Origin: Candidatus Latescibacterota bacterium | Lineage (GTDB): Bacteria > Latescibacterota > UBA2968 > UBA8231 | Length of the DNA stretch: 64,000 nt | Reading direction: 5' to 3' | NCBI GenBank assembly: GCA_965217585.1 | Contig: OZ244561.1 | Coordinates: 882,888-946,887 of the forward strand | Shown: piece after piece, positions 1 through 64,000 of the stretch | Position numbering within the stretch: the stretch's first letter is position 1 | Layout: each line of letters starts with the position of its first letter | Notes under the pieces: model-generated | The model's database searches: none | Told to the model about the DNA's origin: nothing | What the model saw: the letters and a program-made list of their open reading frames with translations, nothing else | Made by a program: the position numbers and the translations under genes

Positions 1-546
1 GGTCATAATCTCAAAGGGCAACTGGAAGCGCTGAGAGAGTTCGTCCTGCCATTGCTCGGCGAGGCTGCCGGGGCAGACGATCAGGCACCGTTCGAGATCT
101 CCACGGGCGATCAACTCCCTGATGAGTAGGCCCGCCATGATGGTCTTACCGGCACCCGGATCGTCGGCGAGGAGAAAGCGCAGCGGCTGGCGCGGTAGCA
201 TGGATTCGTACACCGCGGTGATCTGATGGGGCAATGGCTCGACGACCGAGGTGTGGACTGCCAGTACGGGATCGAACAGATGCGCAAGGCGAATGCGCAG
301 GGCCTCAGACACCAGCCGGAATAGGGCCCCATCGCCGTCAAAGCTCCACGGCTGCCCCTGTTCGACTACTTCAATCCGCGCCTCGTCAGAGCGGTAGAGC
401 AGCTCATTGGCCACCTTGCCGTCCGGCGTCTTGTAGGTCAGTTCCAGGGCCTCGGAGCCAAACCACTGCACGCTGACGACCACCACGAGGCCATCGGTGA
501 GAATGCCGCGCACTGCGGCGTTAGGCTGGAGGTCTTCGAGCGTCAC
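1..546 (-). CDS. SF2 (SNF2/DEAD-like) helicase, N-terminal 182 codons only; gene runs off the left edge
   Basis: Hand translation of the minus strand from GTG at 546 is open to base 1: VTLEDLQPNAAVRGILTDG...VVEPLPHQITAVYESMLPRQPLRFLLADDPGAGKTIMAGLLIRELIARGDLERCLIVCPGSLAEQWQDELSQRF. PHQ (Q-motif-like), Walker A DDPGAGKT and CPxSLxxQW match helicase motifs Q/I/Ia. It is absent from the ORF track because it has no stop in the window. It starts 8 nt after the DUF499 stop. Confidence 0.8.
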   Translation of the reverse strand, partial: MTLEDLQPNAAVRGILTDGLVVVVSVQWFGSEALELTYKTPDGKVANELLYRSDEARIEVVEQGQPWSFDGDGALFRLVSEALRIRLAHLFDPVLAVHTSVVEPLPHQITAVYESMLPRQPLRFLLADDPGAGKTIMAGLLIRELIARGDLERCLIVCPGSLAEQWQDELSQRFQLPFEIMT

Positions 547-553
547 TCTCGAC

Positions 554-3500
554 CTATTCCCGTTCAAAACCCTGGCTGGAGAACTTGAGCGTCCGGCTGT
601 TCTCGGTGACGGTGCGCACGACGTGATCGGGCGCACCCGAGGGGATTTCGGCTTCTATCTCTAGGGTCACGGTCACTTTCGCACCTACCAAGCCGGAGAG
701 ATGGGCAATGACCTCATCGGCAATCTGGCTTGCGTCGCGGCCGACGCGGGTAGCATCGAGGGTCACGGCCCCGTGAAAGCGCCGCGCTTTCTGCTCAGGT
801 GGGGGAGGCGTTGGCTCTGGATGGGTGCCGGTACCGGCCGACGCGCTGGCATTCGTCTCAGCGACGCCGACGCCCGCCCCGGTTGCCGATGACGCTGGCT
901 CTGCCTCCTGCTGTGCGATCGCGGCTGCGGGCTTGACTAGCAGCCCATCGCTCGCAGGATCAAGCAGGGGGACCTCACGGCCACAGCGGAGTCCGCGATA
1001 GCGGCTCGTGGCTTCATCGAAGGCATCGGCATAAGCGAACGATTCATCTCTCCAGAGGAGAAGCCCCAACCCGTCTTGAATGGCTGCAATTAGGACCTCT
1101 GGACCAGCGAGACGGGGCAGGTAGAGATAGCGGGCGAAGTGGTCTGCCAACTGGCGGATTTCTACGTGATCGCCACGCCACAAGGGCACCCGGTCGAGTT
1201 CCATTCGCAGGCGCGTGCCCGCGAGCGCCGGTACCAACAGCTCTTCCGACCGCAGTTTCTTGCTGGCGCGCACGGCGAGCGGGTCCTGCCCAGCCAGCCG
1301 CAGAGCCTGCCACTCGACTGCCGCTTGGGGTGTGGACTGCACTGGCACTAGGAGCCACTGGTAGGCCTCCGGCAGCCGTCCCACCACGGCACCATCCTCC
1401 GACTTCAACTGTGCTTCGGCCTGCCGCACCTGATGCGGGTCGAGGTTCAGGGTCTCTTTGTCTTGGAGGATGGACGACCACGCCAACCAGCGACGAACCG
1501 CTTCATCCAGGTCCTGCAAGCGGGTCTGGTCCACGGCGAGGAAGACCAGCGTATTGCGAAAGAGGCGCGGGGTGTTGCCGCGATTTTCAAGTATGGCGGT
1601 GGCCGCGGCCTGCGCCTTGCTGTTCGACCCGCTGCTGTGCGGGTGCTCAGTCCCCAGCACCACCAGACGAGCGTCCATATCGTCGGGGATGTCAGCGCCG
1701 GATTGCGGCACCGTATGGATGCGCTGGAAATCGCCCGTGCTGCGTAAATCGGCACGCAACCGCTGCTCGATCTCAGCCACCACCGGCGCGGGATCGCGCC
1801 TGAATTGATCGGCCCGGTCTTCCGCCAGCTTAGTGACAGTCGGCTGTGTTGAGTACCAGTAGCGCGGGCCATCCTGATAGAGAAAGGTCGCCTGCGTGCT
1901 CAGACGACGCAGGGCATCGCCAAAGATCGCCGGTGTTTCACCCGGCATTGCGGAGCCGAGCTTTATGCGGCGGTCCTCAATGCCGCGATTGGCTACCGAG
2001 GTCGTCGGTGCAGAGCCGAGGTACACGGTGCGCGCCACCCGACGAGTCGCCGAGAACTTGCCTAGGTTCGCCACCTCGCCGTCAATGTGCTGCGGCAGCG
2101 CATTCGGGCCATCCACATCCGCCTCGATGATCGGCGTCCAGTTGTCGGACAGATAGCGGGTCAACTCGTTGCGGACGTGCAGGTCGTCGATGGGGATGTG
2201 CGCTGGCATGATCAGCGGGTTGCGGTCGCCGCGTTCCCACAGACTGTGGATGACCGCGGCCATCAGACGCAGGACGCCACGGGTGCGCTGAAATTTCACT
2301 AGTGCGGACCAGTCCGTGTAGAGCCGGTCAAAGACCTCGGGATGGATTGGATAGGCGGCACGCAGGCGACGCTCGTAGTCGGCATCTCGACATTCGGCAG
2401 GGAACTCCTGCTGCTGGGCGCGGTAGAAGTCGGCGAAGGTGCGTGAGACATTGTCGCGGGCCGTGAATTGCTCGCGCTCGCTCAAGGGTTCAAATAGGCG
2501 GCGGCGCACGATCTCGAAGCCTTCTTCGGTACTCGCCGGCGTCCATGAGGATTCGACGCGGCCAATGACATTCTTGAGCCGCGCCAGCGCCGCCCGGCCA
2601 CGGAGGCCACCGACTTCCTCGTCTTCACCTTGGGCATGGGGGGAGGTCGCCGTATCCGATGACGGCAAGCTGATCACCAGCAGGCAACAATTCGCCGCCC
2701 GCGCGGATTCGGTCAAGGTCTGGGCAAAGCTGAAGTGGGTTTCAAAACTGCCGGCTGGCAGGTCTGCGTCGTCGTGCAACTGGCGGGCGTAGGCAACCCA
2801 TTCGTCGATCAGAATGAGGCACGGGCCGTATTCGTTCATCAGTTCGCGGAGGATGTCGCCTGGGTTGGTGGCGCGCTCGTCGTCTTGTCGCACTTTGTCG
2901 AATGCCGCTTTGCCGCCGAGTTGCCAAGCGAGTTCGCCCCACAGCGTCCTGACCAAGGTGCCGTCGTCTTTTGCCGACGGGTTGCCGGGCGAGATCTTGT
3001 TGCCGACCAGCACGACTCGTTTGACGTGGTCGGGCCGTGCGGCGATTTCGGTTGACGCGATCAGGTCGTCGATGCCGAGCAACTCGCCGGTTGGCATTCC
3101 AGAGAATAGATGGTACAGGGCTAGCATCGAGTGGGTCTTGCCGCCACCGAAGTTGGTCTGTAGTTCCACCACTGGATCGCCGCCCTGACTGCTCAGCCGC
3201 TGCATCGCTCCGCTGAGCAGGCTCTTCAGGCTCTCCGTCAGATAGGTGCGGCGAAAAAACTCCGCTGGGTTGCGGTACTCGTCCGTGCCTTCACCGATAT
3301 GGACCTGCCACAGGTCCGCGGCGAACTCGGCCTGCTGGTAGCCGCCGCTGGCCACGTCGCGATGCGGGGCCACGACCTCGCGCCAGGGCTTCAGGCTGCC
3401 GGTGGCTTGGCTCTCAACGGTGGTGCCCGCGCCGCGCCGGCGTTCGCTGCGCGCCTGCTCCTCAAAGACCAGACGGCGCAGTTCCATCTTCATGCGATTG

Positions 3501-3892
3501 ACCTCGTCTGCTTGCGATGCGGAAACGGCCGTCAGCAGGCGGGCGACGGAGTCGAGAGTGCGGTCGGCGTCATCGCTGGAGAAGCTGTCTTGGTGCGCCC
3601 ACTTGTTGCGCTGGTCGCGGATTTCGTTGACGAGGCTGCGCTCGGCACGGCCCAGTACAGTGCGGAACACGTCGTTCCACGTTTCCCACATTAGCTTGAG
3701 GAGTGCGGCTACGTCCCACTGCTCTATGGGCTTGTCCGTCAGGTGTGGATCATCGACAAAGCGCCGGATCGTGTCCATATGTACGCCACCGGCCTTGATT
3801 TTGTCTTGGAGTTCGCGCTCGACAAATGGGCCAAGCCCGGCCTTGAGGAGTTCGAGTGCTTTGCCGACGCGTTCTTGATTGGTAATAGCCAT
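554..3892 (-). CDS. DUF499-type P-loop ATPase with N-terminal Swt1-like HEPN domain (1112 aa)
   Basis: ORF-track 1112-aa protein. N-terminus MAITNQERVGKALELLKAGLGPFVEREL...NEIRDQRNKWAHQDSF carries an Rx4H HEPN motif. Walker A is QTNFGGGKTHSML and Walker B-like is CLILIDEW. The size and the C-terminal VTLEIEAEIP tail are typical of DUF499 proteins found beside DUF1156 methylases. AAGGA lies 7 nt before the ATG. Confidence 0.85.
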   Translation of the reverse strand: MAITNQERVGKALELLKAGLGPFVERELQDKIKAGGVHMDTIRRFVDDPHLTDKPIEQWDVAALLKLMWETWNDVFRTVLGRAERSLVNEIRDQRNKWAHQDSFSSDDADRTLDSVARLLTAVSASQADEVNRMKMELRRLVFEEQARSERRRGAGTTVESQATGSLKPWREVVAPHRDVASGGYQQAEFAADLWQVHIGEGTDEYRNPAEFFRRTYLTESLKSLLSGAMQRLSSQGGDPVVELQTNFGGGKTHSMLALYHLFSGMPTGELLGIDDLIASTEIAARPDHVKRVVLVGNKISPGNPSAKDDGTLVRTLWGELAWQLGGKAAFDKVRQDDERATNPGDILRELMNEYGPCLILIDEWVAYARQLHDDADLPAGSFETHFSFAQTLTESARAANCCLLVISLPSSDTATSPHAQGEDEEVGGLRGRAALARLKNVIGRVESSWTPASTEEGFEIVRRRLFEPLSEREQFTARDNVSRTFADFYRAQQQEFPAECRDADYERRLRAAYPIHPEVFDRLYTDWSALVKFQRTRGVLRLMAAVIHSLWERGDRNPLIMPAHIPIDDLHVRNELTRYLSDNWTPIIEADVDGPNALPQHIDGEVANLGKFSATRRVARTVYLGSAPTTSVANRGIEDRRIKLGSAMPGETPAIFGDALRRLSTQATFLYQDGPRYWYSTQPTVTKLAEDRADQFRRDPAPVVAEIEQRLRADLRSTGDFQRIHTVPQSGADIPDDMDARLVVLGTEHPHSSGSNSKAQAAATAILENRGNTPRLFRNTLVFLAVDQTRLQDLDEAVRRWLAWSSILQDKETLNLDPHQVRQAEAQLKSEDGAVVGRLPEAYQWLLVPVQSTPQAAVEWQALRLAGQDPLAVRASKKLRSEELLVPALAGTRLRMELDRVPLWRGDHVEIRQLADHFARYLYLPRLAGPEVLIAAIQDGLGLLLWRDESFAYADAFDEATSRYRGLRCGREVPLLDPASDGLLVKPAAAIAQQEAEPASSATGAGVGVAETNASASAGTGTHPEPTPPPPEQKARRFHGAVTLDATRVGRDASQIADEVIAHLSGLVGAKVTVTLEIEAEIPSGAPDHVVRTVTENSRTLKFSSQGFERE

Positions 3893-3995
3893 GTCTTATT
3901 CCTTATAAATAGCTCTTGGTCGCCGTGCGACAGATTGCGCTCGTCCACGGTCCAAGTTGAGTTTCTTGGAGCCGAGGACGCAAACGAAGAAGTGA

Positions 3996-4025
3996 AGCAT
4001 AGTCAGTATTTGCAAGTCTTGGCAA
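3996..4025 (-). promoter_or_regulatory. Putative sigma70-type promoter of the DUF499-helicase operon (-35 TTGCCA, 18-nt spacer, -10 TATGCT)
   Basis: Minus-sense sequence: TTGCCA agacttgcaaatactgac TATGCT. It is nearly identical to the sequence at 11427-11456 upstream of the ATPase operon. The -10 lies about 100 nt upstream of the ATG at 3892. Confidence 0.45.
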
Positions 4026-4223
4026 TAGGACTTGACCGTAAAAACGAAAAGGCTAGCCCAGAGTTCACTGGGTGGATTTTTAGAGAGTACGCAGAAGGGT
4101 TGGCTTCCGCGGCGAAGGTACTTTGCTAATCCCTAAAGGTTTCACTCATGGGTTGTGTCCGATACAGGCGAACCCGGCACGGCCCTGGCCTCCCCGCTGT
4201 GCTTCGGCCTTGGCATGGATATT

Positions 4224-4300
4224 GCAATTAGGAATTACGAATAGCCCCAACCGACCCTCGTCCGGTTCGGACGGCTTGGTACGCTCTAATTCCTAATTGC
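4224..4300. repeat. 14-bp perfect inverted repeat (gcaattaggaatta / taattcctaattgc) separated by 49 bp, immediately upstream of the Rpn gene
   Basis: Read directly: 4224-4237 gcaattaggaatta and 4287-4300 taattcctaattgc are exact reverse complements. The right arm ends 12 nt before the ATG at 4313. Confidence 0.85.
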
Positions 4301-4312
4301 CAATAGATCGCC

Positions 4313-5221
4313 ATGGCCGAATTCGATACCATCTCCAAGCACTTCATCCACACCTACCCGGCCGACTTCGTCCGCTTCGCCCTCCAGCGCGATGACATCG
4401 AAGTCGTCGAAGTGCTGGACACTGAGCAACCTACGGTCGAAGTGCGCCGTACAGACAGCCTCCTCCGCATACGCATCGCTGGCGAGGACGCCTTAGTCCA
4501 CCACGAATTTCAAACCACCGACCACCCGGCCATGCCCCGCCGCATGGCCGGCTACATCGGCCGCAGTATCGAGCACTACGGCCTGCCGGTGTACGCCCAC
4601 GTCCTCTACCTGCGCCCGGCCTCCGGGCGACGTGACCCAGGGTACTATATTCAAGAGCATCCAGACTATCCGGTCGTGATCCGCTACAAAGTGATCCGCC
4701 TGAGCCAGCTCGCCGGTCAAGCCGTGCTCGACTGCGAGTTTGTGGGCTTGCTGCCCTTTGCGCCGTTGATGCAGCCGCCAGCCGGTCAGACCGAGGCGGC
4801 GTGGTTAGAGCAGTGTGTGGCACGGGCGGCAGCCCTGCCGCTGGATCGGTCGGTCAAGGCCGATTTTCTCGCGGGGCTGGCGATTTTGAGTGGGTTGGTG
4901 TATAATCCGCAGACGATCATGGCCATTGTTTCCAAGGAGAACCTCATGGACCTCATCCGCGAATCCTCCTTTGCCCAGTACCTCGCCGAAAATGCCCGTG
5001 AGGAGGGAATCAAGCAAGGCATTGAGCAAGGCATTGAGCAAGGGATCCAAGAAAGCATCCAAGAAGTGTTGGCCCTGCGCTTTCAGCCGGAGGATATGCA
5101 CTTGTTGGCCAGTCGCATTGGGGCCATTGACGATGTGCAGCGCCTCAAGCAGTTGCATCGGGCGGCCATCCAGATGCCCAGTCTCGCAGCCTTCAGGCGT
5201 CTGTTAAACGCCGACGAGTAG
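4313..5221 (+). CDS. Rpn-family recombination-promoting nuclease / putative transposase (PD-(D/E)xK) with DUF4351-like C-terminus
   Basis: 302 aa. The block DSLLRIRIAGEDALVHHEFQTTDHPAMPRRMAGYIGRSIEHYGLPVYAHVLYLRP is the conserved Rpn/YhgA-like core (D...E-F-Q). The C-terminus has the repeat EEGIKQGIEQGIEQGIQESIQEVLALRF, typical of the DUF4351 tail. Confidence 0.8.
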   Translation: MAEFDTISKHFIHTYPADFVRFALQRDDIEVVEVLDTEQPTVEVRRTDSLLRIRIAGEDALVHHEFQTTDHPAMPRRMAGYIGRSIEHYGLPVYAHVLYLRPASGRRDPGYYIQEHPDYPVVIRYKVIRLSQLAGQAVLDCEFVGLLPFAPLMQPPAGQTEAAWLEQCVARAAALPLDRSVKADFLAGLAILSGLVYNPQTIMAIVSKENLMDLIRESSFAQYLAENAREEGIKQGIEQGIEQGIQESIQEVLALRFQPEDMHLLASRIGAIDDVQRLKQLHRAAIQMPSLAAFRRLLNADE

Positions 5222-5330
5222 GCCCGCCGCGTAACCCGCCCGCCCGAGCCATAGGTCCGCGCACCCAAGGGATCACCACAAAACGCGCACCTGTCCTGCC
5301 TAAAGGCAGGGTGAAGCTGGCGTGACATAT

Positions 5331-5351
5331 AGTTTTGTTAGGGCCTCTTAG
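5331..5351. repeat. 21-bp repeat agttttgttagggcctcttag, copy 1 (identical copy at 32996-33016)
   Basis: Verified base by base. It is preceded by the hairpin cctgcc-taaa-ggcagg (5295-5310). Confidence 0.9.
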
Positions 5352-5362
5352 GTGCAGATGTA

Positions 5363-5638
5363 TCAACCACGCATCTTTCTGGCATTCTCGAAGTCCTTTT
5401 TTAACTCTTCACGAGTTAGATTCGCAACAGGAACTTTGTACGACTTCAAAATATCAAAAAAAGCCACTCTACCTAGGCCGGCGAGTTCTGCGGCCCGTCC
5501 TGAGGATAGGCGACCAATTTCATAGAGCTTTGCTGCCAAAAGTATTCGTGCTTCCTGTGCAAATTCATCAGGGGTTTCTTTTAGCGCATCTAGAATGTTG
5601 GCGGGGCATTCAATTTTTATAGACGTCATCTTCGGCAT
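5363..5638 (-). CDS. UPF0175-family antitoxin-like HTH protein
   Basis: MPKMTSIKIECPANILDALKETPDEFAQEARILLAAKLYEIGRLSSGRAAELAGLGRVAFFDILKSYKVPV matches the UPF0175 (COG2886) pattern. The ATG at 5638 is preferred over the TTG at 5680 in the ORF track. Confidence 0.7.
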   Translation of the reverse strand: MPKMTSIKIECPANILDALKETPDEFAQEARILLAAKLYEIGRLSSGRAAELAGLGRVAFFDILKSYKVPVANLTREELKKDFENARKMRG

Positions 5639-5682
5639 GGTGCTTGCCCTTGGTCTTGTTGTGTAGCTTGCGTTCGACAAAC

Positions 5683-6093
5683 TTATTCAGCGGTTGTGCG
5701 CCGCTCAAACTCGGCTGCTATCGAGTTGTAAACCTCTCGTGCCTGCGACACCGCCTGTTCGGCATCAGTCGCTGTGGCCTCTTGCCAATCGCCTGGATAC
5801 CGTGCCTCGACAGCCCATTCCGTCAATTGAGCAAGATCAGTGTGTGTACGCCGCACCGACCAAGTATCTGGGAGAAGGTTGCGCAAGGCATCTAGGTCGT
5901 GTCGGAACGGAAAGTCTATTCCCTCCAGTACCAGTGCTGCCTTCAACGCCTTTTCTGCAGCTTGCTGGGAGAGGAAACAGGCGTGACGAGGGGAGGACCC
6001 ATCCGCTGCTAGCAAGCGTTGTGCAGCATCGATATCCTCCGTCGCGAAACGAAGCCAGCGGCGAGCTTCGTCAACTAGTTCAGGGGCGTTCAT
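5683..6093 (-). CDS. HEPN domain protein (toxin half of an MNT/HEPN pair)
   Basis: 136 aa. SQQAAEKALKAALV...FRHDLDALRNLL...AVEARYPGD are the conserved HEPN (PF05168-type) blocks. It overlaps the MNT gene by 14 nt. Confidence 0.85.
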   Translation of the reverse strand: MNAPELVDEARRWLRFATEDIDAAQRLLAADGSSPRHACFLSQQAAEKALKAALVLEGIDFPFRHDLDALRNLLPDTWSVRRTHTDLAQLTEWAVEARYPGDWQEATATDAEQAVSQAREVYNSIAAEFERRTTAE

Positions 6094-6406
6094 AGAGAAC
6101 CTTCCCTTCGCGGAGAGCTGAACGCAACACGGTTCCCACGAGATGCCCGCGACGAGCGACTTCTTCGGGAGTCGCTACCACTATGTCCTTGCAGACTGGC
6201 AGATCGCCCAAGGCCCGGCGGATCTCGATAGCCGTGTGCCGCTTGTCGGACACATTGGGCAGAATTACGAGCAGGTCCACGTCGCTCCATTCGGTTGCCG
6301 TGCCCCGTGCATGGGACCCGAAGAGGACGACCCGCGAAGGCTGGAAGCCTCTCACGATGCGGTCCACCATAGTTGATATGAATGTTTCCGATGCGGCTAC
6401 GTTCAT
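6080..6406 (-). CDS. Minimal nucleotidyltransferase (MNT, antitoxin half of an MNT/HEPN pair)
   Basis: 108 aa. [24 protein letters not shown] is the GSxxRG...DxD polymerase-beta NTase motif. Its ATG (6404-6406) overlaps the methylase TGA (6403-6405) as ATGA. Confidence 0.85.
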
Positions 6407-9309
6407 GTTGCACCTCCCGCAGCTCCATCACCGAACAGCCCGCCCTGTTCGAGCGGTGCCTCCTGCCGCTCCTTGCGCGCCAGATCGGCGATTTCGGGCC
6501 AGCTCTGTACCAGGCTGTTGTAGGAGAGGGCTTCGGCGGCGCGGCGCTTGCGTTCGCAGATGGTGTAGAGGCGGTAGGCCAGTTCGCGGGCGATGTCGGC
6601 GGATGCGCCGAGTTGGGCCTCGACCCGCGCTGCTTCTGGCTCGCCGCCGGTTTCTAAGGCGCGGATTAGGTGGTGGACTGCTTCCCACACGGTGAGCCGG
6701 TCGTCGGTGGTTGGGTCCCAGTCGTCGGCTAACTCGTCTGGGCGCAGCAGGCGCACCTTGCCGGCGCTGGAGGCGAGGATGCCGCCTTCGACGATGCCGG
6801 CGATGCTGGTGTTTTTGGCTTTGGACAGGGTTTCGGCGACGCCGTATTCGCCTTCGTCGAAGCCTTGCTGCTCGAACCACGCCAAGGCCCAGCGGCTGTC
6901 GGCGTCAAAGTCGCCTTCCTGCTCGGCGAGCACTTCGTCGAGTAGCTGGTTGATGAGCGCTAGGGCCTCGCGCACCGAGACGGGATTGCCCTCGGCGTCG
7001 AGCACTTTGGCGTAGCGGGTGAATACCGCCATGCCGGGGCCGATGGCGGCTTGGGCGAGATCGACTGGGGCGATGTTGCCGGATTGCAGGTGGGCGAGGG
7101 CAGTGGGGAGCTCGGCCCTCAACGCGGCGACGAATTCGCGGCGGGTGGCCATTGGCGCATCGGCAGGGCGTTGGCGGCAGACGAGGACGATGCTGGAGGC
7201 GAGGGCGTTCTGTTCAAAGGCTCGGAGTCCCTTCGGTTGTTCAGTCCGCATCGGCCAAGTGCCGGTGACGGAGAAGCCTGACTGAATGACTGCGGCTAGG
7301 AAAGTCTCCCAGCCGGTGCTAGCAGTGCCGGTTTCGCCTTTGGTCTCGGACTGCTTGAAGGCATAGTAGATGGTGACAGGAAAACTGGGATGAGATTGTT
7401 CCGAAAGGCGGCGCATCGCCTGTGTCATACCGTCGAGGAAGAAGGTCTCTGCCGCGTCCTTACTCCCGTGTCGGTACGGGGTTGCCACCAACTCTTCGGC
7501 CTTCGGAACGGCGAGCGTAGCGAAGAGATCAGGAAACACCGGTTTTAGAGAGTGGCGCAGCCAGACGTAGAAAAAGTCCGACAGATCAGCGTAGACGATG
7601 TTGTCGTAATACGGAGGGTCGGTAGAGATGACTTTCGCGTCGGAGATTGTTTGGTTAACCGCATCCTCTTGGGAAGCTACAGAGGGGATCAACCGATTGA
7701 ACTGCTTATCTACGACTTCGCAAACAGACTTGACCGTTCCGAAGATATCGCCACCGGCACCTGCAAGTGGATTGGTCTCAGCGAAATCCCAGACCATTGG
7801 CAAAGCCTGTCTGCCGAATGTTGCGACAAGCCTGTCCATTCTGTGCTCCCATATACAAAGGCTCGTATTCCGATTGCAACCCTTACTCTGGGCAAACGCC
7901 AGATACACACCCATCGCCTCGGCATACGCCATCGCGCCAGCACCCTCATTCCGTAGCGGTCGTACGTCATTGGGCAAATCGGCGCTGGCGGCATCCTGCT
8001 TGACGCGCTCCATTGCTTCCGTTACCAAGTCGGAGAAGGTAGTCAGGGCGACCAGTTGGCGGGGGGTGAAGAGGTCTGCAAAGGTACTCATGCCGTAGAG
8101 AGGGAGCTGATCTCGACACTTACCGATTAATTCATTATCCGGCCGCCACTCTGGCGTCGCTTGGTCTGCAACCGCCTCCTGATCTGGCCTCGGCGCAAGA
8201 TAAACCCTGCCCCGATCTCCCCCGACCACGATCGCCATTAGCCGTGCCCCCATCCGCCCGGCCTGCCCCTCGGCCTTGATATAGCCCCCTGCAATCGGTG
8301 TCCCCGACATCACGCAGCGGAAGTTTGCTCCTCGCGCCAGCTTGGTCCCCACCTTCGCCGCCTCCGCATCCTCCGGCGTTCCCACCTTCACCACAAACCG
8401 ATACCCACGCCCCTCAATCACCGGCTCGACATACGCCTCCTTCCCCTTCTTCGTCGAAAGCATAAAGGTCGCGGCCAGCGGAACCTCCACATCGGCAAAC
8501 GCCGGATTCGGGCTTCTCACCGTCCGCGCCCACAGCCATGCAATCACCGTCAGCTTGCGCCCCTTGTATCGTTCAAGATCGGGCCGCTCCCGCACCATCT
8601 CCTCGGTAATCTCAACCTGCGGATACAGATGCCCAATGCGCCGCTTGGCCTCGTCGCGCATCCACTGGCCATAGTAGCGCACATCCTCGGCTAGCCCCTG
8701 CGCCCCCTTCCATTCGCGCTCGATCAGACTCCTTTCCTCGCGGGACACCGGATTCACCGGCGACTGACCGGCGAACTTCGGCGGTATCTCGATCATGGCC
8801 TTGTTGATGAGCACTGCCACCGGATTGAGGTCGCTGGCATGAGCCTCAAGCCCCAACCGCTGCGCTTCCAACGGCAAGGCACCGCCGCCAGCAAACGGAT
8901 CGTGAAAGGCCGGCAGCTTGTCCGGGTCGAACAGTTCGGCAGCGCGCGGATGATCGGCATGGTCGGCACAGGTTCGCCGCCAACTCTTGCGAATCTCCGT
9001 CCGCGCCCGTTCCAGCACCTTCTCGTTAGTGGTGTTTTCCCACTTCACCAATTCTTCGATGAGGCGAAACAGCCGCTCGCGCTCCTTTTCCTGGTCGGCC
9101 TCCGTAGGGAACAGATCGGGGCTGGCCGACGGATCATCGACCATCTGCGCAAAAATCACCGCCCGCGCCGCCGCCAACGGCCGCCGCGCCCACCACAAAT
9201 GCAGCGTACTCGGATGCCCGTGCCGAATCGACTTCTCCCGCGCCGACGCGGCATTGATCGCGTCGAGCGGCAGGGCGACTTCAATGAGCTTTTTGCGGGG
9301 AGCCGTCAT
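6403..9309 (-). CDS. DUF1156-type DNA methyltransferase (N6-adenine/N4-cytosine class)
   Basis: [60 protein letters not shown] is the DUF1156 signature N-terminus. Catalytic motif IV is [21 protein letters not shown]. The start is set at the internal ATG at 9309 because it forms an ATGA overlap with the upstream gene's stop. Confidence 0.9.
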
Positions 9310-9785
9310 GTGCCGAGCGCCTTGGTCAACTGTTCTTTGCACTTGATCAACCGGACGGGCTCGGCAGTTCCATGAAACCGCACTTGGTTGTGCTTGGCCT
9401 TCAATGCGTTCCGTTCCGCCGTATGGATACCACCGCCGTAGGCCACGACAGGGCGGAAGTTGACAGCCATCGTATTAGGGATAAGCTGTTCGGCGGCGTG
9501 GGCTCCCGCTTTGAGTTGTCGGACGATTCCGCTGGTGTCCAATTGGCCTTTCTTCAACTCCAGCGGCACGACCCAGCCGGGCTTGCTATGATCCTCGGCG
9601 ACGAACAGGTAGTCGCAGCGTGTCTGATTCTTACCCAGTGGCGAGCCCTGTTCGTCGAAATCGATTACTAGGCGTGGTTGCGGCGCATCTTTTAGCGACA
9701 CCGAGCATCCTTCCTTCTTGATACCTCTGTTTTCAATACACGTATTATTAACCTTCCCGCGAACCATTCCCACCAATCCCGTCAT
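9306..9785 (-). CDS. Hypothetical 159-aa protein, putative PD-(D/E)xK (restriction-endonuclease/Hjc-like) nuclease
   Basis: [24 protein letters not shown] gives D58-x17-E76-L-K78 embedded in hydrophobic strand-like segments. There are ATGA overlaps with the ATPase gene (9782-9785) and the methylase gene (9306-9309). No other recognisable motif. Confidence 0.6.
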
Positions 9786-11308
9786 TCGGGTTCTCCGATC
9801 CAGCTAGAAATATCGGCCCAGTCGTTGTGGAGTACGCGTGCGACTTCATCAAATTCGGATGGATAAAGTCCTGAGTCGTCGAGACGAATTTCCCTCACTA
9901 CCGATCCCTTCGGACGGAGCCTCGGTTTGAACAGCCATGCTCCCACTTGGTCGGAACGCAGCGCGAAATCACCCCGGGGAATTTCCTTGCGGCGGGCTTT
10001 GGGAAGTTCGGAGCGCCGTACGATGTTGGCGAGTTCCTCTAGCACCCACTCGCTGTGAGTCGTGATTATCACCCTGATACCCGCATCAACGAGTGCGGCG
10101 ATTTGGCGGATGAATTCGACCTGCATACCCGGATGCAGGTGCGCTTCCGGCTCTTCAATGATCAAGGTCTCGCCGGGCTGAACAACATGGCGCATATACA
10201 AGACCACTGGCGCGAGTTCCGACACCATCGACGAGGTGTTCATCAGAGGTAGGGAATTTTTCCATCCGTCGGGTTTATAGAAAAACAGCGGATAGCCCAT
10301 TGCCGACGTTTTGATTTGAACCGAGCCTGTGAGGATCGCTTGCTCAATGTGCTTGGCTAGAGCGTCTGCTCCGTTGCTCTGACGTTCCGCAGGATCGCCC
10401 AACTTGATGAGCTGATTGAGAAAATCGGCGACAACACCCGAAAGGTCTGGCAGCGGATCTTCTCGATGAAGCCGAGGTTGCGCGGCGCGATTGATCAAGG
10501 AACTGATGACCACGCGATGAGCGTGCATCACGCCGGTGCGGTCGGCGGGAAGATAATGAGCGGGGCGAGTCATCGGGCCGAGGATGAAGGAAAGGACGGA
10601 GTTGGCAAGGCGCTCCGACACTTCCGACACACCCGCCATTCTGTCTATATCGTTGCGCCAGCTAAGGAGTCTTGAAGAATAACTATATTTTTTCGGCGGT
10701 TTTGCAACCCGCAAAGGCACTGCCTCGGAGATCGCAGTAGTTAGCTGCGATCCCTTCTGCGTCATCGAAAGTGCGTATTTGAACGGTGCCGTGTTGCCAC
10801 CTTCTCCCAATCCGCTGCTTTGCAGGGCAACCTCGGCATTATTGCTGCCCGGATGGCGAATCAAATCCTTTGTGCCATCTACACCGAAACACCTCGTGAT
10901 TTCCTCAGCGAGTACTTCTTTAAAAAGACCATCGACGTGTCGGAGTTGCCGAAGTACCAAATCTGCGACCGGAGCCGACAGAGCCACATTGCGCTCGTGG
11001 TTCTCCGCTTCCCATGCTCGTAACGCTTGTAGGATGCGGTCGAATTCGGCGTCAAGCAGGCGGTTAAATTCGTTGTCGGGCAGATCGAGATCATCAAGTG
11101 AGCCGTTTGTAATCGGCTGCATTATAGGGTAGGGACCGGCCCTAAAAAACCGATGCAGCGCATAGATCAGGATCGCCAAATAGGATTTCCCCGTGTTGCT
11201 CGGCCCAATGAATACGGTCAGTGGACGCAGATCGATCTTGGCCTCGACGATCGGCCCGAAATTGGCTACTTCGAGTTCAAGTGTGTCTTGTTTAGTTAGA
11301 TCGTTCAT
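9782..11308 (-). CDS. ABC-type (AAA_15/AAA_21-like) ATPase, 508 aa
   Basis: Walker A FIGPSNTGKSYL, YLPADRTG, Walker B/D-loop TLIIEEPEAHLHPGMQ, H-loop VIITTHSEW. The start is set at ATG 11308 (MNDLTKQD), with GGAG about 10 nt upstream. The ORF-track extension to 11446 would run into the promoter motif. Confidence 0.85.
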   Translation of the reverse strand: MNDLTKQDTLELEVANFGPIVEAKIDLRPLTVFIGPSNTGKSYLAILIYALHRFFRAGPYPIMQPITNGSLDDLDLPDNEFNRLLDAEFDRILQALRAWEAENHERNVALSAPVADLVLRQLRHVDGLFKEVLAEEITRCFGVDGTKDLIRHPGSNNAEVALQSSGLGEGGNTAPFKYALSMTQKGSQLTTAISEAVPLRVAKPPKKYSYSSRLLSWRNDIDRMAGVSEVSERLANSVLSFILGPMTRPAHYLPADRTGVMHAHRVVISSLINRAAQPRLHREDPLPDLSGVVADFLNQLIKLGDPAERQSNGADALAKHIEQAILTGSVQIKTSAMGYPLFFYKPDGWKNSLPLMNTSSMVSELAPVVLYMRHVVQPGETLIIEEPEAHLHPGMQVEFIRQIAALVDAGIRVIITTHSEWVLEELANIVRRSELPKARRKEIPRGDFALRSDQVGAWLFKPRLRPKGSVVREIRLDDSGLYPSEFDEVARVLHNDWADISSWIGEPE

Positions 11309-11426
11309 ATCTTCATTCTCCGTTCTAGCACCTCGTCTGGGCTGACGCGGCGTTGATTTTCGGAAGTTACAGGCTCTCGTCCATACGACCACCAGCACTG
11401 CAACAGCAAGCCCAAACGAAAAAGCG

Positions 11427-11456
11427 ATCATAGTCAGTACTTGCAAGTTTGGACAA
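11427..11456 (-). promoter_or_regulatory. Putative sigma70-type promoter of the ATPase-nuclease-methylase operon (-35 TTGTCC, 18-nt spacer, -10 TATGAT)
   Basis: Minus-sense sequence: TTGTCC aaacttgcaagtactgac TATGAT. The spacer contains the perfect 10-bp palindrome ACTTGCAAGT. It is a paralogue of 3996-4025. Confidence 0.45.
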
Positions 11457-11611
11457 GTAGAATCTAATTGAACAGTGTGCTTTGCGCTTTGCCCGGCAGC
11501 TCGGTCTCAAGGCCCTGACCGTTCCAGAATTCACCGTATATCTATACGAAATAGGGTAGTGCGTCACTTTGAAATTATTGTATATAATTCCCCCAAAAAA
11601 AGGTGCTATTA

Positions 11612-13324
11612 ATGTATTTCCCCGTCTTTGCTCGAACGGCCAAGTGCGATACTGCATGGACCATTTTGTCCGTCTGCTTTGTTCTAGCTTTGCAGGTCGG
11701 GTGCGGCTCAGAACCCCAAAGCCATGTGGTCGCAAGGATAGCGGGGCAAGAAATCACCACGGTCGAACTGCAAGCGTTCGCCGCCCGCCTGCCGGACGGC
11801 ATCCACGCAGGTAAGAGCGACAGTGAGGCCAATGTCATGGTCTTGAATGCGCTGATCGACAAAAAAGTGCTACTAGCCGAAGCAGAGGCGCAGCAATTGC
11901 AGAGCGATCCGGGCTTGGTCCTCGATTTATCCGCCTTCAGAGATCGGGAAATGATGAAGTTGTACAACCAGCTCAAAGTGGATCAGCAGATTTCGATTGC
12001 ACAAGAGGAACTGATCGAACTGTACCGGGACGAGGCTTGGGACAGAGCGCTGCGCCTTGCAGCCATAGTGGTCGCAACGCGGGAGCAAGCCGACGAACTA
12101 GTAGCCGAACTCAACAGCGGCAAGGCGTTCCGCCAGCTCGTCGACGCCTATTCTGTCGATGAGACAACCAAAGCCTGGGGTGGAGACACGGGACGCTATT
12201 TGTCCAGAGACACCGCCGATGAATCCCTGCGGGAATTATTGACCCTGCAGGTGGGTGACCTATCGGAGCCGCTGCCCTTCGCCTATAAAGGAAAAAAGCA
12301 CTACGCCGTATTCAAAGTACTAGACGAGATGCCCATTGCCTTAAACGAGGTGCAAGATGTCCTCGAGGAGAAAATTTTCGGCTCCAAACGAATTGCCCGC
12401 AGAGCGGCGTTGACCGATTCGCTGGCGGGCGTCTACGAGCCTTTAGTAGATGCCGCTGGGGTGGCATTTTTGGCCGAGCGGTCAGCCGGCGGCCAAATCA
12501 ATGTGTCCGAGGCGGAGGCCACTAGGCGCTTGGGTTCCTACCGCGACGGCGATCTGACCATTGGCGAATTTCTTTCCGTCGTGCTCCACAAAGCCGGTCC
12601 GGGGACCCGGCACCAACTCGCCGATACTGCGTTGGTAGCGGCCAAGGTCCGCGGCCTGCTCACTGCCCAGATGCTACTCAAAGCATCCCACGCCCTGGGC
12701 CTAGATCGGGATTCTACCTTGGTAGCCAGCGTGGAAAACGAGCGCGAAAATCTACTCGTGAGTCTGCTGCGCAAGATCAATGTCGACGCCTATATCAGGG
12801 TTGCAGCAGCAGAAGCCCGCGCCTTCTACGACAAAAACCCCGAAAAATTTCGCTATCTCGAAGCCATTATAGCCGCAGAGGTTCTCTTGTCCAACGAAGA
12901 GGAAGCTCAGCGCGTAAAAGAGCAATTGCAAGAGGGAGCCGCTGCAGAACAATTGATCGCAAAATACGACACTCGCGGGGTCCATGGAGAAAAAAGGGGA
13001 TTTGTGCGCCTCGACGCCTACAAGCGACTTCACTACCCCCATATATACGATCTGTCCCAGGATATGGAAATAGGCCAAGTCGGCGGACCCATCAAGGTTG
13101 CGGAAGGGTATTCCGTATTTAAAATAATCGACCGGGAAGCGGCCAAGCCCAAACCTTTTAATGCCGCGGCGAAAAAACGCGCCACCGCCTATGTCAGGAT
13201 CAATAAGGCCAAGCACGGCTATGTGGAGTTCGTGAGCGCTTTGCGGGAGAAATACGACGTGGAAACTTTCCCCGCCAATATTCCCACCATGATCAAAGAC
13301 GGGAAATTTCAGGCCGACAATTAG
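11612..13324 (+). CDS. SurA-like peptidyl-prolyl isomerase (parvulin/PpiC) lipoprotein
   Basis: Signal peptide plus lipobox LALQVGCGS. SurA-N-like region IAGQEITTVELQAF. C-terminal parvulin-like block GGPIKVAEGYSVFKIIDRE. The ATG at 11612 is preceded by AAGGTG; the ORF track starts at GTG 11603. Confidence 0.75.
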   Translation: MYFPVFARTAKCDTAWTILSVCFVLALQVGCGSEPQSHVVARIAGQEITTVELQAFAARLPDGIHAGKSDSEANVMVLNALIDKKVLLAEAEAQQLQSDPGLVLDLSAFRDREMMKLYNQLKVDQQISIAQEELIELYRDEAWDRALRLAAIVVATREQADELVAELNSGKAFRQLVDAYSVDETTKAWGGDTGRYLSRDTADESLRELLTLQVGDLSEPLPFAYKGKKHYAVFKVLDEMPIALNEVQDVLEEKIFGSKRIARRAALTDSLAGVYEPLVDAAGVAFLAERSAGGQINVSEAEATRRLGSYRDGDLTIGEFLSVVLHKAGPGTRHQLADTALVAAKVRGLLTAQMLLKASHALGLDRDSTLVASVENERENLLVSLLRKINVDAYIRVAAAEARAFYDKNPEKFRYLEAIIAAEVLLSNEEEAQRVKEQLQEGAAAEQLIAKYDTRGVHGEKRGFVRLDAYKRLHYPHIYDLSQDMEIGQVGGPIKVAEGYSVFKIIDREAAKPKPFNAAAKKRATAYVRINKAKHGYVEFVSALREKYDVETFPANIPTMIKDGKFQADN

Positions 13325-13329
13325 TTTCT

Positions 13330-15885
13330 TTATTTTTTTGGCCGCTGGCCGGCTCCTTCTAACCTTCTCAGGGCCCGCAGGGCCGTTCTTTCGTCCGGAT
13401 CGGTTTTGCGGGCCTGTCTATAGTGCCAAATCGCGTCGCCTGTTTTGTCGTTTAGCAGGGACACCGCGCCCTCGATCGAGTACTTACGCGATCGGAGGCG
13501 GCGCTCGATGTTTTGTTTCTCCTCTTCGTCCATGTCGAAAAGAGACTCGTTTGTCTCCACCACTAGGTGGGGCAACAGGCTTGACAGAGCGGGCAGGCCC
13601 GCGCCCGTATCCCCGCGCCGGCGGTCGGTAAAGCTTATATAGGGTCGGTCGTCGGTGTTCAAAGGGCCATGGCCGGCGTAGTCTGAAAAAGCGCGCTCGT
13701 CCAGGGCCAGGGTCCCGGCGAAAGAAACCGGATCGGCCAGATCTACCTCTTGCAGAGATTCTTGCAAAGCCGCTGCTGACAGTCGTTGTGCCAATAATTC
13801 AAAGTCGATGTGTTGAGGCTGGTTTGCACCCAGCACAATGGAGTATTTGTCGGTCAGCCACAGGGTCGCGTGGGGGAAAACCGCGCGAAATGTTCGCAAG
13901 ATCATCTCGTAGTCGGCTACGGCCAGCCCGTGCAGGGGGATCCACTGGGCTATCAAGCCTGCTGTTTTGAGTCGCTGGCGACAGAGCTGGTAGAATTCTT
14001 CCGTATACAGCACCCAGCTATCCGCCGTGCCGGGATGGGTCGCGTCGGCGATAATGATATCGTAGCGCTCTGGTGTCCGCATCACGTGGTTTCTGCCGTC
14101 GCCGTGGATTAGCCGGAGGCGATCCGTGCCCACCCTGTTGAAGACGTAGTTGTTGTAGCGGGCAAAAAAATCGGCGGCCTCGACCACACCGGGGACGACT
14201 TCGACGCAATCCACCCGCTCGGGTTGGTGCAGCAAGACCGAACTGAGGGTAACGCCGCCCCCGAAGGCAATCACCAGGACTTGCCGGGGGTCGCTGTGCA
14301 GGATCATCGGCAGATTGCCGAGGAGTCGAAAAATCTTGATTGATGCATGGTCTGTCGGCACTTCTCCCATGCCATTTACTTTGAGGATGCGGTTGCCGTG
14401 GTCCATTTGCTGGACCGTTACCGTCCCAGCAGTACCCTCGCGGTAATAGACAAGCTCGCTGTCTTTTTCTGTATTTGTGAACAACGCGATAAAAAGATTG
14501 CTCGGCATGGCCCAAGTCAGCAGCAGTACCGCGCCGATAGGCAGGCCTATGGCTTGCAGCTTAAAACGACTACTGGCGTTTGGATGGACCAGCAGCAGCA
14601 CCGCCCCCAAGGCGATGTTGGTCCAGGCCAAGACTTGCACCGCGCGCTCTGTGCCCAGTAGCGGAATCAATAAAAAACCGGCGCCAAAAGCGCCACCGAT
14701 AGATCCCAGTGAATTGACGGCGTAGACCTTGCCGATTTTTGTGCCCAAGGTCTTTAAATGCGTAGCGTTGAGTTGTCCTACGAGCGGCAAGAGCACTCCG
14801 AGCAGACAGGTGGGAATGAGCGTGATCCAGAAAATCAAGGTAGCTGTTGCGAAAAGATAGCCCGTCCATGAGGTAAGCGCACTGAGATATGGAATGAAAT
14901 GGGTGCTAGCCCCGAATGCGCCGATGGAGATATGACCAAACAGGCCCAGGAGTATCTCAACGGCGCCGAATGCAATGAGCAGATCCGGCCAGCGGCCGAC
15001 AAAACGAGAGGCGATGGCCCCTCCGAGCGCCAGACCGAGCAAGAAGGCGATCAGGATGATGCTGAGACTTTGGGCCGTGCTCAGCCCCAGTATCATGGTC
15101 AGCACCCGCGTCCACAGCACTTCGTATCCCAGAGCGGTGAAACCCGATGCGCAGAACACCAAAAGCGTCAATTGCCCCAGCCAGTTCGGTAGTGCTGGAG
15201 GATTCTTTTGCTGCGCGTTGTTTCTTTTGCCTAAACTCACCCGGTATGGCTCGGCTGAGTCCGACAAACGGCGGGACCACGTCAGGGAAAAGACCGCAAT
15301 GAGGACATTGCCAACAACGGCGACTGTAGTCGTGCCGCTGATGCCCAAATACTCGATGGTCAGATAAGCCGCGGCCCCGACCCCGCAGGCGGCGCCGAAC
15401 GTATTGGCGGCATACAAGGTCCCCACACTCCAACCCACCTGCGACAGGTGCCGAGTTGCAAAGCGGATCAGAATCGGCAGGGTGCCCCCCATTAGCGTAG
15501 TGGGAATGAGCAGGACGAGGAAACAAAGCGGGAAGCGCATGAGTGCAAAGACATAGGGCGTCGACTCCAGTTGCTGGTAGAGCCAAGTGTGGATTTCGTC
15601 CAGTCCGCTAAGGATTAAGGGGAAAGTTAGGGCAAAGGCGGCGATGCCCAGCTCGAGGAAGGCGTAGAGGCGCAGGTTGTTTTCGCTCTTGTCGGCCAGG
15701 TGCCCGAAGCAGAAGCTGCCCAGCGCCAACCCCGCCATAAAAGCTGTTAGGACCGTGCTGACCGCAAAAGCCCCGGTGCCGAATACGAGGACCAGCATTC
15801 TCACCCATATCACCTGATATACCAAGGTACAGGCACCGGAAAGGAAGAACAGGACCAGCAGGAAGATGTGGGCACCGCGGCTCAA
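13330..15885 (-). CDS. Fused MFS-like membrane domain / spermidine synthase-like methyltransferase-fold protein with C-terminal TPR-like tail
   Basis: 851 aa. The N-terminal ~470 aa are polytopic (IFLLVLFFLSGACTLVYQVIWVRML...). Then come VLVIAFGGGVTLSSVL and YDIIIADATHPGTADSWVLYTEEFY, which are spermidine synthase motifs. Confidence 0.85.
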   Translation of the reverse strand: MSRGAHIFLLVLFFLSGACTLVYQVIWVRMLVLVFGTGAFAVSTVLTAFMAGLALGSFCFGHLADKSENNLRLYAFLELGIAAFALTFPLILSGLDEIHTWLYQQLESTPYVFALMRFPLCFLVLLIPTTLMGGTLPILIRFATRHLSQVGWSVGTLYAANTFGAACGVGAAAYLTIEYLGISGTTTVAVVGNVLIAVFSLTWSRRLSDSAEPYRVSLGKRNNAQQKNPPALPNWLGQLTLLVFCASGFTALGYEVLWTRVLTMILGLSTAQSLSIILIAFLLGLALGGAIASRFVGRWPDLLIAFGAVEILLGLFGHISIGAFGASTHFIPYLSALTSWTGYLFATATLIFWITLIPTCLLGVLLPLVGQLNATHLKTLGTKIGKVYAVNSLGSIGGAFGAGFLLIPLLGTERAVQVLAWTNIALGAVLLLVHPNASSRFKLQAIGLPIGAVLLLTWAMPSNLFIALFTNTEKDSELVYYREGTAGTVTVQQMDHGNRILKVNGMGEVPTDHASIKIFRLLGNLPMILHSDPRQVLVIAFGGGVTLSSVLLHQPERVDCVEVVPGVVEAADFFARYNNYVFNRVGTDRLRLIHGDGRNHVMRTPERYDIIIADATHPGTADSWVLYTEEFYQLCRQRLKTAGLIAQWIPLHGLAVADYEMILRTFRAVFPHATLWLTDKYSIVLGANQPQHIDFELLAQRLSAAALQESLQEVDLADPVSFAGTLALDERAFSDYAGHGPLNTDDRPYISFTDRRRGDTGAGLPALSSLLPHLVVETNESLFDMDEEEKQNIERRLRSRKYSIEGAVSLLNDKTGDAIWHYRQARKTDPDERTALRALRRLEGAGQRPKK

Positions 15886-15975
15886 AATGGCAACCTAGGC
15901 GGTTTAATTGGGCTATGAGCCCGGTAGGGTGTGTACCGTTTATTCACCGGACGAGTCGCTCCGCCGATCTTTGTA

Positions 15976-17352
15976 ATGACAAAATTAAAACGCTTAATCG
16001 CATTCCTTTGCCCGCTCTTTTTTAGCTGCGGCCAGCCCGAGACAGAGGTCATCGCCTTGGTCGAGGATGAAAAGATCACTGCGGCAGAACTGCGCGACTT
16101 TGCGGAGCGGAGAGAAAAAACAGCTATAAGAGTCGGCACTGCAATCGCCGATACGAGCGATCCGCTGCAACAGCTCATCGCCAGAAGGCTGCTGCTGCTA
16201 GAGGCCCGCCATGTCGGTATGGCCGCTGACTCGGTTTTTGTGCGCCGGTTGGAGCGCCGGCGGCGAGATGCGGTGATTGAATCTTATCTCGAGCGCCAGG
16301 TCGACGCGAAAATCGTCGTGACCGCAGAAGATATTCTGCAGGAATACTATGATGCAAACGGGCATCGCGGTCTCAAGTTTATCTATGCTGCAAGAGCGAC
16401 CAAAGCCGCCGCGGTAGAGGACTTGGCCGCGGAAAAATCCATTTGGGGTCTCTCCGGTTATGTGCTCAAAGGACAGGTCAATGAGCAAGTGGCCGACGAA
16501 TTGTTCGCTCTGCCCGTGGGATCCATTTCCCCAGCTCTCCCTCTGCCGATCAAAGCGGATACCGTCTTTGTGGCTTTTAAAGTTCTCGCTGAAAAGCGCG
16601 TCCCTCTCATCGCCGTGCGGCAGCTTATTGAACGCGGCCTGCACTCCCGTATCAGGGCAAAGATGGAGCGGGCTCTCGGGCTCTCTCTGCGCGATAAATA
16701 CGCCAGCGGCACGGCTAAGGACAATCCATCTCGCAAGTTCGATTCCTCGTCCGTTAGGCCCGACAGTGCACGTATCTCCGATCTCTATTTTGCCGCAGCA
16801 CGGCAAAGTGGTATCGACGAGGAACCCGAGCTACAGGCAAAACTCAGCACCATCGCCGAGGATCTACTCCTGAGCTATTATCTGGCACAGATCGACATAT
16901 CCCCAGCAGCGGCGCGAAGTTATTTTGCGCGTCATCCCGATCAATTTCCCGCCTATGAGGCCATCACCATCACCGAGATTGTGGTCCACAATCGCAAATT
17001 GGCCCAAGATTTGCGCCTAGCAATAGCGCGGGGTGTCGATCCAGAGCTACTGGTGCCAATATTCTCCCAGGGCGTCGGGGCAAGCGGGGGGCGCGTAAAG
17101 CTCAGCCCATATACCATGCCATCAATGCGCTACGAGCGCGCCAAAGGTCTGGAGATCAACGCCGTCGGGGGGCCGATAGAGTGGGCCGGAAAGTTCTCCG
17201 TATTTGTCGTAGTGGACAAAGTGCGAGCAGGGGGCCAGTGGGATCGGGCTTCGCAACGGCGGGCCGAGCGGCTGGCCAGAGAGGAAAAAGAGCGTCGGCA
17301 CTTGGATGCGCTGCGACAGAAATTCTCAGTCCGGGTATTGGCGGAGAGATAG
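15976..17352 (+). CDS. SurA-like PPIase-domain lipoprotein (paralogue of 11612-13324)
   Basis: MTKLKRLIAFLCPLFFSCGQ gives a signal peptide and lipobox. VIALVEDEKITAAELRDFAERRE parallels the N-terminus of the first PPIase. C-terminal GGPIEWAGKFSVFVVVDK is a parvulin-like block. Confidence 0.7.
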   Translation: MTKLKRLIAFLCPLFFSCGQPETEVIALVEDEKITAAELRDFAERREKTAIRVGTAIADTSDPLQQLIARRLLLLEARHVGMAADSVFVRRLERRRRDAVIESYLERQVDAKIVVTAEDILQEYYDANGHRGLKFIYAARATKAAAVEDLAAEKSIWGLSGYVLKGQVNEQVADELFALPVGSISPALPLPIKADTVFVAFKVLAEKRVPLIAVRQLIERGLHSRIRAKMERALGLSLRDKYASGTAKDNPSRKFDSSSVRPDSARISDLYFAAARQSGIDEEPELQAKLSTIAEDLLLSYYLAQIDISPAAARSYFARHPDQFPAYEAITITEIVVHNRKLAQDLRLAIARGVDPELLVPIFSQGVGASGGRVKLSPYTMPSMRYERAKGLEINAVGGPIEWAGKFSVFVVVDKVRAGGQWDRASQRRAERLAREEKERRHLDALRQKFSVRVLAER

Positions 17353-17372
17353 ACCCCGCTGGACCCTAGTAC

Positions 17373-18317
17373 CTAAATCCCCACCCCGAACTCCACCTCG
17401 AAATCGCGCCATATCTCGGGAGCAATATCCGCCGTAGCCGCCTCGTAGGCTTCTTCGACCTGCGTCTTTGAGGCCGCACCGGGCAGGACAATGCTGCTGA
17501 TGGGCGCCGCCAGGCAAAACTGGATGGCCAGATGGCGGATGTTCACGTCTCGTTTCCGACACCAGTCCCACATGGCCCGGGCGCGGACCGCCGGATGGAG
17601 TTCGCGTTCGGGGTATTCGCGGTTGTCGAAGTAGGCCGCCGAGCGCTCGAATACTTTTTCATCGCCCGTCAACAGCCCCATGCCGAGGGGACTGGCGAGA
17701 ATGAGACCTACTTGGCACTGGCGGGCGCGGGGAAATAGATCCACAGCTGCGGCCGTATTGAACAAGTTGTACTCTAGATAAGTGAGGCAGATTTCTATTG
17801 GGCCGGTCTCGATCGCCCGGCGATGCACGGCCGAATTGCGCGCTCCAATGCCGATGTGGCGGATTGAACCCTCTTCTTTCATCTTTACCAGTTCATCCAG
17901 GGCATGGCCCGGAGCCAGCGGATCCACCATGCCCTCCTTGCTGCCAACGTCCTCGGGCTCGTCGTAGCCGTGGATGAGGACATTGTCGAGATAGTCCGTT
18001 CGCAAGCGCTTTAAACTATCTTCCACGCTGCGGCGCGTTTGCGGCCCCGAGTGATCTGAAATCGTCTCTTGGGGGCCATTAGTAGTGACCTTGGCTTGCA
18101 GGTATATATTGTGCCTTCTGCCGCCTGCTAGGGCTTTACCCCACCACGTTTCCAGTTCGGGGTATGTATCCAAGTAATTAAAGCCCAGTTCGAGGGCGCG
18201 GTGGATGCCGGCAATGCATTCGGCCTCCGTTCCGGCGCCCCACCAAGCCCCGCCCAGTCCCAGAGATTTGGGCTGCATCCCGGTCTTGGCAAAAGCTCTC
18301 GTTTCTAGCGCTGGCAT
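17373..18317 (-). CDS. Aldo/keto reductase
   Basis: 314 aa. LGLGGAWWG...IHRALELGFNYLDTYP...YLDNVLIHG...IRHIGIGARN are AKR family blocks. Confidence 0.85.
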   Translation of the reverse strand: MPALETRAFAKTGMQPKSLGLGGAWWGAGTEAECIAGIHRALELGFNYLDTYPELETWWGKALAGGRRHNIYLQAKVTTNGPQETISDHSGPQTRRSVEDSLKRLRTDYLDNVLIHGYDEPEDVGSKEGMVDPLAPGHALDELVKMKEEGSIRHIGIGARNSAVHRRAIETGPIEICLTYLEYNLFNTAAAVDLFPRARQCQVGLILASPLGMGLLTGDEKVFERSAAYFDNREYPERELHPAVRARAMWDWCRKRDVNIRHLAIQFCLAAPISSIVLPGAASKTQVEEAYEAATADIAPEIWRDFEVEFGVGI

Positions 18318-18341
18318 ATTTCGCTCCTTATGTGAAAATTC

Positions 18342-20000
18342 CTACGGCTGCACCAGGCGCAAAATCTGATCGGCGGCGACATCGGCCAGCGTCTGCACAG
18401 TGCCATCGGGCCAGCGCACCTCCATATCCACCCTAGCAACGGCGCCCAAACCAAAGTGCAGGCGGTGGTCATGGCTGGAAAGATAGCTGCCGCCAGACTG
18501 GCGTTCCCGCACTTGGCGGTGGACCCCAGCCGTGACGGCGACTAGGGTGCCGATTGCGTCGCGCTGCTGGCGGCCGACTAATTCGACTAGGAGCCAGTGG
18601 TTTTGTTTGCCGACGTCATTGCGCAAGAGGCGCGCGGGGCTGGCCACAGCGCAAACCAGTAGATCGAGATCGCCGTCGTTGTCGTAGTCGGCCAAGGCTG
18701 CGCCGCGGCCGACGTTGGGGGTGGCAAAACTGGGACCTAACGTGGAGGAAATATCGACAAATTTTCTGAGCTTCGGCTCGGTGGAGACTGCGTCCCAGGC
18801 GTTGGCCTCGTTGCGCAAAATCTGGTTGGTCTGGGCATAACTAAGCGTAGAGTCGATCTGTTCCACGATGTCGAGGACGTGGCCGTTGGCGACGAACAAA
18901 TCGAGGTCGCCGTCCAGATCGACGTCGAGGAATTTAGTGCCGAAACCGAGGGGATTGTAGCTGGGCTCGAAGAGGCCGACGCCAGCGCTGATATCGGCGA
19001 ATTGGCCCTGGCCGTCGTTGTGGTAGAGCGTATTGGTCTCGTGGGCGAAATTGGTGACGAACAGGTCCTGATTGCCGTCGTTGTCCCAGTCGCCAAAGTC
19101 CACGCCCATGCCGGCCTCGGCGCGGCCGTCCTCGTTGTAGCGGCCCCCGGTCGTCAGACCTGTTTCGACGAAGTGGGTCTGGCGGTTCTCATAAAGGAAG
19201 TTTAGCGTGCCGTCGTTGGCCACGTAGATATCGGTATCCCCATCCCAGTCGTAGTCAGAAAAGGCCACGCCCAAACCAGGGCCCTCTAATGTGATGCCCG
19301 CCTCATAGGTGATGTCGGTGAATTGGCTTTGGCCGTCGTTGCGGTAGAGCAGATCGCTCGTTGGGCCGTATTCGTCCGGGTCGCAGTAGGTGTGGATATC
19401 GCCCCGCTTACAGACGATGTTGTTGGCCGTAGTGAAGTCCACGTAGTTAGCGACGAAGAGATCGAGGTCACCGTCCAGGTCGTAGTCTAGAAAACCGCAA
19501 CTGGCACCCCAGCGGCCATCGTCGACGCCCGCCCGTTTGGCGCTGTCGCTGTCGCTGAATTTTCCCGCATCATTGCGGTATAAAGCGTTGGGACCAAAGC
19601 GGGTCACGTATAAGTCCTGGTCGCCGTCGTTGTCCCAGTCGGCGGCGGCCACACCCGTGCCGTAGCCGCTATCGCCGCTGCCGGGAGCGGCGTCAAAGCG
19701 GCCGTCGCCCCGGTTGCGGTAGAGTTTGTCGGTCGGCAGGGGCTCGGGGGCCAGGCCGGTGAGATACGTGGAGTTGACCAAATAGATATCCTGCCAGCCG
19801 TCGCCATCGTAGTCCAAGAAAGCAGCTCCCGAGCCAAAAGTCTCTACGTAGAAATAGTCGCCCTCGGCACCGTTGTAGTGTACAAAGTCAAGACCGGCCG
19901 TCTGGGCGACATCGACAAAGCGCAGGGACTGCGTCGGTTCTTCCCGGCTACAGGCCACCAGCAATGGGAACAGGAACAGGACCCAGACGGAGCGAAACAT
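18342..20000 (-). CDS. CRTAC1/ASPIC-UnbV family FG-GAP (VCBS) repeat lipoprotein
   Basis: Signal peptide plus lipobox LLVACS. Repeated DYDGDGWQDIYLVN, DWDNDGDQDLYV, DYDLDGDLDLFVAN, DVDLDGDLDLFVAN FG-GAP motifs. C-terminal SGGSYLSSHDHRLHFGLG is the UnbV/ASPIC block. Confidence 0.85.
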   Translation of the reverse strand: MFRSVWVLFLFPLLVACSREEPTQSLRFVDVAQTAGLDFVHYNGAEGDYFYVETFGSGAAFLDYDGDGWQDIYLVNSTYLTGLAPEPLPTDKLYRNRGDGRFDAAPGSGDSGYGTGVAAADWDNDGDQDLYVTRFGPNALYRNDAGKFSDSDSAKRAGVDDGRWGASCGFLDYDLDGDLDLFVANYVDFTTANNIVCKRGDIHTYCDPDEYGPTSDLLYRNDGQSQFTDITYEAGITLEGPGLGVAFSDYDWDGDTDIYVANDGTLNFLYENRQTHFVETGLTTGGRYNEDGRAEAGMGVDFGDWDNDGNQDLFVTNFAHETNTLYHNDGQGQFADISAGVGLFEPSYNPLGFGTKFLDVDLDGDLDLFVANGHVLDIVEQIDSTLSYAQTNQILRNEANAWDAVSTEPKLRKFVDISSTLGPSFATPNVGRGAALADYDNDGDLDLLVCAVASPARLLRNDVGKQNHWLLVELVGRQQRDAIGTLVAVTAGVHRQVRERQSGGSYLSSHDHRLHFGLGAVARVDMEVRWPDGTVQTLADVAADQILRLVQP

Positions 20001-20003
20001 GAA

Positions 20004-21545
20004 TCAGCGCAGTAAAAAGGAGAGCAGCACGGCCGTGCAAAGGCACCAGAAGAGCCAGCCGGAAAGGGCCTGAAACAGGACCAGGAAGCGCAATTTGCCA
20101 TGGGGACGCACTGATGCCGCGCCCGCAATAAAAAAAGTATGCAGGCTGAAGAGCAGGCACTCCACCAGATCATCTATCAGCAACCAACGGTATAGCAGGG
20201 CAAAGAGCGCCACCCAGGCCAAAGCGACTAGGGCTAGGCGCTCCAAGTCGGTGCCGTAGCGCGAGCTCAGGTCAAAGGCGATGAGGGCGTAGCGCTCGGT
20301 AGAGGTCCAGGGCAGGTGGTGGCGACGGCGATCCAGCGACTCTATATAACAGCCGCGGGCATCGGCGGCCATGCCGGAGAGGAGGAACTGGTGGCGCAGA
20401 CCGGCATAGACGCGATCCAGATCGTAGTTGGTCTGCTCTGGGGGCTGGGCTACGTGGCCGCGCAAATGATCCCAGGTGGAGAACAGGCGCTGGAAACGCG
20501 CGTTTTGCAGCAAGAGCTGGGCTTTAGGGCCCAGCAGCGAGTCGGGCATGGTGGCGGAAGGCCGCAGATCCAGGCTGGGGGCGACTAGGTGGCGCAAGTC
20601 GAGGCTGATGCGAAAAAGGGCATTGAGCAGGAGATCGTTGTCGCTGTGGACACCGGTAAAGACCGCTTCTTTGGCGAAGATGCTGCCGTCGAAGACGGCT
20701 CCGTCGTCAAAACGGGCTTGTTCGAAGTGGGCAGAGTGGGCGAAAGCGATATTTGCGAAAGCCGCCCGCTGCGCGAAAGCGGCTTGCTTAAACGAGGTTT
20801 CCCCGGCAAAGCGGACGCTGGAAAAATCGGCGGCATCGAATTGGGCTTGCCAAAAAAAAGACCGGTGCAGAAAGCGCGCCCCGGCAAAGGAGACGGGAGC
20901 GCGCCAGCGCGCTGCTTTGAACGAGGCCACACCGGCAAAGCGGGCGTCGCTGAAGTCGACCTCGCCGGCAAAAAGAACGTCCTCAAAATAGGCACCGCCC
21001 TCGCAGCGCAGGCGCGCGAAAGTGGCGTCGCTGAAGTGGGCTCCGGCGCAGGAAAATACGGCGGCGAGGTGGCTTTGGGTGAAGTCGGCCGTGGCGGTGA
21101 AGCGAGCATCTCTAAGGTTGGTTTTTTGCCTTACCTCGCATTCTCGCAGGGCAAAGGATTGCAAGAATTGCGCTTCAGCTAGGGAAAGGTCCGCGGCAAA
21201 GGTAGTACGAGAAAAGATCACCGGACCGAGAAAAACAACCTCGGCCAGCAAAACTTCGTCGAGGAAAAGCACATCGGTCAATTCCAGCGCCGCCCGCACG
21301 GTGTCGAGATTGGCCGCTAAGCTGGAGAGGCGACCCTTTACGGCTGTTTGCCGTAAAGCAAGACGGCTATGGTCATTGGCCGTGCTTAGGAGATCCATTA
21401 ATTCCCCGGCCTCGAGCAGGGTGTAGCTGCGGCCCGCGATAGTGGTGTCGGTCGGAGCGCTCGGCTGGGCGCCAACGGCCGTGGTCAGAGCGATTATCAG
21501 GGCGAGGATGGCCCGCTTCGATTTAACCCAGTTCAATATCCACAT
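20004..21545 (-). CDS. Pentapeptide-repeat protein with N-terminal signal peptide and C-terminal transmembrane domain
   Basis: 513 aa. There is a long run of A(D/N)LxF-type quintets (FSDATFARLRCEGGAYFEDVLFAGEVDFSDARFAGVASFKAARW...). The last ~110 aa are hydrophobic helices. Confidence 0.75.
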   Translation of the reverse strand: MWILNWVKSKRAILALIIALTTAVGAQPSAPTDTTIAGRSYTLLEAGELMDLLSTANDHSRLALRQTAVKGRLSSLAANLDTVRAALELTDVLFLDEVLLAEVVFLGPVIFSRTTFAADLSLAEAQFLQSFALRECEVRQKTNLRDARFTATADFTQSHLAAVFSCAGAHFSDATFARLRCEGGAYFEDVLFAGEVDFSDARFAGVASFKAARWRAPVSFAGARFLHRSFFWQAQFDAADFSSVRFAGETSFKQAAFAQRAAFANIAFAHSAHFEQARFDDGAVFDGSIFAKEAVFTGVHSDNDLLLNALFRISLDLRHLVAPSLDLRPSATMPDSLLGPKAQLLLQNARFQRLFSTWDHLRGHVAQPPEQTNYDLDRVYAGLRHQFLLSGMAADARGCYIESLDRRRHHLPWTSTERYALIAFDLSSRYGTDLERLALVALAWVALFALLYRWLLIDDLVECLLFSLHTFFIAGAASVRPHGKLRFLVLFQALSGWLFWCLCTAVLLSFLLR

Positions 21546-21739
21546 GAGAAATATAGATACTCTGTAGAGGTATCCGGTGCAAGCTGTCGGCCCTTTAACA
21601 GCGCAGCGCGTCGACTTTTTGAGCCGACCGACGGAGTCTTTAGATTTTTGCGCTATATTGTCGAGTATCAGGAGCGGAAACTTTAGCGGTCAATGCTAGG
21701 TACTATAAGACGGCTTCTAAAGAAAAGGACGCGTAAACC

Positions 21740-22555
21740 TTGGCGCATCAGCAACGGCTTCTAAGAGTATCGCGGAACCATCTGCTCCTAGCTCTTTTTA
21801 TGGGCAGTTGGGGATGGATCGGCTGCGGTCAAAAAGAACGACAAACACTAGCTGGCGAGCCGTCACCCAACGTGCAAAAGGAAGGCAAACCCCAACCGTT
21901 AAAGGTCGAACAAGAGGAGCAGATTGCGGCCGAGATTTACTATCGTCGCGGTCGTCGCTACCTGCAGAATGGTCAGTATGAAGAAGCGATCGGAGAATTC
22001 AGCCAAGCAGTGCATCTGAAGCCAGATTTTGCCCGGGCCTTGGACCAGATCGGTTTGGCCTATACGCTGCAGCGAAAAGCGGGGAAAGCCATTCCGTACT
22101 ACAAAAGGGCCATCGCCCAAGCACCCGAGAATGGGGTCTTCCTCATGCATCTCGGAAAAACCTACATGGACCTTCGCGATTATGCCGCAGCCAAGAGGGC
22201 CTATCGACGCGCTCTTGAGTTGGGAGTAAAACGGGCAAAGATCTACTATGATCTAGGGCTGGTCAGTGAGCGAGAAAACGAATTGGAAGCTGCCAGAAGC
22301 TATTTCCAGCAGGCTATTCAGGTGAATTCCGAATTTGCCGACCCCTATTGCCGTCTAGGCGCTGTCCTAGAGAAGCAGGGAGAGCAAACAGAGGCCGCTT
22401 ATCTCTACCAGCAAGCGCTCAAAAAAGATCCCCGCCACATTCCCACCCACTACCGTCTAGCGCAGCTTTATCTCAAACAGGGACGCCGGGAAGAAGGTCA
22501 GCGGTTATTGCGGGATTTTCAACATCTAAAGCAAGCTGAGCGCGAACGGCCATAG
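21740..22555 (+). CDS. TPR-repeat lipoprotein
   Basis: Lipobox WGWIGCGQ. Repeated TPR units (YYRRGRRYLQNGQYEEAIGEFSQAVHLKPDFARAL..., YYDLGLVSERENELEAARSYFQQAIQVN...). The start (TTG at 21740) is uncertain. Confidence 0.7.
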   Translation: MAHQQRLLRVSRNHLLLALFMGSWGWIGCGQKERQTLAGEPSPNVQKEGKPQPLKVEQEEQIAAEIYYRRGRRYLQNGQYEEAIGEFSQAVHLKPDFARALDQIGLAYTLQRKAGKAIPYYKRAIAQAPENGVFLMHLGKTYMDLRDYAAAKRAYRRALELGVKRAKIYYDLGLVSERENELEAARSYFQQAIQVNSEFADPYCRLGAVLEKQGEQTEAAYLYQQALKKDPRHIPTHYRLAQLYLKQGRREEGQRLLRDFQHLKQAERERP

Positions 22556-22698
22556 GGCTGAGCTGCACTTGCGATCGGCAAGACTTGACACCCGATGGAC
22601 AAAAGGGATAGGTTGGGTCGCAACGACCGAAAAAAGTGCGGTTCTTCTTAAATGCGGCGATTCAAATCATATATGTTTAGCCCCCATAGGAGAGTCTA

Positions 22699-23958
22699 AT
22701 GTCCCAGCAACCAGCACTAGCTCACAAGCCCACCAAGCGCGGGGCCGCCGCCCACAGCAGCGCAGGCATCGTGCCTCCTCTCTTTCCCCGCACCATAGGG
22801 CCCAATAGTCTAAAGTACGTCCAGGAGGTATTGGATTCGGGGCTAAGCTGCGATTCAGTGGGCAAGTTCGAGCAGGCGTTCGCCGCGGAACTGGGCGTCA
22901 AGCACTGCATCGCCACCCCCACCTGCACCACGGCCATGGCCGCCCTAGCGCTGGCCTTTGACTTCGATCCCGGCGACGAGGTCATCATCAGCCCGCTCAC
23001 CGATTACGGCACCGTCTACGGCGTGCTCATGCACAATTATATTCCCGTTTTTCCCGATACGGCGCCGGGCACGGTCAATTTCAGTGCCGCGACCATAGAG
23101 CCCTGCATCACCGATCGCACGCGGGCAATTCTGGCGGTGCACAAATGTGGCCTGCCCAACGATATGGATCCGATCAACGAATTGGCCGCCAAACGCGGAC
23201 TGATCGTCTACGAGGACATTTGTCAGGCCATATTCAGCGAATACAAGGGGCGCATCGTCGGCACCCTGGGGACGGCCTCGGCCTTCTCTCTGGATTCGGA
23301 GAAAACCTTCAGCTCGGATAAAGGAGGTTGCATCGCTACTGACGATGACGAACTAGCGGAAAAAGTGCGCTTCCTCAGTTCGGGCCGCGCCGGGGTGGAT
23401 GTGCCCCACTTCGGCCGCACCCACACGGCCTTTGGTCATGCCTACGATATGAGCCGCATGACCGCGGCGCTGTGCCTGGGTCAACTGGAGACCATCCGCG
23501 CTCAGGTAGCCAAGATCGACCGCACCGTGCGTCTGGTCACGGAGAAGCTCTCCTCTATTGCCGGCATTACGCCATTGCCCATTCCCGACTACGTCACCAA
23601 ATATTCCGCCTGGATGTCCAGCTTCAGCATCGACCCAGAGGCCTTCCAATGCACGGGCGAGGAGTTTGCCGCCCAGGTACTAGAAGCCGGAGTAAATGGA
23701 GCGGGCCAGGGCAAGTATTACCTGATGCCCGCCGCCCTCCCCTTTCTCCAGCAATACGTGGACGCCAACAAGTACCCGTTTTCGCGGCCGCCGGCCTCGC
23801 GTGTGTACCACTACAGTTCCGCTACTTGCCCCACGGCCTGGGCTTTTCTCGAAAACTGGGTCCGCACCTGCTCGATTTCCGAAAAATGGGAAGATGAACA
23901 CATAGAGATGATCGCGGCCATCGTCGCAGAAGTGGCGGACCGCAATCGGGTGGGATAG
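22699..23958 (+). CDS. DegT/DnrJ/EryC1/StrS-family PLP-dependent aminotransferase
   Basis: 419 aa. VQEVLDSGLS...FEQAFAAELGVKHCIATPTCTTAMAALALAFDFDPGDEVIISPLT is the canonical DegT N-terminal block. AGGAG lies 8 nt upstream of the ATG. Confidence 0.85.
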   Translation: MSQQPALAHKPTKRGAAAHSSAGIVPPLFPRTIGPNSLKYVQEVLDSGLSCDSVGKFEQAFAAELGVKHCIATPTCTTAMAALALAFDFDPGDEVIISPLTDYGTVYGVLMHNYIPVFPDTAPGTVNFSAATIEPCITDRTRAILAVHKCGLPNDMDPINELAAKRGLIVYEDICQAIFSEYKGRIVGTLGTASAFSLDSEKTFSSDKGGCIATDDDELAEKVRFLSSGRAGVDVPHFGRTHTAFGHAYDMSRMTAALCLGQLETIRAQVAKIDRTVRLVTEKLSSIAGITPLPIPDYVTKYSAWMSSFSIDPEAFQCTGEEFAAQVLEAGVNGAGQGKYYLMPAALPFLQQYVDANKYPFSRPPASRVYHYSSATCPTAWAFLENWVRTCSISEKWEDEHIEMIAAIVAEVADRNRVG

Positions 23959-23963
23959 GTCCG

Positions 23964-24770
23964 ATGAGTAAGACGCTTAAACTCAAGACTCGCCATTACC
24001 GCGCCCGGCCCATAGACAAAGCCGGCTACGCAGAGGACGTCTTCGAGCTGCCAGTGGAACGCACGGCGCTCATTGGTTTGCACTGCTGGAATGTGGGGCT
24101 GCCGGATGGCCCTGAGATCGACGTCAACTACGTCACGGGCATGGGCTGGCCTCAGGCCACCGAAGAATCCTGGCGCGTTATGCAAGAAGTGATCCGGCCG
24201 GCCATGGATATCGCCCGGCGGCTCGGTATGCCGGTGTGCCACGTCGAGCCCGAGGATTTTGACAAGCACTACCCCGAGGTGCCTTCTCGCCGCACCCCGG
24301 AAAACCAGCGCTGCGCGGCCTCTCTGCGGCACCCGTCGGACCGCTGGGCCATCGCCCGCACCGGCGAATTCCAAACCATCGAAAAAAGATCGACCGGCGT
24401 CGATCTGGCCAAATCGCCCGCTGCGCGCATGAAAAGGGCCAAAATCGTCGCGCCGATGGGGGACGAACCCCTCGTCTTTTACACCGACCAGCTCGACGCA
24501 TACCTGCAAGAGCGCGGCGTCGAAACCCTCATCTATACGGGCTTTGCCGCGGATATGTGCATTCTCAACTCAGAGGGGGGGGGCCGCCCCATGCTGCGGG
24601 CGGGCTACCGCTGTATTCTCATGCGGGACGGCACGGTGGGCGTGGAAACGCCCGATACCTTTCCCGAGCGTCTGGCCACGCGTTATGGCATTCACCGCTT
24701 TGAAATAGCCGTAGGTTATTCCACCACCTGGGCGGATTTCCAGACCGCCGTTGCAACGCTAGATAAATAA
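23964..24770 (+). CDS. Isochorismatase-family cysteine hydrolase
   Basis: 268 aa. ALIGLHCWN and VETLIYTGFAADMCILNS (catalytic Cys context). It contains a G9 homopolymer at 24575-24583. Confidence 0.75.
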   Translation: MSKTLKLKTRHYRARPIDKAGYAEDVFELPVERTALIGLHCWNVGLPDGPEIDVNYVTGMGWPQATEESWRVMQEVIRPAMDIARRLGMPVCHVEPEDFDKHYPEVPSRRTPENQRCAASLRHPSDRWAIARTGEFQTIEKRSTGVDLAKSPAARMKRAKIVAPMGDEPLVFYTDQLDAYLQERGVETLIYTGFAADMCILNSEGGGRPMLRAGYRCILMRDGTVGVETPDTFPERLATRYGIHRFEIAVGYSTTWADFQTAVATLDK

Positions 24771-24785
24771 AAAGACAACGGAACT

Positions 24786-25781
24786 ATGGCCCTGCGCATC
24801 TGCGACTGGAAATACGGCAAGAACTGGGTTTATTCGATTACCTACGACGAGGCGCTGGCCGATCTACACCGCTTTGCCATTCCCCATCACGAGGAATTCG
24901 GCATTCCCGGACACGTAGAGGCCGTGGCCCAGCAGATCGGCGAAATCCGCAATATCGGCACTTCCAGCTTCAACGGCTACCGGCACATGAATGGCGATGA
25001 GCTCAAGGATTTGCTCGCCCGCGGCTGGGGCGTGGGCAGCCACGGCTGGAGTCACCACTTTATCAGGCCCGATATGGTCGACCAAGAAATCCGCCTGTCT
25101 CGCGATGTTATAGAACAGGCTATCGGCGCTCCTGTGCTGCTGTACTGCGCCCCCAACGGCATTGAAAATATGTCCGGCTATGTGCTGGACGCCTGTCGCC
25201 AACTCGGTTACTTGGGCGCCATGAGCATAACGGATGGGGTGAACGCGGCGAGCGATGAATTGTACTACCTCAATCGCACGCCGTTGCACGAAAGCTATGA
25301 GGAGCCTTTTTACAGCGCTTACGACCCGTTCCGCCATATTCTGCTGGCCCAGGAGGCCAAGGGTTGGATTATCGACTACTGCCACTGCCCGTTGGAACAG
25401 GCCGTTCACCCCAACAAAGACTGCTCGCAAGCGCAATTGCGCCTGCGTTTGCAGACGATCATCGCAGAGGGCGGTGACCAGGTCTGGTGCGCCGTGCCCG
25501 AAGAGGTCATTTCCTATCACTTGTGCCGACGGCACGCCGTGGTCGAAACCGTGGCCGCAACGGCTCGCGAACAACGATACCGGATCCGCTATGAGGCGTT
25601 GCCTGCCCGGGTTGAGCGCCGGGAGTTGACCTTTGAAGTGGAGGTGCCGACGGCCTGGTGCAATTCTCCCCGAGTGTGGGTAAACGGGGTGCCCCGGTCG
25701 GCCTCTGTGGTGCGCCCTCGCCTGCTGCGGACGACGGTGGAGGCGGAGGATGGGACGGAGTTGCAGTTTCGTCCTTCGTAG
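24786..25781 (+). CDS. Polysaccharide deacetylase (NodB-like), tandem paralogue 1
   Basis: 331 aa. SITYDEA (TFDD-type motif 1) and GSHGWSHH (HxxxH motif 2). Collinear and gap-free with the next gene. Confidence 0.75.
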   Translation: MALRICDWKYGKNWVYSITYDEALADLHRFAIPHHEEFGIPGHVEAVAQQIGEIRNIGTSSFNGYRHMNGDELKDLLARGWGVGSHGWSHHFIRPDMVDQEIRLSRDVIEQAIGAPVLLYCAPNGIENMSGYVLDACRQLGYLGAMSITDGVNAASDELYYLNRTPLHESYEEPFYSAYDPFRHILLAQEAKGWIIDYCHCPLEQAVHPNKDCSQAQLRLRLQTIIAEGGDQVWCAVPEEVISYHLCRRHAVVETVAATAREQRYRIRYEALPARVERRELTFEVEVPTAWCNSPRVWVNGVPRSASVVRPRLLRTTVEAEDGTELQFRPS

Positions 25782-25805
25782 GGGCGACCGGCCGGTCGCC
25801 CCTAC
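25778..25805. repeat. 28-bp perfect palindrome gtaggggcgaccggccggtcgcccctac (REP-like element), copy 1
   Basis: The two 14-nt halves are exact reverse complements. It overlaps the stop codon of deacetylase 1. A near-identical copy lies at 41276-41303. Confidence 0.9.
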
Positions 25806-25838
25806 TGGCTAAAAACCATTCGCTGTGAAGGATAGATT

Positions 25839-26834
25839 ATGTCGCTGCGCATTTGCGATTGGAAATACGGCAAACGCTGGGTCTACTCCATTACCTACGA
25901 CGAGGCCCTGATCGATTTGCACCGTTTTGCTGTGCCCTATCACGAAGAATGCGGTATTCCCGGGCACTTGGAAGTAGTCGTCGGGCAAATGGGGGAAGTG
26001 CGCCGGGTCGCCGGGTCGAGCTTCAATGGCTACCGGCATATGAATGCCGATGAGCTCAAAGACCTGATGGCTCGCGGCTGGGGCGTCGGCAATCACTCGT
26101 GGACTCACGTCTTTATCAAACCCGAGATGGTCGATCAGGAGCTGCGCGTGGCCAGGGAGGTTTTAGAGCAAGCCATTGACGCGCCGGTGCCGCTGTATTG
26201 TGCCCCCGGCAGCAACCGCAATATGGCCCCACACATTCTCGAGGCCTGCCGCCAACTCGGCTATTTGGGCGCGATGAGCATCAGGGAGGGAATAAATCGA
26301 CCCGCAGACGAGTGCTATTGGCTCGACCGCAGTCCTCTGATCCATGAATACCCCCCTCCTTTCTTCAGCAAACACGATCCCTTCCGCAATATTCTCCCCG
26401 CCCGCCAGTCCCGCGGTTGGGTCATCGACTACTGCCACTGCCCGCTCGAAGAGCCCATCCACATCAATAAGGATTGCTCCGCAGCCCAGCTACGCAAGCG
26501 CTTGGAGACGGTGCTTGCAGAGGGCGGCGACGAAGTCTGGTGCGCCGTGCCCGAAGAAGTCGTGTTCTATCATCTGAGCCGGCGTCATGCCGCCATTGAC
26601 GTTGTTGGCGACAGTGTCGATGAGCAGCGGTATCAAATTTCTTTCACCGATCTGCCCGCCGGCGTGGCTTGCAAGGAGCTGACCTTTGAAGCGGAAGTGC
26701 CGGCGGCCTGGTGCAACTTTCCCCGTATATGGGTCGACGGCGTAGCGCAGACAGCGGAGTTAGTGCGGCCCCGGGTGCTGCGAGCCACTGTCGATGTAGG
26801 GGATGGGGTCGAAGTGGGGTTTCGCGCCGGATAA
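25839..26834 (+). CDS. Polysaccharide deacetylase (NodB-like), tandem paralogue 2
   Basis: 331 aa. SITYDEA and GNHSWTH motifs. Roughly two-thirds of residues are identical to paralogue 1 by eye, with no indels. Confidence 0.75.
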   Translation: MSLRICDWKYGKRWVYSITYDEALIDLHRFAVPYHEECGIPGHLEVVVGQMGEVRRVAGSSFNGYRHMNADELKDLMARGWGVGNHSWTHVFIKPEMVDQELRVAREVLEQAIDAPVPLYCAPGSNRNMAPHILEACRQLGYLGAMSIREGINRPADECYWLDRSPLIHEYPPPFFSKHDPFRNILPARQSRGWVIDYCHCPLEEPIHINKDCSAAQLRKRLETVLAEGGDEVWCAVPEEVVFYHLSRRHAAIDVVGDSVDEQRYQISFTDLPAGVACKELTFEAEVPAAWCNFPRIWVDGVAQTAELVRPRVLRATVDVGDGVEVGFRAG

Positions 26835-26837
26835 CGC

Positions 26838-27626
26838 TCAAAACAGAGATTTGGCGAAGGTTAGGTCTTCGGCGAGGAGTCGCTCTGTGGAGGCTGCATC
26901 GTGGTATTCGGCATCCATGCAGACGACACCGCTGAAGCCCCTTCGTTTCAGTTCCGCCACCGACCGCGGCCACGAAGCCAGGCCCTGCCGTCCCGTGGTC
27001 CAATAAGGACGCCATTCCACGTTTTCCGCTTCCGCTCCGGTCTGCCGCCGCCAGTACGCATTCTTGAGCTTGAATTGGGACAGATGCGACCAGACGATAT
27101 CGATCGCCATCTCGGGGGATTCTCCGTTGAGAGCAGTGTGCCCGGCACAGGGTATGGCGCAGATATGGCTGGGATCGTAGCGGTCGATTAGGTGTTTAAT
27201 GCCCATGGCATTGCACACCCATTGGCCTTCGTGATTTTGGATGCCCAAAGCGACCCCGTGTTTGTCGAGCAAGGGAATCAGGGCGTCAAAGGCTCGCTGG
27301 TGCCCTTCTACGCTGGCCAAATACCCCCCGGTAGCGATGGCTGGACAGGTGCGAATGACCGGAACTCCGGCCGCGCCGCAAGCCGCAATGGTTGCTTCGT
27401 CCGTCGGTCCGGCCACACTGGTAATGGCGACACCCAAAGCGCCGAGTTCCTTTGCCGCTTTGGGCAAGTCGCGTCCAACACTTTCGGGGGGCACTGGATA
27501 ATCCGCACGCACGGGCAGTTCAATGCCGTCGAAGCCCAGATCGAGGACAAACTCTCCGAGTTCGGTTGGAGATTTGTCCTTCCACATTTTGGTGAAAACG
27601 GAAAAGGAAACGCCTTTTTTTTGCAT
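26838..27626 (-). CDS. Sugar phosphate isomerase/epimerase (xylose-isomerase-like TIM barrel)
   Basis: 262 aa. LGFDGIELPV...LGALGVAITSV...VALGIQNHEG...GFSGVVCMDAEY is the AP-endonuclease-2/xylose-isomerase-like TIM pattern. Confidence 0.75.
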   Translation of the reverse strand: MQKKGVSFSVFTKMWKDKSPTELGEFVLDLGFDGIELPVRADYPVPPESVGRDLPKAAKELGALGVAITSVAGPTDEATIAACGAAGVPVIRTCPAIATGGYLASVEGHQRAFDALIPLLDKHGVALGIQNHEGQWVCNAMGIKHLIDRYDPSHICAIPCAGHTALNGESPEMAIDIVWSHLSQFKLKNAYWRRQTGAEAENVEWRPYWTTGRQGLASWPRSVAELKRRGFSGVVCMDAEYHDAASTERLLAEDLTFAKSLF

Positions 27627-27629
27627 TTT

Positions 27630-30020
27630 TTATTTTAACTTTTTGTTGTGGAGCAATATGGGATTGTCCCCACAAGTGTCAATGGACTTTTTTTGCGGCC
27701 ACTTGAGATGCCGTTCGAGGAAGCGGAAGGTTCCCTGGCCGTTGATGGTGTGTCCGCCGTCGAAGAATTCGATCTCCGTTCGGTCCCCTAGCCCCAACAA
27801 GACATAGTGCCTTCGCGTCCGGGCGTATTCGTAGGCCACCCACTCGTCTGGTGCCACTAAATCCCGATGGCCGCGTTCCACCATAAAGGGCCGGGGACAG
27901 ATCAGCCAGCTCATTTCCCCATAGTTGAAGGTATTCGCCAAGTCGAACTGGGGCATTTCGTGCTCTTCGCTGAACATGTAGGAATAAGGTTCCAGCGAGG
28001 CGGCCTTCCAAGCCCACTCATTGTAGTTGGCCGAGCAGATGGACAGGCAGTACTGCTCCAACAGCGCCGGCACCCGCATGGCGGTCATGCCGCCGTAACT
28101 TAGACCGTAGAAGGCCATGCGCTGGGGATCGACGAATGCCAGCGCAGCCAGCCACGCTAGCGCGCGCTCGTGTTGGCGCACGATAAATGAGAAAAGGGAC
28201 CTTTTCAGCGGATTGGCCATCCGCTCCAAGACGCGGAAAGCATTTTCGCCGACATAGGGATTCTGGGGGGCATAGGTGACGAAGCCGCGTTCGGTAAGTC
28301 GGCAGGCATACTGATTGTAACAAGGATCATTCACCTCGGGATCGGCCACATCCCGTGGCCGTCCTTCTAAGCCGTGCTGGCAGACTACGAGCGGGCGTTC
28401 TTCCCCTTCTTTTATGCTTTTGGGTACCAACAGAATGCCAGAGGCGAAAACATCCCGATACACATCCAATACCACCTCGTAACCCCGGTATTGTGCTTCG
28501 TCGTATATCTGGCGGGTGCGCGGTTTGAGCGCCATGCGCGGCTTGGGCAGACGGCCGATGATTTCATCCCAAAAATAACGGCGGTACCATCTGGCGGCCC
28601 GCTGCCAAGTCGCGGCATTGGCGGCCTGATCGCCGGGGCAAATCCGGGGCAGGTAGTCGTCTTGCCGCATTACTTTTTTTCCCGCGTCCAGACGGCGACT
28701 AGGATTGCGGACCCAGAACTCTTTGCGCCGGAACTGGGCGGCGGCGAGCAGGGCTTGGGTATGGTCCAGCAACTGGGCAAATTGGCGCTCTAGGCGGGCC
28801 TGCGGGTCGGGGGAGTGAAGCTGTGCCCTAGGTATGGGACCAACCCGGACCAGCCGGGATTTTATCCCCAGCCCCCGCAAAAATTCCTCTAAAACGGCCT
28901 GGCTGCCCGGCGGACCTTTAGGATTTTTGACTATGGTGTGCTGGGGGGCGGGGCGCAGGGGCGTTAGCAGTCGGCGAGCCCGTGCAAATTCTTCCTCGAC
29001 TTCCCCTACGGGCGGAGTGCGCAGAACGCCCGGGGTACCCCCCTGAGGTGGGGTCGAGCCGGGGGGCGGACCGTCGACCTCGGGATGCTGACAGGCCTCT
29101 ATACAGAGGGCCCGGGGTGCCACCAGAGTGGCCAGTTCCGCATCGCCGAATTCGTCCAATAGGCCAAAAACATTGCGGTATATGGGCTCGCGCCAGAGCG
29201 TCTCGCGTTTTTGGAAGTAACCACACACGGCCGTCGCATCAATTCGGGTATCGGCAGCGGCCCCGTACAATGCCAGCAGTGCGCCCTCTCCATAGCCGAT
29301 GACGCCGATGGGGCGTTTTGTTCCTTGCTGGAACCAATCGACGGCGGCCAGGATTTTCTGCACCTCGTAGCCGATGATATGCCGGCCCAGCTCGAAGGCC
29401 GCCCGATAGATAAATTCGCGGTGTGGCTGGTTGGTCATGGCCAACCAAGCTGCACCCGAATAGGTGGCGCGGCGGTCGATCAGCAACGGCACCAGCACGC
29501 GGCAGCCGCTTTCGGCCAAGCGCCGGGCAAACTGGGCGATCGCGGGCACCCCCGATTCCAGACCCACAAGCATTTCCGGAGTCCAGTCGCAGTCGGGCAG
29601 GGCCACCACATCTGCCCGGGGGCGCATATCCGGCTGGAGCAGCAGGCCCTCTGCCTCGACGCCTTTGATTACTGTCCAGCGCACCGCAAAAATCTGGTAC
29701 CCGCGACCTTGGGCCAGTTGAGCTTGCGGAGCGTTTCTCCCGGACACATCCGTCGCAACCTGGAGCTGGACCGCCGGGCGTTGATCTGCAAGACCAATGA
29801 TCTTCGAGAAGCGCTGGCGATTTTTTTCGATGGATTGGACGTAGTTTGCATGCGAGGAAAAATCGCGTTTCCAGTGCCGTGCCCGGCGGTCGATAGAGGC
29901 CTTTAGCTGGCGCTGGAGAAAGCGGTTGATTCCCTCTACCATCTGGTCGGCGAGATCTCCTTCCATTTCGAGGAGGGTCGTGCCAGCCAAGGGTTTGCCT
30001 GTAGGAGCAACTTTATTCAT
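27630..30020 (-). CDS. Tandem alpha/beta-hydrolase-fold protein (dienelactone hydrolase / acetyl-xylan-esterase-like), 796 aa
   Basis: The C-terminal half has the nucleophile elbow FYGLSYGGMTA and the HG oxyanion context VVCQHGLEG. The N-terminal half has the same layout but GVIGYGEGALLA, with no Ser. Confidence 0.7.
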   Translation of the reverse strand: MNKVAPTGKPLAGTTLLEMEGDLADQMVEGINRFLQRQLKASIDRRARHWKRDFSSHANYVQSIEKNRQRFSKIIGLADQRPAVQLQVATDVSGRNAPQAQLAQGRGYQIFAVRWTVIKGVEAEGLLLQPDMRPRADVVALPDCDWTPEMLVGLESGVPAIAQFARRLAESGCRVLVPLLIDRRATYSGAAWLAMTNQPHREFIYRAAFELGRHIIGYEVQKILAAVDWFQQGTKRPIGVIGYGEGALLALYGAAADTRIDATAVCGYFQKRETLWREPIYRNVFGLLDEFGDAELATLVAPRALCIEACQHPEVDGPPPGSTPPQGGTPGVLRTPPVGEVEEEFARARRLLTPLRPAPQHTIVKNPKGPPGSQAVLEEFLRGLGIKSRLVRVGPIPRAQLHSPDPQARLERQFAQLLDHTQALLAAAQFRRKEFWVRNPSRRLDAGKKVMRQDDYLPRICPGDQAANAATWQRAARWYRRYFWDEIIGRLPKPRMALKPRTRQIYDEAQYRGYEVVLDVYRDVFASGILLVPKSIKEGEERPLVVCQHGLEGRPRDVADPEVNDPCYNQYACRLTERGFVTYAPQNPYVGENAFRVLERMANPLKRSLFSFIVRQHERALAWLAALAFVDPQRMAFYGLSYGGMTAMRVPALLEQYCLSICSANYNEWAWKAASLEPYSYMFSEEHEMPQFDLANTFNYGEMSWLICPRPFMVERGHRDLVAPDEWVAYEYARTRRHYVLLGLGDRTEIEFFDGGHTINGQGTFRFLERHLKWPQKKSIDTCGDNPILLHNKKLK

Positions 30021-30155
30021 GGGGTTCCCTCCAGAAGCCGTCTTGTCGAAGTTTGCTAAATCCCATTCTGACTGGTTGTTGCTCGGAATTACGGATACAT
30101 TTTCATCCGAAAAAAGAATCGCTGGAATCCATCTCTACGGAAAGGGGTAACACCC

Positions 30156-31097
30156 ATGGAGAGAGCAGATTGCGAGTTTTTCAAAAACAACGGCTATCTG
30201 GTCCTCGGCAATGTCCTAAACGATGAGGAAGTGACCCGATGTCTCCAATTTTTCGACCACAACCGGAGCGAACACGCCTATCTGTGGCGCTACCTCGGAC
30301 ACGACACGCACCAGACCGGCAACACAGATTGCCTACAAAGCTGGTTCGAGGTGGATGAGATCGTCCGGCACCCCAAGATCCTGCCCATTGTGCGCGAGTT
30401 GATGGGAGGACCGCTCTGCCTGCTCGAAGTCAGCTCCCGTCACATGGACGTGCACCCCGGTGCCGTGAAGATCGCCCAGCAATGGCACCGGGACGTCCGC
30501 CATCTGGAGGGGCATCCGCTGCGCATGAACTATATCCAAGCGATGGTTTACCTGACCGACGTGAACGAAGAGACCCATTGTTTTACCATTTCACCCGAAT
30601 CGGTTGAAGACCCTATTCTGGAGAGAGACGCGCAACTGGAAAAGGGCGGCATCGAGTACCTCTACGGTCCGGCCGGAACGGTTATCTTTTTTAACGCCTC
30701 GGTGCTACATACGGCCACCGTGCGAACCACTGACTGCGAACGCAAGACAGTGCAAATATACTACTGCCATCGGGACAAAAGTCTAGGCAGCCTCGACATG
30801 GTGATCCCCGCCCGGCTATGGCGTGACCATCCCGATCCGGCAGCCAGGGAGTTCTACGGCCCTCAGGGCAAAGCGGCACCTCCGACTCAATACCGAGAGC
30901 TGACGAGTGGTCATATCGACATCAATTTTTTACCCGATTCCCACATCTCCCGGACCCAAGACAGGTGTCCATGGAACGAAGCCGACGGCACGGACGAGCA
31001 CCAATGCATAAGCACAAATCAGGTCATTTGCCAGTACTTCCACGGCATTAGAAGGCCGAATATTGTGCAGTGCAGCTATCCCGAAAAGAAGGCCTGA
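30156..31097 (+). CDS. Phytanoyl-CoA dioxygenase (PhyH) family Fe(II)/2-oxoglutarate oxygenase
   Basis: 313 aa. FFKNNGYLVLGNVL...QQWHRDV...GTVIFFNASVLHTA are the PhyH family blocks. Confidence 0.8.
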   Translation: MERADCEFFKNNGYLVLGNVLNDEEVTRCLQFFDHNRSEHAYLWRYLGHDTHQTGNTDCLQSWFEVDEIVRHPKILPIVRELMGGPLCLLEVSSRHMDVHPGAVKIAQQWHRDVRHLEGHPLRMNYIQAMVYLTDVNEETHCFTISPESVEDPILERDAQLEKGGIEYLYGPAGTVIFFNASVLHTATVRTTDCERKTVQIYYCHRDKSLGSLDMVIPARLWRDHPDPAAREFYGPQGKAAPPTQYRELTSGHIDINFLPDSHISRTQDRCPWNEADGTDEHQCISTNQVICQYFHGIRRPNIVQCSYPEKKA

Positions 31098-31098
31098 T

Positions 31099-32082
31099 TT
31101 AGGACTCCTCCACCGCCTGCAAGGCCGCGTGGATATAGCCGAAGGTATAGGCAAAGCCGACTTTGCCAGGTTCAGGGCCACTGATTCCGGGGACGTGGTC
31201 CGGCATAATCATGTACTCGTAGCCGACCTCCTTATACACCTTTAGCGCCCGAATCATGTTGATGTCGCCTTCGTCGGGAAAGACCTCGACGAAGTTCCCC
31301 AAGCCCCCTTTGATGTTGCGGAAGTGGACGTTGAAGATCTTCTTGCGCTCGCCGAAGTAGCGAATGACATCGAAGATCTCCGCCGCCGGATTGACCAGCG
31401 CCTCGGACATGCAGCCCTGGCAGAAATTCAGCCCATTGTACGGACTGTCGTAGAGCGCGATCAGCTTTTTAAACCCTTCGACCATTCCCAAGGGGCGCGC
31501 CACGCCTCGATACGTATTGCCAACGCCAATACCCGGATCGGACGGATGGCAGGCCATCTGGACCTTGTATTCTTCGGCCACGGGTATGATCTCCTGCAGC
31601 CAGTGGTCAATGCGCGCCCACATTTCGTCTTCGTCGGCCGGCCCGTCTTCGAACTCGCCCAGCGACTGGTCCAATTTGTCCAACTCAAAGGTCGATACCC
31701 TGGCCCCTCCGCGCCCCGTCTTCGAGGGCGTCCGCAAGTGGCCCAAGATGGTGATGTTGTAGTTGAGGCCGCGGATGCCAGCCTCGCCCGCCATCCGCAC
31801 CGTTTCTTTCATCCAGTCGAACTGGCGGTCGCGCTCGTCGCTCGGTTTGAGAAAAATCGCCCCGGCCTCGTTGTCGTAGGCGCTGCGCGAGCCTAGGGGA
31901 ATGTGGATCATCTCCAGGCTGATGCCGTGTTTGGCCCATCGCTCCTTCATCTGCAGCAGCATCTCCGTGCTCCATTCCCGCCACGGCGCGGCAGGCGTCT
32001 GATCGACGTTTTTGATGCCGAGTTGCGACAAGACCTTCATTTCTTCGTCGGTCTGTTCCCCGAATTGCGATCCGATGTACAT
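31099..32082 (-). CDS. Mannonate dehydratase (UxuA)-like TIM-barrel protein
   Basis: 327 aa. MACHPSDPG (compare UxuA HPDDPP), LNFCQGCMSE, IFNVHFRNIKG (compare UxuA HFAHLRNV). Confidence 0.7.
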   Translation of the reverse strand: MYIGSQFGEQTDEEMKVLSQLGIKNVDQTPAAPWREWSTEMLLQMKERWAKHGISLEMIHIPLGSRSAYDNEAGAIFLKPSDERDRQFDWMKETVRMAGEAGIRGLNYNITILGHLRTPSKTGRGGARVSTFELDKLDQSLGEFEDGPADEDEMWARIDHWLQEIIPVAEEYKVQMACHPSDPGIGVGNTYRGVARPLGMVEGFKKLIALYDSPYNGLNFCQGCMSEALVNPAAEIFDVIRYFGERKKIFNVHFRNIKGGLGNFVEVFPDEGDINMIRALKVYKEVGYEYMIMPDHVPGISGPEPGKVGFAYTFGYIHAALQAVEES

Positions 32083-32151
32083 AATATCCTCCGAGTGGTC
32101 GGTTTAGAATGGACGATTAACGTAAAGCCGTTGCAGTAGTGCGGCCACAGC

Positions 32152-32889
32152 CTAGCTCGGCGCATCCGCCTGGAAAAGCGTAACCCCCATCTCCAGATAC
32201 TTGTCGCGTTCTGCGGGCGTAGTGCCCGTTCCCATGGCGATACGAATGCCGCTACCAGCCAATTGGGCAGCGACATTGCGCATACAGTCATCGACCGTGC
32301 GCAGCGGATAATCCGGGTGATTCTCCAAGCTGAAGGAAAGGTCGTTGGGTCCAAAAGTGACCACGCTCACTCCCGGTTTGGCTAATCTTCGAATATTGGT
32401 CACCGCTTCGACGGATTCTACTTGGATCGCCAAAATCACGTAGTCATTCCACCACGCCGCATAGGCTAGTCGGTCGATCCCTTGAGTTACGCCGCGCAGG
32501 CCACGGCGATTTGCACCACCCCAACTGCGCCGGCCGATGGGACCGTAATAGGCGTAGGCAATGGCGTCGTCTACGGTCTCGGGCTCCATGACCTCGGGGA
32601 TCAAGACCGCGCTGAGACCCAAGTCGAGATAGCGCCCGACCATATAGGCATGCCGGGTGTGCGGAATGCGCAACTGCACGTCGATATCCAACTCTTCGGC
32701 TGCCCGGCAGTAGGCGACCAATTGCTCTTCGCTGAAGGGGGTGTGCTGGCTGTCGATCCAGATATAGTCGAACTCGCCGGTTGACCATATATCGGCCAAT
32801 TCCTCCTTGGTAGTGGTCAGCGAGCCGCGCAGGGCGACTAGCACTTCGCCGTCTTGCATGCGTTGTCTAAGCGTTTTTTTATCCGACAT
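32152..32889 (-). CDS. HpcH/HpaI-family aldolase
   Basis: GEFDYIWIDSQHTPFSEEQL, LIPEVMEPETV, ILAIQVESVEAV, VTFGPNDLS. The start is set at ATG 32889 (MSDKKTL), with AGGAG 7 nt upstream. Confidence 0.8.
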   Translation of the reverse strand: MSDKKTLRQRMQDGEVLVALRGSLTTTKEELADIWSTGEFDYIWIDSQHTPFSEEQLVAYCRAAEELDIDVQLRIPHTRHAYMVGRYLDLGLSAVLIPEVMEPETVDDAIAYAYYGPIGRRSWGGANRRGLRGVTQGIDRLAYAAWWNDYVILAIQVESVEAVTNIRRLAKPGVSVVTFGPNDLSFSLENHPDYPLRTVDDCMRNVAAQLAGSGIRIAMGTGTTPAERDKYLEMGVTLFQADAPS

Positions 32890-32995
32890 AATGCACTCCT
32901 GTATTGGGCTAAGAGATTCTAACAAAACCTGCTAGGCGATCCTCGGAACGCGGGCGTCCCGCCCACTCATGTCATTCCCGCGAAAGCGGGAATCC

Positions 32996-33016
32996 AGTTT
33001 TGTTAGGGCCTCTTAG
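32996..33016. repeat. 21-bp repeat agttttgttagggcctcttag, copy 2
   Basis: Identical to 5331-5351 and in the same orientation. It is preceded by the GC-rich hairpins gggcg-tcc-cgccc (32952-32964) and attcccgc-gaaa-gcgggaat (32974-32993). Confidence 0.9.
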
Positions 33017-33039
33017 TCTAATTGAATAGGAAGGACCCC

Positions 33040-34983
33040 ATGATTAGATTGGATAAAACTAAACAGGAAGGTGAAAAAATCGACATGAACGCGAAAGAAC
33101 TTTCTTCTGCCCCGGCCCAACTAGCCTATAGCGAGCCAGAACAACTAGTACAGGACTTCGCCAGCCGAGGGCTGGTCGTCCTGTCTCCAGAAAGCCTAGG
33201 CATTCCACCCGAAGTCCACGAGCGGATCTACCAGCGCGAAAAGCAGGCCGTCGGCACTGGCGAACGCGTCACGCCCGAACTCATTCCAGACGTGCTCGAA
33301 GTAATCAACGCCCCCGGCGTCGTCGCGGCCTGCAACCAACTGGTCGGCGAGAATTGGGCCATCGTGCCGTTCACTCACAATGCAACCTTCTCCAGCGGCG
33401 GCCGCGACCAGCACTGGCACAAGGACGACAACGGCCCGTTCAATAGCCGCAAACAGCGCCACCACCAAGCCGTGCAAATCGAAATGCTGTACTATCCGCA
33501 GGCGGTGCGCGAGGACATGGGGCCAACGGCGACCGTGCCCTACTCGCACTACTGGACCTTCAACCACGAAGAAAACCACGACAATTTCGCCGGGGCCGAT
33601 CACCTCGATTTCGCCTACCACCTCAGCGGCATGGAGGGCCAGCTAGTCAGCGGCCCCGACTCGCAATACGACCCCAGCGATATTGTCCATCGCCGCACCG
33701 CGCACGACGTGCGCCTGCGGGAGGCAGTCACCAACCTAAAGTGGCCGCTGGTGCAGCCTTTTGAAGCGGCCCCGCTGCGCGCCGGCAGCGTCGTGTTGTA
33801 CTCGCACAATACCTTCCACCGAGGCAACCACCGCCGCGACGATTGGCGCACTTGGGAAGATAACCCGCGCTTTATGTGGCGCTTCTGGATCTATCGCACC
33901 ACGGACCCTGCCGGCAGCAATGGCCAGCCAGCCGAAGTGCAGTGGAACGGGCTTGGCGTGGACCCGCTGACCCGCATCGATCGCTCCGCCGCCAACGACG
34001 ACGTCACCTCGGTTTGGCGCTATCACCACCACTGGATCCACACGGGCCAAACGCCACCGCCGCGACCCGAGGCCGCCGCCCTATCGTTTGCGGAGCGGGA
34101 AGCGGAGGCCCGCCGCTTATTTGCACAGCTCCTCGCCAAAGGCGAAGAGGCCGAGCCAGCGCGCATTGGCGCAGCGTACAAACTAGCTTCCATCGGCGAC
34201 CCGGCGCTGGCCGTGCGGCTACTCAGGCGCGCTCTGTACAACGACCGGGAGAGTGTGCGGCGGGCCGCTACCTATGGCCTAATTGCCGTTGGCGCGGAGG
34301 CTACCGACACCTTGCTTGCAGCGGCGAATGCACCCATCAAATGGGTCCGCAAGGCTGGCGTGTACGGCTTGGGGGATGCCAGCCCCCTCAACAACGTGGT
34401 TTTGCAGATGGTGGCGAAGCGCCTGCGCGAAGATCCGTCGGTATATGTCCGGGCCGTCGCCGCTGGTACCCTCGGCTGTCTCGGCCGCCGCGCAGCCGCC
34501 ACCGGGATCGGCCAAGCACTGATTCCCACCTGCCTCGAAGCACTGGTGCAGAGTCTGGGTCGCGAAGAAAACCGGCTGGCCATGGACCGGGCGCAAGGAC
34601 GGAGCATAAAGTTCGTGCGGCCCACCGATGAGTGCGATGTCTGCGAGGGTGGCGGCGTCGATTTTGGCCTTGAGCGGTTCAAGCCGGTGCGCTCGGCCGT
34701 GCGCGAGAATGCGCTGTGGTCCATGGTCATCCTCTGTTCCCACGGCACCGCAATTATCGGCCCGGTGCTAGAGCCGACCACACGAACCTTGCAAGAAGTC
34801 ATCCGCAGCGACGAAAACGCCATCTGCGTTGGCTTTGCCATGGATGCGCTGAGCCGCTTGGCCCATTTGCGTCCCCAAGGCGAAACCGCGAGCGACCTAC
34901 AGGCGGAGGTCTCGGCGTTACTCGCAGAATCGCCCATGCGGTGTTGGGAATCCCTAGGCCGCTGTGGCCTCCGCCCCACATAG
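33040..34983 (+). CDS. PhyH-like dioxygenase domain fused to C-terminal HEAT repeats
   Basis: The N-terminal ~330 aa have FASRGLVVL...DQHWHKDDN...GSVVLYSHNTFHRGNHR (PhyH-like). The C-terminal half has HEAT/PBS-like units (DRESVRRAATYGLIAVG, KWVRKAGVYGLGD, DPSVYVRAVAAGTLGCLG). The ATG at 33040 is preceded by AGGAAGGA. Confidence 0.7.
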   Translation: MIRLDKTKQEGEKIDMNAKELSSAPAQLAYSEPEQLVQDFASRGLVVLSPESLGIPPEVHERIYQREKQAVGTGERVTPELIPDVLEVINAPGVVAACNQLVGENWAIVPFTHNATFSSGGRDQHWHKDDNGPFNSRKQRHHQAVQIEMLYYPQAVREDMGPTATVPYSHYWTFNHEENHDNFAGADHLDFAYHLSGMEGQLVSGPDSQYDPSDIVHRRTAHDVRLREAVTNLKWPLVQPFEAAPLRAGSVVLYSHNTFHRGNHRRDDWRTWEDNPRFMWRFWIYRTTDPAGSNGQPAEVQWNGLGVDPLTRIDRSAANDDVTSVWRYHHHWIHTGQTPPPRPEAAALSFAEREAEARRLFAQLLAKGEEAEPARIGAAYKLASIGDPALAVRLLRRALYNDRESVRRAATYGLIAVGAEATDTLLAAANAPIKWVRKAGVYGLGDASPLNNVVLQMVAKRLREDPSVYVRAVAAGTLGCLGRRAAATGIGQALIPTCLEALVQSLGREENRLAMDRAQGRSIKFVRPTDECDVCEGGGVDFGLERFKPVRSAVRENALWSMVILCSHGTAIIGPVLEPTTRTLQEVIRSDENAICVGFAMDALSRLAHLRPQGETASDLQAEVSALLAESPMRCWESLGRCGLRPT

Positions 34984-35107
34984 CGCGATCTGCCGAACAG
35001 TGGGCCAAACAAGAGCTAGCTAGTGTGCGTGAAATTATAGCTAAGCGACGGCCCTCTCCATATTACTGCCAATACCGACAATCACTACCTGAAAGAGAGT
35101 CCGTACA

Positions 35108-35401
35108 ATGGCCGCGATCCTCAAACTTCAAGACGCCAGTAGCACGTGGCGTCAATTCATAACGAGCCTACGTACCAAGCCTCAGAAAGCCATCATACAA
35201 GACGAGCAGAACCGAAACTTGGGTGTGGTGTTGTCAATGGAAGAATACCTCCTATACGAGCAGGAGTGGGAAAAAGACTTTGCGGTAGTCGATCGCATCC
35301 AAGAGAAAATGAAGGGTTACAATTCTGCGTACGTCGAGAAACAGATCGAGAAAGCCGTAGCTGAAGTAAAGGCCGCCTCAAATCCCGCTAAGCCTCTTTA
35401 G
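35108..35401 (+). CDS. Type II antitoxin-like protein (Phd/YefM-like)
   Basis: 97 aa. QFITSLRTKPQKAIIQDEQNRNLGVVLSMEEYLLYEQ resembles the Phd/YefM N-domain. It lies 3 nt upstream of a PIN-toxin remnant. Confidence 0.55.
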   Translation: MAAILKLQDASSTWRQFITSLRTKPQKAIIQDEQNRNLGVVLSMEEYLLYEQEWEKDFAVVDRIQEKMKGYNSAYVEKQIEKAVAEVKAASNPAKPL

Positions 35402-35404
35402 ACG

Positions 35405-35625
35405 ATGCTGTGCGTTGTACCGGATGTCAACGTACTGGTCAGCTCGATATTACTCCCTCTGGTACACCGGGCCGTATTTATGCAGCTTGGAGACGGCGGG
35501 AACTCGTATTCATCACTTCACCAGCTATCATTGACAAGACTGTCGAGGTCTTGCGCCGCCCTCACATTATAGACGAGTTTCCAATTGACGAAGCCGATAT
35601 CCAAGGTTGGTCGGTATTCAGATAA
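35405..35625 (+). pseudogene. PIN-domain toxin (VapC-like), frameshifted and truncated
   Basis: Frame 1 from ATG 35405 reads MLCVVPDVNVLVSSILLP and then stops soon after. The +1 frame continues TPSGTPGRIYAAWRRRELVFITSPAIIDKTVEVLRRP, which is the expected continuation of a PIN N-terminus. About 73 codons in total, against the ~135 I would expect for this PIN type. Confidence 0.65.
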
Positions 35626-35798
35626 CCAGCCTGATCGCCCTAGGCAGCCTGCTGTTCAGCATCCTCAGCAAGCTACCCGGATAATCGCACCCGCGCCGCG
35701 GCTTTTGCGCCCTGTGCCTTCTCGACTGTTGCTGGCCGCCTGTCACGGCGATCGCGGCCGCTGAAAGTCAAAGTAACCCACTGCCCGAGGGATTCACC

Positions 35799-36323
35799 AT
35801 GCACAAAGTAACCGTAGCCCTTGCCGCTTTCGCCGTTTTCTTGGGCTGTGACGTAGGCAGTCCCACTTCGCCTAGCGCAGCCAAGCGTACCGAGGCTGCG
35901 GCCGAACAATGCCCGATGCCGATTTTGGGCATTGCGGGAACATAGGCGGGGTATAGCTCGTCTCGTGTTGATTGTCCAGCCTGTGATGGGTGGAGTAGCT
36001 GGGAGGACATTTGGACCGCGGACACGTTGCGGATAGAGCTTGCTCCCGATCCGAATCCAACGGGCGAACCGGGCGTAACGTATTACGACTACACGCTGCT
36101 TTCGTATTATTTCCCATCTGATCGGTATGATCCAGCACTTGCCGACTTGGGCTTGCCCAGCCTTTATAGCGAGCAACGAGGTAAAATGGGCTGTACTATG
36201 CGGACGGTGGTAAGTGGGCGTTCAACCCTCGATCCAGCCTCCGCCCTGCCACCGAGGTGCGCCCCAGTCCCCACGCCCGCGCCCGCTAGCCGTTCCCGCG
36301 CGAATTCATCCCCACTCCTTTGA
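35799..36323 (+). pseudogene. Possible disrupted lipoprotein gene
   Basis: ATG 35799 gives MHKVTVALAAFAVFLGCDVGSP (signal peptide plus lipobox) and stops after 48 codons. Another frame continues open (GYSSSRVDCPACDGWSSWEDIWTADTLRIELAPDPNPTGEPGVTYYDY...) to 36323. Confidence 0.35.
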
Positions 36324-36852
36324 TTACCTTGCCCTCGGGGCTCCCGCGCCAGACTTGCCCCTGACGGTCTATCGCCAACGCCGAGACCTTGTGCCCGGTC
36401 TCCACCAGGCGAATCCGGCCGTCTTCAAGACAGGCTAAGCCGCCCATCGTGCCGATCCACAGCGGGCCGGAGGCATCTTGGGCAAATTTCCACGGCCACT
36501 GCATTGCGCCGTTCTCCGCACTCATGCGCCGACCGTCTAGGCTGATGATCCCCCGTTGCTGCGTCGCCAGCCATGTCGTACCCGTTGTGTCGGTGGCCAT
36601 GTCGTACACCCGCCCTATGGACTGACCCGCAATTTCTGTCACGCGCTCTATGCACCGCCCCTCGACAAACCAGCCTATCCCTGCGCTGGTCAGCACCCGC
36701 ATTGAGCCATCGGCTTGGGATTGTAGGTCCAATATGTCTTCTACCTGCATCCCGGCTAGCCCATCAAAGACGGTGTACTGGTGCCCTAGCAGGCGACCAA
36801 AGGACATTGGCCGTCGCGGGGCTTTTGCAGATGTGCTAGCACTCTTCATCAC
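36286..36852 (-). CDS. Two-component-regulator propeller (Reg_prop) repeat fragment, 188 aa; probably a gene remnant
   Basis: Repeats of the type GPLWIGTMGGLACLEDG, GTTWLATQQRGIISLDG, SMRVLTSAGIGWFVEG. From memory, full-length proteins with this domain are several times longer. Confidence 0.5.
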   Translation of the reverse strand: MMKSASTSAKAPRRPMSFGRLLGHQYTVFDGLAGMQVEDILDLQSQADGSMRVLTSAGIGWFVEGRCIERVTEIAGQSIGRVYDMATDTTGTTWLATQQRGIISLDGRRMSAENGAMQWPWKFAQDASGPLWIGTMGGLACLEDGRIRLVETGHKVSALAIDRQGQVWRGSPEGKVIKGVGMNSRGNG

Positions 36853-36935
36853 TCGGCTCTCTTATAGTAGATCAATCAACCCTTTTTCCGCCGGCTGTGC
36901 AATCGCCTTGCGCGAGAAAGGGCCGCGCCGGCTTA

Positions 36936-39900
36936 TTACCGCTGAAGTTGTTCCTCCGCCCGCTGCCGAAAAGCGCTCCGCTCCGCTGCTTTGAGCGTAT
37001 TCCAGATCAGCAGCTCTTTGCGGATCGCCTGTAAGAAACTGCGGTTGGCCCGACGCCAGGAATCGTTGTCGCCGCTGAGGCAGCGTAGATAGAACACTAT
37101 ACCGTAAATATCGGCTTGCTCCTCGGGGCAGATGCACAGTACGGCGTGCTGGCTCACGCCCAAATCCAGCGGTGCCAGCCACACCCGGGCTTCAAGGGCG
37201 TAGGCCGTACCTTGGGGCGTGGCAAAGGACTGGAGCAGGGTACCCTCGGTGTAAAACGAGCCAATCGATGCCTCGCCGTAGGACCCTAGGTAATCCAACA
37301 AAAAGCCGCACAGGCCCTTGGCCTCAGCCGCCGACACCAAGAAGGGGAAGCGGAATTCCCACTCGGCACCCACCGGCGGCTCGGGCTGCCAGCGCCGCGT
37401 TAGGTCGGGAACCGCAGTGCGGGCGGCCACCCGGGCCGGGTACACCGTGGACAGCAAAACCACGCCCATGACGATGAGCGCCGAAAACACAGCCGCCAGG
37501 GACGAATAGTTCAAATTGAGTCCGCCCAGCATGTCCAAGTGGTTCAACACCAAGCCCGTCACTTGTCCCCCCAAGTACCCTAGCGTAATGCCCAAGACCG
37601 CATAGGCGCAGGCTTCGGCGATGAACAGCAGGGCGATGTGGGACGGAGCCAATCCTACGGCCGCGTAGATGCCAATGTCCTTGAGGCGTTCGTACACCGT
37701 CCCCAGCATGGTATTGAGGACGATGAGGGCGGCGATGAGCATGGGTATGATCAGCACCCCTAGGCCCTTTATCGCCGTCGCCCCAATCGACGAATACGCC
37801 CAGACGTCGACGGTCGCGGCTCCGTCTTGCCGCAAGCCGACGAACAGGCTGACAGTCACCCGCAGCAGGAAGTCTTCCAGCAACGCTTGGGCCGCCCCGG
37901 TGTCTAGGCGCTCCCGATCAAAGGCGACGGCCACCGAGCGCAGCCGCCCCCCCATTTGGCGGACGATCTCATAGGGCGCAATGAGCACGTTGTCCGGCAG
38001 GATATGCACATAGGGGCGGTACTGGGAGGCGGTGGCTGTCGTGGCCGCGCTTTGGTTGATCTGCAAGGTACTACCAGCGGATTGGGACAACTCAAAGTCC
38101 ACCGGCGTCAGCGGGCCATCGTCTAGGTCTCGGATGCGGTTGAAGGTCTCTGGATCGAGCAAGCCTACCACGGTCAATTTTTTGCCCATTACCTGCACTT
38201 GAGCGCGTCCCAAGTCACTGACACCCAAACCTAGGGCTTCGGCCATCGGCAAGGGCAGCAGACAACTAGCCTCGGTCGCGGCAGTGAAAAAGCGCCCAGC
38301 GGTCAGGGCCTGGTCAACGCCTGTGATGTCGGTTTCCTCGGGGCTTAGGCCGAGCAAGCCGTAGGTCCGTACCAATTGCCGCCCAGCCGCCGCTTCGAGG
38401 TAGGTCTTTTTGTCCTCCTGCAAAATGAACCAGTTGCGCGGGCTGATCGGGCCGACCGCGGAAAAGTGGGAGCGTATATAATCCAGCATGGGCTGGCCCA
38501 AGGGATTCCAGGCCCGGTTGCGCACCAGGATGCCCTCGTACCCACCCTCGTGCTCAAGGGGTAGCGAGATAAAGCGCGCCCGGCTCTCGTACGAGGCAAA
38601 GGAAAGCACCGTAAACGTCAGCAGCACCAGGGTCGTCAAGGTCAGGCCAGTGCGCAGTTTGCGCCGTCGCATATTGGATATGCCCAGCATGAACGCGGCA
38701 TGGGCGACGCTGAAACGCCGCATCTCAACGTGGTGGATCTGGTCGCCGCGCTCCTTCATAAAACTGTTGAAGCGGCTGATGATGAGGACGAGGACGAAAC
38801 CGGCCATGGCCATGATGGCAAAGGCCAGCAGGATGACCAGCGGATGGGCAATGGCAAAGGCGGGATGCACCTGCGAGACCACGAGCCAGACTATAGCTAA
38901 TAACGCACCAAAACCAGCCAGTTGCCGCGTGATCTGCGCCGCCCCCAGCAGCAGGCGCTCGCCCAAAAAAGCCGCGGGAATGAGTAGCGCCAAAAAGAAT
39001 ACCATGCCCTTTATGACGTCGTTTAAGGTCGCCATGGCCTGCGGATAAACCTGATTTTCCAGCCCCAGCGCCACCCGCAGATGGGCCACGTAGCGGCTCC
39101 ATTCTTTTTGCCGGGCGGCCTCTTGGGCGGCTTCGAGGACTTGGGCGGTGCGCTGGTGCAGGCGCTGCAAGTGCTGGTTTTCAATGGCGTGGTCGCGCAT
39201 GGTCTGCAGCCGATCCTCGTCGAGGCGCCACATGTCCCAGGCGGCCTGCAACAGCGTCGGCACCAGCCGCTCCTCGGCTAGGGAAAAGCCCTCGCCGTTG
39301 GGGCGGCTACCGGGGATGCCGTTGTTGAGCAGCAGCAGTTGTCGGCCCGCCAGTATTTTGATGCGGTTTTGCGGCTCGGCGTCCTGCGGCCCGAATACCA
39401 CCCCGGCCGCTTCGTCGAGGCCGCTGCCCAGCGCATAGCCGAATTGGCGCGGGCTGGTGTCGTAGCGGTTGACCACGGAGATGCCACCCAAGAAATTGAG
39501 CGAACGCGGACTAATTAGGCCGTAAAAAGGACGGCTCAAGCAGGGAAAAACCACTACCGATTGCTCGGTGAGTGCCCACTGGACAGTGCTTGAGATGGAG
39601 CCGTCGGCCAGCGGTGCCCCGTGGAACCCTTGCGCCCTTTTACTCAGATCGGCGGCGTAGGTAATGGCACCGCTGTGCGGGTCCAAGACGTAGACGTTGG
39701 TGCGGTATTGGGCCTGCGGCAGCCCCGTTATGAGCAACTCGCCCTCGTCGTCGCTCAGATGGACTTGGGCGGTGCGCACCCCTTTGACGGCTTTGCCAGC
39801 GGTCGCCCGTTGCGAACGCACTACGGCTACCGCGTCGGGCACCGGCCGGTCCGGCGTTTGCGAGCGGCGCGGAAAGGTCCGCGCCTTGAGGAGCAAGTCG

Positions 39901-41348
39901 CGCAAGCGGTCCTGCAGCACCGGTCCAAAGGACGCTTTCTCTTCCAATAATTGCGGATCGTTTAGGGCCTGTTGCAGCACACCGTTTAGCAGGGCGACTT
40001 GGCGCGCCAGATTGTCGTAGTTGACCGCGGCCGGCTGGTCCAGCGGCGAATCAACCTGCAGGCGGGCGTCGTTGACGGTGATCAAGCCCAAGGAGATCAA
40101 GCCGCCTTCGAGAGCGAGCTGGCTGTCGGCGGCAATCCCGCCGGGCATGTACGCCGACCAGCCCAAGCCCTTGATGGGGGTGATACCGTTGACCAAGCTG
40201 CCGACCGCGGCCGAGTCTAGGGTGCTGGCGTAGTCCCTGAAGCGGCGACCGAATGGAGCAAAAAAGCGCCGCAATTCGGGTTTGGCGGTATTGTTCCAAA
40301 TGCCGACTTGATCGGTGCTACTCGACAGATCGAGGCCGATGAACAGATCTATGTGGAGGGGCTCCTTTAGGCGGCGGGCGTGGCGAGCGAGAAAGTCGGC
40401 CATGCCCTGGCGACCCTGAAAATGAGCCGAAGTCGCCACTAGGATGGTGGTGCGCGCCGGCGGATGGGCGGCGAGATGGCGGGCCAATTCCAATAAGGCG
40501 GCGATGCCGCAGGCGGTCTCGGCGCTGGGCGCCCGGCCCGGCACCACGGAAATGCCGTCGTAATACGCCTCGATGGCGACGCGCTCGGCGGCCAGTTCGG
40601 GATCGGTACCGGGGATCATGCCCCAGATATTCCACGCCGGCCGCCGTTGCCAGTCCATGCGGCCCTGCAAGTGTACCAATAGCTCGCCACCCCGCAGGCG
40701 CTGGCGCAAGTCTAGGCCCGCTTCTCGCTCGATCCAGAAGCGGGGGATGTCGAGCGGCACTTGGGCGTATTTGGCGTCGGCTTGGTGGCGGTTGGCCTGC
40801 TCGGGCGCGATAAATACCACGGCCCGAGCGCCCAGCGAAGCAGCGCGCAACCAGTGGTTCCAACTGTCGAATTCCAGCAGGACAATGCGTCCGTCCATGG
40901 CGTGGCCGTCGAAATCGCGCCACTCGCCCCGACCGCCGTAGATCATCGGCGCTTGCAAGCCCTCTGGCGGCAGCGTGACCGTCCGCGCCAGATTCGGCCA
41001 CAGGCCCCACAGCGGCACCTCCTCCCCGCTTGGCTCCAAACGCAGGTGAGCACCGCGCTCTATGGGCACCACCACTGCAAACGAGTCGCGCCGCACCGCT
41101 TTGACACCAGCCGCGACCAGTTCCCGCTCCACCAACGCGGCACCCGCTTCGGCACCAGGATAGCCGGCCAAGCGCGATTCAACGGCGCTTAGCGCTTCGA
41201 TGGTGGCACGCAAAGTAGCCACCTCGCCATAGCAGGGCGTTTGCAGCAGCCCCAACCAGATCGCGAGACATATTTGTAGGGGCGACCGGCCGGTCGCCCT
41301 TACACCGGTAGACGCGCCATTTTTATATGCAGTCGCCACGCTATTCAA
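36936..41348 (-). CDS. M28-peptidase-like + PA domain ectodomain fused to a MacB/FtsX-type permease (about 1450 aa); 5' end uncertain
   Basis: PA/M28-like region: VVFIAPEQANRH...WNIWGMIPGTDPELAAERVAIEAYYDGISVVPGRAPSAETACGIAALLELARHL. FtsX TM1: NMRRRKLRTGLTLTTLVLLTFTVLSF. FtsX domain: YERLKDIGIYAAVGLAPSHIALLFIAEACAYAVLGITLGYLGG. The ORF-track start (TTG 41348) reads through a REP palindrome, so the true start is probably downstream (in-frame TTG/GTG near 41210-41250). Confidence 0.8.
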   Translation of the reverse strand: MNSVATAYKNGASTGVRATGRSPLQICLAIWLGLLQTPCYGEVATLRATIEALSAVESRLAGYPGAEAGAALVERELVAAGVKAVRRDSFAVVVPIERGAHLRLEPSGEEVPLWGLWPNLARTVTLPPEGLQAPMIYGGRGEWRDFDGHAMDGRIVLLEFDSWNHWLRAASLGARAVVFIAPEQANRHQADAKYAQVPLDIPRFWIEREAGLDLRQRLRGGELLVHLQGRMDWQRRPAWNIWGMIPGTDPELAAERVAIEAYYDGISVVPGRAPSAETACGIAALLELARHLAAHPPARTTILVATSAHFQGRQGMADFLARHARRLKEPLHIDLFIGLDLSSSTDQVGIWNNTAKPELRRFFAPFGRRFRDYASTLDSAAVGSLVNGITPIKGLGWSAYMPGGIAADSQLALEGGLISLGLITVNDARLQVDSPLDQPAAVNYDNLARQVALLNGVLQQALNDPQLLEEKASFGPVLQDRLRDLLLKARTFPRRSQTPDRPVPDAVAVVRSQRATAGKAVKGVRTAQVHLSDDEGELLITGLPQAQYRTNVYVLDPHSGAITYAADLSKRAQGFHGAPLADGSISSTVQWALTEQSVVVFPCLSRPFYGLISPRSLNFLGGISVVNRYDTSPRQFGYALGSGLDEAAGVVFGPQDAEPQNRIKILAGRQLLLLNNGIPGSRPNGEGFSLAEERLVPTLLQAAWDMWRLDEDRLQTMRDHAIENQHLQRLHQRTAQVLEAAQEAARQKEWSRYVAHLRVALGLENQVYPQAMATLNDVIKGMVFFLALLIPAAFLGERLLLGAAQITRQLAGFGALLAIVWLVVSQVHPAFAIAHPLVILLAFAIMAMAGFVLVLIISRFNSFMKERGDQIHHVEMRRFSVAHAAFMLGISNMRRRKLRTGLTLTTLVLLTFTVLSFASYESRARFISLPLEHEGGYEGILVRNRAWNPLGQPMLDYIRSHFSAVGPISPRNWFILQEDKKTYLEAAAGRQLVRTYGLLGLSPEETDITGVDQALTAGRFFTAATEASCLLPLPMAEALGLGVSDLGRAQVQVMGKKLTVVGLLDPETFNRIRDLDDGPLTPVDFELSQSAGSTLQINQSAATTATASQYRPYVHILPDNVLIAPYEIVRQMGGRLRSVAVAFDRERLDTGAAQALLEDFLLRVTVSLFVGLRQDGAATVDVWAYSSIGATAIKGLGVLIIPMLIAALIVLNTMLGTVYERLKDIGIYAAVGLAPSHIALLFIAEACAYAVLGITLGYLGGQVTGLVLNHLDMLGGLNLNYSSLAAVFSALIVMGVVLLSTVYPARVAARTAVPDLTRRWQPEPPVGAEWEFRFPFLVSAAEAKGLCGFLLDYLGSYGEASIGSFYTEGTLLQSFATPQGTAYALEARVWLAPLDLGVSQHAVLCICPEEQADIYGIVFYLRCLSGDNDSWRRANRSFLQAIRKELLIWNTLKAAERSAFRQRAEEQLQR
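41276..41303. repeat. REP-like palindrome gtaggggcgaccggccggtcgcccttac, copy 2 (1 mismatch to copy 1)
   Basis: Read directly. It lies between the stop of the 681-aa membrane protein gene (41345) and the likely true start of the M28-FtsX gene. Confidence 0.9.
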
Positions 41349-43390
41349 CCCCAGAAAATCACATTGCCGACCGTGCCGGTAAAATGGTCAATGACGAGGA
41401 AGATGCCGCCCGGCAGCAGTTGTCCCAAGATCAGGCCCATAAAAAACGGCCTAGTCTGATGGTAGCGCTCGGCACCGCCGTACTTGAGCACCAAGACTTT
41501 GATCAACCAAGCCAAGAACATATTGAACCACAGATGGTCCATAATCCAAGTCGGCCCAATGGGATAGCCCAAAGGGTGCAAGGGCCACCAAGCGTAGTGC
41601 CAACGGGCCACAGTCAAACCCAGCATGATGGCTGCGCCCAAGCCCATATTGATCCAGCCCCACAGATGCAACTCGCTCGGGTAGCGCAGTAAGCCCTCGA
41701 CATAGCGGTAGGGGGCTTCGCGGCTGACCGTGCCTCGCAGGTTGAGATTGCCGTGCTCGTAGCTCAGCTCCAAGATCATCCAAGTTGAAGCCGCTAGCGC
41801 CACGGCTATGGCCACGACCATGGCCCAGAACAAAGGCCGACGCCCCCGGCCCAGTTCCCCGCCCAGTTTCAGGCTGTTGGCACAGGAGGCCATGACAAAG
41901 CTGCGGACATTGGCCGTCCAGATATAGGTGCTGGCCAGCAAGACCAAGCCCGGCGCTCCCAGCGCCGACGAGCCTACCGCGGAGATGATGATGCCAGCCG
42001 GCACCACGGGCGGAGCGCCGTCGGATAGACCGCCTTCAGCCACTATCCGGGTAAAAGCGACAAAAAGGGCACCGGCCAGAAACAGCAACGCCACGCCAGC
42101 CCACAGCGGCAATCCGGCCAGCCACAGCCAGCCGAGCATGATCGCCACACCGACGGCGAGGATAGCCACCGCCGCCCGGTACGACAGTATTTCCTCGCCG
42201 TCATCAACGGCCGGGTCGCCGGACCAGGCCTTGCGCCAGACCGCGGCCAGATGGCGGCGAGCAGCCCACAAGCCGCCGAGGAAGAGGACCACCATCGCAC
42301 CCATAGCGTGATAGACCTGAAGCGTGTGCGGGATGTCGTGCCCACCACCCAAGCTGGGCGTATTGCCCAAGCCGAGGATGGCGAAAGCGCCGCGCAAGAC
42401 ATTGGCCAACAGGTTGAAAACCCACAGGCTGAGCGCGACTTCGGTCTTGAGAAAATAGAAAAAACCGAAGATGTGGAAGCGGAAGGCGATGTACAGCGTA
42501 GTAGTGCCGCGCATGATCGGCAATTCTTGGTGGAGCAGATCGACGCTGCGGGCGAAATGCACTCCTTCCGGGAAATAGGCGTACAGGCCGTGCAGCGTGC
42601 TCCAAGTGGCGGCGAGGGCAAAGCCGATCCACATCCCCCGATTTTTGAAAAAAGGCGGCCAGCGCTCTGTGCCCTCTCCCATTGCGGTCATGGCCAGAGG
42701 CACTTGCACTAGCGGATAGACGAGGCGTTCGTTGTCGATCCACTGCCGCCGCAGCACGACCATGATGGCGATCATCACCAAGAAGAGGGACCAGATAAAG
42801 GGCTGCCAAGCCGCCAGTGCCAGCAGCCAAGCTTTCCACGGCACAATGTAGGAGGAACCCATCCCCTCAAAGAAAAACTGGGCGTCGCCGAGCTGGCGCG
42901 GCATCATCCAGTGGGGAATGTGGGGATGGATGAGGCCCTGCCAATCGTTTTCGGGCGTGGCAAAGTAAAAGGGGGAGGCGAGCTGGCTGATGATCCGCGA
43001 GGTAAAAATGATGGGGATGGGCGAGGCCATCACCATCATGATATAGACCAGCAGCAATTCGCCCCGGCGCAACCCCTGCGTCCCACCCAGCTTGAGCAGG
43101 GGATTGATCAGCCCCGTCAGCAGAGACAGCAGACAAACCGCCCCGACCGTGCTGAAGCCCAAAGCCATGAAGGAGCCTTGCAGGTACAGGGTGCTATAGG
43201 CCACGCCGCCGCCGATGAAGGCAGCCAAGAAAGTGCCTAGGGCAAAGGCCCGGAGCGTAAAGGCCGAGCCGGCCTCTTCTACGGTAGGCTCCGGGTCGGG
43301 CGACTTTAGGTCCAGCCGCGAGCGAAAGGCGGCGGGCAGCAGACGGCCGACTCTGCCCGACTCAGGTGTGCTAGCGCCGGTCGCCGGCAT
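41345..43390 (-). CDS. Large polytopic membrane protein, uncharacterised family (paralogue A, 681 aa)
   Basis: More than 12 predicted hydrophobic helices. It shares the blocks YFATPENDW, RRQWIDNERLVYPLVQVPLAM, RIVAEGGL, WWPLHPLGY and VLVLKYGGAERYHQTRPFFMGLILGQ with the 647-aa protein at 48828-50771. Confidence 0.8.
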   Translation of the reverse strand: MPATGASTPESGRVGRLLPAAFRSRLDLKSPDPEPTVEEAGSAFTLRAFALGTFLAAFIGGGVAYSTLYLQGSFMALGFSTVGAVCLLSLLTGLINPLLKLGGTQGLRRGELLLVYIMMVMASPIPIIFTSRIISQLASPFYFATPENDWQGLIHPHIPHWMMPRQLGDAQFFFEGMGSSYIVPWKAWLLALAAWQPFIWSLFLVMIAIMVVLRRQWIDNERLVYPLVQVPLAMTAMGEGTERWPPFFKNRGMWIGFALAATWSTLHGLYAYFPEGVHFARSVDLLHQELPIMRGTTTLYIAFRFHIFGFFYFLKTEVALSLWVFNLLANVLRGAFAILGLGNTPSLGGGHDIPHTLQVYHAMGAMVVLFLGGLWAARRHLAAVWRKAWSGDPAVDDGEEILSYRAAVAILAVGVAIMLGWLWLAGLPLWAGVALLFLAGALFVAFTRIVAEGGLSDGAPPVVPAGIIISAVGSSALGAPGLVLLASTYIWTANVRSFVMASCANSLKLGGELGRGRRPLFWAMVVAIAVALAASTWMILELSYEHGNLNLRGTVSREAPYRYVEGLLRYPSELHLWGWINMGLGAAIMLGLTVARWHYAWWPLHPLGYPIGPTWIMDHLWFNMFLAWLIKVLVLKYGGAERYHQTRPFFMGLILGQLLPGGIFLVIDHFTGTVGNVIFWG

Positions 43391-43498
43391 TAAGGCCCGT
43401 CTCTATGGGAAGACCGGACGGAGCCACGGTTTTAGTTTTGGAAGATAGGGCGAACTGTTCCGCGAGCAGGTCGGTCATGAGCTATCCATTTCGCCGCC

Positions 43499-44386
43499 TT
43501 AGAAGGAGATCCCGACCCGCCCCTTGCCGACGATGGATTTCTCCAGCGCCTCCAGAACCGCCACTGCGCCCAACATGGTCTCTGCGGTATCCGTGGACTG
43601 TCCCTTCCTGAACGTGCGTACAAAAGCGCGGACGCCCGGATAGTACATGCTCTCCGGGTAGGGCATGGTCTGAATAGTCTGGTCGATACGGCCTTTGGCG
43701 CCGATGACACTCAGGTGGAAAAAGGCTCCTGCCGCCCCCTCTTCTCCGATCAGATTTACAGTGGCCACCTTGCCGTCTTTGTACGCTATCGCACCCACGT
43801 GGTTCTTCCCCCGCCCCCGGACGACCTGGACGTGACTCACTGCATAGCCGAGCAGCCGCAAAACCATTTCCACTTGGTGGATCCCATAGAAGAAAACACC
43901 GCCCCACCTGCACTTGACATCGCAGGGGCCGGTGGAGACCACTGCGTGGATCGGGCCCAATTGGGATATCCGCTTTTGCAAAGCCACAAATGCGGGCTGC
44001 AAGGGGACGACTCCAAACGAACAGACGGGCACCCCCAAAGCTGAGGCCCGCGCCAGGAAGCGCTTGGCCTCGGCAGTACGGCAGCAGAGCGATTTGTCGA
44101 TATAGAGCGGCAGCCCGGCTTCCAGCAGCGGTCGGGCCGCTGGCAGGTGAAATTGGGGATGGCGATGGGCGATCACCGCGGCGTCGACCGCCCCGATCAG
44201 GTCCTCGGGTCGGGCCGCGATATGGGGAATATTGCCGTTTGTTGCCACTGTCCTCGTCCGGTGGGCCGCGGTTTCCCCCACTAGGTGCGTCACCCGCGCC
44301 CCACCGACGATCTTGTCCACATTCAGGGCCCTCGAAAAGGACAGGGAGTGATTGCTGTCGGCGCCGACCATGCCAATTTTCAACAT
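43499..44386 (-). CDS. Gfo/Idh/MocA-family oxidoreductase-like protein (A)
   Basis: 295 aa. MLKIGMVGADSNHSLSF...DAAVIAHRHPQFHLPAARPLLEAGLPLYIDKSLC is the Rossmann N-domain layout of the family; the glycine motif is degenerate. Confidence 0.65.
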   Translation of the reverse strand: MLKIGMVGADSNHSLSFSRALNVDKIVGGARVTHLVGETAAHRTRTVATNGNIPHIAARPEDLIGAVDAAVIAHRHPQFHLPAARPLLEAGLPLYIDKSLCCRTAEAKRFLARASALGVPVCSFGVVPLQPAFVALQKRISQLGPIHAVVSTGPCDVKCRWGGVFFYGIHQVEMVLRLLGYAVSHVQVVRGRGKNHVGAIAYKDGKVATVNLIGEEGAAGAFFHLSVIGAKGRIDQTIQTMPYPESMYYPGVRAFVRTFRKGQSTDTAETMLGAVAVLEALEKSIVGKGRVGISF

Positions 44387-44453
44387 ATTTCCTCTGCTGT
44401 CGCGCTGTGCCCGCCTCGCGTCTCATTGCTCGCGCTTGGGGCGCACCGGGAAT

Positions 44454-47400
44454 TTAAAACGGCTTCTCAAATCCCAGGATGATATTTATAAACGTGGCCA
44501 AGAACCGCTCTCCGGCGAACACCTCTGTGTTCCTGTGATCGAATTCTTTGACGCGGTGGCGGAGGCCCACGTTGGTCGAGATGAGATAGCCGAAATACTT
44601 GGAGTCGTTGGTCATCATAAACACAGTATCGCGCTGTTTGAAACCGCGTCTGGCATCGACCAAGTCGGTCGCGCTATAGGGCAGTACAGCGCCAAATCCC
44701 TGCATCCCGAACTGGAAGCGGCTTCTCTTGGTCAGGCGGTACTCCAGTTTGATGAGGGGAATCACATGGCGCTCGTGTCTGGCGGCTAGGCTCTGGCTTT
44801 GCCGCCACTCCTTGAGGTAGCGGAATTTAAAACCGGAAAACAGGCTGAGCTTGGGGGCGAGCTGCCAGTTGTAGTCGATCTTGTGGACCATGGTCAGCCG
44901 CCGGCGGCGGTCGCTCTGCTGCTTTCTGCCGTCCCACAGGGCCCCTCCGCGCTGGAAATTGACCTCGACTTTGACCTTGTTGTGTATGTTGAGGTCGGGT
45001 ACGGTCTGCCAGCGAGCGTCGGTGAACAAGCGCAGCAGCGTGCTGTTCTGATAGTTGAGCGGATCCTCGCGCCGCTGCTCGTTAAAGGGGGCGATTTCGA
45101 CCGAAACCGCGCGGAACAACTCATGTCGCTGGGCCTCGGTGAGCACAGCTTCGCTGTACACGCTCAGCGGATCTTCCACCCCGTCCTCCACCTTTTCCAG
45201 CGAGGCTTCGGAGAAGAAGCGACCCAGGCTCGGCACTTGCCGCTCGTACCTGAGACGGGTGTAGCGCACCTTGCTGGGCGAGGAGCCGGCGATTTGCTCG
45301 GCTTGTAAGGCCCCCAGAGTCCAGGTCAGATCCGGCACCAGTCTGTACTGCCCGTACAGGTGCAGCCCTCGCAAATCGGGGTCGTAGGGATAGTCGGCCT
45401 CCCAGTCGTTCTCGCGCGTGTCAATGAAGTCGTTGTGGTTGAGATCTACACCGTAGTCGTAGTCCTGCGGGTCCGCGTCGTACATGAGGAAGGGTTCCAC
45501 ATGATCCGGCGTGCCATTGTAGTTCCGGTTGTGGTCGGGCACGCCATCGCGGTCCTCGTCCGTGCCCGGGAAGATGCCATCGACATCCGCTTGTCCCTGG
45601 TTGGGCGAATATATCCTGTTGTACCAGCTATCGGGAAAGCGGTCGTCGTCGTCGTTGTCTTCGACCAAGCGGTGGATCATGGTATTGTTGTAGGCGATTG
45701 GATTGCCGAAAAAGTCGGTCTCATCGCGCCCGACATAGGTGCGTAGTTCCGTGCTGTACAGGGGCCCCATGGAAAAGTACTCCACCCCGAAGCCCCAGCG
45801 GCGGGCGCGGCGCTCCACGGCCATATAATAGGCGCGGTCGCCAATGGTGCTCCGCTTTCCCGGCAGTTGCTCCCGGTTGGTCGCGTTTATGCCGAGGGCG
45901 TCCAGGGGTACGCGCGGGGCGGGCGGACCGCTGGCGTACTGGGAGAAGCTGCTGCTGTGGGCGAATTCGGCGCGGATCTGGAAGCCTTTGAGAACCCCGT
46001 GGACATGGGCGCTGTACAGGTTCAAGCCCGTGGGCGTGCCCGCCTCGATTTGGAGCCGCTTCAAGGCGCCGGCCTGGGGGTTGCCTTTGGCGCGGGCAAC
46101 CGGGCGGAAAAAGGTGGCGTAGCGATAGCGCCCCTTGTAGTTGACCCCCGGTGGATTGAGGTCGGTGCCGGCCTGGTCGATTTCCGCCACTTCAATGTGG
46201 TAGTCGTTGGCCAAGGTCAGGTCGACGCGCACCGAGCGAATCGGCTCTCCAAAGGGCTCTAGGTCAATGTACAGGATGCCGTATTCCCGTCCATCAAAGG
46301 CCTGCGGCAAATCCCTCCGGGTGTGCAGGCCGAGGAATTGACCATCGGGATTGAGGGCGGATCGCTCGGCCTGCTGGTGGGCGAATTCGCCGTGCACAGT
46401 AATCGGGTCCTCGGTCTCCTGATCGGCGTTGATCACATGGTCGGGACCAAAGAGTTTGAAGTCGCGGTAGTAGAGGTGGTCGATCCAGAAGGGGAATTCG
46501 TATCCCCGATAGTAGAGATCCGGGTCAAAGCCGGCATAGCCGATGTAGGGGTCATACGAACTGAAGACCGACCCCCGGTTGACCGACTGGTAGTCGTTGG
46601 GCACGGGGGGAAGGGGTTTGCGCTCGCCGCTGCGGAGCAGATCTTGGACATAGGGTTGGCGTTGCTCTCCCCGCTTGAAGAGGCGGACGATGAAGGGCTC
46701 CAGTTCCGGCCGCTCCCGGCCATTGACGTAGATATCGACTTGGTGGATCACTGGCCCTCCCCTCCCGTCTAGGGGCGAATCGTCCGATATGCGAATGGCG
46801 ATCAAGGCCGGCGCATTCTGCATGGCGCCCGGCACGCCCTTGAGTGACCGGCTCCCCTCGCCCATCAGCGGTTCGTACTGATGGGCGTTGATGAAAGTGC
46901 CGCCAAAGTGGAGAAAGCCCACCTGGCGCTGGTAGTGCAGGCCCAGCAGCATGGCCTTGGCTTTGAGCTGGTGATTGGCTTCGACAGTGCCCAGACTGAG
47001 GGGGCCGTGGATGCGCGAGAACACGGCGGAGAAGGCGTCCCGTCTGGTGCCCAGATCCAGGCGCAGGCCGTTGAAATTGGCCCGCTTCAGGGTCAGCGGC
47101 GTGAACTTGGTGCGGATTTCGTCGCCGTAGATGATGCGAGACTGCCAGGCATCGGTGCCGTCCGTACCCACGATCACATAGTTGAAAAGTTGCCGGTAGC
47201 TGGCGTAGAGATTGCGCTCGACGTTTTGGACGCTGATAAAATCGGTGAAATCCTCGGGGGCTTCACCGTGGAATCTGACCTCGTCTAGGCTGGTAAACCC
47301 GCGCTCGATGCCGCGGCCCCGGCGCTCGATCCAACTGATGGCCTCGGAGCCGTAGAGCAGGCGATCTCCCAGCACACTGTAGAACGGCCGCAATGTGGTG

Positions 47401-47630
47401 GTGAAGGGCGGCTGCCGGGAATATGCCATTGAGCCGTAGTTTTGGTAGCGCATTTCCCCAAAACGCCCCACAAAGGGCTGGACCGGGAGCAGGCGCTGTG
47501 GACCCAAACGGGGCTGCTCCGGCACATCCCGATCCTCTTGTCCGAAAAGGCTTGCCGGCACCAAGCACAGGATCGCGAGTCCAGAGCGGGCCAAAGACGC
47601 GATTGAGCGGCAATGCTGGTAGCGGCGCAC
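44454..47630 (-). CDS. Very large outer-membrane beta-barrel-type protein with a thrombospondin-type-3-like Ca-binding motif; start uncertain
   Basis: It ends in ...NIILGFEKPF (C-terminal Phe, an OMP signature) and has alternating aromatic/polar strands throughout. DEDRDGVPDHNRN matches DxDxDGxxD. A GTG at 47630 would give MRRYQHCRSIASLARSGLAILCLVPASLFG/QED, a good signal peptide. The ORF track starts at 47705. Confidence 0.7.
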   Translation of the reverse strand: MRRYQHCRSIASLARSGLAILCLVPASLFGQEDRDVPEQPRLGPQRLLPVQPFVGRFGEMRYQNYGSMAYSRQPPFTTTLRPFYSVLGDRLLYGSEAISWIERRGRGIERGFTSLDEVRFHGEAPEDFTDFISVQNVERNLYASYRQLFNYVIVGTDGTDAWQSRIIYGDEIRTKFTPLTLKRANFNGLRLDLGTRRDAFSAVFSRIHGPLSLGTVEANHQLKAKAMLLGLHYQRQVGFLHFGGTFINAHQYEPLMGEGSRSLKGVPGAMQNAPALIAIRISDDSPLDGRGGPVIHQVDIYVNGRERPELEPFIVRLFKRGEQRQPYVQDLLRSGERKPLPPVPNDYQSVNRGSVFSSYDPYIGYAGFDPDLYYRGYEFPFWIDHLYYRDFKLFGPDHVINADQETEDPITVHGEFAHQQAERSALNPDGQFLGLHTRRDLPQAFDGREYGILYIDLEPFGEPIRSVRVDLTLANDYHIEVAEIDQAGTDLNPPGVNYKGRYRYATFFRPVARAKGNPQAGALKRLQIEAGTPTGLNLYSAHVHGVLKGFQIRAEFAHSSSFSQYASGPPAPRVPLDALGINATNREQLPGKRSTIGDRAYYMAVERRARRWGFGVEYFSMGPLYSTELRTYVGRDETDFFGNPIAYNNTMIHRLVEDNDDDDRFPDSWYNRIYSPNQGQADVDGIFPGTDEDRDGVPDHNRNYNGTPDHVEPFLMYDADPQDYDYGVDLNHNDFIDTRENDWEADYPYDPDLRGLHLYGQYRLVPDLTWTLGALQAEQIAGSSPSKVRYTRLRYERQVPSLGRFFSEASLEKVEDGVEDPLSVYSEAVLTEAQRHELFRAVSVEIAPFNEQRREDPLNYQNSTLLRLFTDARWQTVPDLNIHNKVKVEVNFQRGGALWDGRKQQSDRRRRLTMVHKIDYNWQLAPKLSLFSGFKFRYLKEWRQSQSLAARHERHVIPLIKLEYRLTKRSRFQFGMQGFGAVLPYSATDLVDARRGFKQRDTVFMMTNDSKYFGYLISTNVGLRHRVKEFDHRNTEVFAGERFLATFINIILGFEKPF

Positions 47631-47794
47631 CTGGGTGTGGAAGCACGAGGTGAGGCGGACGCGGAAGACCAGTGGTATACCGGAAAGCGTTTGCGGTTTG
47701 CACACGGGATTTACCGGGGTTTTGGCGACGGCGTTTCACAATTTGTCCCTCAACATAGTGATTTAGCCGCAATGGACCAAAGAAAACAAAGCGG

Positions 47795-48799
47795 TCAGAT
47801 CGGTCCTTTGTGGCCGCGGCCAATGGCCTCGCCTAGGCGCATGGTGTGGACGGCGTCTTCGAGGGTGGACCAGGGGGTCTGAGCCCCGAGGATGCAGTCG
47901 GCAAAGTGCCGGGTCTCGTCGAAATGGGGACCGCCGGTGGGCTCGAGATCCAGTTCGCCTCGATAGGGCGCTCCGCGGGTGCCTTGGCCGCGGCCCTGAT
48001 CGACGGCCTGGTACAGTTCGCACTCGGGCGCTCCGTTGAGGTCGAGGTAGGCGGAGAAATCCTCGGCGTGCACCTCGGCGCGGCGGATGCGAAAACCCAC
48101 GCCGCTGTGGTGCATCATGGTGGCGATGGCGCCGCTAGCGAAGTGGATGACGGCGTTGTGGCGGCCGGCCCCGTCGCGCTCGCCTTGTTTGATCAGTGAG
48201 TAGACTGCCGTAGCTCTAGCCGCTTCAGTGGGGGTGCGGCCGGCCAGCCAGCGCAGCAGGTCGACGTGATGGATGGCGTCGCAGATAATCGAAGGGGGCG
48301 TGAGATGGGCCCAAGCTCTGGAGCCGATCAGATCGAGGTGCTTGTTGTATGTGGCGGCGCAGTGCACCGGCCCGCCTCTCTGCTGCACTAGGCGGCGGAC
48401 GGCCAGGACTTGGGGGAAGTAGCGGCGGTTGAAGGAGACCATGTTCTCGCCTTTGCTGCGGCGGGCAACCGCGGCCAATTTCTCGGTATCGGATGCACTC
48501 ATGCCCGGGGGTTTTTCCAAGGAAGTGTGCAGGTCGCGCTGGAGGCAGTCAATGGCAATGGGGGTAAGGTGGCCGGGCATGGTGCAGATGTGGACCAGAT
48601 CCAGAGCGCAGGTATCGAGCATCCGGCGGTAGTCGGCAAAGGCGCGTTCGGGCTTCCATTGGCGGCGATTCTGCTCCAGCCGTTTGCCGTCGACTTCGCT
48701 GATGGCCACTAGGTGCAGTCGGGGTTCGGCGGCGATCATGCGGAAGTGCTCTTGGGCGTGGCCACCGCAGCCGATGACGGCGACTTTCAAATCTGCCAT
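47795..48799 (-). CDS. Gfo/Idh/MocA-family oxidoreductase (B)
   Basis: MADLKVAVIGCGGHAQEHFRMIAAEPRLHLVAISEVD is the canonical GxGxxG Rossmann N-terminus. The ATG at 48799 is preceded by GGAGGAAAGACC. The ORF-track N-extension to 48916 is rejected. Confidence 0.85.
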   Translation of the reverse strand: MADLKVAVIGCGGHAQEHFRMIAAEPRLHLVAISEVDGKRLEQNRRQWKPERAFADYRRMLDTCALDLVHICTMPGHLTPIAIDCLQRDLHTSLEKPPGMSASDTEKLAAVARRSKGENMVSFNRRYFPQVLAVRRLVQQRGGPVHCAATYNKHLDLIGSRAWAHLTPPSIICDAIHHVDLLRWLAGRTPTEAARATAVYSLIKQGERDGAGRHNAVIHFASGAIATMMHHSGVGFRIRRAEVHAEDFSAYLDLNGAPECELYQAVDQGRGQGTRGAPYRGELDLEPTGGPHFDETRHFADCILGAQTPWSTLEDAVHTMRLGEAIGRGHKGPI

Positions 48800-48827
48800 G
48801 GTCTTTCCTCCGTTAATTCGCAGAACA

Positions 48828-50771
48828 TCAATAGACCGGAATGCGATTGCCCACCATGCCGGTAAAACCGTCGATGAGCAGCCACAGGCCGCCCACGACG
48901 AATTGCCCCAGCACAATCCCGAGGAAAAACGGTCTGGTCTTTTGGTACAGGGCCGGGCCGCCGTACTTCAGCACCAGCACCTTTATCATCCAGGCCAAGA
49001 AGACGGAAAACCAGATATTGACCATGGCCCAGCCCATACTGACGGCAAACCCGAGGGGGTGAAAGGGCCACCAGATAAATTTGTGGCGGGCGATCATCAG
49101 GCCCGCCATGATCAGACCGCCCACTGCGGTCCACAGCCAGCCGCTCAGGCTCGGTCCGGTGGGGTTGGCCAGTTTTTGGGCGGCGAAACTCGAGGGATAC
49201 GTGGCAAAGGTGCCAAAGTACTGGCGGTGAAGATTCAGCGCTCCGTCGCGGTAGGCTAGGTAGAGCAGGAACCAAGTGGAGACCACCAAGCTGATCAACA
49301 TGGCCGCGACAATGGCTCCGAGCAGGGCCCGCTGGCCTCTGGTCGTCTCGCTGCCGAGGCGCAGGCCATTGGCCAGCGGCGCGGCCATGAAGACCAGCAG
49401 GTCGCCGGCCCAGGCCAGGGTGTACCCGGTGGCGATCATGCCCTTGGCACCCAAGGCGGGGACGCCGACTCCAGAAACGACAAAACCAGCCGGAACCATC
49501 TCCGGGGTTACAGTGGCCAACCCGGCCTCGGCAATGACGCGCGCCAAGCCGATGAAGATGACCAGAGCGGCAAAGAGGAAAAAGGGCGTGATCCAGCCGG
49601 GAATGCCCGATTTCCACAGCCAGGATCCCATGATGGCCACGCCGAGGCAAAAACCGCAGACCGCCGTCCTGTAGGACATGATTTCGCGGGTATCGTCTAT
49701 TGGGGCATTCTTGTCCAGGGCTTTGTGCAGGACCGCCTTGAGATGGGGGCGTGCGGTCCACAGACCAAAGAGAACGAGGATGATTAAGGCGCCCATCATT
49801 TGATGGCCCACAATTGCGCCTATGGGTCCGGAGCCGGTCCAGGGGCCCAGTTCTTCCGGACTGTGAATCCCCAGAATTGAGAAGGTGCCCCTCTCAATCA
49901 GGTGGAGTAGGTAGAAGAACCAGAGGCTAAAGGAAATACTGGTATTGATGAAGTAGGCAAAGCCGAACATCAGGAGGTTGAGCCTGAGATTCAGGGTGAC
50001 ACTGTTGCGAAAGAGCGCTAGGCTGGCCTGGGCTTCGATCGGCGAGATAAAGTAGAAGTAGTGGTGCAGGGCATTGACGCTGTTGATCGCGAAGGGGATG
50101 GCAAAACCGCACCACATGATGCTGCTTTTGAAAAAGGGCTTGACGAGCTGTTCTTTGGCGTCGTCTTGGAGCATGGCCATGGGCACCTGGACAAGCGGGT
50201 AGACCAGACGCTCGTGTTCGCTCCACTGGCGCCGCAGAATGACTGTGGCGCAAATGAGGATCAGGTAGAGCGAGGCGTAGAAGGCCAGCCAGCGGAGCAG
50301 GGGACCCGCCCAGATGTTCCAGGGAATGCGCAGCGGACCGCTGGTGCCCTCGTAGAAACCCTTGATGGCGGATGCGTCGTACACCACCAGCCAGTCCGAG
50401 AGGATGGGATGGATCAATTCGGCCCACTCGTTCTCGGGGGTAGCGTAGTAGAAGGTGCCGGTGATCATGGGCAACAACATGCCGACCACGCCGCGAGTGG
50501 GAATGGCGGTTGCCACCATCATCATGATGAAGACGGTAATGAGTTCGCCCCGCTGAAAGGCCCAGTTGCGCTTGAGCAGACCCAGCGGGATATGAATGGT
50601 AGCCAGCAGGACGAAGAGCAGGAAGAAGGCCGCGGGCGTGCAGGAACTGAGTCCGAGTCGGGTGCCCTGAATCACCATGCTGCCGTAGGGAATGCCGATG
50701 GCGATGACTACGCACATCAGGCATCCCACGAGAAAACCGCGCAAGGTGATGGCCGTCTGCTGGGCAGGCAT
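48828..50771 (-). CDS. Large polytopic membrane protein, uncharacterised family (paralogue B, 647 aa)
   Basis: YYATPENEW, RRQWSEHERLVYPLVQVPMAM, RVIAEAGL, WWPFHPLGF, VLVLKYGGPALYQKTRPFFLGIVLGQ. Collinear with paralogue A. Confidence 0.8.
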   Translation of the reverse strand: MPAQQTAITLRGFLVGCLMCVVIAIGIPYGSMVIQGTRLGLSSCTPAAFFLLFVLLATIHIPLGLLKRNWAFQRGELITVFIMMMVATAIPTRGVVGMLLPMITGTFYYATPENEWAELIHPILSDWLVVYDASAIKGFYEGTSGPLRIPWNIWAGPLLRWLAFYASLYLILICATVILRRQWSEHERLVYPLVQVPMAMLQDDAKEQLVKPFFKSSIMWCGFAIPFAINSVNALHHYFYFISPIEAQASLALFRNSVTLNLRLNLLMFGFAYFINTSISFSLWFFYLLHLIERGTFSILGIHSPEELGPWTGSGPIGAIVGHQMMGALIILVLFGLWTARPHLKAVLHKALDKNAPIDDTREIMSYRTAVCGFCLGVAIMGSWLWKSGIPGWITPFFLFAALVIFIGLARVIAEAGLATVTPEMVPAGFVVSGVGVPALGAKGMIATGYTLAWAGDLLVFMAAPLANGLRLGSETTRGQRALLGAIVAAMLISLVVSTWFLLYLAYRDGALNLHRQYFGTFATYPSSFAAQKLANPTGPSLSGWLWTAVGGLIMAGLMIARHKFIWWPFHPLGFAVSMGWAMVNIWFSVFLAWMIKVLVLKYGGPALYQKTRPFFLGIVLGQFVVGGLWLLIDGFTGMVGNRIPVY

Positions 50772-50838
50772 CTTCAGCTCCCTTCAACGCGGATAATTGG
50801 CCAAGTTCGAAATTGGACCAACCTTGTAGCAGATTGCT

Positions 50839-51537
50839 TCACTCCAACCGCTCTGCGAGCAGGCGGGGCAGTTCGCCTAGGTGGGCTATTTGGTGGTATT
50901 GCTGGCGCTCGGCCTCGGAGGGCTCGACGCTTTCGTGGGTCCAAGTAGTGTGATAAGGCACATAGACGGCGCATCCGCCCAAGGCGACGACGGGCAGGAC
51001 ATCCGACTTGAGCGAATTGCCCACCATGCAGAAATCGGCGGCACGGACGCCGTGGCGCTGCAGCAGGGCCGCGTAGGTTTGCTCGTTTTTGTCGCTGACG
51101 ATTTCGATATAGGTGAAGTGATCGGCCAAGTCGGAGCGGGCGATCTTGACCTCTTGGTCGAACAAATCGCCCTTGGTCAGCAGCATCAGGGGACGAGTTC
51201 GGGCCAAGCGGGTGAGCACTTCCTCGACGTGGGGCAGCGGTTCGATGGGCATTTGCAGCAGCTCTTTGCCATAGTCCAAAATCTGGCGGATTTGCTGCCC
51301 GGTTACCGCGCCCTGCGTCAGATCGAGGGCCGTCTCGATCATGGACAAGGTGAAACCTTTGATGCCGTAGCCAAAGTGAGCTAGGTTGCGCATTTCAGTC
51401 TCGTACAGCTCCCGCTCGGTCCACGCCGGATCGCAGTCGGGGGCCAACAGATGCTTAAAGCGGTCTTTGGCCGTTTCAAAGTAGATCTCGTTTTCCCACA
51501 GGGTATCGTCGGCGTCAAAGGCAATCAGGGCGGGCAT
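50839..51537 (-). CDS. HAD-superfamily hydrolase
   Basis: MPALIAFDADDTLW (DxDxT motif I), LLTKGD (motif II/III context), MVGNSLKSDV (motif IV). Confidence 0.8.
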   Translation of the reverse strand: MPALIAFDADDTLWENEIYFETAKDRFKHLLAPDCDPAWTERELYETEMRNLAHFGYGIKGFTLSMIETALDLTQGAVTGQQIRQILDYGKELLQMPIEPLPHVEEVLTRLARTRPLMLLTKGDLFDQEVKIARSDLADHFTYIEIVSDKNEQTYAALLQRHGVRAADFCMVGNSLKSDVLPVVALGGCAVYVPYHTTWTHESVEPSEAERQQYHQIAHLGELPRLLAERLE

Positions 51538-51610
51538 GGCTGGCTGTGTTTTTTTCGGTAATCAACCAACACAATCTTACCTCGGCCTCGGCGGGCAGGA
51601 CGGTCGCCCA

Positions 51611-52012
51611 TCATAGGTGCAGCAGCGGCTGGTCGGGGGAGAGGGGATTGGGGACCAGTTTTTGCCCTGAAAGGTCGATGTGCCAGTCCATTTCTTCGAG
51701 CGGAACGGCCCCCAGCAGCGGTTGGGTGCCACGAGGCAGTTCAATGGCTCTGACCTGACATATTCGTCCCTGCACTTCGAGCTCGACCATGCCTAAGACG
51801 CGGCATTCGCGCTGGGGGCCATCGGCGGTAACCACGCGCATGGCCCCCAGATCTTCGAGCTTGAGAGGGTCCATGAGTTCAGCGGGAAGTGCCAATTCAG
51901 CGGCACCGGAGTCCACCAGCATGTCACAGGAGACTTCTCGCCCCTGTTTGCCCGGCGGTAGGAACCGATTCTGCCAGTTTCTCATTTTGGCGGGAACGCG
52001 AAAGATGCCCAA
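51611..52012 (-). CDS. Retropepsin-like (clan AA) aspartic protease
   Basis: MLVDSGAAELALP contains the D-S-G-A active-site motif. A TTG at 52012 preceded by GGAGG (8-nt spacer) gives a 133-aa product, MGIFRVPAKMRNW..., typical for this family. The longer ORF-track start at 52138 is less likely. Confidence 0.65.
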   Translation of the reverse strand: MGIFRVPAKMRNWQNRFLPPGKQGREVSCDMLVDSGAAELALPAELMDPLKLEDLGAMRVVTADGPQRECRVLGMVELEVQGRICQVRAIELPRGTQPLLGAVPLEEMDWHIDLSGQKLVPNPLSPDQPLLHL

Positions 52013-52151
52013 TAGATTATCCTCCGTAGTGTCGTTTTCAAATAATACGTTATAGATTATGAATACCTTTGAGCCGCGCAAGGTCGGCTCCGGCTGGCCC
52101 CGGAAGTGGATCGCCCTCTCCGCGCCCACCCTCTTCACAATGAGCTAGCTT

Positions 52152-55100
52152 ATGCCGACGCATCGACTGCGCTTCTTGCCCTTTCTGTCCATCCTACTCT
52201 GGGTCGTCCTGCTCGACGGAGCTTGGGCCCAGTCCCAAGCGACCACTGGCGTAATCCGCGGCTTGGTCTGGGATCAGTTTAGCAACCCCATCGGCAACGC
52301 CACCGTCGCGCTCAAGGAAACCCGCACCAACTACGAGCGCACCCTTACCTCATCCGATCTGGGGCTGTTTACCGCGACCCTATTGCCCCTCGGCTTCTAC
52401 GACGTGACGGTACAAGCGACCGAACAGGCCGAAGTGCGGCAGACCGGGGTGCAAGTGCGAGTCGGTGAGACCGTAGAATTGATCGTCAAAATGCTGCCGC
52501 AGATGGAGGAAATGGTCGTCGAGGCCGCCTTGCCCACGGTGGATATAGCCCAGAGCGAGCCAGCCACGCGCCTGCCCGAAGAGGCGGTGCAGGACCTGCC
52601 CAACAACGGGCGCAACTTCCTCAACCTAACGCTGTTGACGCCGGGCGTGGCCATAGTCCAAGGCCCCGACGGCGACGAGCTGAGCATCGGCGGGCAGCGC
52701 GGCATTCACAACAACATCTCGGTGGATGGCGCCGATTTCAACAATCCCTTCTTCGGCGAGCAGCGCGGCGGCCAGCGCCCAGCCTTCACCTTTAATTTGG
52801 ACGCGGTGGAGGAAATGGTGGTGGTGCCGCAGGGGGCTAACGCGGAATTCGGCCGCTCCAGCGGCGGCTTTGTCAACGTCATCACCAAGTCGGGCACCAA
52901 CCAATTGCACGGCTCGCTGCATTTTTTTGGCAAAAACGACGCTTTGTCGGGCACGGCGCGGCACGAGGGCGTGGAGCGCGTGCCGGATTTTAACCAGGGG
53001 CAGTTCGGCTTCACTTTGGGCGGGCCGCTGATACAGGACAAGGCATTTTTCTTTGCCGCCTACGACCAGCAGGTTTTCAGGGACACCAAGCAGGACGATA
53101 GCCAGCGCATCGATGCTCGGCTGCGCGCGTTTATGGACGAGCAATTCAGCGGGGCACTAGCCGGCGATTACGGGCCGATTGACCGCACCAACGACGCCCG
53201 CGCTTTTCTCGCCAAAGTCGATGCCCGCCTCTCGGATGCACACTACGCCACCTTCAAATACAATTACACTTGGTCCGAGCAGGAAAACGGCACCTTTGAC
53301 GTGGACTCGTGGACCCGCAGCGCCAATGCCGTAGAAAGGGACTGGTCACACGCCTTCAACGGCAGCCTGCTGTCGCTGCTGTCCTCGACCACCACCAACG
53401 AGTTTCGCTTCCAGATTTCCCGCGAAGATCGCCCGCGACCCTACCTTGGCCCGGACAACCCCAACACCGGCCGACCCTTCCCCGATACGGGCATGGATTT
53501 TGTCCACGGCTATCGCTTTGGTATGCCCTTCTTCATTCCGGTCGAATACTACGACACCCGCATCCAGGCGCTCGACAACATCTCCGTGGCCAAGGGCGAT
53601 CACCTAATCAAAGCCGGGGTCGAGTGGAACCGCGTCGAATCCGTGCAGACCTTCATCGGCTTTGCCAATGGCCGCTACATCTTCAGTTCAATAGATGGTT
53701 TCCTCAACTTCGTCGGACAGGGCAACGGCTATGTCGAGTGCGCCGATGGCAGCACCAGCACCACTGGGGCCTGCCCCGACGGGACGGATATCACCGGGCC
53801 GGTTCTGCTCTATTTGCAGCAGTCCGGCGTCGGCGGCCTGACCGTGGAAGAAGCGGGGACCCAAGGTATCCCGCAGCATGAATTAGCTCTGTTTGTGCAG
53901 GACAGTTGGCAGCCCTCGAACAAGCTGACGCTCAATTACGGCCTGCGCTGGGAAGCGCAGATTCAGCCCGATGTGATCACCGATCCAGACGAGGTGTTCT
54001 TCGCCGATTTCATTGGTAAAACGGTGGCCAACGAAACGGGCACCTACGAATTCCCCTCCAACGGCACCATTCCCTCGGACTGGGATATGTTCCAGCCGCG
54101 CTTGGGGATAGCCTACGATGTGCACGGCGACAACAAGACCTTGCTGCGCGGCAGCGCCGGGATGTACTACGCCCGCATCCCGGGCTTGAACGTAGCCAGC
54201 ACGCGTTCGACCAACGGCTCGCGCGGGCAATCCATTTTCCGCTCTAGCGCCCTGACGCCCGTTTTGGGGCCGCCGCCGACCTACGGCGAATTGTTGCCCG
54301 CGCCCGCCAGCGATCCCTTCCGGCCCAATATCTTTGTCTTTGACCAGAATTTTGCAAACCCGCGCACCATCAGCGCGAATGTCGGAATTGAACGCGAATT
54401 ACATGTGTCGGGTTTGGTCGGCTCCTGCGGGTACACGTACGCCCGCACCGACAATCTGACGCGCTTTGTCAACCACAATGACGCAATCTTCGGCTCTCCG
54501 TGGGCAACGGGCCTAGGGGCCGATGGCAGCAACGGAATCGGCGATTTGACCGTGGTCGAGAGCACAGCTAAATCGCGCTATCACGGCCTCAGCTTCGGCT
54601 TGCGGCAGATGGTGCAAAACGACTTGCAATTCCAGCTCAACTATACATTGTCGTGGGACAAATCCGACGACGACAACGAGCGCGATCCCTTCACCTTCCG
54701 CTACGTCGACGCAACTCAATTGGAGCACGAATGGGGCTATTCGGACCGCGACCAGCGCCACCGCTTCAATGCGTGGGCCTTGGCGGCATTGCCCGGCGGG
54801 GTTTTGCTCAACCAGCGCCTGAGCTACTATTCGGCGCAGCCAGTCTCCGCATCCTGCCCGGGCCAGCCCTCGACCAACCCGTGGGGTGCTGCCTCTGACC
54901 GGATCTGCGGCGACGGCCGCATCATGGCGCGCAACACGCTGCGCAAGGACAACGAGTTTTTCTCCTATGACGTGCGCCTGTCGCGGCCCATATTAGTGGG
55001 CAGCGGCCAGCTAGAGGCCATTGTCGAGGTCTTCAACCTGCTCAACACGGACAACTTCCGCGACCCCTCCAGCGCCGGCCTACTGTTCAACTTCGACGGC

Positions 55101-55163
55101 ACCGTGCAGTCTGGCTTGGGCGACCCGCGCCAAGTGCAAATCGGCTTGCGCTACGTCTATTGA
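52152..55163 (+). CDS. TonB-dependent receptor (Oar-like, with N-terminal carboxypeptidase-regulatory-like domain)
   Basis: 1003 aa. Signal peptide. GVIRGLVWDQFSNPIGNATVALKE...GFYDVTV is the CarboxypepD_reg-like region. The plug region is NNGRNFLNLTLLTPGV...LSIGGQRGIHNNISVDGADFNNPFFG. The C-terminal QVQIGLRYVY is a terminal aromatic beta-strand. Confidence 0.85.
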   Translation: MPTHRLRFLPFLSILLWVVLLDGAWAQSQATTGVIRGLVWDQFSNPIGNATVALKETRTNYERTLTSSDLGLFTATLLPLGFYDVTVQATEQAEVRQTGVQVRVGETVELIVKMLPQMEEMVVEAALPTVDIAQSEPATRLPEEAVQDLPNNGRNFLNLTLLTPGVAIVQGPDGDELSIGGQRGIHNNISVDGADFNNPFFGEQRGGQRPAFTFNLDAVEEMVVVPQGANAEFGRSSGGFVNVITKSGTNQLHGSLHFFGKNDALSGTARHEGVERVPDFNQGQFGFTLGGPLIQDKAFFFAAYDQQVFRDTKQDDSQRIDARLRAFMDEQFSGALAGDYGPIDRTNDARAFLAKVDARLSDAHYATFKYNYTWSEQENGTFDVDSWTRSANAVERDWSHAFNGSLLSLLSSTTTNEFRFQISREDRPRPYLGPDNPNTGRPFPDTGMDFVHGYRFGMPFFIPVEYYDTRIQALDNISVAKGDHLIKAGVEWNRVESVQTFIGFANGRYIFSSIDGFLNFVGQGNGYVECADGSTSTTGACPDGTDITGPVLLYLQQSGVGGLTVEEAGTQGIPQHELALFVQDSWQPSNKLTLNYGLRWEAQIQPDVITDPDEVFFADFIGKTVANETGTYEFPSNGTIPSDWDMFQPRLGIAYDVHGDNKTLLRGSAGMYYARIPGLNVASTRSTNGSRGQSIFRSSALTPVLGPPPTYGELLPAPASDPFRPNIFVFDQNFANPRTISANVGIERELHVSGLVGSCGYTYARTDNLTRFVNHNDAIFGSPWATGLGADGSNGIGDLTVVESTAKSRYHGLSFGLRQMVQNDLQFQLNYTLSWDKSDDDNERDPFTFRYVDATQLEHEWGYSDRDQRHRFNAWALAALPGGVLLNQRLSYYSAQPVSASCPGQPSTNPWGAASDRICGDGRIMARNTLRKDNEFFSYDVRLSRPILVGSGQLEAIVEVFNLLNTDNFRDPSSAGLLFNFDGTVQSGLGDPRQVQIGLRYVY

Positions 55164-55270
55164 GCAGCGCTGCCACAGGACTGGGAACGTTGCTATTTGT
55201 GAGTGGTCGGTATATCATCGACAGAAGAGTCCGGGGACCGCTCAACTCCAACACTTTCCGCGAGATTTTT

Positions 55271-56248
55271 ATGAAGCGCACTACTCGACCGAATTCGCTC
55301 CGCCCACTAAGGCGCTGGATCCCGCTGGTAGCTATTCTACTGGCAGCTATCCCCACCCAACTACACGCCGGCGCTTGGACGCAGTCCCCGGGCGGATTGT
55401 ACTTCAAAATCGCCGGACTTTCCTTCCGCTCCCAAGAATATCTCGACATCGCTGGCGACCAGCAGGCCCGAGTGGCAAAACCCAGCATGGAGGAACTAAG
55501 CGATAGAAACATATCGGCCTATATAGAATATGGTTTGCTGGAGCGCCTGACCTTGGTGGCCACCCTGCCCTATAAGCGCTTGGTGTACAAGAATACGGAG
55601 GTGAAGGTATTCCAAAGCGACGTTCTCGATACCACCATAACCCGCATACACCCCGACGAAATCCGCTCGGGTCTGGCCGATTTGGAACTGCGCCTGCGCT
55701 GGCGCTTGCTGCGCAATCCGGCGGTGGTCTCCCTAGCGCTGGGGGGCAAATTCCCCTTGGGCTACGACATAGATCAAGACAGCATTGGCTCCCTAGACTC
55801 GGGCGGGCTTGGCTTGGGGCCGAGTCCAGTGGATGGCGCAGGAGCCGACAGCAAGGTTCCCTTGGGCACGGGCGAGAAGGACATCGACATGCGCCTGCTG
55901 GTGGGCAAATCGCTGTACCCATTCCCAGGCTACCTGACGAGTACGGTCGGCTATCGCAAGCGGGGCGGGGCCTTCAGCGACGAATTCTTCTACGGCTTAG
56001 AGGCCGGTGTCACCTATAAACGTCTGCTAGTCAAGGGCGTAGTCGAAGGGATGCGCACCATGGGTAACTGTGGCGCCATGGGACAAGGCGGTCTCGTCGG
56101 CGACCAAGATATCCTCAAGGTAGCCCCGGGGTTGATCTGGTCGCTCAGTAAGCACCTCGAAATCGGTGCCGATCTATTCCACATCGCGGCTGGCTGCAAT
56201 ACGGCAGCGGGCACGACCTACGCCGTGGGGCTGGCTTTCAAGCGCTAG
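55271..56248 (+). CDS. Outer-membrane beta-barrel protein, uncharacterised
   Basis: MKRTTRPNSLRPLRRWIPLVAILLAAIPTQLHA is a signal peptide. The sequence has an alternating beta-strand pattern and ends in ...YAVGLAFKR. The start is set at ATG 55271. Confidence 0.6.
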   Translation: MKRTTRPNSLRPLRRWIPLVAILLAAIPTQLHAGAWTQSPGGLYFKIAGLSFRSQEYLDIAGDQQARVAKPSMEELSDRNISAYIEYGLLERLTLVATLPYKRLVYKNTEVKVFQSDVLDTTITRIHPDEIRSGLADLELRLRWRLLRNPAVVSLALGGKFPLGYDIDQDSIGSLDSGGLGLGPSPVDGAGADSKVPLGTGEKDIDMRLLVGKSLYPFPGYLTSTVGYRKRGGAFSDEFFYGLEAGVTYKRLLVKGVVEGMRTMGNCGAMGQGGLVGDQDILKVAPGLIWSLSKHLEIGADLFHIAAGCNTAAGTTYAVGLAFKR

Positions 56249-56314
56249 TAACAATCGCGGCTGCAGAGCAAATCCGTTATATTTTGCCTGTACAACCATT
56301 GCAAGGAGGCTAGG

Positions 56315-57307
56315 ATGTCGCGCAAAAAATGGGAGCTCCCCCAGCGTCAGGCCACCGACGAAGACGCCTATCTCAACCGCCGCAAGTTCATCCGGAGGGC
56401 CGGCTTGGGCACCATTGGCCTGCTTGCGGGATGCATCCCAGAAAAACTCCTCAATCCAGCAACGCTCGTCGATCCAACAAAATACCTCGGTCCTACGATC
56501 ATCGAGCCAATCCCGCCTTCAGAGTGGTATCCGGCTCCCACAAACGATGCTTGGTCCACGCTCGACCGGCCGCTCACCGACGAGGCGATAGCGGCTCTGT
56601 ACAACAACTTCTATGAATTCTCCACCGGCAAGGAGGTGTGGCGCTTCATAGACAATTTTGAGCCTGCCCCCTGGACTGTGGAAATAGGCGGCCTAGTGCA
56701 GCAGCCCAAGACCTACGATATCGACAACCTAATCGGCATCATGGATCTGGAAGAGCGTCTCTACCGCCACCGCTGCGTCGAGGCTTGGTCCATGGCCATA
56801 CCGTGGACGGGCTTTCCCATGCGGGATCTCATCGACTTGGTTCAACCGCTATCATCGGCCCGCTACGTGCGCATGATCTCCTTCTTCAATCCCGAGGTAG
56901 CCCCAGGCCAATGGGATCGATCCGATTGGCCCTGGCCCTATACCGAGGGCCTGACCATGGCCGAAGCGACCAATGAGCTGACTTTGCTGGCAACGGGCGT
57001 CTATGGCCACGAACTGCCCAAGCAACACGGTGCCCCCCTGCGCTTGGTGACGCCCTGGAAATACGGCTATAAGGGCCTCAAGTCGATCACCAAAATCGAA
57101 TTCACCAGCGAACAGCCAGCGACGTTTTGGAACACCCTAGTGCCACACGAGTACGGCTTTTTCTCCAACGTCGAACCCCAAGTCCCCCATCCCCGCTGGT
57201 CGCAAGCCTCCGAGCGCTTCATTTCCACCGATCTGAACGCGACCGAACGACGCGAGACCCTCCCCTACAACGGCTATGCAGAGTACGTCGCCCATTTGTA
57301 CGAGTGA
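56315..57307 (+). CDS. msrP: Protein-methionine-sulfoxide reductase catalytic subunit MsrP (YedY-type molybdoenzyme) with Tat signal
   Basis: Tat motif NRRKFIRRAGLG. NNFYEF, EERLYRHRCVEAWSMAIPWTGFP, GAPLRLVTPWKYGYKGLKSI and HPRWSQASERF closely follow the E. coli MsrP sequence as I recall it. Confidence 0.93.
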   Translation: MSRKKWELPQRQATDEDAYLNRRKFIRRAGLGTIGLLAGCIPEKLLNPATLVDPTKYLGPTIIEPIPPSEWYPAPTNDAWSTLDRPLTDEAIAALYNNFYEFSTGKEVWRFIDNFEPAPWTVEIGGLVQQPKTYDIDNLIGIMDLEERLYRHRCVEAWSMAIPWTGFPMRDLIDLVQPLSSARYVRMISFFNPEVAPGQWDRSDWPWPYTEGLTMAEATNELTLLATGVYGHELPKQHGAPLRLVTPWKYGYKGLKSITKIEFTSEQPATFWNTLVPHEYGFFSNVEPQVPHPRWSQASERFISTDLNATERRETLPYNGYAEYVAHLYE

Positions 57308-57326
57308 CCCTGCAAAGGAGACCCGT

Positions 57327-57971
57327 ATGCGCCAGCTCCTGTCGTCTGTCCTCTATCTTTGCCTGCTCGTCACGCCGCTTGCCGCCCAGCAAGAGGCCCT
57401 GTACGGCACCTGGGAGGGCACGATCGTCGATGAGCAAATCGGCGAGATTACCATTCGCCTGACCTTCGAGGCGGATGGAGCCTTTGAGATCAACCAAGTC
57501 ATTCAGGTGAAGGACGACTTCCTCGCCGCTGTCCAAGTCCCAGAACCACCCACCATGGAGACGATTGTCGCCCACGGCACCGGCACCTATGGAATCTTGG
57601 GCGACAATCTCGTGATTGATATAGCCGCATTAGACCTGTCCGTCGATGGTGAGGGCTTCGTCGAATTTTTCACCCAAGTGGCCCGCGACTTCGCCCGTTA
57701 TGTAGCAGACTCACACGAAATTCCCGCCGAGAACTACCCGGCCTTTGAAGAGGAATTTATCGACGCGTTTTTCGCTGAACTCGATAAGGTCGAGTTCCTC
57801 GCTATACTCAATGAGTGGGGGACTAGCACGTATGCCGTTGAGGGGGACACCCTGTTCCTCACTATCGCGCAGGAGACCGGGGTCACAATCTGGGAATTCC
57901 ACCCTATTGATGCCTCCAGCACGGTCGCCGAAACTACCTGGGGCAGCTTGAAAGCAGCTTGGCGGCCGTAA
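57327..57971 (+). CDS. Secreted hypothetical protein (214 aa)
   Basis: MRQLLSSVLYLCLLVTPLAAQQ is a signal peptide. No recognisable motifs. It occupies the position where msrQ usually sits. Confidence 0.55.
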   Translation: MRQLLSSVLYLCLLVTPLAAQQEALYGTWEGTIVDEQIGEITIRLTFEADGAFEINQVIQVKDDFLAAVQVPEPPTMETIVAHGTGTYGILGDNLVIDIAALDLSVDGEGFVEFFTQVARDFARYVADSHEIPAENYPAFEEEFIDAFFAELDKVEFLAILNEWGTSTYAVEGDTLFLTIAQETGVTIWEFHPIDASSTVAETTWGSLKAAWRP

Positions 57972-57984
57972 ATTTTCTTGCATG

Positions 57985-58037
57985 TTCAATTTCGACAGCA
58001 CCGTGTATGCGCCAAGTGCAGGTCGGCTTGCGCTACG
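57985..58037 (+). pseudogene. Relic of the 3' end of a TonB-dependent receptor paralogue
   Basis: ttcaatttcgacagcaccgtg...gcgccaagtgcaggtcggcttgcgctacg aligns with 55087-55156 (ttcaacttcgacggcaccgtg...gcgccaagtgcaaatcggcttgcgctacg). A ~20-nt internal segment is replaced by 3 nt, which destroys the frame. Confidence 0.7.
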
Positions 58038-58214
58038 CGATACCTTGTCTGTCTCTCTAACGTGCATTACCCATGTATGGAACCGCTCAGCATCGCGTAC
58101 GACGGCGAGGCCGAGCCAATAGCGATACAGTGGACGCCAGGTGAGGCACTGAAATAAGAAATAGATAGTTCGGCACGCTGCGGGTCCCACTCGGAACTCG
58201 GGCTTTGACTTTCT

Positions 58215-58240
58215 CGGCGGGGCTTCCCCGCCGTTTTTAT
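58215..58240 (+). terminator. Rho-independent terminator-like hairpin
   Basis: cggcgggg-cttc-cccgccg followed by tttttat. The T-run is present on the plus strand only. Confidence 0.6.
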
Positions 58241-58308
58241 ATTTACTGCCCCAGTATTCTCCGGCTATCGCCGGAGGACACCAGCCCTCGCAGAAGAAGT
58301 AGGTACCG

Positions 58309-59544
58309 ATGGAACGGCTAATCAGCCTATGCGGACTTTTGGTGATGATCGCCTTGGTCTTCGCCATGAGCGCCGACCGCCGCAAAGTAGATCGCCGCTT
58401 GGTAGCAGCCGGCGTGGGGTTGCAATTTCTCTTGGCCCTGCTCGTCCTTAAGACCGGGCCTGGACAGGCGCTTTTCGGTTATATCGGCGCTTTTTTTACC
58501 GCCTTGCTCAACTATGTCGATGCCGGCTCCAGCTTTGTCTTTGGCGAGGCGTTCGGCGAGCATTTCTTCGCTTTTAAGGTCCTGCCGACCATTATCTTTT
58601 TTTCCGCCCTAATGGGCGTGCTCTATCACCTAGGAGTGGTGCAGTACGTGGTGGCGGCCTTTGCCTGGGTCATGCAGCGCACCCTGCGCACCTCGGGCGC
58701 GGAAAGCCTAGCGGCGGCAGCCAATATCTTCGTCGGCCAGACCGAGGCCCCGCTGGTGGTGCGCCCGTACGTGGCCAGCATGACCCGCTCGGAGCTGATG
58801 GCCTTGATGGTGGGCGGCTTTGCCACCATTGCCGGAGGCGTCTTGGCCGCCTTCGTAGGCCTGGGAATCGACGCTGGTCACTTGGTGGGTGCCTCGGTGA
58901 TTTCGGCCCCGGCGGCGCTGTTGGTGGCCAAGATCATGCAGCCAGAAGTGGAAACGTCCAAGACTTTGGGCAAGGTATCAATCGAGGTAGACCGCACAGC
59001 CACCAATGTGGTGGAGGCCGCGGCCAACAGCACCTTGGACGGCTTGCGGCTGGCCCTGAACGTGGCCGCCATGCTCATTGCAGCACTGGGGTTAATCGCC
59101 CTAGTGGATGGGGTGCTGGGCCTGTTGGGCCAAGGCGTGGGCTACGTCCTCGGTATGGAGGGTCTGGAGTGGTCTTTGTCCGCGGCGCTGGGTTATTTAT
59201 TTGCGCCTTTTGCTTGGTTGATGGGCATTGAGGCCAAGGATTGTTTGCTAGCCGGCGAGTTGTTGGGCAAGAAAATGGTAGCCAACGAATTCGTCTCGTA
59301 CGTCCAATTGAGCCAGTGGATCCAGCCCGACTCGGGCGTGGAACTGAGCCAGCGCTCGGTGGTTATTTTGACCTATGCCCTGTGTGGTTTTGCCAACTTC
59401 AGCAGCATTGGCATCCAGATCGGCGGCATCGGCGGCATTGCCCCAGAGCGGCGGCGCGATTTAGCGCGGTTGGGTTTTCGCGCCATGCTGGGCGGCTCCC
59501 TAGCCTGCTTTATGACGGCCTGCGTGGCCGGGATTCTCCTGTAA
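58309..59544 (+). CDS. NupC/CNT-family concentrative nucleoside transporter
   Basis: 411 aa. LVFAMSADRRKVDRRLVAAGVGLQFLLALLVLKT...SFVFG...NIFVGQTEAPLVVRPY...GFATIAGGVLAAFV are the CNT family blocks. Confidence 0.9.
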   Translation: MERLISLCGLLVMIALVFAMSADRRKVDRRLVAAGVGLQFLLALLVLKTGPGQALFGYIGAFFTALLNYVDAGSSFVFGEAFGEHFFAFKVLPTIIFFSALMGVLYHLGVVQYVVAAFAWVMQRTLRTSGAESLAAAANIFVGQTEAPLVVRPYVASMTRSELMALMVGGFATIAGGVLAAFVGLGIDAGHLVGASVISAPAALLVAKIMQPEVETSKTLGKVSIEVDRTATNVVEAAANSTLDGLRLALNVAAMLIAALGLIALVDGVLGLLGQGVGYVLGMEGLEWSLSAALGYLFAPFAWLMGIEAKDCLLAGELLGKKMVANEFVSYVQLSQWIQPDSGVELSQRSVVILTYALCGFANFSSIGIQIGGIGGIAPERRRDLARLGFRAMLGGSLACFMTACVAGILL

Positions 59545-59689
59545 GAGGCCCGCAGCTCTCGCGCAACGACCCCCAAAGAGTCGCCAACTCGACGATCACG
59601 CACCCAAGCGACTAAGCGATTGACACTGTTCAATTGCCCCTCGTGCTTTGATTCTGTAGCGCGAAGCCGCACAGTATTCGAGGGGGGAT

Positions 59690-61255
59690 ATGAACTCTGT
59701 AGCAAATGTTTTACTAGCTCTGTGCCTGTTGTACCCTACCCTGACCTTGGGCGACGAACGCCCTGACCTGCAGCAGATAAAGGATGTAGTACAGCGCTTC
59801 TACGAGGCATGGAACCAGCAGGACTTCGTCGCCGCCGAAGATCTGATCGGCGAGAGCGTCGTCGAGCTCGATATGCGCAGCCGCCAGGAGCCGCAGACCT
59901 GGATTTTGCGCAAGGTGCAGTCCCGCGAGGAGTTCCTCGACGGGATCGTCGGCGAGTGGACCGGCGGCGACGGTTGGGACTACGACCAAGAAATCCACCA
60001 GTACATCAAGCAGGCGGAGTTTTTCGACGTCTTCCTTTGGGGCAACCGGGCGATGGCCATCACTCAGGAGCATTTGGTAGGCGTGTCTGGTCCCGTAGGC
60101 GATGAGCAATACAGCGCGTGGTTGCTCGACCGGGGGGACGGCGACTGGGAGATCGCCGGCGTCCTCCACCAAGTACCTGCCGAGGAATACAAGACGGTCT
60201 CTGTCGAGCCGCGCGGCGAGCGGCTGCGCGTCCGCATCTTCGTCGATGGCGGCGACGAAGTATTCGCAGACGACGAGGGACTGTGGGTCGAGCACCGTTA
60301 CGGTGCCCTGCCCGGGCGGCACGAGGACGGCGACGGCTTTTCGCCCGTCGAGGTCAATGGCGTGCGCTGGCAACCCGTCTGGCAGGGCGACAAAACCCGC
60401 AAGGTGTATTTTGCCGACAAGGTCGCATGGCCTTCCGCCGCGCAGTACCACCTAGTCAAACACGAGGCGCGCGACGTCGCGCAGTTGGAAAGGGAGCCCC
60501 AAGCACCCGGCGACACCCTCAGCATCGTCTTCGCCGACCAAGATAGCGGTGCCGACTGGTACGATGTGGAAGTGCGCTGGGGAGACGAGACAGCCGGTCC
60601 CGGTGCAGGACTGCCCGAGCCAAGTCCGCCCGGCCGCGAGGACCTGCTCATCGAAGTCCTCTTCAACGGCGAGATCCGCGACACCAGCCCGCATCAGCGC
60701 TCGCTCAAAAACGTCAAAGTAGCATTCACCGAAGACCGCACCGGCGACAAAAATAGCGCCGGTTATTTCGACGGCGAGGCCGTCGTCGATATCGAAGGCT
60801 TTTTGCTAGATGGCCCCTTCAGCGTCTCAATCTGGGCCAAGTACGACGAGATCGAAACGCGCCCATACTGGTGGAACAATTGCATCTGGGCGCAGGACAA
60901 CGGCGGTGGCGTGCGCGTCTTCCAGCTCAGCACCCTAGGACGGCGCGTCACCTGGCACCGGATGCGGGACGACGACGACGACCTCCATTCCAAGCTCCTT
61001 TTACGCAAGGGGCGCTGGTATCATTTCGCGGCCGTCTTCGACGGCGATTATCACCGGCTCTTCGTCAATGGCGCGTTGCAGGAGCAGAAGCAAAGCGCGG
61101 TCGAAACCTCGCCCGACCAGCCCATTTACATCGGTGCGAAAAACCTCGACCAGACGGGCTTCTTCTTCACCGGGGCCTTAGACGACGCGCGGCTCTACGG
61201 GCGCGTGCTGACAACCGCGGAAATCCGCACCCTCTATCAGGGCTTGGCCGAATGA
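59690..61255 (+). CDS. Secreted SnoaL/NTF2-like + LamG (concanavalin-A-like lectin) domain protein
   Basis: Signal peptide. VVQRFYEAWNQQDFVAAEDLI is SnoaL-like. The C-terminus FSVSIWAKYDE...GRWYHFAAVFDGDYHRLFVNGAL...FTGALDDARLYGRVLTTAEIRTLY is the LamG/laminin-G_3 pattern. Confidence 0.75.
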   Translation: MNSVANVLLALCLLYPTLTLGDERPDLQQIKDVVQRFYEAWNQQDFVAAEDLIGESVVELDMRSRQEPQTWILRKVQSREEFLDGIVGEWTGGDGWDYDQEIHQYIKQAEFFDVFLWGNRAMAITQEHLVGVSGPVGDEQYSAWLLDRGDGDWEIAGVLHQVPAEEYKTVSVEPRGERLRVRIFVDGGDEVFADDEGLWVEHRYGALPGRHEDGDGFSPVEVNGVRWQPVWQGDKTRKVYFADKVAWPSAAQYHLVKHEARDVAQLEREPQAPGDTLSIVFADQDSGADWYDVEVRWGDETAGPGAGLPEPSPPGREDLLIEVLFNGEIRDTSPHQRSLKNVKVAFTEDRTGDKNSAGYFDGEAVVDIEGFLLDGPFSVSIWAKYDEIETRPYWWNNCIWAQDNGGGVRVFQLSTLGRRVTWHRMRDDDDDLHSKLLLRKGRWYHFAAVFDGDYHRLFVNGALQEQKQSAVETSPDQPIYIGAKNLDQTGFFFTGALDDARLYGRVLTTAEIRTLYQGLAE

Positions 61256-63192
61256 CCTCTACAGTGAGAAAGACCCGATCCATGCCCAAGATCCGCTTGT
61301 TCGCCGGCGTGTTACTCCTCCTTGTCGCCAGCGCGGCCCAGAGCGAGGAATGGCCCTATTACGCCGCCGACGCCAAAAGCAGCAAATACACACCCCTATC
61401 GCAGATTGACGGCACCAACTTCGCCCAATTGCAGGAGGTTTGGCGCTACACGCCCCCCGACAAGGAAATAGCCGAGCGCGAGGATATGTGGACCGATACG
61501 AACAAGGGCACCCCCCTAATGGTCGATGGCGTGCTCTACTACGGGTCGCCTTTCAACATCCTCTGCGCGGTCGATCCCACAAATGGCCAAGAGCTGTGGA
61601 CCTTTGATCCGAAAGTCTGGGAGAACTACGATGGTTTTGCGGGCATTTTGCGGGGCATCGCCTACTGGCAAAGCGGCGACAAGAAACGCATCTTCTACGG
61701 CACCTCCTCTGATCGCCTCTACTCAATCGACATCGAGACCGGCCAGCCCGACCCAGAGTTCGGCGCGGGCGGCTTCGTCGATCTAAGCAAGGGGCTACGC
61801 CGCCGCATCGACCGCAGCCGCTACTGTATCACCTCACCACCGATCGTCTGCCGCGACGTGGTGGTGGTAGGTTCCGCCATCCTCGACTGGCACGACCGGC
61901 CTCCCGCCAAGTACTCCACCCCCGGCGACGTGCGCGGCTTTGACGCCCACACCGGCGAACAGGTGTGGGTCTTCCAGACGGTGCCGCAGGAGGGCGAGTA
62001 CGGCAACGACACCTGGGAAAACGACGCTTGGCAGACCTATGGCCAAGCCAATGTCTGGGCTGCAATGAGTGCCGACGACGAGCTGGGCTATGTGTATCTC
62101 CCCGTCAGCAGCACCACCCACAATCACTACGGCGGCGAGCGGCCCGGTGCCAATCTCTTCAGCCAGACGCTGGTCTGCCTCAAGGCGGCAACCGGCGAGC
62201 GCGTCTGGCATTACCAGCTCATCCACCACGGCCTGTGGAACTACGATCCGCCAGCACCGCCGGTCTTGGCCGATATCCAGGTAGAAGGCAAAGCGATCAA
62301 AGCTCTAGCCCTAGTGAGCAAACAGGCCTTCTGCTATGTATTAGACCGCACGACAGGTGAACCAGTCTGGCCGATCAACGAGCGCGAGGTGCCCAAGTCG
62401 AAAACCCCGGGCGAGCAAAGCTGGCCGACCCAGCCCTTTCCCAGCAAGCCCGCGCCCTACGACCGCCAGGGGCTGCAGGAAGACGACCTGATCGACTTTA
62501 CGCCCGAGTTGCGAGAAAAGGCGCTGGCGATCCTCGAAAAATACGAGCACGGCCCGCTATTCACCCCACCCAACGAAAAGGGCACGCTGGTATTACCCGG
62601 GGGCTTGGGCGGTTCGGATTGGGGCGGCGCGGCGCTGGTGCCAAAAGAAAACGTGCTCTACGTGCCTTCGCGCACCGACCCCGACATTGTGCGGCTGGAA
62701 AAGGTGGAGGGTCTGCGGGCCTTTTCGGATTACGCCTTCTTCAAGGACGACACAGAATACGTCGATGGCCTACCGCTGACCAAGCCTCCCTACGGCCGGA
62801 TCACCGCCATCGACTTGGACACCGGCGAGCACATCTGGATGAGTCCGGTGGGCAAAGGCCCGGTCAACCACAAAGCCCTGCGCGACCTCGACCTGCCCGC
62901 TATGGGCTGGTTCCACTACAACTACATACTCGCCACCGAGACCGTGCTGGTAGTGGTCTCGCAACCGCCCGATTGGTGGGGAGACCTCAGCGACAATGCT
63001 TTTGTCGAACAAGGGCCTTATCTGCGCGCTTTCGACCTAGATACGGGCGCAGTGCTGGCCGAGATAGAATTCCCCGGCAACCCCAACGGCAGCCCCATCA
63101 GCTATATGGCCGACGGGCGTCAGTATATCGTCTTTCCAATTAATAACGACGACTGGGTGCCGCAGCTTGTAGCGCTGGCGTTGCCGGAGTGA
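61252..63192 (+). CDS. PQQ-dependent dehydrogenase (glucose/quinate/shikimate-type beta-propeller), secreted
   Basis: EEWPYYAADAKSSKYTPLSQIDGTNFAQLQEVWRY is the canonical quinoprotein N-terminal block. GTPLMVDGVLYYGSP, ANVWAAMSADDELGYVYLP and HHGLWNYD also match. Its ATG (61252-61254) overlaps the upstream TGA as ATGA. The ORF-track extension to 60871 is rejected. Confidence 0.85.
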   Translation: MTSTVRKTRSMPKIRLFAGVLLLLVASAAQSEEWPYYAADAKSSKYTPLSQIDGTNFAQLQEVWRYTPPDKEIAEREDMWTDTNKGTPLMVDGVLYYGSPFNILCAVDPTNGQELWTFDPKVWENYDGFAGILRGIAYWQSGDKKRIFYGTSSDRLYSIDIETGQPDPEFGAGGFVDLSKGLRRRIDRSRYCITSPPIVCRDVVVVGSAILDWHDRPPAKYSTPGDVRGFDAHTGEQVWVFQTVPQEGEYGNDTWENDAWQTYGQANVWAAMSADDELGYVYLPVSSTTHNHYGGERPGANLFSQTLVCLKAATGERVWHYQLIHHGLWNYDPPAPPVLADIQVEGKAIKALALVSKQAFCYVLDRTTGEPVWPINEREVPKSKTPGEQSWPTQPFPSKPAPYDRQGLQEDDLIDFTPELREKALAILEKYEHGPLFTPPNEKGTLVLPGGLGGSDWGGAALVPKENVLYVPSRTDPDIVRLEKVEGLRAFSDYAFFKDDTEYVDGLPLTKPPYGRITAIDLDTGEHIWMSPVGKGPVNHKALRDLDLPAMGWFHYNYILATETVLVVVSQPPDWWGDLSDNAFVEQGPYLRAFDLDTGAVLAEIEFPGNPNGSPISYMADGRQYIVFPINNDDWVPQLVALALPE

Positions 63193-63210
63193 GGCAGGCG
63201 GCAGACTCAT

Positions 63211-64000
63211 TCACCCTGCCCCTCTCGCCCCAGCGTCGAGGGCGCGCACTGCAGCAATGGCCTCGGCAATCCACCTGAGATTGCGCCGGGAAATCATACC
63301 GTAGTTGTAATACGAGAACCGACGCGCCCCCGTTTCGTAAACCGCAGTGATGATATCTCGCATCTGTTCGGCGCTGTCTATGGGATTGTGGCCGTTCAGG
63401 CCGCAGATCAACATGGACGGATCATCCATGTCGGCTAGGGTCTCCTGCGCCCTTTGGCCGGCCTCCTCTGGCGAGCCGCTGTAGCACAAGACATTGACCT
63501 GATCGACGATCTTTTCGATGGGTTTGCGGTCGATGCCGTTGTTGTAATAATTGCCCATGTATAAAAAGGAAACGGGCATTTTTACGGCCTCTTTCACCTC
63601 CGCGGCCAGCGACGTCACAGTATCCGCGCGCGTCTTTACGTATTCGTGCACCAAAGGCTCGTCGGCGACAAATTCTTCCACGCTGCGCTCCGGCGGCCCC
63701 TCCTCGAAAATGTCCAAAAGCCATTTTTCCACCTTGCTCTTCAACTCCCCCACATCCATACCCCGACCCTCGGCCCGCTGCGTACACCCAGCGCAAAAAC
63801 ACAGCGACATCAACAGCGAGCCTACCTCTCCCAAATCGACCCCCACCTTGGCGTGGTTGCGGAACATGCCAAAGCCCATGTAGTGGAGGGACTCGTACTC
63901 GATCATCTGCACATCGCAGTTGGTGGCCAAGTCCAAGCTCAAGCCGCGTACGTACTCTCGCACCTCGGGATTGGCCGGGCACAGACAGCCCGGATAGCGG
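63211..64000 (-). CDS. Hypothetical protein, 5' end beyond the right edge (possibly a TIM-barrel glycoside-hydrolase-like protein)
   Basis: The frame stays open upstream of the ORF-track GTG (63963) to the window edge: ...RYPGCLCPANPEVREYVRGLSLDL... The CP-NPEVR-Y motif recalls GH-like TIM barrels, but this is only a weak recollection. Confidence 0.5.
   Translation of the reverse strand, partial: RYPGCLCPANPEVREYVRGLSLDLATNCDVQMIEYESLHYMGFGMFRNHAKVGVDLGEVGSLLMSLCFCAGCTQRAEGRGMDVGELKSKVEKWLLDIFEEGPPERSVEEFVADEPLVHEYVKTRADTVTSLAAEVKEAVKMPVSFLYMGNYYNNGIDRKPIEKIVDQVNVLCYSGSPEEAGQRAQETLADMDDPSMLICGLNGHNPIDSAEQMRDIITAVYETGARRFSYYNYGMISRRNLRWIAEAIAAVRALDAGARGAG

Follow-up and report, generated by a model that had tools for sequence, protein, structure and literature searches.

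A probable WonAB/PD-T4-4/PDC-M47-type ATPase-nuclease module at the head of an Hma locus

The two-gene module and its host locus

The window analysed here is a 64,000-nt stretch of a Candidatus Latescibacterota contig (OZ244561.1). A minus-strand operon within it is headed by a gene for a 508-aa protein (9782..11308, minus strand), which profile and fold matches identified as an OLD/WonA-type ABC ATPase and which we propose as a sensor/activator subunit. The gene starts with an ATG at 11308, with GGAG 8 nt upstream, and stops at 9782. The longest mechanical open reading frame reaches a TTG at 11446 and would give 554 aa; the ATG was favoured because about 120 ATPase homologues begin there.

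On the same strand the ATPase gene encodes a Walker A motif GPSNTGKS (aa 35-42, with K41; 11183..11206), invariant in 42 homologues, an LPADRTG motif (aa 253-259; 10532..10552) with P254, R257, T258 and G259 invariant, and an invariant ABC signature variant SSMVSE (aa 359-364; 10217..10234). These are followed by the Walker B / D-loop LIIEEPEAHLHP (aa 382-393; 10130..10165), with E385, E386, P387, E388, H390, L391, H392 and P393 invariant, and the H-loop IITTHS (aa 414-419, with H418; 10052..10069), with TTHS invariant. Across 113 homologues the Walker A motif, the YLPADRTG stretch (aa 252-259), the Walker B / D-loop and ITTHS (aa 415-419) were all invariant or nearly so. Pfam matches were to AAA_15 (5.6e-24) and AAA_21 (5.6e-12), and PADLOC matches to PD-T4-4_A (1.2e-35), PDC-M47A (1.2e-27) and AriA (1.9e-25), with weaker ones to HEC-02A (1.3e-15) and HEC-01A (8e-13). 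The AF2 model (pLDDT 69) matched the folds of PtuA, RecN, Rad50, GajA and OLD at E 5e-11 to 1e-7. All three lines agree with the initial annotation, which had assigned the protein to the AAA_15/AAA_21 ABC type found in PtuA, AriA and GajA.

The second gene (9306..9785, minus strand) encodes a 159-aa protein that profile comparison, predicted fold and conservation together indicate to be a WonB-like minimal PD-(D/E)xK nuclease. D58 lies inside CDYLFVAED (codon 9612-9614), and E76 (9558-9560) and K78 (9552-9554) lie inside PLELKKG; we propose an active site of D44, D58, E76, K78 and Q90. Among 255 family members D58 was conserved in 99%, E76 in 99.6%, K78 in 92% and Q90 in 99%, and the protein also has four conserved cysteines (C16, C27, C57 and C149). 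Searches of Pfam and NCBIfam with the small protein gave no match. Its AF2 model (pLDDT 92.2) returned PD-(D/E)xK nucleases as all top Foldseek matches, NucS/EndoMS among the fold matches, although these were weak (best E 2.5e-3, TM 0.3-0.38). The suggestion that the small protein has a restriction-endonuclease-like fold, and is neither HNH nor Toprim, was borne out by the model and by the conserved D/E/K residues.

The small-protein family comprised 167 clusters at 90% identity, and an exhaustive profile search at E<=1e-3 gave about 1,290 representatives. A single pattern-based scan yielded 70 genome loci, a biased sample drawn mostly from marine or sponge MAGs; in all of them (70/70) the small gene directly follows the ATPase gene, and the two usually overlap by 4 nt. 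The initial annotation had asked whether the homologues always adjoin this ATPase, and in these loci they do. Given the family size and this constant partner, the small open reading frame is not a chance one.

Both junctions of the nuclease gene are ATGA overlaps on the minus strand. The first, between the ATPase stop and the nuclease start (9782..9785), was read in the sequence and recurs as a 4-nt overlap in the related loci L071-L075; the second, between the nuclease stop and the hmaB start (9306..9309), is kept in L071 and L072. These overlaps, together with coordinates, lengths and motifs, were all found as first described. The module had also been judged by eye less GC-rich than the methylase gene, and measurement agreed (0.546 vs 0.619); 2-kb windows across the window had a mean GC of 0.595 (sd 0.024), which placed the module in the lowest 4%. 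Upstream, a 294-bp spacer (GC 0.466) separates the operon from a divergent PPIase gene and contains a candidate sigma-70-like promoter, TTGTCC-18-TATGAT (11427..11456, minus strand), which is a consensus match in a region where the count of such sites was not above shuffled expectation.

Downstream of the pair lies HmaB (6403..9309, minus strand), a 968-aa DUF1156 N6-adenine methyltransferase (PADLOC HmaB E=0, 1554 bits; Pfam DUF1156 5.9e-33). HmaC (554..3892, minus strand; 1112 aa) is a DUF499 ATPase whose N-terminal domain is a Swt1-like HEPN (PADLOC HmaC E=0; Pfam HEPN_Swt1 2.2e-35, DUF499 5e-30). The N-terminal 182 aa of HmaA, a Swi2/Snf2 helicase, occupy 1..546 on the minus strand (Pfam SNF2-rel_dom 7.5e-8, ResIII 1.2e-6); the gene extends beyond the window, and this part clusters with the approximately 1190-aa helicases of other Hma loci, while L072 has a full-length hmaA with NOV_C. 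These matches identify the host as a canonical locus of the Hma / type-1 DUF499-centred 'BREX-related' kind, with HmaB, HmaC and HmaA (PMC8565338, PMC11232893, PMC12839542), and the ATPase-nuclease pair stands outside these three core genes. Between hmaB and hmaC (5363..6406, minus strand) are small embedded cassettes: MNT (6080-6406; Pfam NTP_transf_2 1.3e-13), HEPN (5683-6093; Pfam HEPN 1.7e-23) and UPF0175 (5363-5680; Pfam UPF0175 1.1e-26). The same slot holds other cassettes in close relatives. The locus also includes a plus-strand gene (4313..5221) like recombination-promoting nuclease/transposase (Rpn) genes, whose NCBIfam match (TIGR01784, 3.5e-8) is under the curated cut-off; L072 carries a 65%-identical gene at the equivalent place.

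Joint exchange of the nuclease gene and the ATPase tail

DNA identity profiles delimited a cassette of the ATPase tail and nearly the whole nuclease gene (9330..9880, minus strand). Identity to L071 and L072 was 0.42-0.63 within it and 0.80-0.99 on both flanks, whereas identity to L001 over the cassette was 0.87-0.99. The encoded proteins followed the same pattern, with identities to L072 of 83% for the ATPase, 39% for the nuclease, 85% for HmaB and 94% for HmaC. The drop in DNA identity to L071/L072, from about 0.85 to about 0.5, falls at the C-terminal tail of the ATPase (aa ~476-508; 9785..9883, minus strand). This tail was approximately 90% identical to that of L002, while the remainder of the L002 ATPase was only 54% identical. 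Across recombinant operons the last ~32 ATPase residues co-vary with nuclease type. The profiles thus indicate that the nuclease and the ATPase tail were swapped as one unit, and this joint exchange of the nuclease gene with the last ~32 ATPase codons is new here.

Because the tail co-varies with nuclease type, and because the nuclease of WonAB is predicted to bind C-terminal extensions of its ATPase (PMC12137116), the tail may be the nuclease-docking segment. Cassette exchange, GC content and the Hma-free loci described below together give the pair an evolutionary history distinct from that of the methylase, in line with the separate origin suggested at the outset.

Placement among named defence systems

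The initial annotation left the pair unassigned to a named system, and had counted a match to an already named one against its proposal. Such matches were found, with PD-T4-4_A (1e-35), PDC-M47A (1e-27), PDC-M47B (31/41 homologues) and, at the profile level, WonB. The pair is probably a self-contained anti-phage module of the WonAB / PD-T4-4 / PDC-M47 type, embedded at the 5' end of the Hma locus and co-transcribed with it.

WonAB, from the Vibrio cholerae WASA-1 prophage, is likewise an operon that pairs an ABC ATPase with a PD-(D/E)xK protein of 140-180 aa (PMC12137116), an arrangement described as 'OLD-ABC ATPase + novel REase' by Krishnan et al. 2020, as cited in PMC12137116. The ATPase family HMM matched a Sorangium 'OLD-ABC ATPase' at 4.8e-37 and WonA homologues at 4.5e-19 to 6e-10. 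All motifs align with WonA: Walker A with GPQAxGKS, LPADRTG with (F/Y)IPA(G/S)RS, SSMVSE with SSGQQE, the Walker B / D-loop with IIEEPEAHLFP and the H-loop with ITTHSPY. The counterpart of LPADRTG would contain R182 of WonA, which is essential by mutation (PMC12137116). For the nuclease, hhalign of its family against WonB gave 93.6% probability (E 2e-7; reversed-sequence control 0.13%), placing D58 on the WonB CD motif and E76-x-K78 on the ELK motif. The cores align as (R/K)CD(Y/F)L ... ELK(G) ... Q(L/I), with a conserved Cys directly before the catalytic Asp in both, so K78 is the likely counterpart of WonB K71, whose change to alanine abolishes defence (PMC12137116). For both systems there are signs that the partner binds at the C-terminal region of the ATPase.

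However, the kinship of the window nuclease with WonB shows only at the profile level, with 86 aligned columns at about 23% identity. The nuclease has terminal elements of its own at both ends, together with the C16/C27/C57/C149 set, and its family HMM matched only 1/10 WonB/REase sequences at E<1e-3. The window ATPase is longer than WonA and has other inserts; the WonA homologue sequences used were truncated at about 400 aa, so this comparison of lengths is approximate. The ATPase gene comes first here and the nuclease gene first in many listed WonAB matches, and WonB homologues match PADLOC PDC-M29B whereas the window family matches PDC-M47B.

PDC-M47B was matched by 31/41 small-protein homologues (best 4.4e-8), but the window protein itself scored only 3.3e-4 / 7.2e-4, over residues 23-94, which makes automatic calling doubtful. 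The Enterococcus faecium 'Novel REase' of PMC12137116 matches the same profile at 1.8e-7. Judged by sequence, the likeness of the nuclease to both WonB and PDC-M47B is remote. PDC-M47 is a PADLOC candidate system, itself unvalidated, that probably stems from the candidate set of 10.1101/2024.01.29.577857, a class found embedded in methylase-containing defence systems. PD-T4-4 of E. coli is experimentally validated (PMC9519451), is catalogued as a PD-(D/E)XK nuclease-NTPase system (10.1101/2025.07.10.664194) and shares the ATPase plus PD-(D/E)xK logic. PD-T4-4_A was the best PADLOC match of the window ATPase (aa 288-491 and the N-terminus), but the nuclease partner is distinct, as no small-protein family member matched PD-T4-4_B at E<=0.01.

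Same-strand ABC ATPase and effector pairs within hma operons also include HEC-01/02/03 and Septu/PARIS (10.1101/2024.01.29.577857; PMC11232893). Their partners differ from ours, which is not TOPRIM, NERD, PIN or HNH; HEC-02B is PD-(D/E)xK too, but NERD. OLD-type ABC ATPase and REase dyads inside Hma/DUF499 loci have been reported (10.1101/2024.01.29.577857, PMC11232893, PMC12839542): embedded genes occur in 62.7% of Hma systems, with ABC ATPase and nuclease pairs the commonest (10.1101/2024.01.29.577857), every Halomonas hma locus has an AAA_21 ATPase with an unannotated partner (PMC11232893), and BREX/BR loci harbour OLD-ABC and REase dyads (PMC12839542).

Autonomy of the pair and alternative readings

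In 47/70 loci neither an Hma nor a DUF1156 gene lay within 10 kb of the pair, which was intact there, and some pairs were located among metabolic genes. Because most loci have no Hma gene nearby, the pair is likely autonomous and not the restriction arm of the methylase. The R-M-like logic first proposed is further opposed by HmaA, a helicase-nuclease that is Hma's own effector (PMC11232893), and by WonAB, which works alone and through abortive infection (PMC12137116).

The mechanism we propose is derived by homology; defence function, the complex on the tail, trigger and substrate are all suggested by analogy with the named systems. The C-terminal tails of an ATPase dimer would carry the nuclease, which the dimer would restrain. 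A phage-derived cue would lead to an altered ATP-dependent state of the ATPase, the nuclease would then be licensed to cut nucleic acid, which in WonAB is RNA of the translation apparatus, and its action would abort infection. The pair would operate independently of HmaB methylation, and its position in the Hma operon would let it be co-regulated with Hma and add an independent second line of defence.

Linkage to Hma is frequent but non-obligate. Hma genes or remnants were present in 23/70 loci, far above the expectation from Hma rarity, and the pair there lay nearly always immediately 5' of hmaB with a translational overlap, as in L071 and L072. Eight Hma-less loci retain the first 25-78 hmaB codons after the nuclease gene. 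Because of this tight linkage and these remnants, some functional coupling to Hma is possible, and OLD-ABC-centred dyads have been proposed as semi-autonomous backup effectors of BREX/BR (PMC12839542). The pair might then be integrated in an Hma variant, either as a restriction arm controlled by HmaB methylation or as a 'backup' effector that is activated once the main Hma response has been blocked and so depends on Hma-encoded input. We consider this unlikely in view of the Hma-free loci, and Hma already has the HmaA nuclease and the HmaC HEPN domain (PMC11232893), while neither WonAB nor PD-T4-4 needs a methylase for protection (PMC12137116, PMC9519451). The placement relative to hmaA also varies: hmaA precedes the pair in L005, L008 and L010, but follows hmaC in the window and in L072.

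It is very improbable that the pair serves as a toxin-antitoxin or addiction system, with an AAA_21 'AbiEii-like' ATPase and a toxic nuclease that stabilise a genomic island without sensing phage. Pfam annotates AAA_21 as putative AbiEii toxin / type IV TA, TA-like cassettes (MNT/HEPN, UPF0175) abound in the locus, and overproduced WonB is toxic (PMC12137116). However, the WonAB nuclease is toxic only with a present and active ATPase, which rules out simple sequestration (PMC12137116), and the full invariant catalytic ABC motif set is that expected of an active sensor or motor. RecN, Rad50 and NucS/EndoMS among the fold matches would speak for a housekeeping role in DNA repair or recombination, as a RecN/Rad50-like ATPase with a NucS/Hjc-like nuclease. 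Such a role is hardly credible for a pair with a patchy, mosaic distribution that is embedded in defence loci, whose ATPase lacks the coiled-coil insertion typical of Rad50/RecN and has only defence ATPases as its nearest profile matches, and which swaps cassettes in the manner typical of conflict systems.

Gene layout and the host locus

The ATPase gene was read on the minus strand from an ATG at 11308, with GGAG 8 nt upstream of it, to a stop at 9782-9784 (508 aa). A mechanical reading of the same frame reached a TTG at 11446, and the resulting 554-aa ORF was rejected because the close homologues are all 498-517 aa long and align from M1. The small ORF lies next to it in the same orientation and encodes 159 aa; its start at 9785 falls within an ATGA overlap, and a second ATGA overlap joins its end (9306-9308) to the start of the 968-aa DUF1156 gene (6403-9309). 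This confirmed on the sequence the gene string, the gene lengths and the two overlaps of the initial annotation, and its impression that the module is less GC-rich than the methylase gene was borne out (0.546 for the 2-kb module vs 0.619). Mean GC per 2 kb in the window was 0.595 (sd 0.024), which places the module in the lowest 4%.

Housekeeping genes flank the ATPase gene on its upstream side, namely PPIases and a spermidine-synthase-like membrane protein. Between the ATPase gene and the divergent PPIase gene lies an AT-richer spacer of 294 bp (11309-11602, GC 0.466). It holds the sole promoter-like site seen on the minus strand ahead of the operon, a consensus-like sigma-70 site at 11456-11427 that by itself has no statistical meaning. 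A second promoter-like site was seen at 4025-3996, ahead of hmaC.

The genes downstream of the pair are a canonical Hma system. PADLOC identified the DUF1156 methylase as HmaB (6403-9309, minus strand, E=0) and the DUF499 ATPase as HmaC (554-3892, minus strand, E=0), and the first 182 aa of the Snf2 helicase HmaA (1-546, minus strand; SNF2-rel_dom and ResIII domains) follow on the same strand before the gene exits the window, so that the rest of HmaA, its C-terminal nuclease included, lies outside it. The N-terminal 124 aa of HmaC form a Swt1-like HEPN RNase domain, which would give Hma a potential suicide effector of its own besides the HmaA nuclease. Embedding of the pair in Hma is in agreement with published surveys: embedded genes occur in 62.7% of Hma systems, with ABC-ATPase and nuclease pairs the commonest (10.1101/2024.01.29.577857), and every Halomonas hma locus has a gene for an AAA_21 ATPase together with an unannotated gene (PMC11232893). 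Dyads of OLD-ABC with REase, HNH or PIN partners have been listed as backup effectors of BREX and DUF499-centred loci (PMC12839542), and Hma bears a nuclease of its own on HmaA (PMC11232893).

Relation of the pair to named defence systems

The ATPase motifs GPSNTGKS, YLPADRTG, LIIEEPEAHLHP and ITTHS were all present and were invariant or nearly so in 113 homologues, and the motifs compared with WonA below were invariant in 42-113 homologues. Pfam matches were AAA_15 and AAA_21. The top PADLOC matches were PD-T4-4_A (1.2e-35), PDC-M47A (1.2e-27), AriA (1.9e-25) and NsnB, followed by weaker matches to HEC-01A/02A, GajA and Old. PDB sequences gave a match to an OLD nuclease only (6p74, 3.8e-4), and the AF2 model of the ATPase (pLDDT 69) matched PtuA of Septu and retron complexes, RecN, Rad50, GajA and OLD (E 5e-11 to 1e-7).

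The 159-aa protein showed no match in Pfam, NCBIfam or PDB-sequence searches, and its profile run against PDB sequences returned a spurious ribosomal match only (E 1.2). A word-indexed search nevertheless gave a family of 167 clusters at 90% identity, and an exhaustive profile search gave 1,290, 808 and 232 representatives at E<=1e-3, 1e-10 and 1e-30, respectively. The approximately 1,290 clusters, taken at 50% identity, come mostly from marine and sponge-associated MAGs, and nearly all members are 150-165 aa long. The proposed D/E/K signature was conserved among 255 family members (D58 99%, E76 99.6%, K78 92%), together with D44 (99%) and Q90 (99%). Four cysteines were conserved in the same set, C16 (95%), C27 (100%), C57 (96%), which directly precedes the catalytic Asp, and C149 (96%), and these may form a Zn or Fe-S site. 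WonB homologues likewise have N-terminal CxxC-like cysteines and a Cys-Asp pair.

The AlphaFold2 model of the small protein, built on a 41-sequence alignment, reached pLDDT 92.2 and pTM 0.89. Foldseek scores against the PDB were weak (best E 2.5e-3, TM 0.3-0.38), but the top list was uniformly PD-(D/E)xK: EcoO109I, NucS/EndoMS, Bse634I, BsaWI, MUS81, Card1/Cdn1, MspJI, NucC and SgrAI. The named viral fold matches agreed with this. The fold first proposed from the sequence is thus supported, and the model favours a minimal REase core with an idiosyncratic periphery. Pfam and PADLOC searches also upheld the view that the partner is neither HNH nor Toprim. Membership in Septu, PARIS, Gabija or OLD was rejected, as the partner has a PD-(D/E)xK fold and showed no match in either database to HNH, the nuclease type of Septu, or to Toprim, whose Toprim/DUF4435 type marks PARIS, Gabija and OLD. 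A HEC-02 NERD type was rejected on the weaker ATPase match and a partner with no NERD family match.

The initial annotation could not place the pair in any named system, and this did not hold. The ATPase matched PDC-M47A at 1.2e-27 and the small protein matched PDC-M47B, weakly for the window protein itself (3.3e-4) and at up to 4.4e-8 within its family, where 31 of 41 members matched. PADLOC also gave Shedu SduA matches for 2 of the 41. Gene A matches that of PD-T4-4, whereas gene B differs, with no match to PD-T4-4_B at E<=0.01 in any of the 41 members.

WonAB has the same two-gene layout, as do the OLD-ABC and small REase dyads, with an ABC ATPase and a protein of ~140-180 aa. The ATPase subunit WonA is of the OLD-type ABC kind, its partner WonB is a PD-(D/E)xK protein of 16 kDa, and defence is lost with the single changes K34A, R182A, E300A or H333A in WonA or K71A in WonB (PMC12137116). 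Defence takes the form of abortive infection that is independent of lysis, shuts off translation and leaves genomic DNA intact; it needs both genes, and the nuclease is toxic only with an active ATPase (PMC12137116). The authors suggested an rRNA or tRNA target and saw relatives of WonAB in PD-T4-4 and in the 'OLD-ABC ATPase + novel REase' operon, which occurs in 0.96% of genomes (PMC12137116). We aligned the window ATPase with seven WonA homologues and the Sorangium 'OLD-ABC ATPase', using sequences from the supplement of that paper. Each functional motif had a WonA counterpart: GPSNTGKS and GPQAxGKS for Walker A, YLPADRTG and (F/Y)IPA(G/S)RS for the PAxR motif, SSMVSE (SSxxxE) and SSGQQE for the ABC signature, LIIEEPEAHLHP and IIEEPEAHLFP for the Walker B and D-loop (IEEPExH), and ITTHSEW and ITTHSPY for the H-loop (TTHS). 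The ATPase family HMM, scored at Z = 1e6, matched the Sorangium protein at 4.8e-37 and the WonA homologues at 4.5e-19 to 6e-10.

For the small protein, a plain family HMM run against 10 WonB/REase sequences (WonB from Table S4/S5 of the PMC12137116 supplement) gave one match at 3.9e-4 and one at 1.3, and against the eight 'Novel REase' sequences nothing below 1. A profile-profile comparison was needed. With hhalign, the small family matched nine WonB homologues at 93.6% probability (E 2.1e-7, 86 columns) compared with 0.13% for the reversed-sequence control, and reached only 57.8% against the heterogeneous eight-sequence 'Novel REase' set. In this alignment D44, C57-D58, E76-L-K78 and Q90 fell on DGC, CD(F/Y), ELK and Q of WonB; the PD-(D/E)xK active site is conserved in the small family, whose homology to WonB is indicated by the profile comparison. 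In PADLOC cross-checks the E. faecium 'Novel REase' matched PDC-M47B (1.8e-7), whereas WonB homologues matched PDC-M29B instead. The exact published wonB qPCR primer was not found in viral contigs.

From the PADLOC matches, the WonB profile comparison and the PADLOC cross-checks, we therefore class the pair, as judged by sequence, as a divergent member of the WonAB / PDC-M29 / PDC-M47 / PD-T4-4 superfamily. By the same comparisons the nearest relatives are the PDC-M47 ('novel REase') branch for the small protein and PD-T4-4_A for the ATPase. The ~1,290-cluster family, which has no Pfam or NCBIfam model, can now be annotated as WonB-like effectors of the PD-(D/E)xK type that belong to defence dyads with an OLD-type ABC ATPase.

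Linkage of the pair to Hma across genomes

One genome per species was scanned by pattern with a 15-sequence small-protein alignment, which gave 70 loci, almost all from marine or sponge-associated MAGs of many phyla. The carriers included Latescibacterota, Poriferihabitans, Dehalococcoidia, Paracoccaceae, Gemmatimonadota and Binatia. This distribution over many phyla in one habitat is consistent with horizontal spread. The ATPase gene was directly upstream of the small gene in 70/70 loci, and the 4-nt overlap recurred in database gene calls of relatives.

Hma linkage was counted by tblastn and checked on database gene calls, because greedy ORF-based calls were noisy on high-GC MAG loci, where antisense ORFs displace real genes. 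An Hma signal lay within 10 kb of the pair in 23/70 loci. A substantial hmaB was found in 12 of the 23, usually in the order HmaA-[pair]-HmaB-HmaC or, as in the window and its close relative L072, [pair]-HmaB-...-HmaC-HmaA. The other 11 had fragments only, and eight of them kept no more of hmaB than its first 25-78 codons, directly behind the nuclease gene and with no Hma system (about 10474-10730 in L007, L018, L020, L023, L041, L055 and L060; 10268-10476 in L069). Such remnants suggest either that the clade was ancestrally Hma-embedded and later lost Hma by deletion or that the pair moves along with the hmaB 5' end. L001 (10541-19691), which has the closest nuclease, has lost Hma and carries IS-like repeated genes (clusters c4, c26 and c27) behind the pair and a 33-48-codon hmaB remnant 5.5 kb downstream.

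No Hma or DUF1156 signal was found by tblastn within 10 kb in the remaining 47/70 loci. In the examples L073-L075, no methylase adjoined the pair in database gene calls: in L074 it sits among metabolic genes, and in L073 and L075 its neighbour is another AAA_21 ATPase or a ThsB-TIR gene. Although hmaB is a site of strong enrichment, and linkage to its 5' end is unusually tight, the pair does not depend on it. Of the two neighbours asked about in the initial annotation, the ATPase was constant and the methylase was not. A classical R-M unit with the pair as R and DUF1156 as M is not supported, since linkage to the methyltransferase is not obligate, nor is the initial reading of R-M logic with the pair as restriction arm. 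The adjacent DUF1156 gene is best assigned to Hma, and the locus is a clean example of an Hma-embedded defence system. No new type of restriction system emerges from it; the pair adds to an already known kind of defence dyad.

We consider it probable that the pair is an autonomous WonAB-like dyad of sensor ATPase and nuclease, which would be co-transcribed with Hma but independent of it; a role in defence, assembly of the two proteins into a complex, the trigger and the substrate are all inferred. Functional integration with Hma, with the pair as restriction arm or backup effector, seems rather unlikely, a toxin-antitoxin or addiction module is very improbable, and a repair module hardly credible.

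Apparent exchange of the nuclease between related operons

Comparison of the window with its close relatives L071 and L072 showed that the two genes of the pair differ in their conservation. Protein identity between L072 and the window was 83% for the ATPase, 39% for the nuclease, 85% for HmaB and 94% for HmaC, and L071 was similar (ATPase 86%, nuclease 38%). L001 showed 83% for the ATPase and 92% for the nuclease, with an HmaB remnant only, and L002 showed 54%, 77% and 76% for ATPase, nuclease and HmaB; neither had an HmaC match. DNA identity to L071 and L072 was 0.80-0.99 in the ATPase gene, fell to 0.42-0.63 from about 9880 to about 9330 and returned to 0.92-0.98 exactly at the hmaB start, while L001 was 0.87-0.99 identical inside about 9880-9330. 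The low-identity block comprises the last ~32 ATPase codons and the nuclease gene.

The ATPase tail (aa ~476-508) sorts with the nuclease type and not with the ATPase body, which suggests that effector and tail have been exchanged as one cassette. This detail of cassette exchange appears to be new. Because the tail is co-inherited with the nuclease, and because WonB is predicted to sit on the dimerised C-terminal extensions of WonA (PMC12137116), the comparison suggests that the tail may be a nuclease-docking, partner-specificity element. The sharp cassette edges point to this tail as the determinant of partner specificity, which is testable across the WonAB / PD-T4-4 class.

There is perhaps a modest chance of a stronger reading, in which the nuclease and the last ~32 ATPase codons are a plug-in effector cassette that recombination has moved among Hma-embedded operons which are otherwise nearly identical, with breakpoints fixed at ATPase codon ~476 and at ~30 nt ahead of the hmaB start, and in which the pair is perhaps not fully autonomous and would be an Hma-wired backup effector that fires on Hma inhibition. 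If true, the locus would be a natural system for how ABC-ATPase sensors re-pair with new effectors and would give a view of the communication between an embedded system and its host.

The hmaB-hmaC interval of the same operon was also variable. In the window (4313-6406) it holds three cassettes, MNT, HEPN and UPF0175, with an Rpn-like gene on the opposite strand. The L072 slot (14892-16962) holds DUF433, DUF5615 and a 65%-identical Rpn-like gene, and the L071 slot (15744-20110) holds an AAA_13 ATPase, MNT/HEPN genes (95% and 93% identical to those of the window) and DUF433. This slot looks like a second insertion hotspot. The DUF1156 gene of L071 (11994-15587) encodes 1197 aa with a weak match to Y1_Tnp (IS200-type transposase), and the alignment of window HmaB with it breaks into two blocks (aa 1-443 and aa 438-955) that lie ~670 nt apart, which points to an insertion inside L071 hmaB.

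What the first reader, a model, noticed from the sequence alone, without database searches (positions are those of the whole stretch)
36936..51537. 14.6-kb minus-strand operon with duplicated [polytopic membrane protein + Gfo/Idh/MocA oxidoreductase] modules around a giant OMP and an M28-FtsX fusion: candidate uncharacterised envelope-spanning system
The gene order in the direction of transcription is:
1. HAD hydrolase
2. membrane protein B (647 aa)
3. GFO oxidoreductase B
4. outer-membrane protein of about 1060 aa
5. GFO-like protein A
6. membrane protein A (681 aa)
7. M28/PA-FtsX fusion

Intergenic gaps are short: 28-108 nt, plus one overlap. The set therefore has inner-membrane, periplasm-facing and outer-membrane components, together with two cytoplasmic NAD(P)-type oxidoreductases. 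No recognisable ATPase, TolC/MFP, TonB or regulator is present.

I cannot match this combination to a described transport, secretion or cell-envelope system. The module duplication suggests a heteromeric or two-substrate machine.
Basis: partly seen in the sequence, partly recalled or inferred. Interest (0 to 1): 0.7.

Follow-up and report, generated by a model that had tools for sequence, protein, structure and literature searches.

The report
Composite transporter locus, conserved OPT-like/FtsX pair
The seven genes are real, but they are two unrelated units placed side by side rather than one envelope-spanning machine; the interesting part is a widely conserved, sometimes fused, unstudied pairing of an oligopeptide-transporter-like membrane protein with an ATPase-less FtsX/MacB-type protein that carries a degenerate peptidase domain.

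Summary

The set is not a conserved unit.
- In a relative whose M28-FtsX protein is 89% identical, HAD is followed directly by memA and M28-FtsX. The four genes memB, GFO B, OMP and GFO-like A are absent there.
- An 81% orthologue of memB sits in an unrelated neighbourhood.
- The OMP's closest homologues outside the window's own lineage (52-63%) lie in a different conserved cluster.

The conserved core is memA + M28/PA-FtsX.
- 28 of 30 testable homologue loci at 39% identity or more carry an adjacent DUF6785 gene.
- About 21 of the top 120 homologue clusters are single fused proteins of roughly 2,100 aa.

An AlphaFold model of memB matches only barley Yellow Stripe 1 (OPT superfamily, a proton-coupled elevator transporter). 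The FtsX part resembles MacB, LolC and YtrF, but no ATPase gene lies nearby. The M28 zinc ligands and catalytic Glu are replaced by other residues that are invariant or nearly invariant in the family.

The inserted block looks like a nutrient-uptake cassette: an OPT-fold importer, two dehydrogenases and an outer-membrane barrel of roughly 30 strands. The same combination recurs elsewhere in Latescibacterota.

No paper mentions DUF6785/6784, and two keyword searches found none describing the pairing. Function is inferred, not shown.

The parts
41345..43390 (-). memA: DUF6785+DUF6784 polytopic membrane protein (681 aa). It belongs to a subfamily that always sits next to an M28-FtsX gene. It is inferred to be an OPT/YSL-fold secondary transporter.
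   Evidence: Pfam E 2.9e-113 and 4.5e-31. 89% and 78% orthologues lie directly upstream of M28-FtsX in L087 and L088. It falls in a pure FtsX-adjacent clade in the NJ tree. The fold is inferred from the memB model and 41% identity to memB.
36936..41348 (-). M28/PA-FtsX fusion protein (1470 aa). Predicted layout: signal-like N-terminus; periplasmic M28/PA-like ectodomain plus an unknown domain (aa ~55-775); 3 TM helices; cytoplasmic linker; a MacB-type module (TM, periplasmic domain aa 919-1192, then 3 TM helices forming the FtsX domain); and a conserved cytoplasmic C-terminal domain (aa 1303-1470).
   Evidence: Pfam FtsX 39.8 bits and M28 24.9 bits. PDB sequence hits to YtrF, MacB, LolC and BceB. 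Hydropathy topology. Family alignment A2. 1,012 representative clusters at E<=1e-30.
39024..41186 (-). Ectodomain of the fusion protein: an M28 peptidase-like domain with an inserted PA domain, followed by about 300 aa of unknown fold. Three canonical metal-ligand positions and the catalytic Glu are replaced: Y262, E277, H309-F310.
   Evidence: Pfam M28 26.1 bits on this part. The distant homologue L123 aligns to aminopeptidase 2ek8 (E 8e-13) and to Nicalin. Invariant and near-invariant columns of A2. No PDB hit for the window ectodomain alone.
48828..50771 (-). memB: DUF6785+DUF6784 protein (647 aa) of the 'free' subfamily. It has the OPT/YSL fold and is the probable inner-membrane importer of the inserted cassette.
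   Evidence: Pfam E 1.2e-123 and 2e-33. AlphaFold pLDDT 81.6, pTM 0.83. The only significant Foldseek hits are barley YS1 structures 7wsr and 7wst, TM 0.64/0.68. Its homologues sit among catabolic enzymes.
47795..48802 (-). GFO B: Gfo/Idh/MocA NAD(P)-dependent dehydrogenase (about 335 aa from the ATG at 48802). It is cytoplasmic.
   Evidence: Pfam GFO_IDH_MocA 59.9 bits plus C-terminal domains. Sub-threshold NCBIfam resemblance to inositol 2-dehydrogenase, levoglucosan dehydrogenase and glycoside 3-dehydrogenases. No TM segment or signal peptide.
44454..47705 (-). Giant outer-membrane beta-barrel (1083-aa ORF, roughly 30 strands, with an Asp-rich loop at aa 683-773). It is a lineage-specific paralogue of an OMP that elsewhere lies in a TPR/ExbBD cluster.
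   Evidence: No Pfam or NCBIfam hit. AlphaFold model. Strong Foldseek matches (E <= 0.001) are all OM barrels (SlpA, MtrB, OmpG, SprA, LptD) at low TM-scores. Homologues and their loci.
43499..44386 (-). GFO-like A: a divergent Gfo/Idh/MocA-like protein (295 aa). It has 'DKS' in place of the family's EKP motif (the motif is recalled from memory).
   Evidence: Pfam 21.2 bits, below the cut-off of 24. PDB 3c1a at E 4.5e-7. Not similar to GFO B. No tblastn hit in any of the 82 DUF6785 loci.
50839..51537 (-). HAD-superfamily hydrolase. It is probably a nucleotidase linked to the neighbouring pyrimidine/nucleoside genes rather than to the transporters.
   Evidence: Pfam Hydrolase. Weak NCBIfam hits to YjjG-type pyrimidine nucleotidases. 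In L088, cytidine deaminase and UPRTase lie between HAD and memA. A nucleoside transporter is syntenic nearby.
43490..50777 (-). Lineage-specific four-gene block (memB, GFO B, OMP, GFO-like A) lying between HAD and memA.
   Evidence: Absent from L087 and L088, which keep HAD-memA-M28FtsX and the flanking TBDR gene. Present in L172, where it is 94.5% identical in nucleotide sequence against 90-92% for the flanks.

Best explanation
The 14.6-kb run of genes is a composite of two units, in a Latescibacterota genome.

Unit 1: memA + M28/PA-FtsX.
- This is an evolutionarily conserved two-protein inner-membrane module.
- memA is inferred to be a distant, OPT/Yellow-Stripe-fold transporter (by analogy, an elevator-type, probably proton-coupled one).
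- Its partner is a MacB/FtsX-type membrane protein that lacks a cognate ATPase gene nearby. It displays a large periplasmic M28/PA-like domain whose zinc site has been remodelled.
- I infer that the pair works as one complex for uptake of a periplasmic solute, most plausibly peptides or peptide-like compounds.
- In that reading the non-canonical M28/PA ectodomain captures or presents the substrate and the OPT-fold partner carries it across the membrane.

Unit 2: memB, GFO B, OMP, GFO-like A.
- This is a lineage-specific block lying between HAD and memA.
- It reads as a self-contained nutrient-uptake cassette: an outer-membrane barrel for entry, a 'free' OPT-fold paralogue for import, and two cytoplasmic Gfo/Idh/MocA-type oxidoreductases for the first catabolic step on a sugar-like or cyclitol-like substrate.

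HAD belongs with the neighbouring nucleoside-salvage genes.

Shown: gene content, folds, the loss of canonical M28 ligands, the conservation and fusion of the pair, and the absence of the four-gene block from the next relatives. Inferred: direction of transport, substrates, physical contact between the pair, and energy coupling.
For: Composite nature:
- L087 (M28FtsX 89%, memA 89%, HAD 89%, TBDR 86%) has HAD-memA-M28FtsX with no memB, GFO, OMP or GFO-like gene.
- L088 (80%) has the same pattern, with cytidine deaminase and UPRTase in between.
- memB's 81% orthologue lies with cupin, AP_endonuc_2 and PhyH genes.
- OMP homologues at 55-57% identity lie in a conserved cluster: FlgD_ig, F5/8-C, two OMP paralogues, the OMP, TPR, DUF4159 and ExbB, with ExbD as well in two of the three loci.

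Conserved pair:
- DUF6785 lies directly upstream of M28FtsX in L087-L090.
- 28 of 30 testable loci at 39% identity or more have DUF6785 adjacent.
- About 21 of the top 120 homologue clusters are fused proteins of about 1,800-2,140 aa.
- The fusions were verified as a single 2086-aa ORF in a complete chromosome and by full-length alignment of P0283.
- FtsX-adjacent DUF6785 proteins form three clades with no 'free' members.

Fold:
- The memB model (pLDDT 81.6) matches only HvYS1, at probability 1.0 and TM 0.64/0.68.
- YS1 is a homodimeric proton-coupled elevator symporter (PMC9691689).

FtsX part: sequence matches to YtrF, MacB, LolC and BceB.

No ABC_tran gene appears in any Pfam-annotated M28-FtsX neighbourhood.

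Peptide theme:
- An M16 peptidase pair lies upstream of distant M28FtsX homologues.
- An M42 aminopeptidase is next to the pair in L089 and L090.
- OPT is the oligopeptide-transporter superfamily.

Cassette reading:
- OMP-family gene, then GFO or PhyH enzymes, then DUF6785, recurs in L025, L026 and L062.
- 'Free' DUF6785 genes sit among GFO, AP_endonuc_2, PhyH, MR_MLE, sulfatase and PALP genes.
Against: - No experiment or transcript data exist for any of these genes.
- The OPT assignment rests on a predicted fold only. There is no sequence-level link: Pfam OPT does not match at E 10, and the family profile finds nothing in the PDB.
- An ATPase partner encoded elsewhere cannot be excluded.
- The M28 site is remodelled but strictly conserved, so it could still bind metal and be catalytic in a non-canonical way.
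- The peptide theme comes mainly from distant homologues, which lack DUF6785 altogether.
- The most universal partner of M28-FtsX is a different polytopic protein, 'poly665', which the window lacks. The window's version may therefore not be representative.
- The seven genes are kept together in the closest relative and have no intergenic terminators. Functional cooperation between the two units in this lineage is not excluded.
- The OMP-DUF6785 association was seen in 15 of 82 loci, with no background frequency to compare against.
Confidence: 0.6

Rival explanations
1. One reading: all seven genes encode one envelope-spanning system. It would have inner-membrane, periplasmic and outer-membrane parts, and two duplicated [membrane protein + oxidoreductase] modules acting as a heteromeric or two-substrate machine.
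For: - The genes are co-directional with short gaps and no intergenic terminators.
- The order is identical in the close relative L172.
- YS1-type transporters are dimers, so a memA/memB heterodimer is conceivable.
Against: - The block memB, GFO B, OMP, GFO-like A is absent from the next relatives.
- memB and the OMP have orthologues in unrelated contexts.
- GFO A and GFO B are not paralogues.
- memA and memB belong to different old clades.
- No periplasm-spanning adaptor is present.
Confidence: 0.08
2. memA + M28-FtsX is a true type VII ABC (MacB/FtsEX-like) mechanotransmission system. Its ATPase is encoded elsewhere. It would use ATP to drive the periplasmic M28/PA domain, for example to control cell-wall or envelope hydrolysis or to extract or export a substrate. 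The OPT-fold protein would be an accessory channel.
For: - The FtsX domain and the periplasmic domain between TM1 and TM2 resemble MacB, LolC and YtrF.
- FtsEX-type systems regulate periplasmic hydrolases (PMC7668044 and PMC10214136, listed).
- The conserved cytoplasmic linker and C-terminal domain could dock an ATPase.
Against: - No ABC ATPase gene lies within 10 kb in any Pfam-annotated neighbourhood or in the window.
- The conserved partners are polytopic membrane proteins instead.
- Natural fusions join the FtsX C-terminus directly to the OPT-fold protein.
Confidence: 0.17
3. The M28/PA-FtsX protein is an active, membrane-anchored exopeptidase with a non-canonical metal site. It trims periplasmic peptides and feeds the products directly to the OPT-fold importer.
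For: - The M28 fold with its PA insertion is similar to bacterial aminopeptidases.
- The substituted positions (E277, H309, D340 and others) are invariant and chemically able to bind metal.
- The genomic context includes M16 and M42 peptidases.
Against: - The catalytic Glu-Glu pair is replaced by His-Phe, and the first His ligand by Tyr or Phe.
- The closest pattern is that of Nicalin, which to my knowledge is a catalytically inactive M28 relative.
Confidence: 0.12

Closest known systems
OPT / Yellow Stripe-like transporters (TC 2.A.67; HvYS1 structures 7wsr and 7wst)
   Same: The predicted fold of memB matches HvYS1 along almost its whole length (TM 0.64/0.68, probability 1.0). The size is similar (about 650 aa, about 16 helices). 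By analogy it would be a dimeric, proton-coupled elevator transporter for peptides or metal-chelates.
   Different: There is no detectable sequence similarity. The family has its own Pfam entries (DUF6785/DUF6784). It is hugely expanded in Latescibacterota, Gemmatimonadota, Poribacteria and Handelsmanbacteria, with several copies per genome. One set of subfamilies is genetically tied or fused to an FtsX-type protein.
Type VII ABC transporters / mechanotransmitters (MacB, LolCDE, FtsEX, YtrEF, BceAB)
   Same: The C-terminal FtsX domain matches, and a periplasmic domain lies between the first TM and the 3-TM bundle. Homologues match MacB_PCD.
   Different: No ATPase is fused or adjacent. There are three extra TM helices and a 720-aa N-terminal M28/PA ectodomain. 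There is a conserved cytoplasmic C-terminal domain of about 170 aa with no known relative. The constant partners are polytopic membrane proteins (DUF6785 and/or 'poly665').
M28 aminopeptidases with a PA domain (e.g. 2ek8, YwaD 6hc6) and the M28 relative Nicalin
   Same: Sequence similarity covers the M28 core and the PA insertion in a distant family member (E 8e-13). The Pfam M28 match is above the cut-off.
   Different: The first His ligand is Tyr or Phe, the bridging Asp is Glu, and the Glu-Glu pair is His-Phe. The domain is tethered to a multi-pass membrane protein.
Polysaccharide-utilisation-locus logic (outer-membrane channel + inner-membrane importer + catabolic enzymes)
   Same: The inserted block, and L025, L026 and L062, co-localise an OM barrel, an inner-membrane transporter and cytoplasmic oxidoreductases.
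   Different: The OMP has no SusC/TonB-dependent plug or barrel signature. There is no SusD-like lipoprotein and no glycoside hydrolase in the block. The importer is OPT-fold rather than MFS or ABC.

Membership tests
Pfam DUF6785 / DUF6784 | Match to both profile HMMs above the gathering score | tested here: met
   memA scores 379.5 and 107.4 bits; memB scores 413.7 and 115 bits. Cut-offs are 25 and 26.4.
OPT superfamily (TC 2.A.67) | Sequence match to the OPT family profile or to a solved OPT/YSL protein | tested here: not met
   No Pfam OPT hit even at E 10. phmmer and the family profile find nothing in the PDB.
OPT superfamily (TC 2.A.67) | Shared three-dimensional fold with a solved member | tested here: met
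   Foldseek of the memB model gives only HvYS1 (7wsr, 7wst) at E 1e-7, probability 1.0, TM 0.64/0.68. The next hits have TM 0.17 or lower.
OPT superfamily (TC 2.A.67) | Proton-coupled uptake of peptides or metal-chelates | not testable with these tools
   Needs transport assays.
Type VII ABC transporter (MacB/FtsX type) | FtsX 3-TM domain preceded by a TM helix and a periplasmic domain | tested here: met
   Pfam FtsX 39.8 bits. PDB hits to YtrF, MacB and LolC. Hydropathy topology. MacB_PCD match in homologue L123.
Type VII ABC transporter (MacB/FtsX type) | Cognate nucleotide-binding domain, fused or encoded alongside | tested here: not met
   No ABC_tran domain in the protein. None in the Pfam-annotated genes of the window, nor within 10 kb in L086-L090 and L172. 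A distant ATPase gene cannot be excluded.
M28 metallopeptidase | Profile match to Peptidase_M28 | tested here: met
   24.9 and 26.1 bits against a cut-off of 21.3; the match covers profile positions 1-104 of 193.
M28 metallopeptidase | Co-catalytic zinc ligands (His, Asp, Glu, Asp/Glu, His) and the catalytic Glu | tested here: not met
   Alignment to 2ek8 through L123 and family alignment A2. HxD becomes Y-Y-D, the bridging D becomes E277, and E-E becomes H309-F310. E277, H309 and F310 are invariant; Y262/Y263 are at least 90% conserved.
Gfo/Idh/MocA oxidoreductase | Rossmann N-domain plus C-terminal alpha/beta domain above the Pfam cut-off | tested here: met
   GFO B: 59.9 and 27.1 bits.
Gfo/Idh/MocA oxidoreductase | The same, for GFO-like A | tested here: inconclusive
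   21.2 bits against a cut-off of 24. It does match the GFO-family structure 3c1a at E 4.5e-7 over 116 residues.
TonB-dependent receptor / SusC | Plug domain and a 22-strand TBDR barrel profile in the 1083-aa OMP | tested here: not met
   No Pfam hit at E 10. The model has about 30 strands, and TBDR structures are only weak Foldseek matches.
Single conserved operon/system of seven genes | Co-localisation of homologues of all members in other genomes | tested here: not met
   Found only in L172, at 90-94% nucleotide identity. Absent in L087, L088 and L091, and in the 82 DUF6785 loci and 80 M28FtsX loci examined.

The most novel reading that the evidence does not exclude
The M28/PA-FtsX protein and its polytopic partner (DUF6785/6784, or 'poly665') form a previously unknown class of inner-membrane machine. 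In it, a MacB/FtsX-type mechanotransmission scaffold has dispensed with its ABC ATPase. It is instead coupled, sometimes covalently, to an elevator-type, proton-motive-force-driven OPT-fold transporter. Transporter cycling and movements of the periplasmic pseudo-peptidase domain would then be linked, for substrate capture and hand-over or for signalling across the membrane.
Probability: 0.2. Interest if true: 0.85.

Novelty: new variant of a known kind. Interest (0 to 1): 0.58.

Why it matters
DUF6785/6784 is a large family that no paper in the library mentions. At least 584 loci were found in one-genome-per-species collections, with several copies per genome in Latescibacterota, Gemmatimonadota, Poribacteria and Handelsmanbacteria. 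Recognising it as an OPT/Yellow-Stripe-fold transporter family gives a working annotation for what may be a main route of organic-substrate uptake in these mostly uncultured phyla.

The conserved coupling, and frequent fusion, of one branch of this family to an ATPase-less FtsX/MacB-type protein is a combination that two keyword searches of the paper library did not turn up. That protein family has about 1,000 representative clusters at 50% identity. If the two proteins really work together without ATP, that would broaden the accepted rule that FtsX/MacB-fold proteins are ATP-driven mechanotransmitters.

Tried and rejected
1. A sequence-level link between DUF6785 and OPT. Tried phmmer and a family profile against the PDB, and Pfam at E 10. 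Nothing was found; only the predicted fold links them.

2. Identity of the third partner, 'poly665', as a divergent DUF6785. hhalign gave E 0.002-0.025 at probability 2-13%, over the N-terminal ~170-185 aligned columns including the ERLxxPL motif. This is inconclusive and is not claimed.

3. Identification of the C-terminal cytoplasmic domain and the middle ectodomain of M28-FtsX. phmmer against the PDB and Pfam found no hits. The window ectodomain alone finds no M28 structure. Only the distant homologue L123 does.

4. Monophyly of all FtsX-associated DUF6785 proteins. In the NJ tree they form three separate pure clades, not one. Deep branches of that tree are not reliable.

5. Promoter and terminator scan, to split the block into transcription units. 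Hits are at chance level and none falls in a gap.

6. A local tandem duplication of a [membrane protein + GFO] module. Rejected, because GFO A and B are unrelated at E 0.04 and memA and memB are only 41% identical and sit in different clades.

7. The OMP as a TonB-dependent receptor, or as a specific partner of DUF6785. Its nearest relatives outside its own lineage lie in a different cluster. The association with DUF6785 is recurrent but holds in a minority of loci.

8. Literature searches for DUF6785/6784, and for FtsX combined with M28 or OPT. They returned nothing relevant.

Full report
**1. What is in the sequence**

Seven co-directional minus-strand ORFs occupy 36936-51537.

Pfam and NCBIfam results:
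- The 232-aa protein is a HAD hydrolase.
- Both polytopic proteins are DUF6785+DUF6784.
- The 373-aa ORF is a Gfo/Idh/MocA dehydrogenase. Its start is most likely the ATG at 48802.
- The 1470-aa protein combines a weak but above-threshold Peptidase_M28 match with a C-terminal FtsX domain.

The 295-aa 'GFO-like A' is below Pfam's cut-off (21.2 bits against 24). It matches the GFO-family structure 3c1a at E 4.5e-7. It is not detectably similar to GFO B.

The 1083-aa protein has no family match at all.

Gaps between the genes are 25-108 nt, plus a TTGA start/stop overlap between memA and M28-FtsX. No terminator-like site lies in a gap.

**2. Source organism**

The closest relatives are 'Candidatus Latescibacterota' assemblies.
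- The 91% M28-FtsX homologue P0204 lies on a contig of 5,359,245 bp. That is the length of OZ241362.1.
- L172 is 90-94% identical to the window in nucleotide sequence over 36930-57007.

**3. The seven genes are not one conserved unit**

- In L087, the M28-FtsX, memA, HAD and neighbouring TonB-dependent-receptor-like proteins are 86-89% identical to the window's. There the order is TBDR(-) | HAD, memA, M28-FtsX. The four genes memB, GFO B, OMP and GFO-like A are absent.
- L088 (80%) carries cytidine deaminase and UPRTase between HAD and memA. With the syntenic nucleoside transporter (window 58309-59544), this places HAD in a pyrimidine-salvage context.
- memB's 81% orthologue sits among cupin, AP_endonuc_2 and PhyH genes. 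Homologues at 70% and 54% sit among other catabolic genes.
- The OMP has a 93% orthologue in L172 and one 77% homologue on a short contig. Its other full-length homologues are 52-63% identical.
- The three of these whose neighbourhoods were read (55-57%) lie in a strongly conserved, different cluster: a FlgD_ig/Por_Secre_tail protein, an F5/8-type-C protein, two further OMP paralogues, the OMP, a 1,080-aa TPR protein, DUF4159 and ExbB. DUF5683 and ExbD are also present in two of the three loci.
- Only the very close relative L172 shows the window's full arrangement. There the four-gene block is more similar to the window (94.5% nucleotide identity) than the flanks are (90-92%).

I conclude that 43490-50777 is a lineage-specific block lying between HAD and memA.

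**4. The conserved core is memA + M28/PA-FtsX**

- A DUF6785/6784 gene lies directly upstream of the M28-FtsX homologue in L087, L088, L089 and L090. These range from 89% to 48% identity and include Gemmatimonadota. The same holds in a Handelsmanbacteria locus.
- I scanned metagenome contigs with the M28-FtsX alignment and scored the hits by tblastn. At 39% identity or more, 28 of 30 loci with both sides readable have an adjacent DUF6785 gene.
- About 21 of the 120 best homologue clusters are single proteins of about 1,800-2,140 aa that carry FtsX together with DUF6785, and in most cases DUF6784.
- One fusion is a single 2,086-aa ORF in a complete chromosome (L080). P0283 aligns over the full length of memA after residue 1425.
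- In an NJ tree of 137 DUF6785 proteins, the FtsX-adjacent ones fall into three clades that contain no 'free' member. memA is in one of them. memB sits among the free proteins.
- Gene fusion plus conserved adjacency across phyla is strong evidence for a functional, probably physical, partnership.

**5. A third partner that the window lacks**

- A polytopic protein of 650-1,070 aa with no Pfam match ('poly665') lies directly downstream of M28-FtsX in 59 of 66 testable loci.
- This includes the distant group (<39% identity). That group has no DUF6785 gene, and 8 of its 22 testable loci carry a pair of M16 peptidases upstream.
- The memA clade, including the window, and the fused clade lack poly665.
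- Whether poly665 is a very divergent DUF6785 relative is unresolved.

**6. What the parts are**

DUF6785/6784 proteins:
- The memB AlphaFold model (pLDDT 81.6, pTM 0.83) matches only barley Yellow Stripe 1 in the PDB (TM 0.64/0.68). Everything else has TM 0.17 or lower.
- YS1 is an OPT-superfamily, homodimeric, proton-coupled elevator symporter (PMC9691689).
- No sequence-level link was found. The family is best called a distant OPT-fold family.

M28/PA-FtsX:
- Hydropathy and alignment give this layout: a signal-like N-terminus; a periplasmic ectodomain (aa ~55-775); three TM helices; a cytoplasmic linker; a MacB-type TM1, periplasmic domain and 3-TM FtsX module; and a conserved cytoplasmic tail of about 170 aa.
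- The FtsX part matches YtrF, MacB, LolC and BceB.
- No ATPase gene was seen in any Pfam-annotated neighbourhood.
- The ectodomain is M28 with a PA insertion. Similarity to aminopeptidase 2ek8, E 8e-13, is seen through the distant homologue L123.
- The first His ligand is Tyr or Phe, the bridging Asp is Glu277, and the Glu-Glu pair is His309-Phe310. E277, H309 and F310 are invariant in the family and Y262/Y263 nearly so.
- The pattern resembles Nicalin, which to my knowledge is a catalytically inactive M28 relative.
- The ectodomain family is large: 1,012 representative clusters at E<=1e-30.

OMP:
- The model (pLDDT 72) has roughly 30 long strands.
- Its strong Foldseek matches (E <= 0.001) are all outer-membrane barrels (SlpA, MtrB, OmpG, SprA, LptD), at low TM-scores.
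- It is a generic giant barrel, not a TonB-dependent receptor.

**7. Most likely mechanism**

Unit 1 (memA + M28/PA-FtsX) is inferred to be a single inner-membrane complex.
- The OPT-fold protein would move a periplasmic solute inward, using the proton gradient.
- The M28/PA ectodomain, held by an ATPase-less MacB-type scaffold, would bind or present the substrate.
- Peptides are the best guess, for three reasons: the OPT superfamily transports oligopeptides; the ectodomain descends from an M28 peptidase; and M16 and M42 peptidases occur in related loci.

Unit 2 (memB, GFO B, OMP, GFO-like A) reads as an uptake-and-oxidation cassette.
- OMP-family gene, then GFO or PhyH enzymes, then DUF6785 recurs in L025, L026 and L062.
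- GFO plus xylose-isomerase-like TIM-barrel neighbours of 'free' DUF6785 genes recall 3-keto-sugar pathways. That link is my own knowledge and was not tested.

Everything about substrates, direction and energy coupling is inference.

**8. Comparison with known systems, and novelty**

- The pieces belong to known kinds: OPT fold, FtsX/MacB fold, M28/PA fold, Gfo/Idh/MocA and OM barrel.
- Three defining features fail: sequence membership in OPT, a cognate ABC ATPase, and the M28 zinc site.
- No paper mentions DUF6785/6784. Two keyword searches found none on this pairing.
- I rate it a new variant of known kinds. There is a minority chance (about 0.2) that the pair is a genuinely new type of machine in which a MacB-type scaffold is coupled to a secondary transporter instead of an ATPase.

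**9. Verdict**

The result worth following up is the conserved and often fused pairing of an OPT-fold protein with M28/PA-FtsX. Interest 0.58.

Noticed in passing
window 554-11446: An anti-phage defence island. HmaC (554-3892, with an N-terminal Swt1-like HEPN domain) and the HmaB methylase (6403-9342) belong to the Hma system. A PD-T4-4/AriA-like AAA ATPase lies at 9782-11446. No HmaA helicase was looked for; it may lie beyond the window start.
   Followed up: partly
L083, L084, L085 (about 1-22000 in each): A strongly conserved cluster of 10 or more genes in Latescibacterota and Gemmatimonadota holds the window OMP's closest homologues outside its own lineage. It contains a FlgD_ig/Por_Secre_tail protein, an F5/8-type-C protein, three paralogous giant barrels with no Pfam match (about 890, 930 and 1,035 aa), a 1,080-aa TPR protein, DUF4159 and ExbB. 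DUF5683 and two ExbD genes are also present in L084 and L085. It looks like an uncharacterised outer-membrane machine in its own right.
   Followed up: partly
L123 10444-12441; L089 14477-17119; most of L094-L171: 'poly665' is a polytopic membrane protein family with no Pfam match (650-1,070 aa). It lies directly downstream of M28-FtsX homologues in 59 of 66 testable loci and is often followed by a conserved ~300-aa ORF. The window has no homologue. A shared ERLxxPL motif hints at a remote relation to DUF6785.
   Followed up: partly
window 43490-50777 against L172: The four-gene block is 94.5% identical in nucleotide sequence to L172, while the flanking syntenic segments are 90-92% identical. 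This could reflect recent transfer or recombination of the block between these lineages, or stronger constraint.
   Followed up: no
window 35673-36852; L172 20956-23237: In L172, M28-FtsX is followed by a 1,063-aa sigma-54 activator with a Reg_prop/Y_Y_Y sensor domain. In the window, synteny stops at 36930 and only a 188-aa Reg_prop ORF (36286-36852) is present. The window therefore lacks that regulator at this position.
   Followed up: partly
window 39024-41186 (M28-like ectodomain): The motif YDxxSVVPxxAPxAExxxG and the loss of the zinc ligands resemble eukaryotic Nicalin, a membrane-complex subunit. This may be a convergent reuse of the M28 fold as a non-enzymatic ectodomain.
   Followed up: no
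window 51611-52138 (-): A small retropepsin-like aspartyl protease ORF (175 aa; sub- or near-threshold Pfam Asp_protease_2 and gag-asp_proteas hits) lies between HAD and the TonB-dependent-receptor-like gene. It is also present in L172 but not in L087.
   Followed up: no
window 33022-34983 (+); L026 8458-9939: A PhyH dioxygenase-HEAT repeat fusion protein recurs next to DUF6785 genes in other Latescibacterota loci. So do plain PhyH, AP_endonuc_2/UxuA-like and GFO genes. This suggests a shared but unidentified catabolic theme around the 'free' DUF6785 transporters.
   Followed up: partly
window 13330-15885 (-): An 851-aa protein combines an MFS-like N-terminal membrane region (below the Pfam cut-off) with a C-terminal spermine/spermidine synthase domain.
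   Followed up: no
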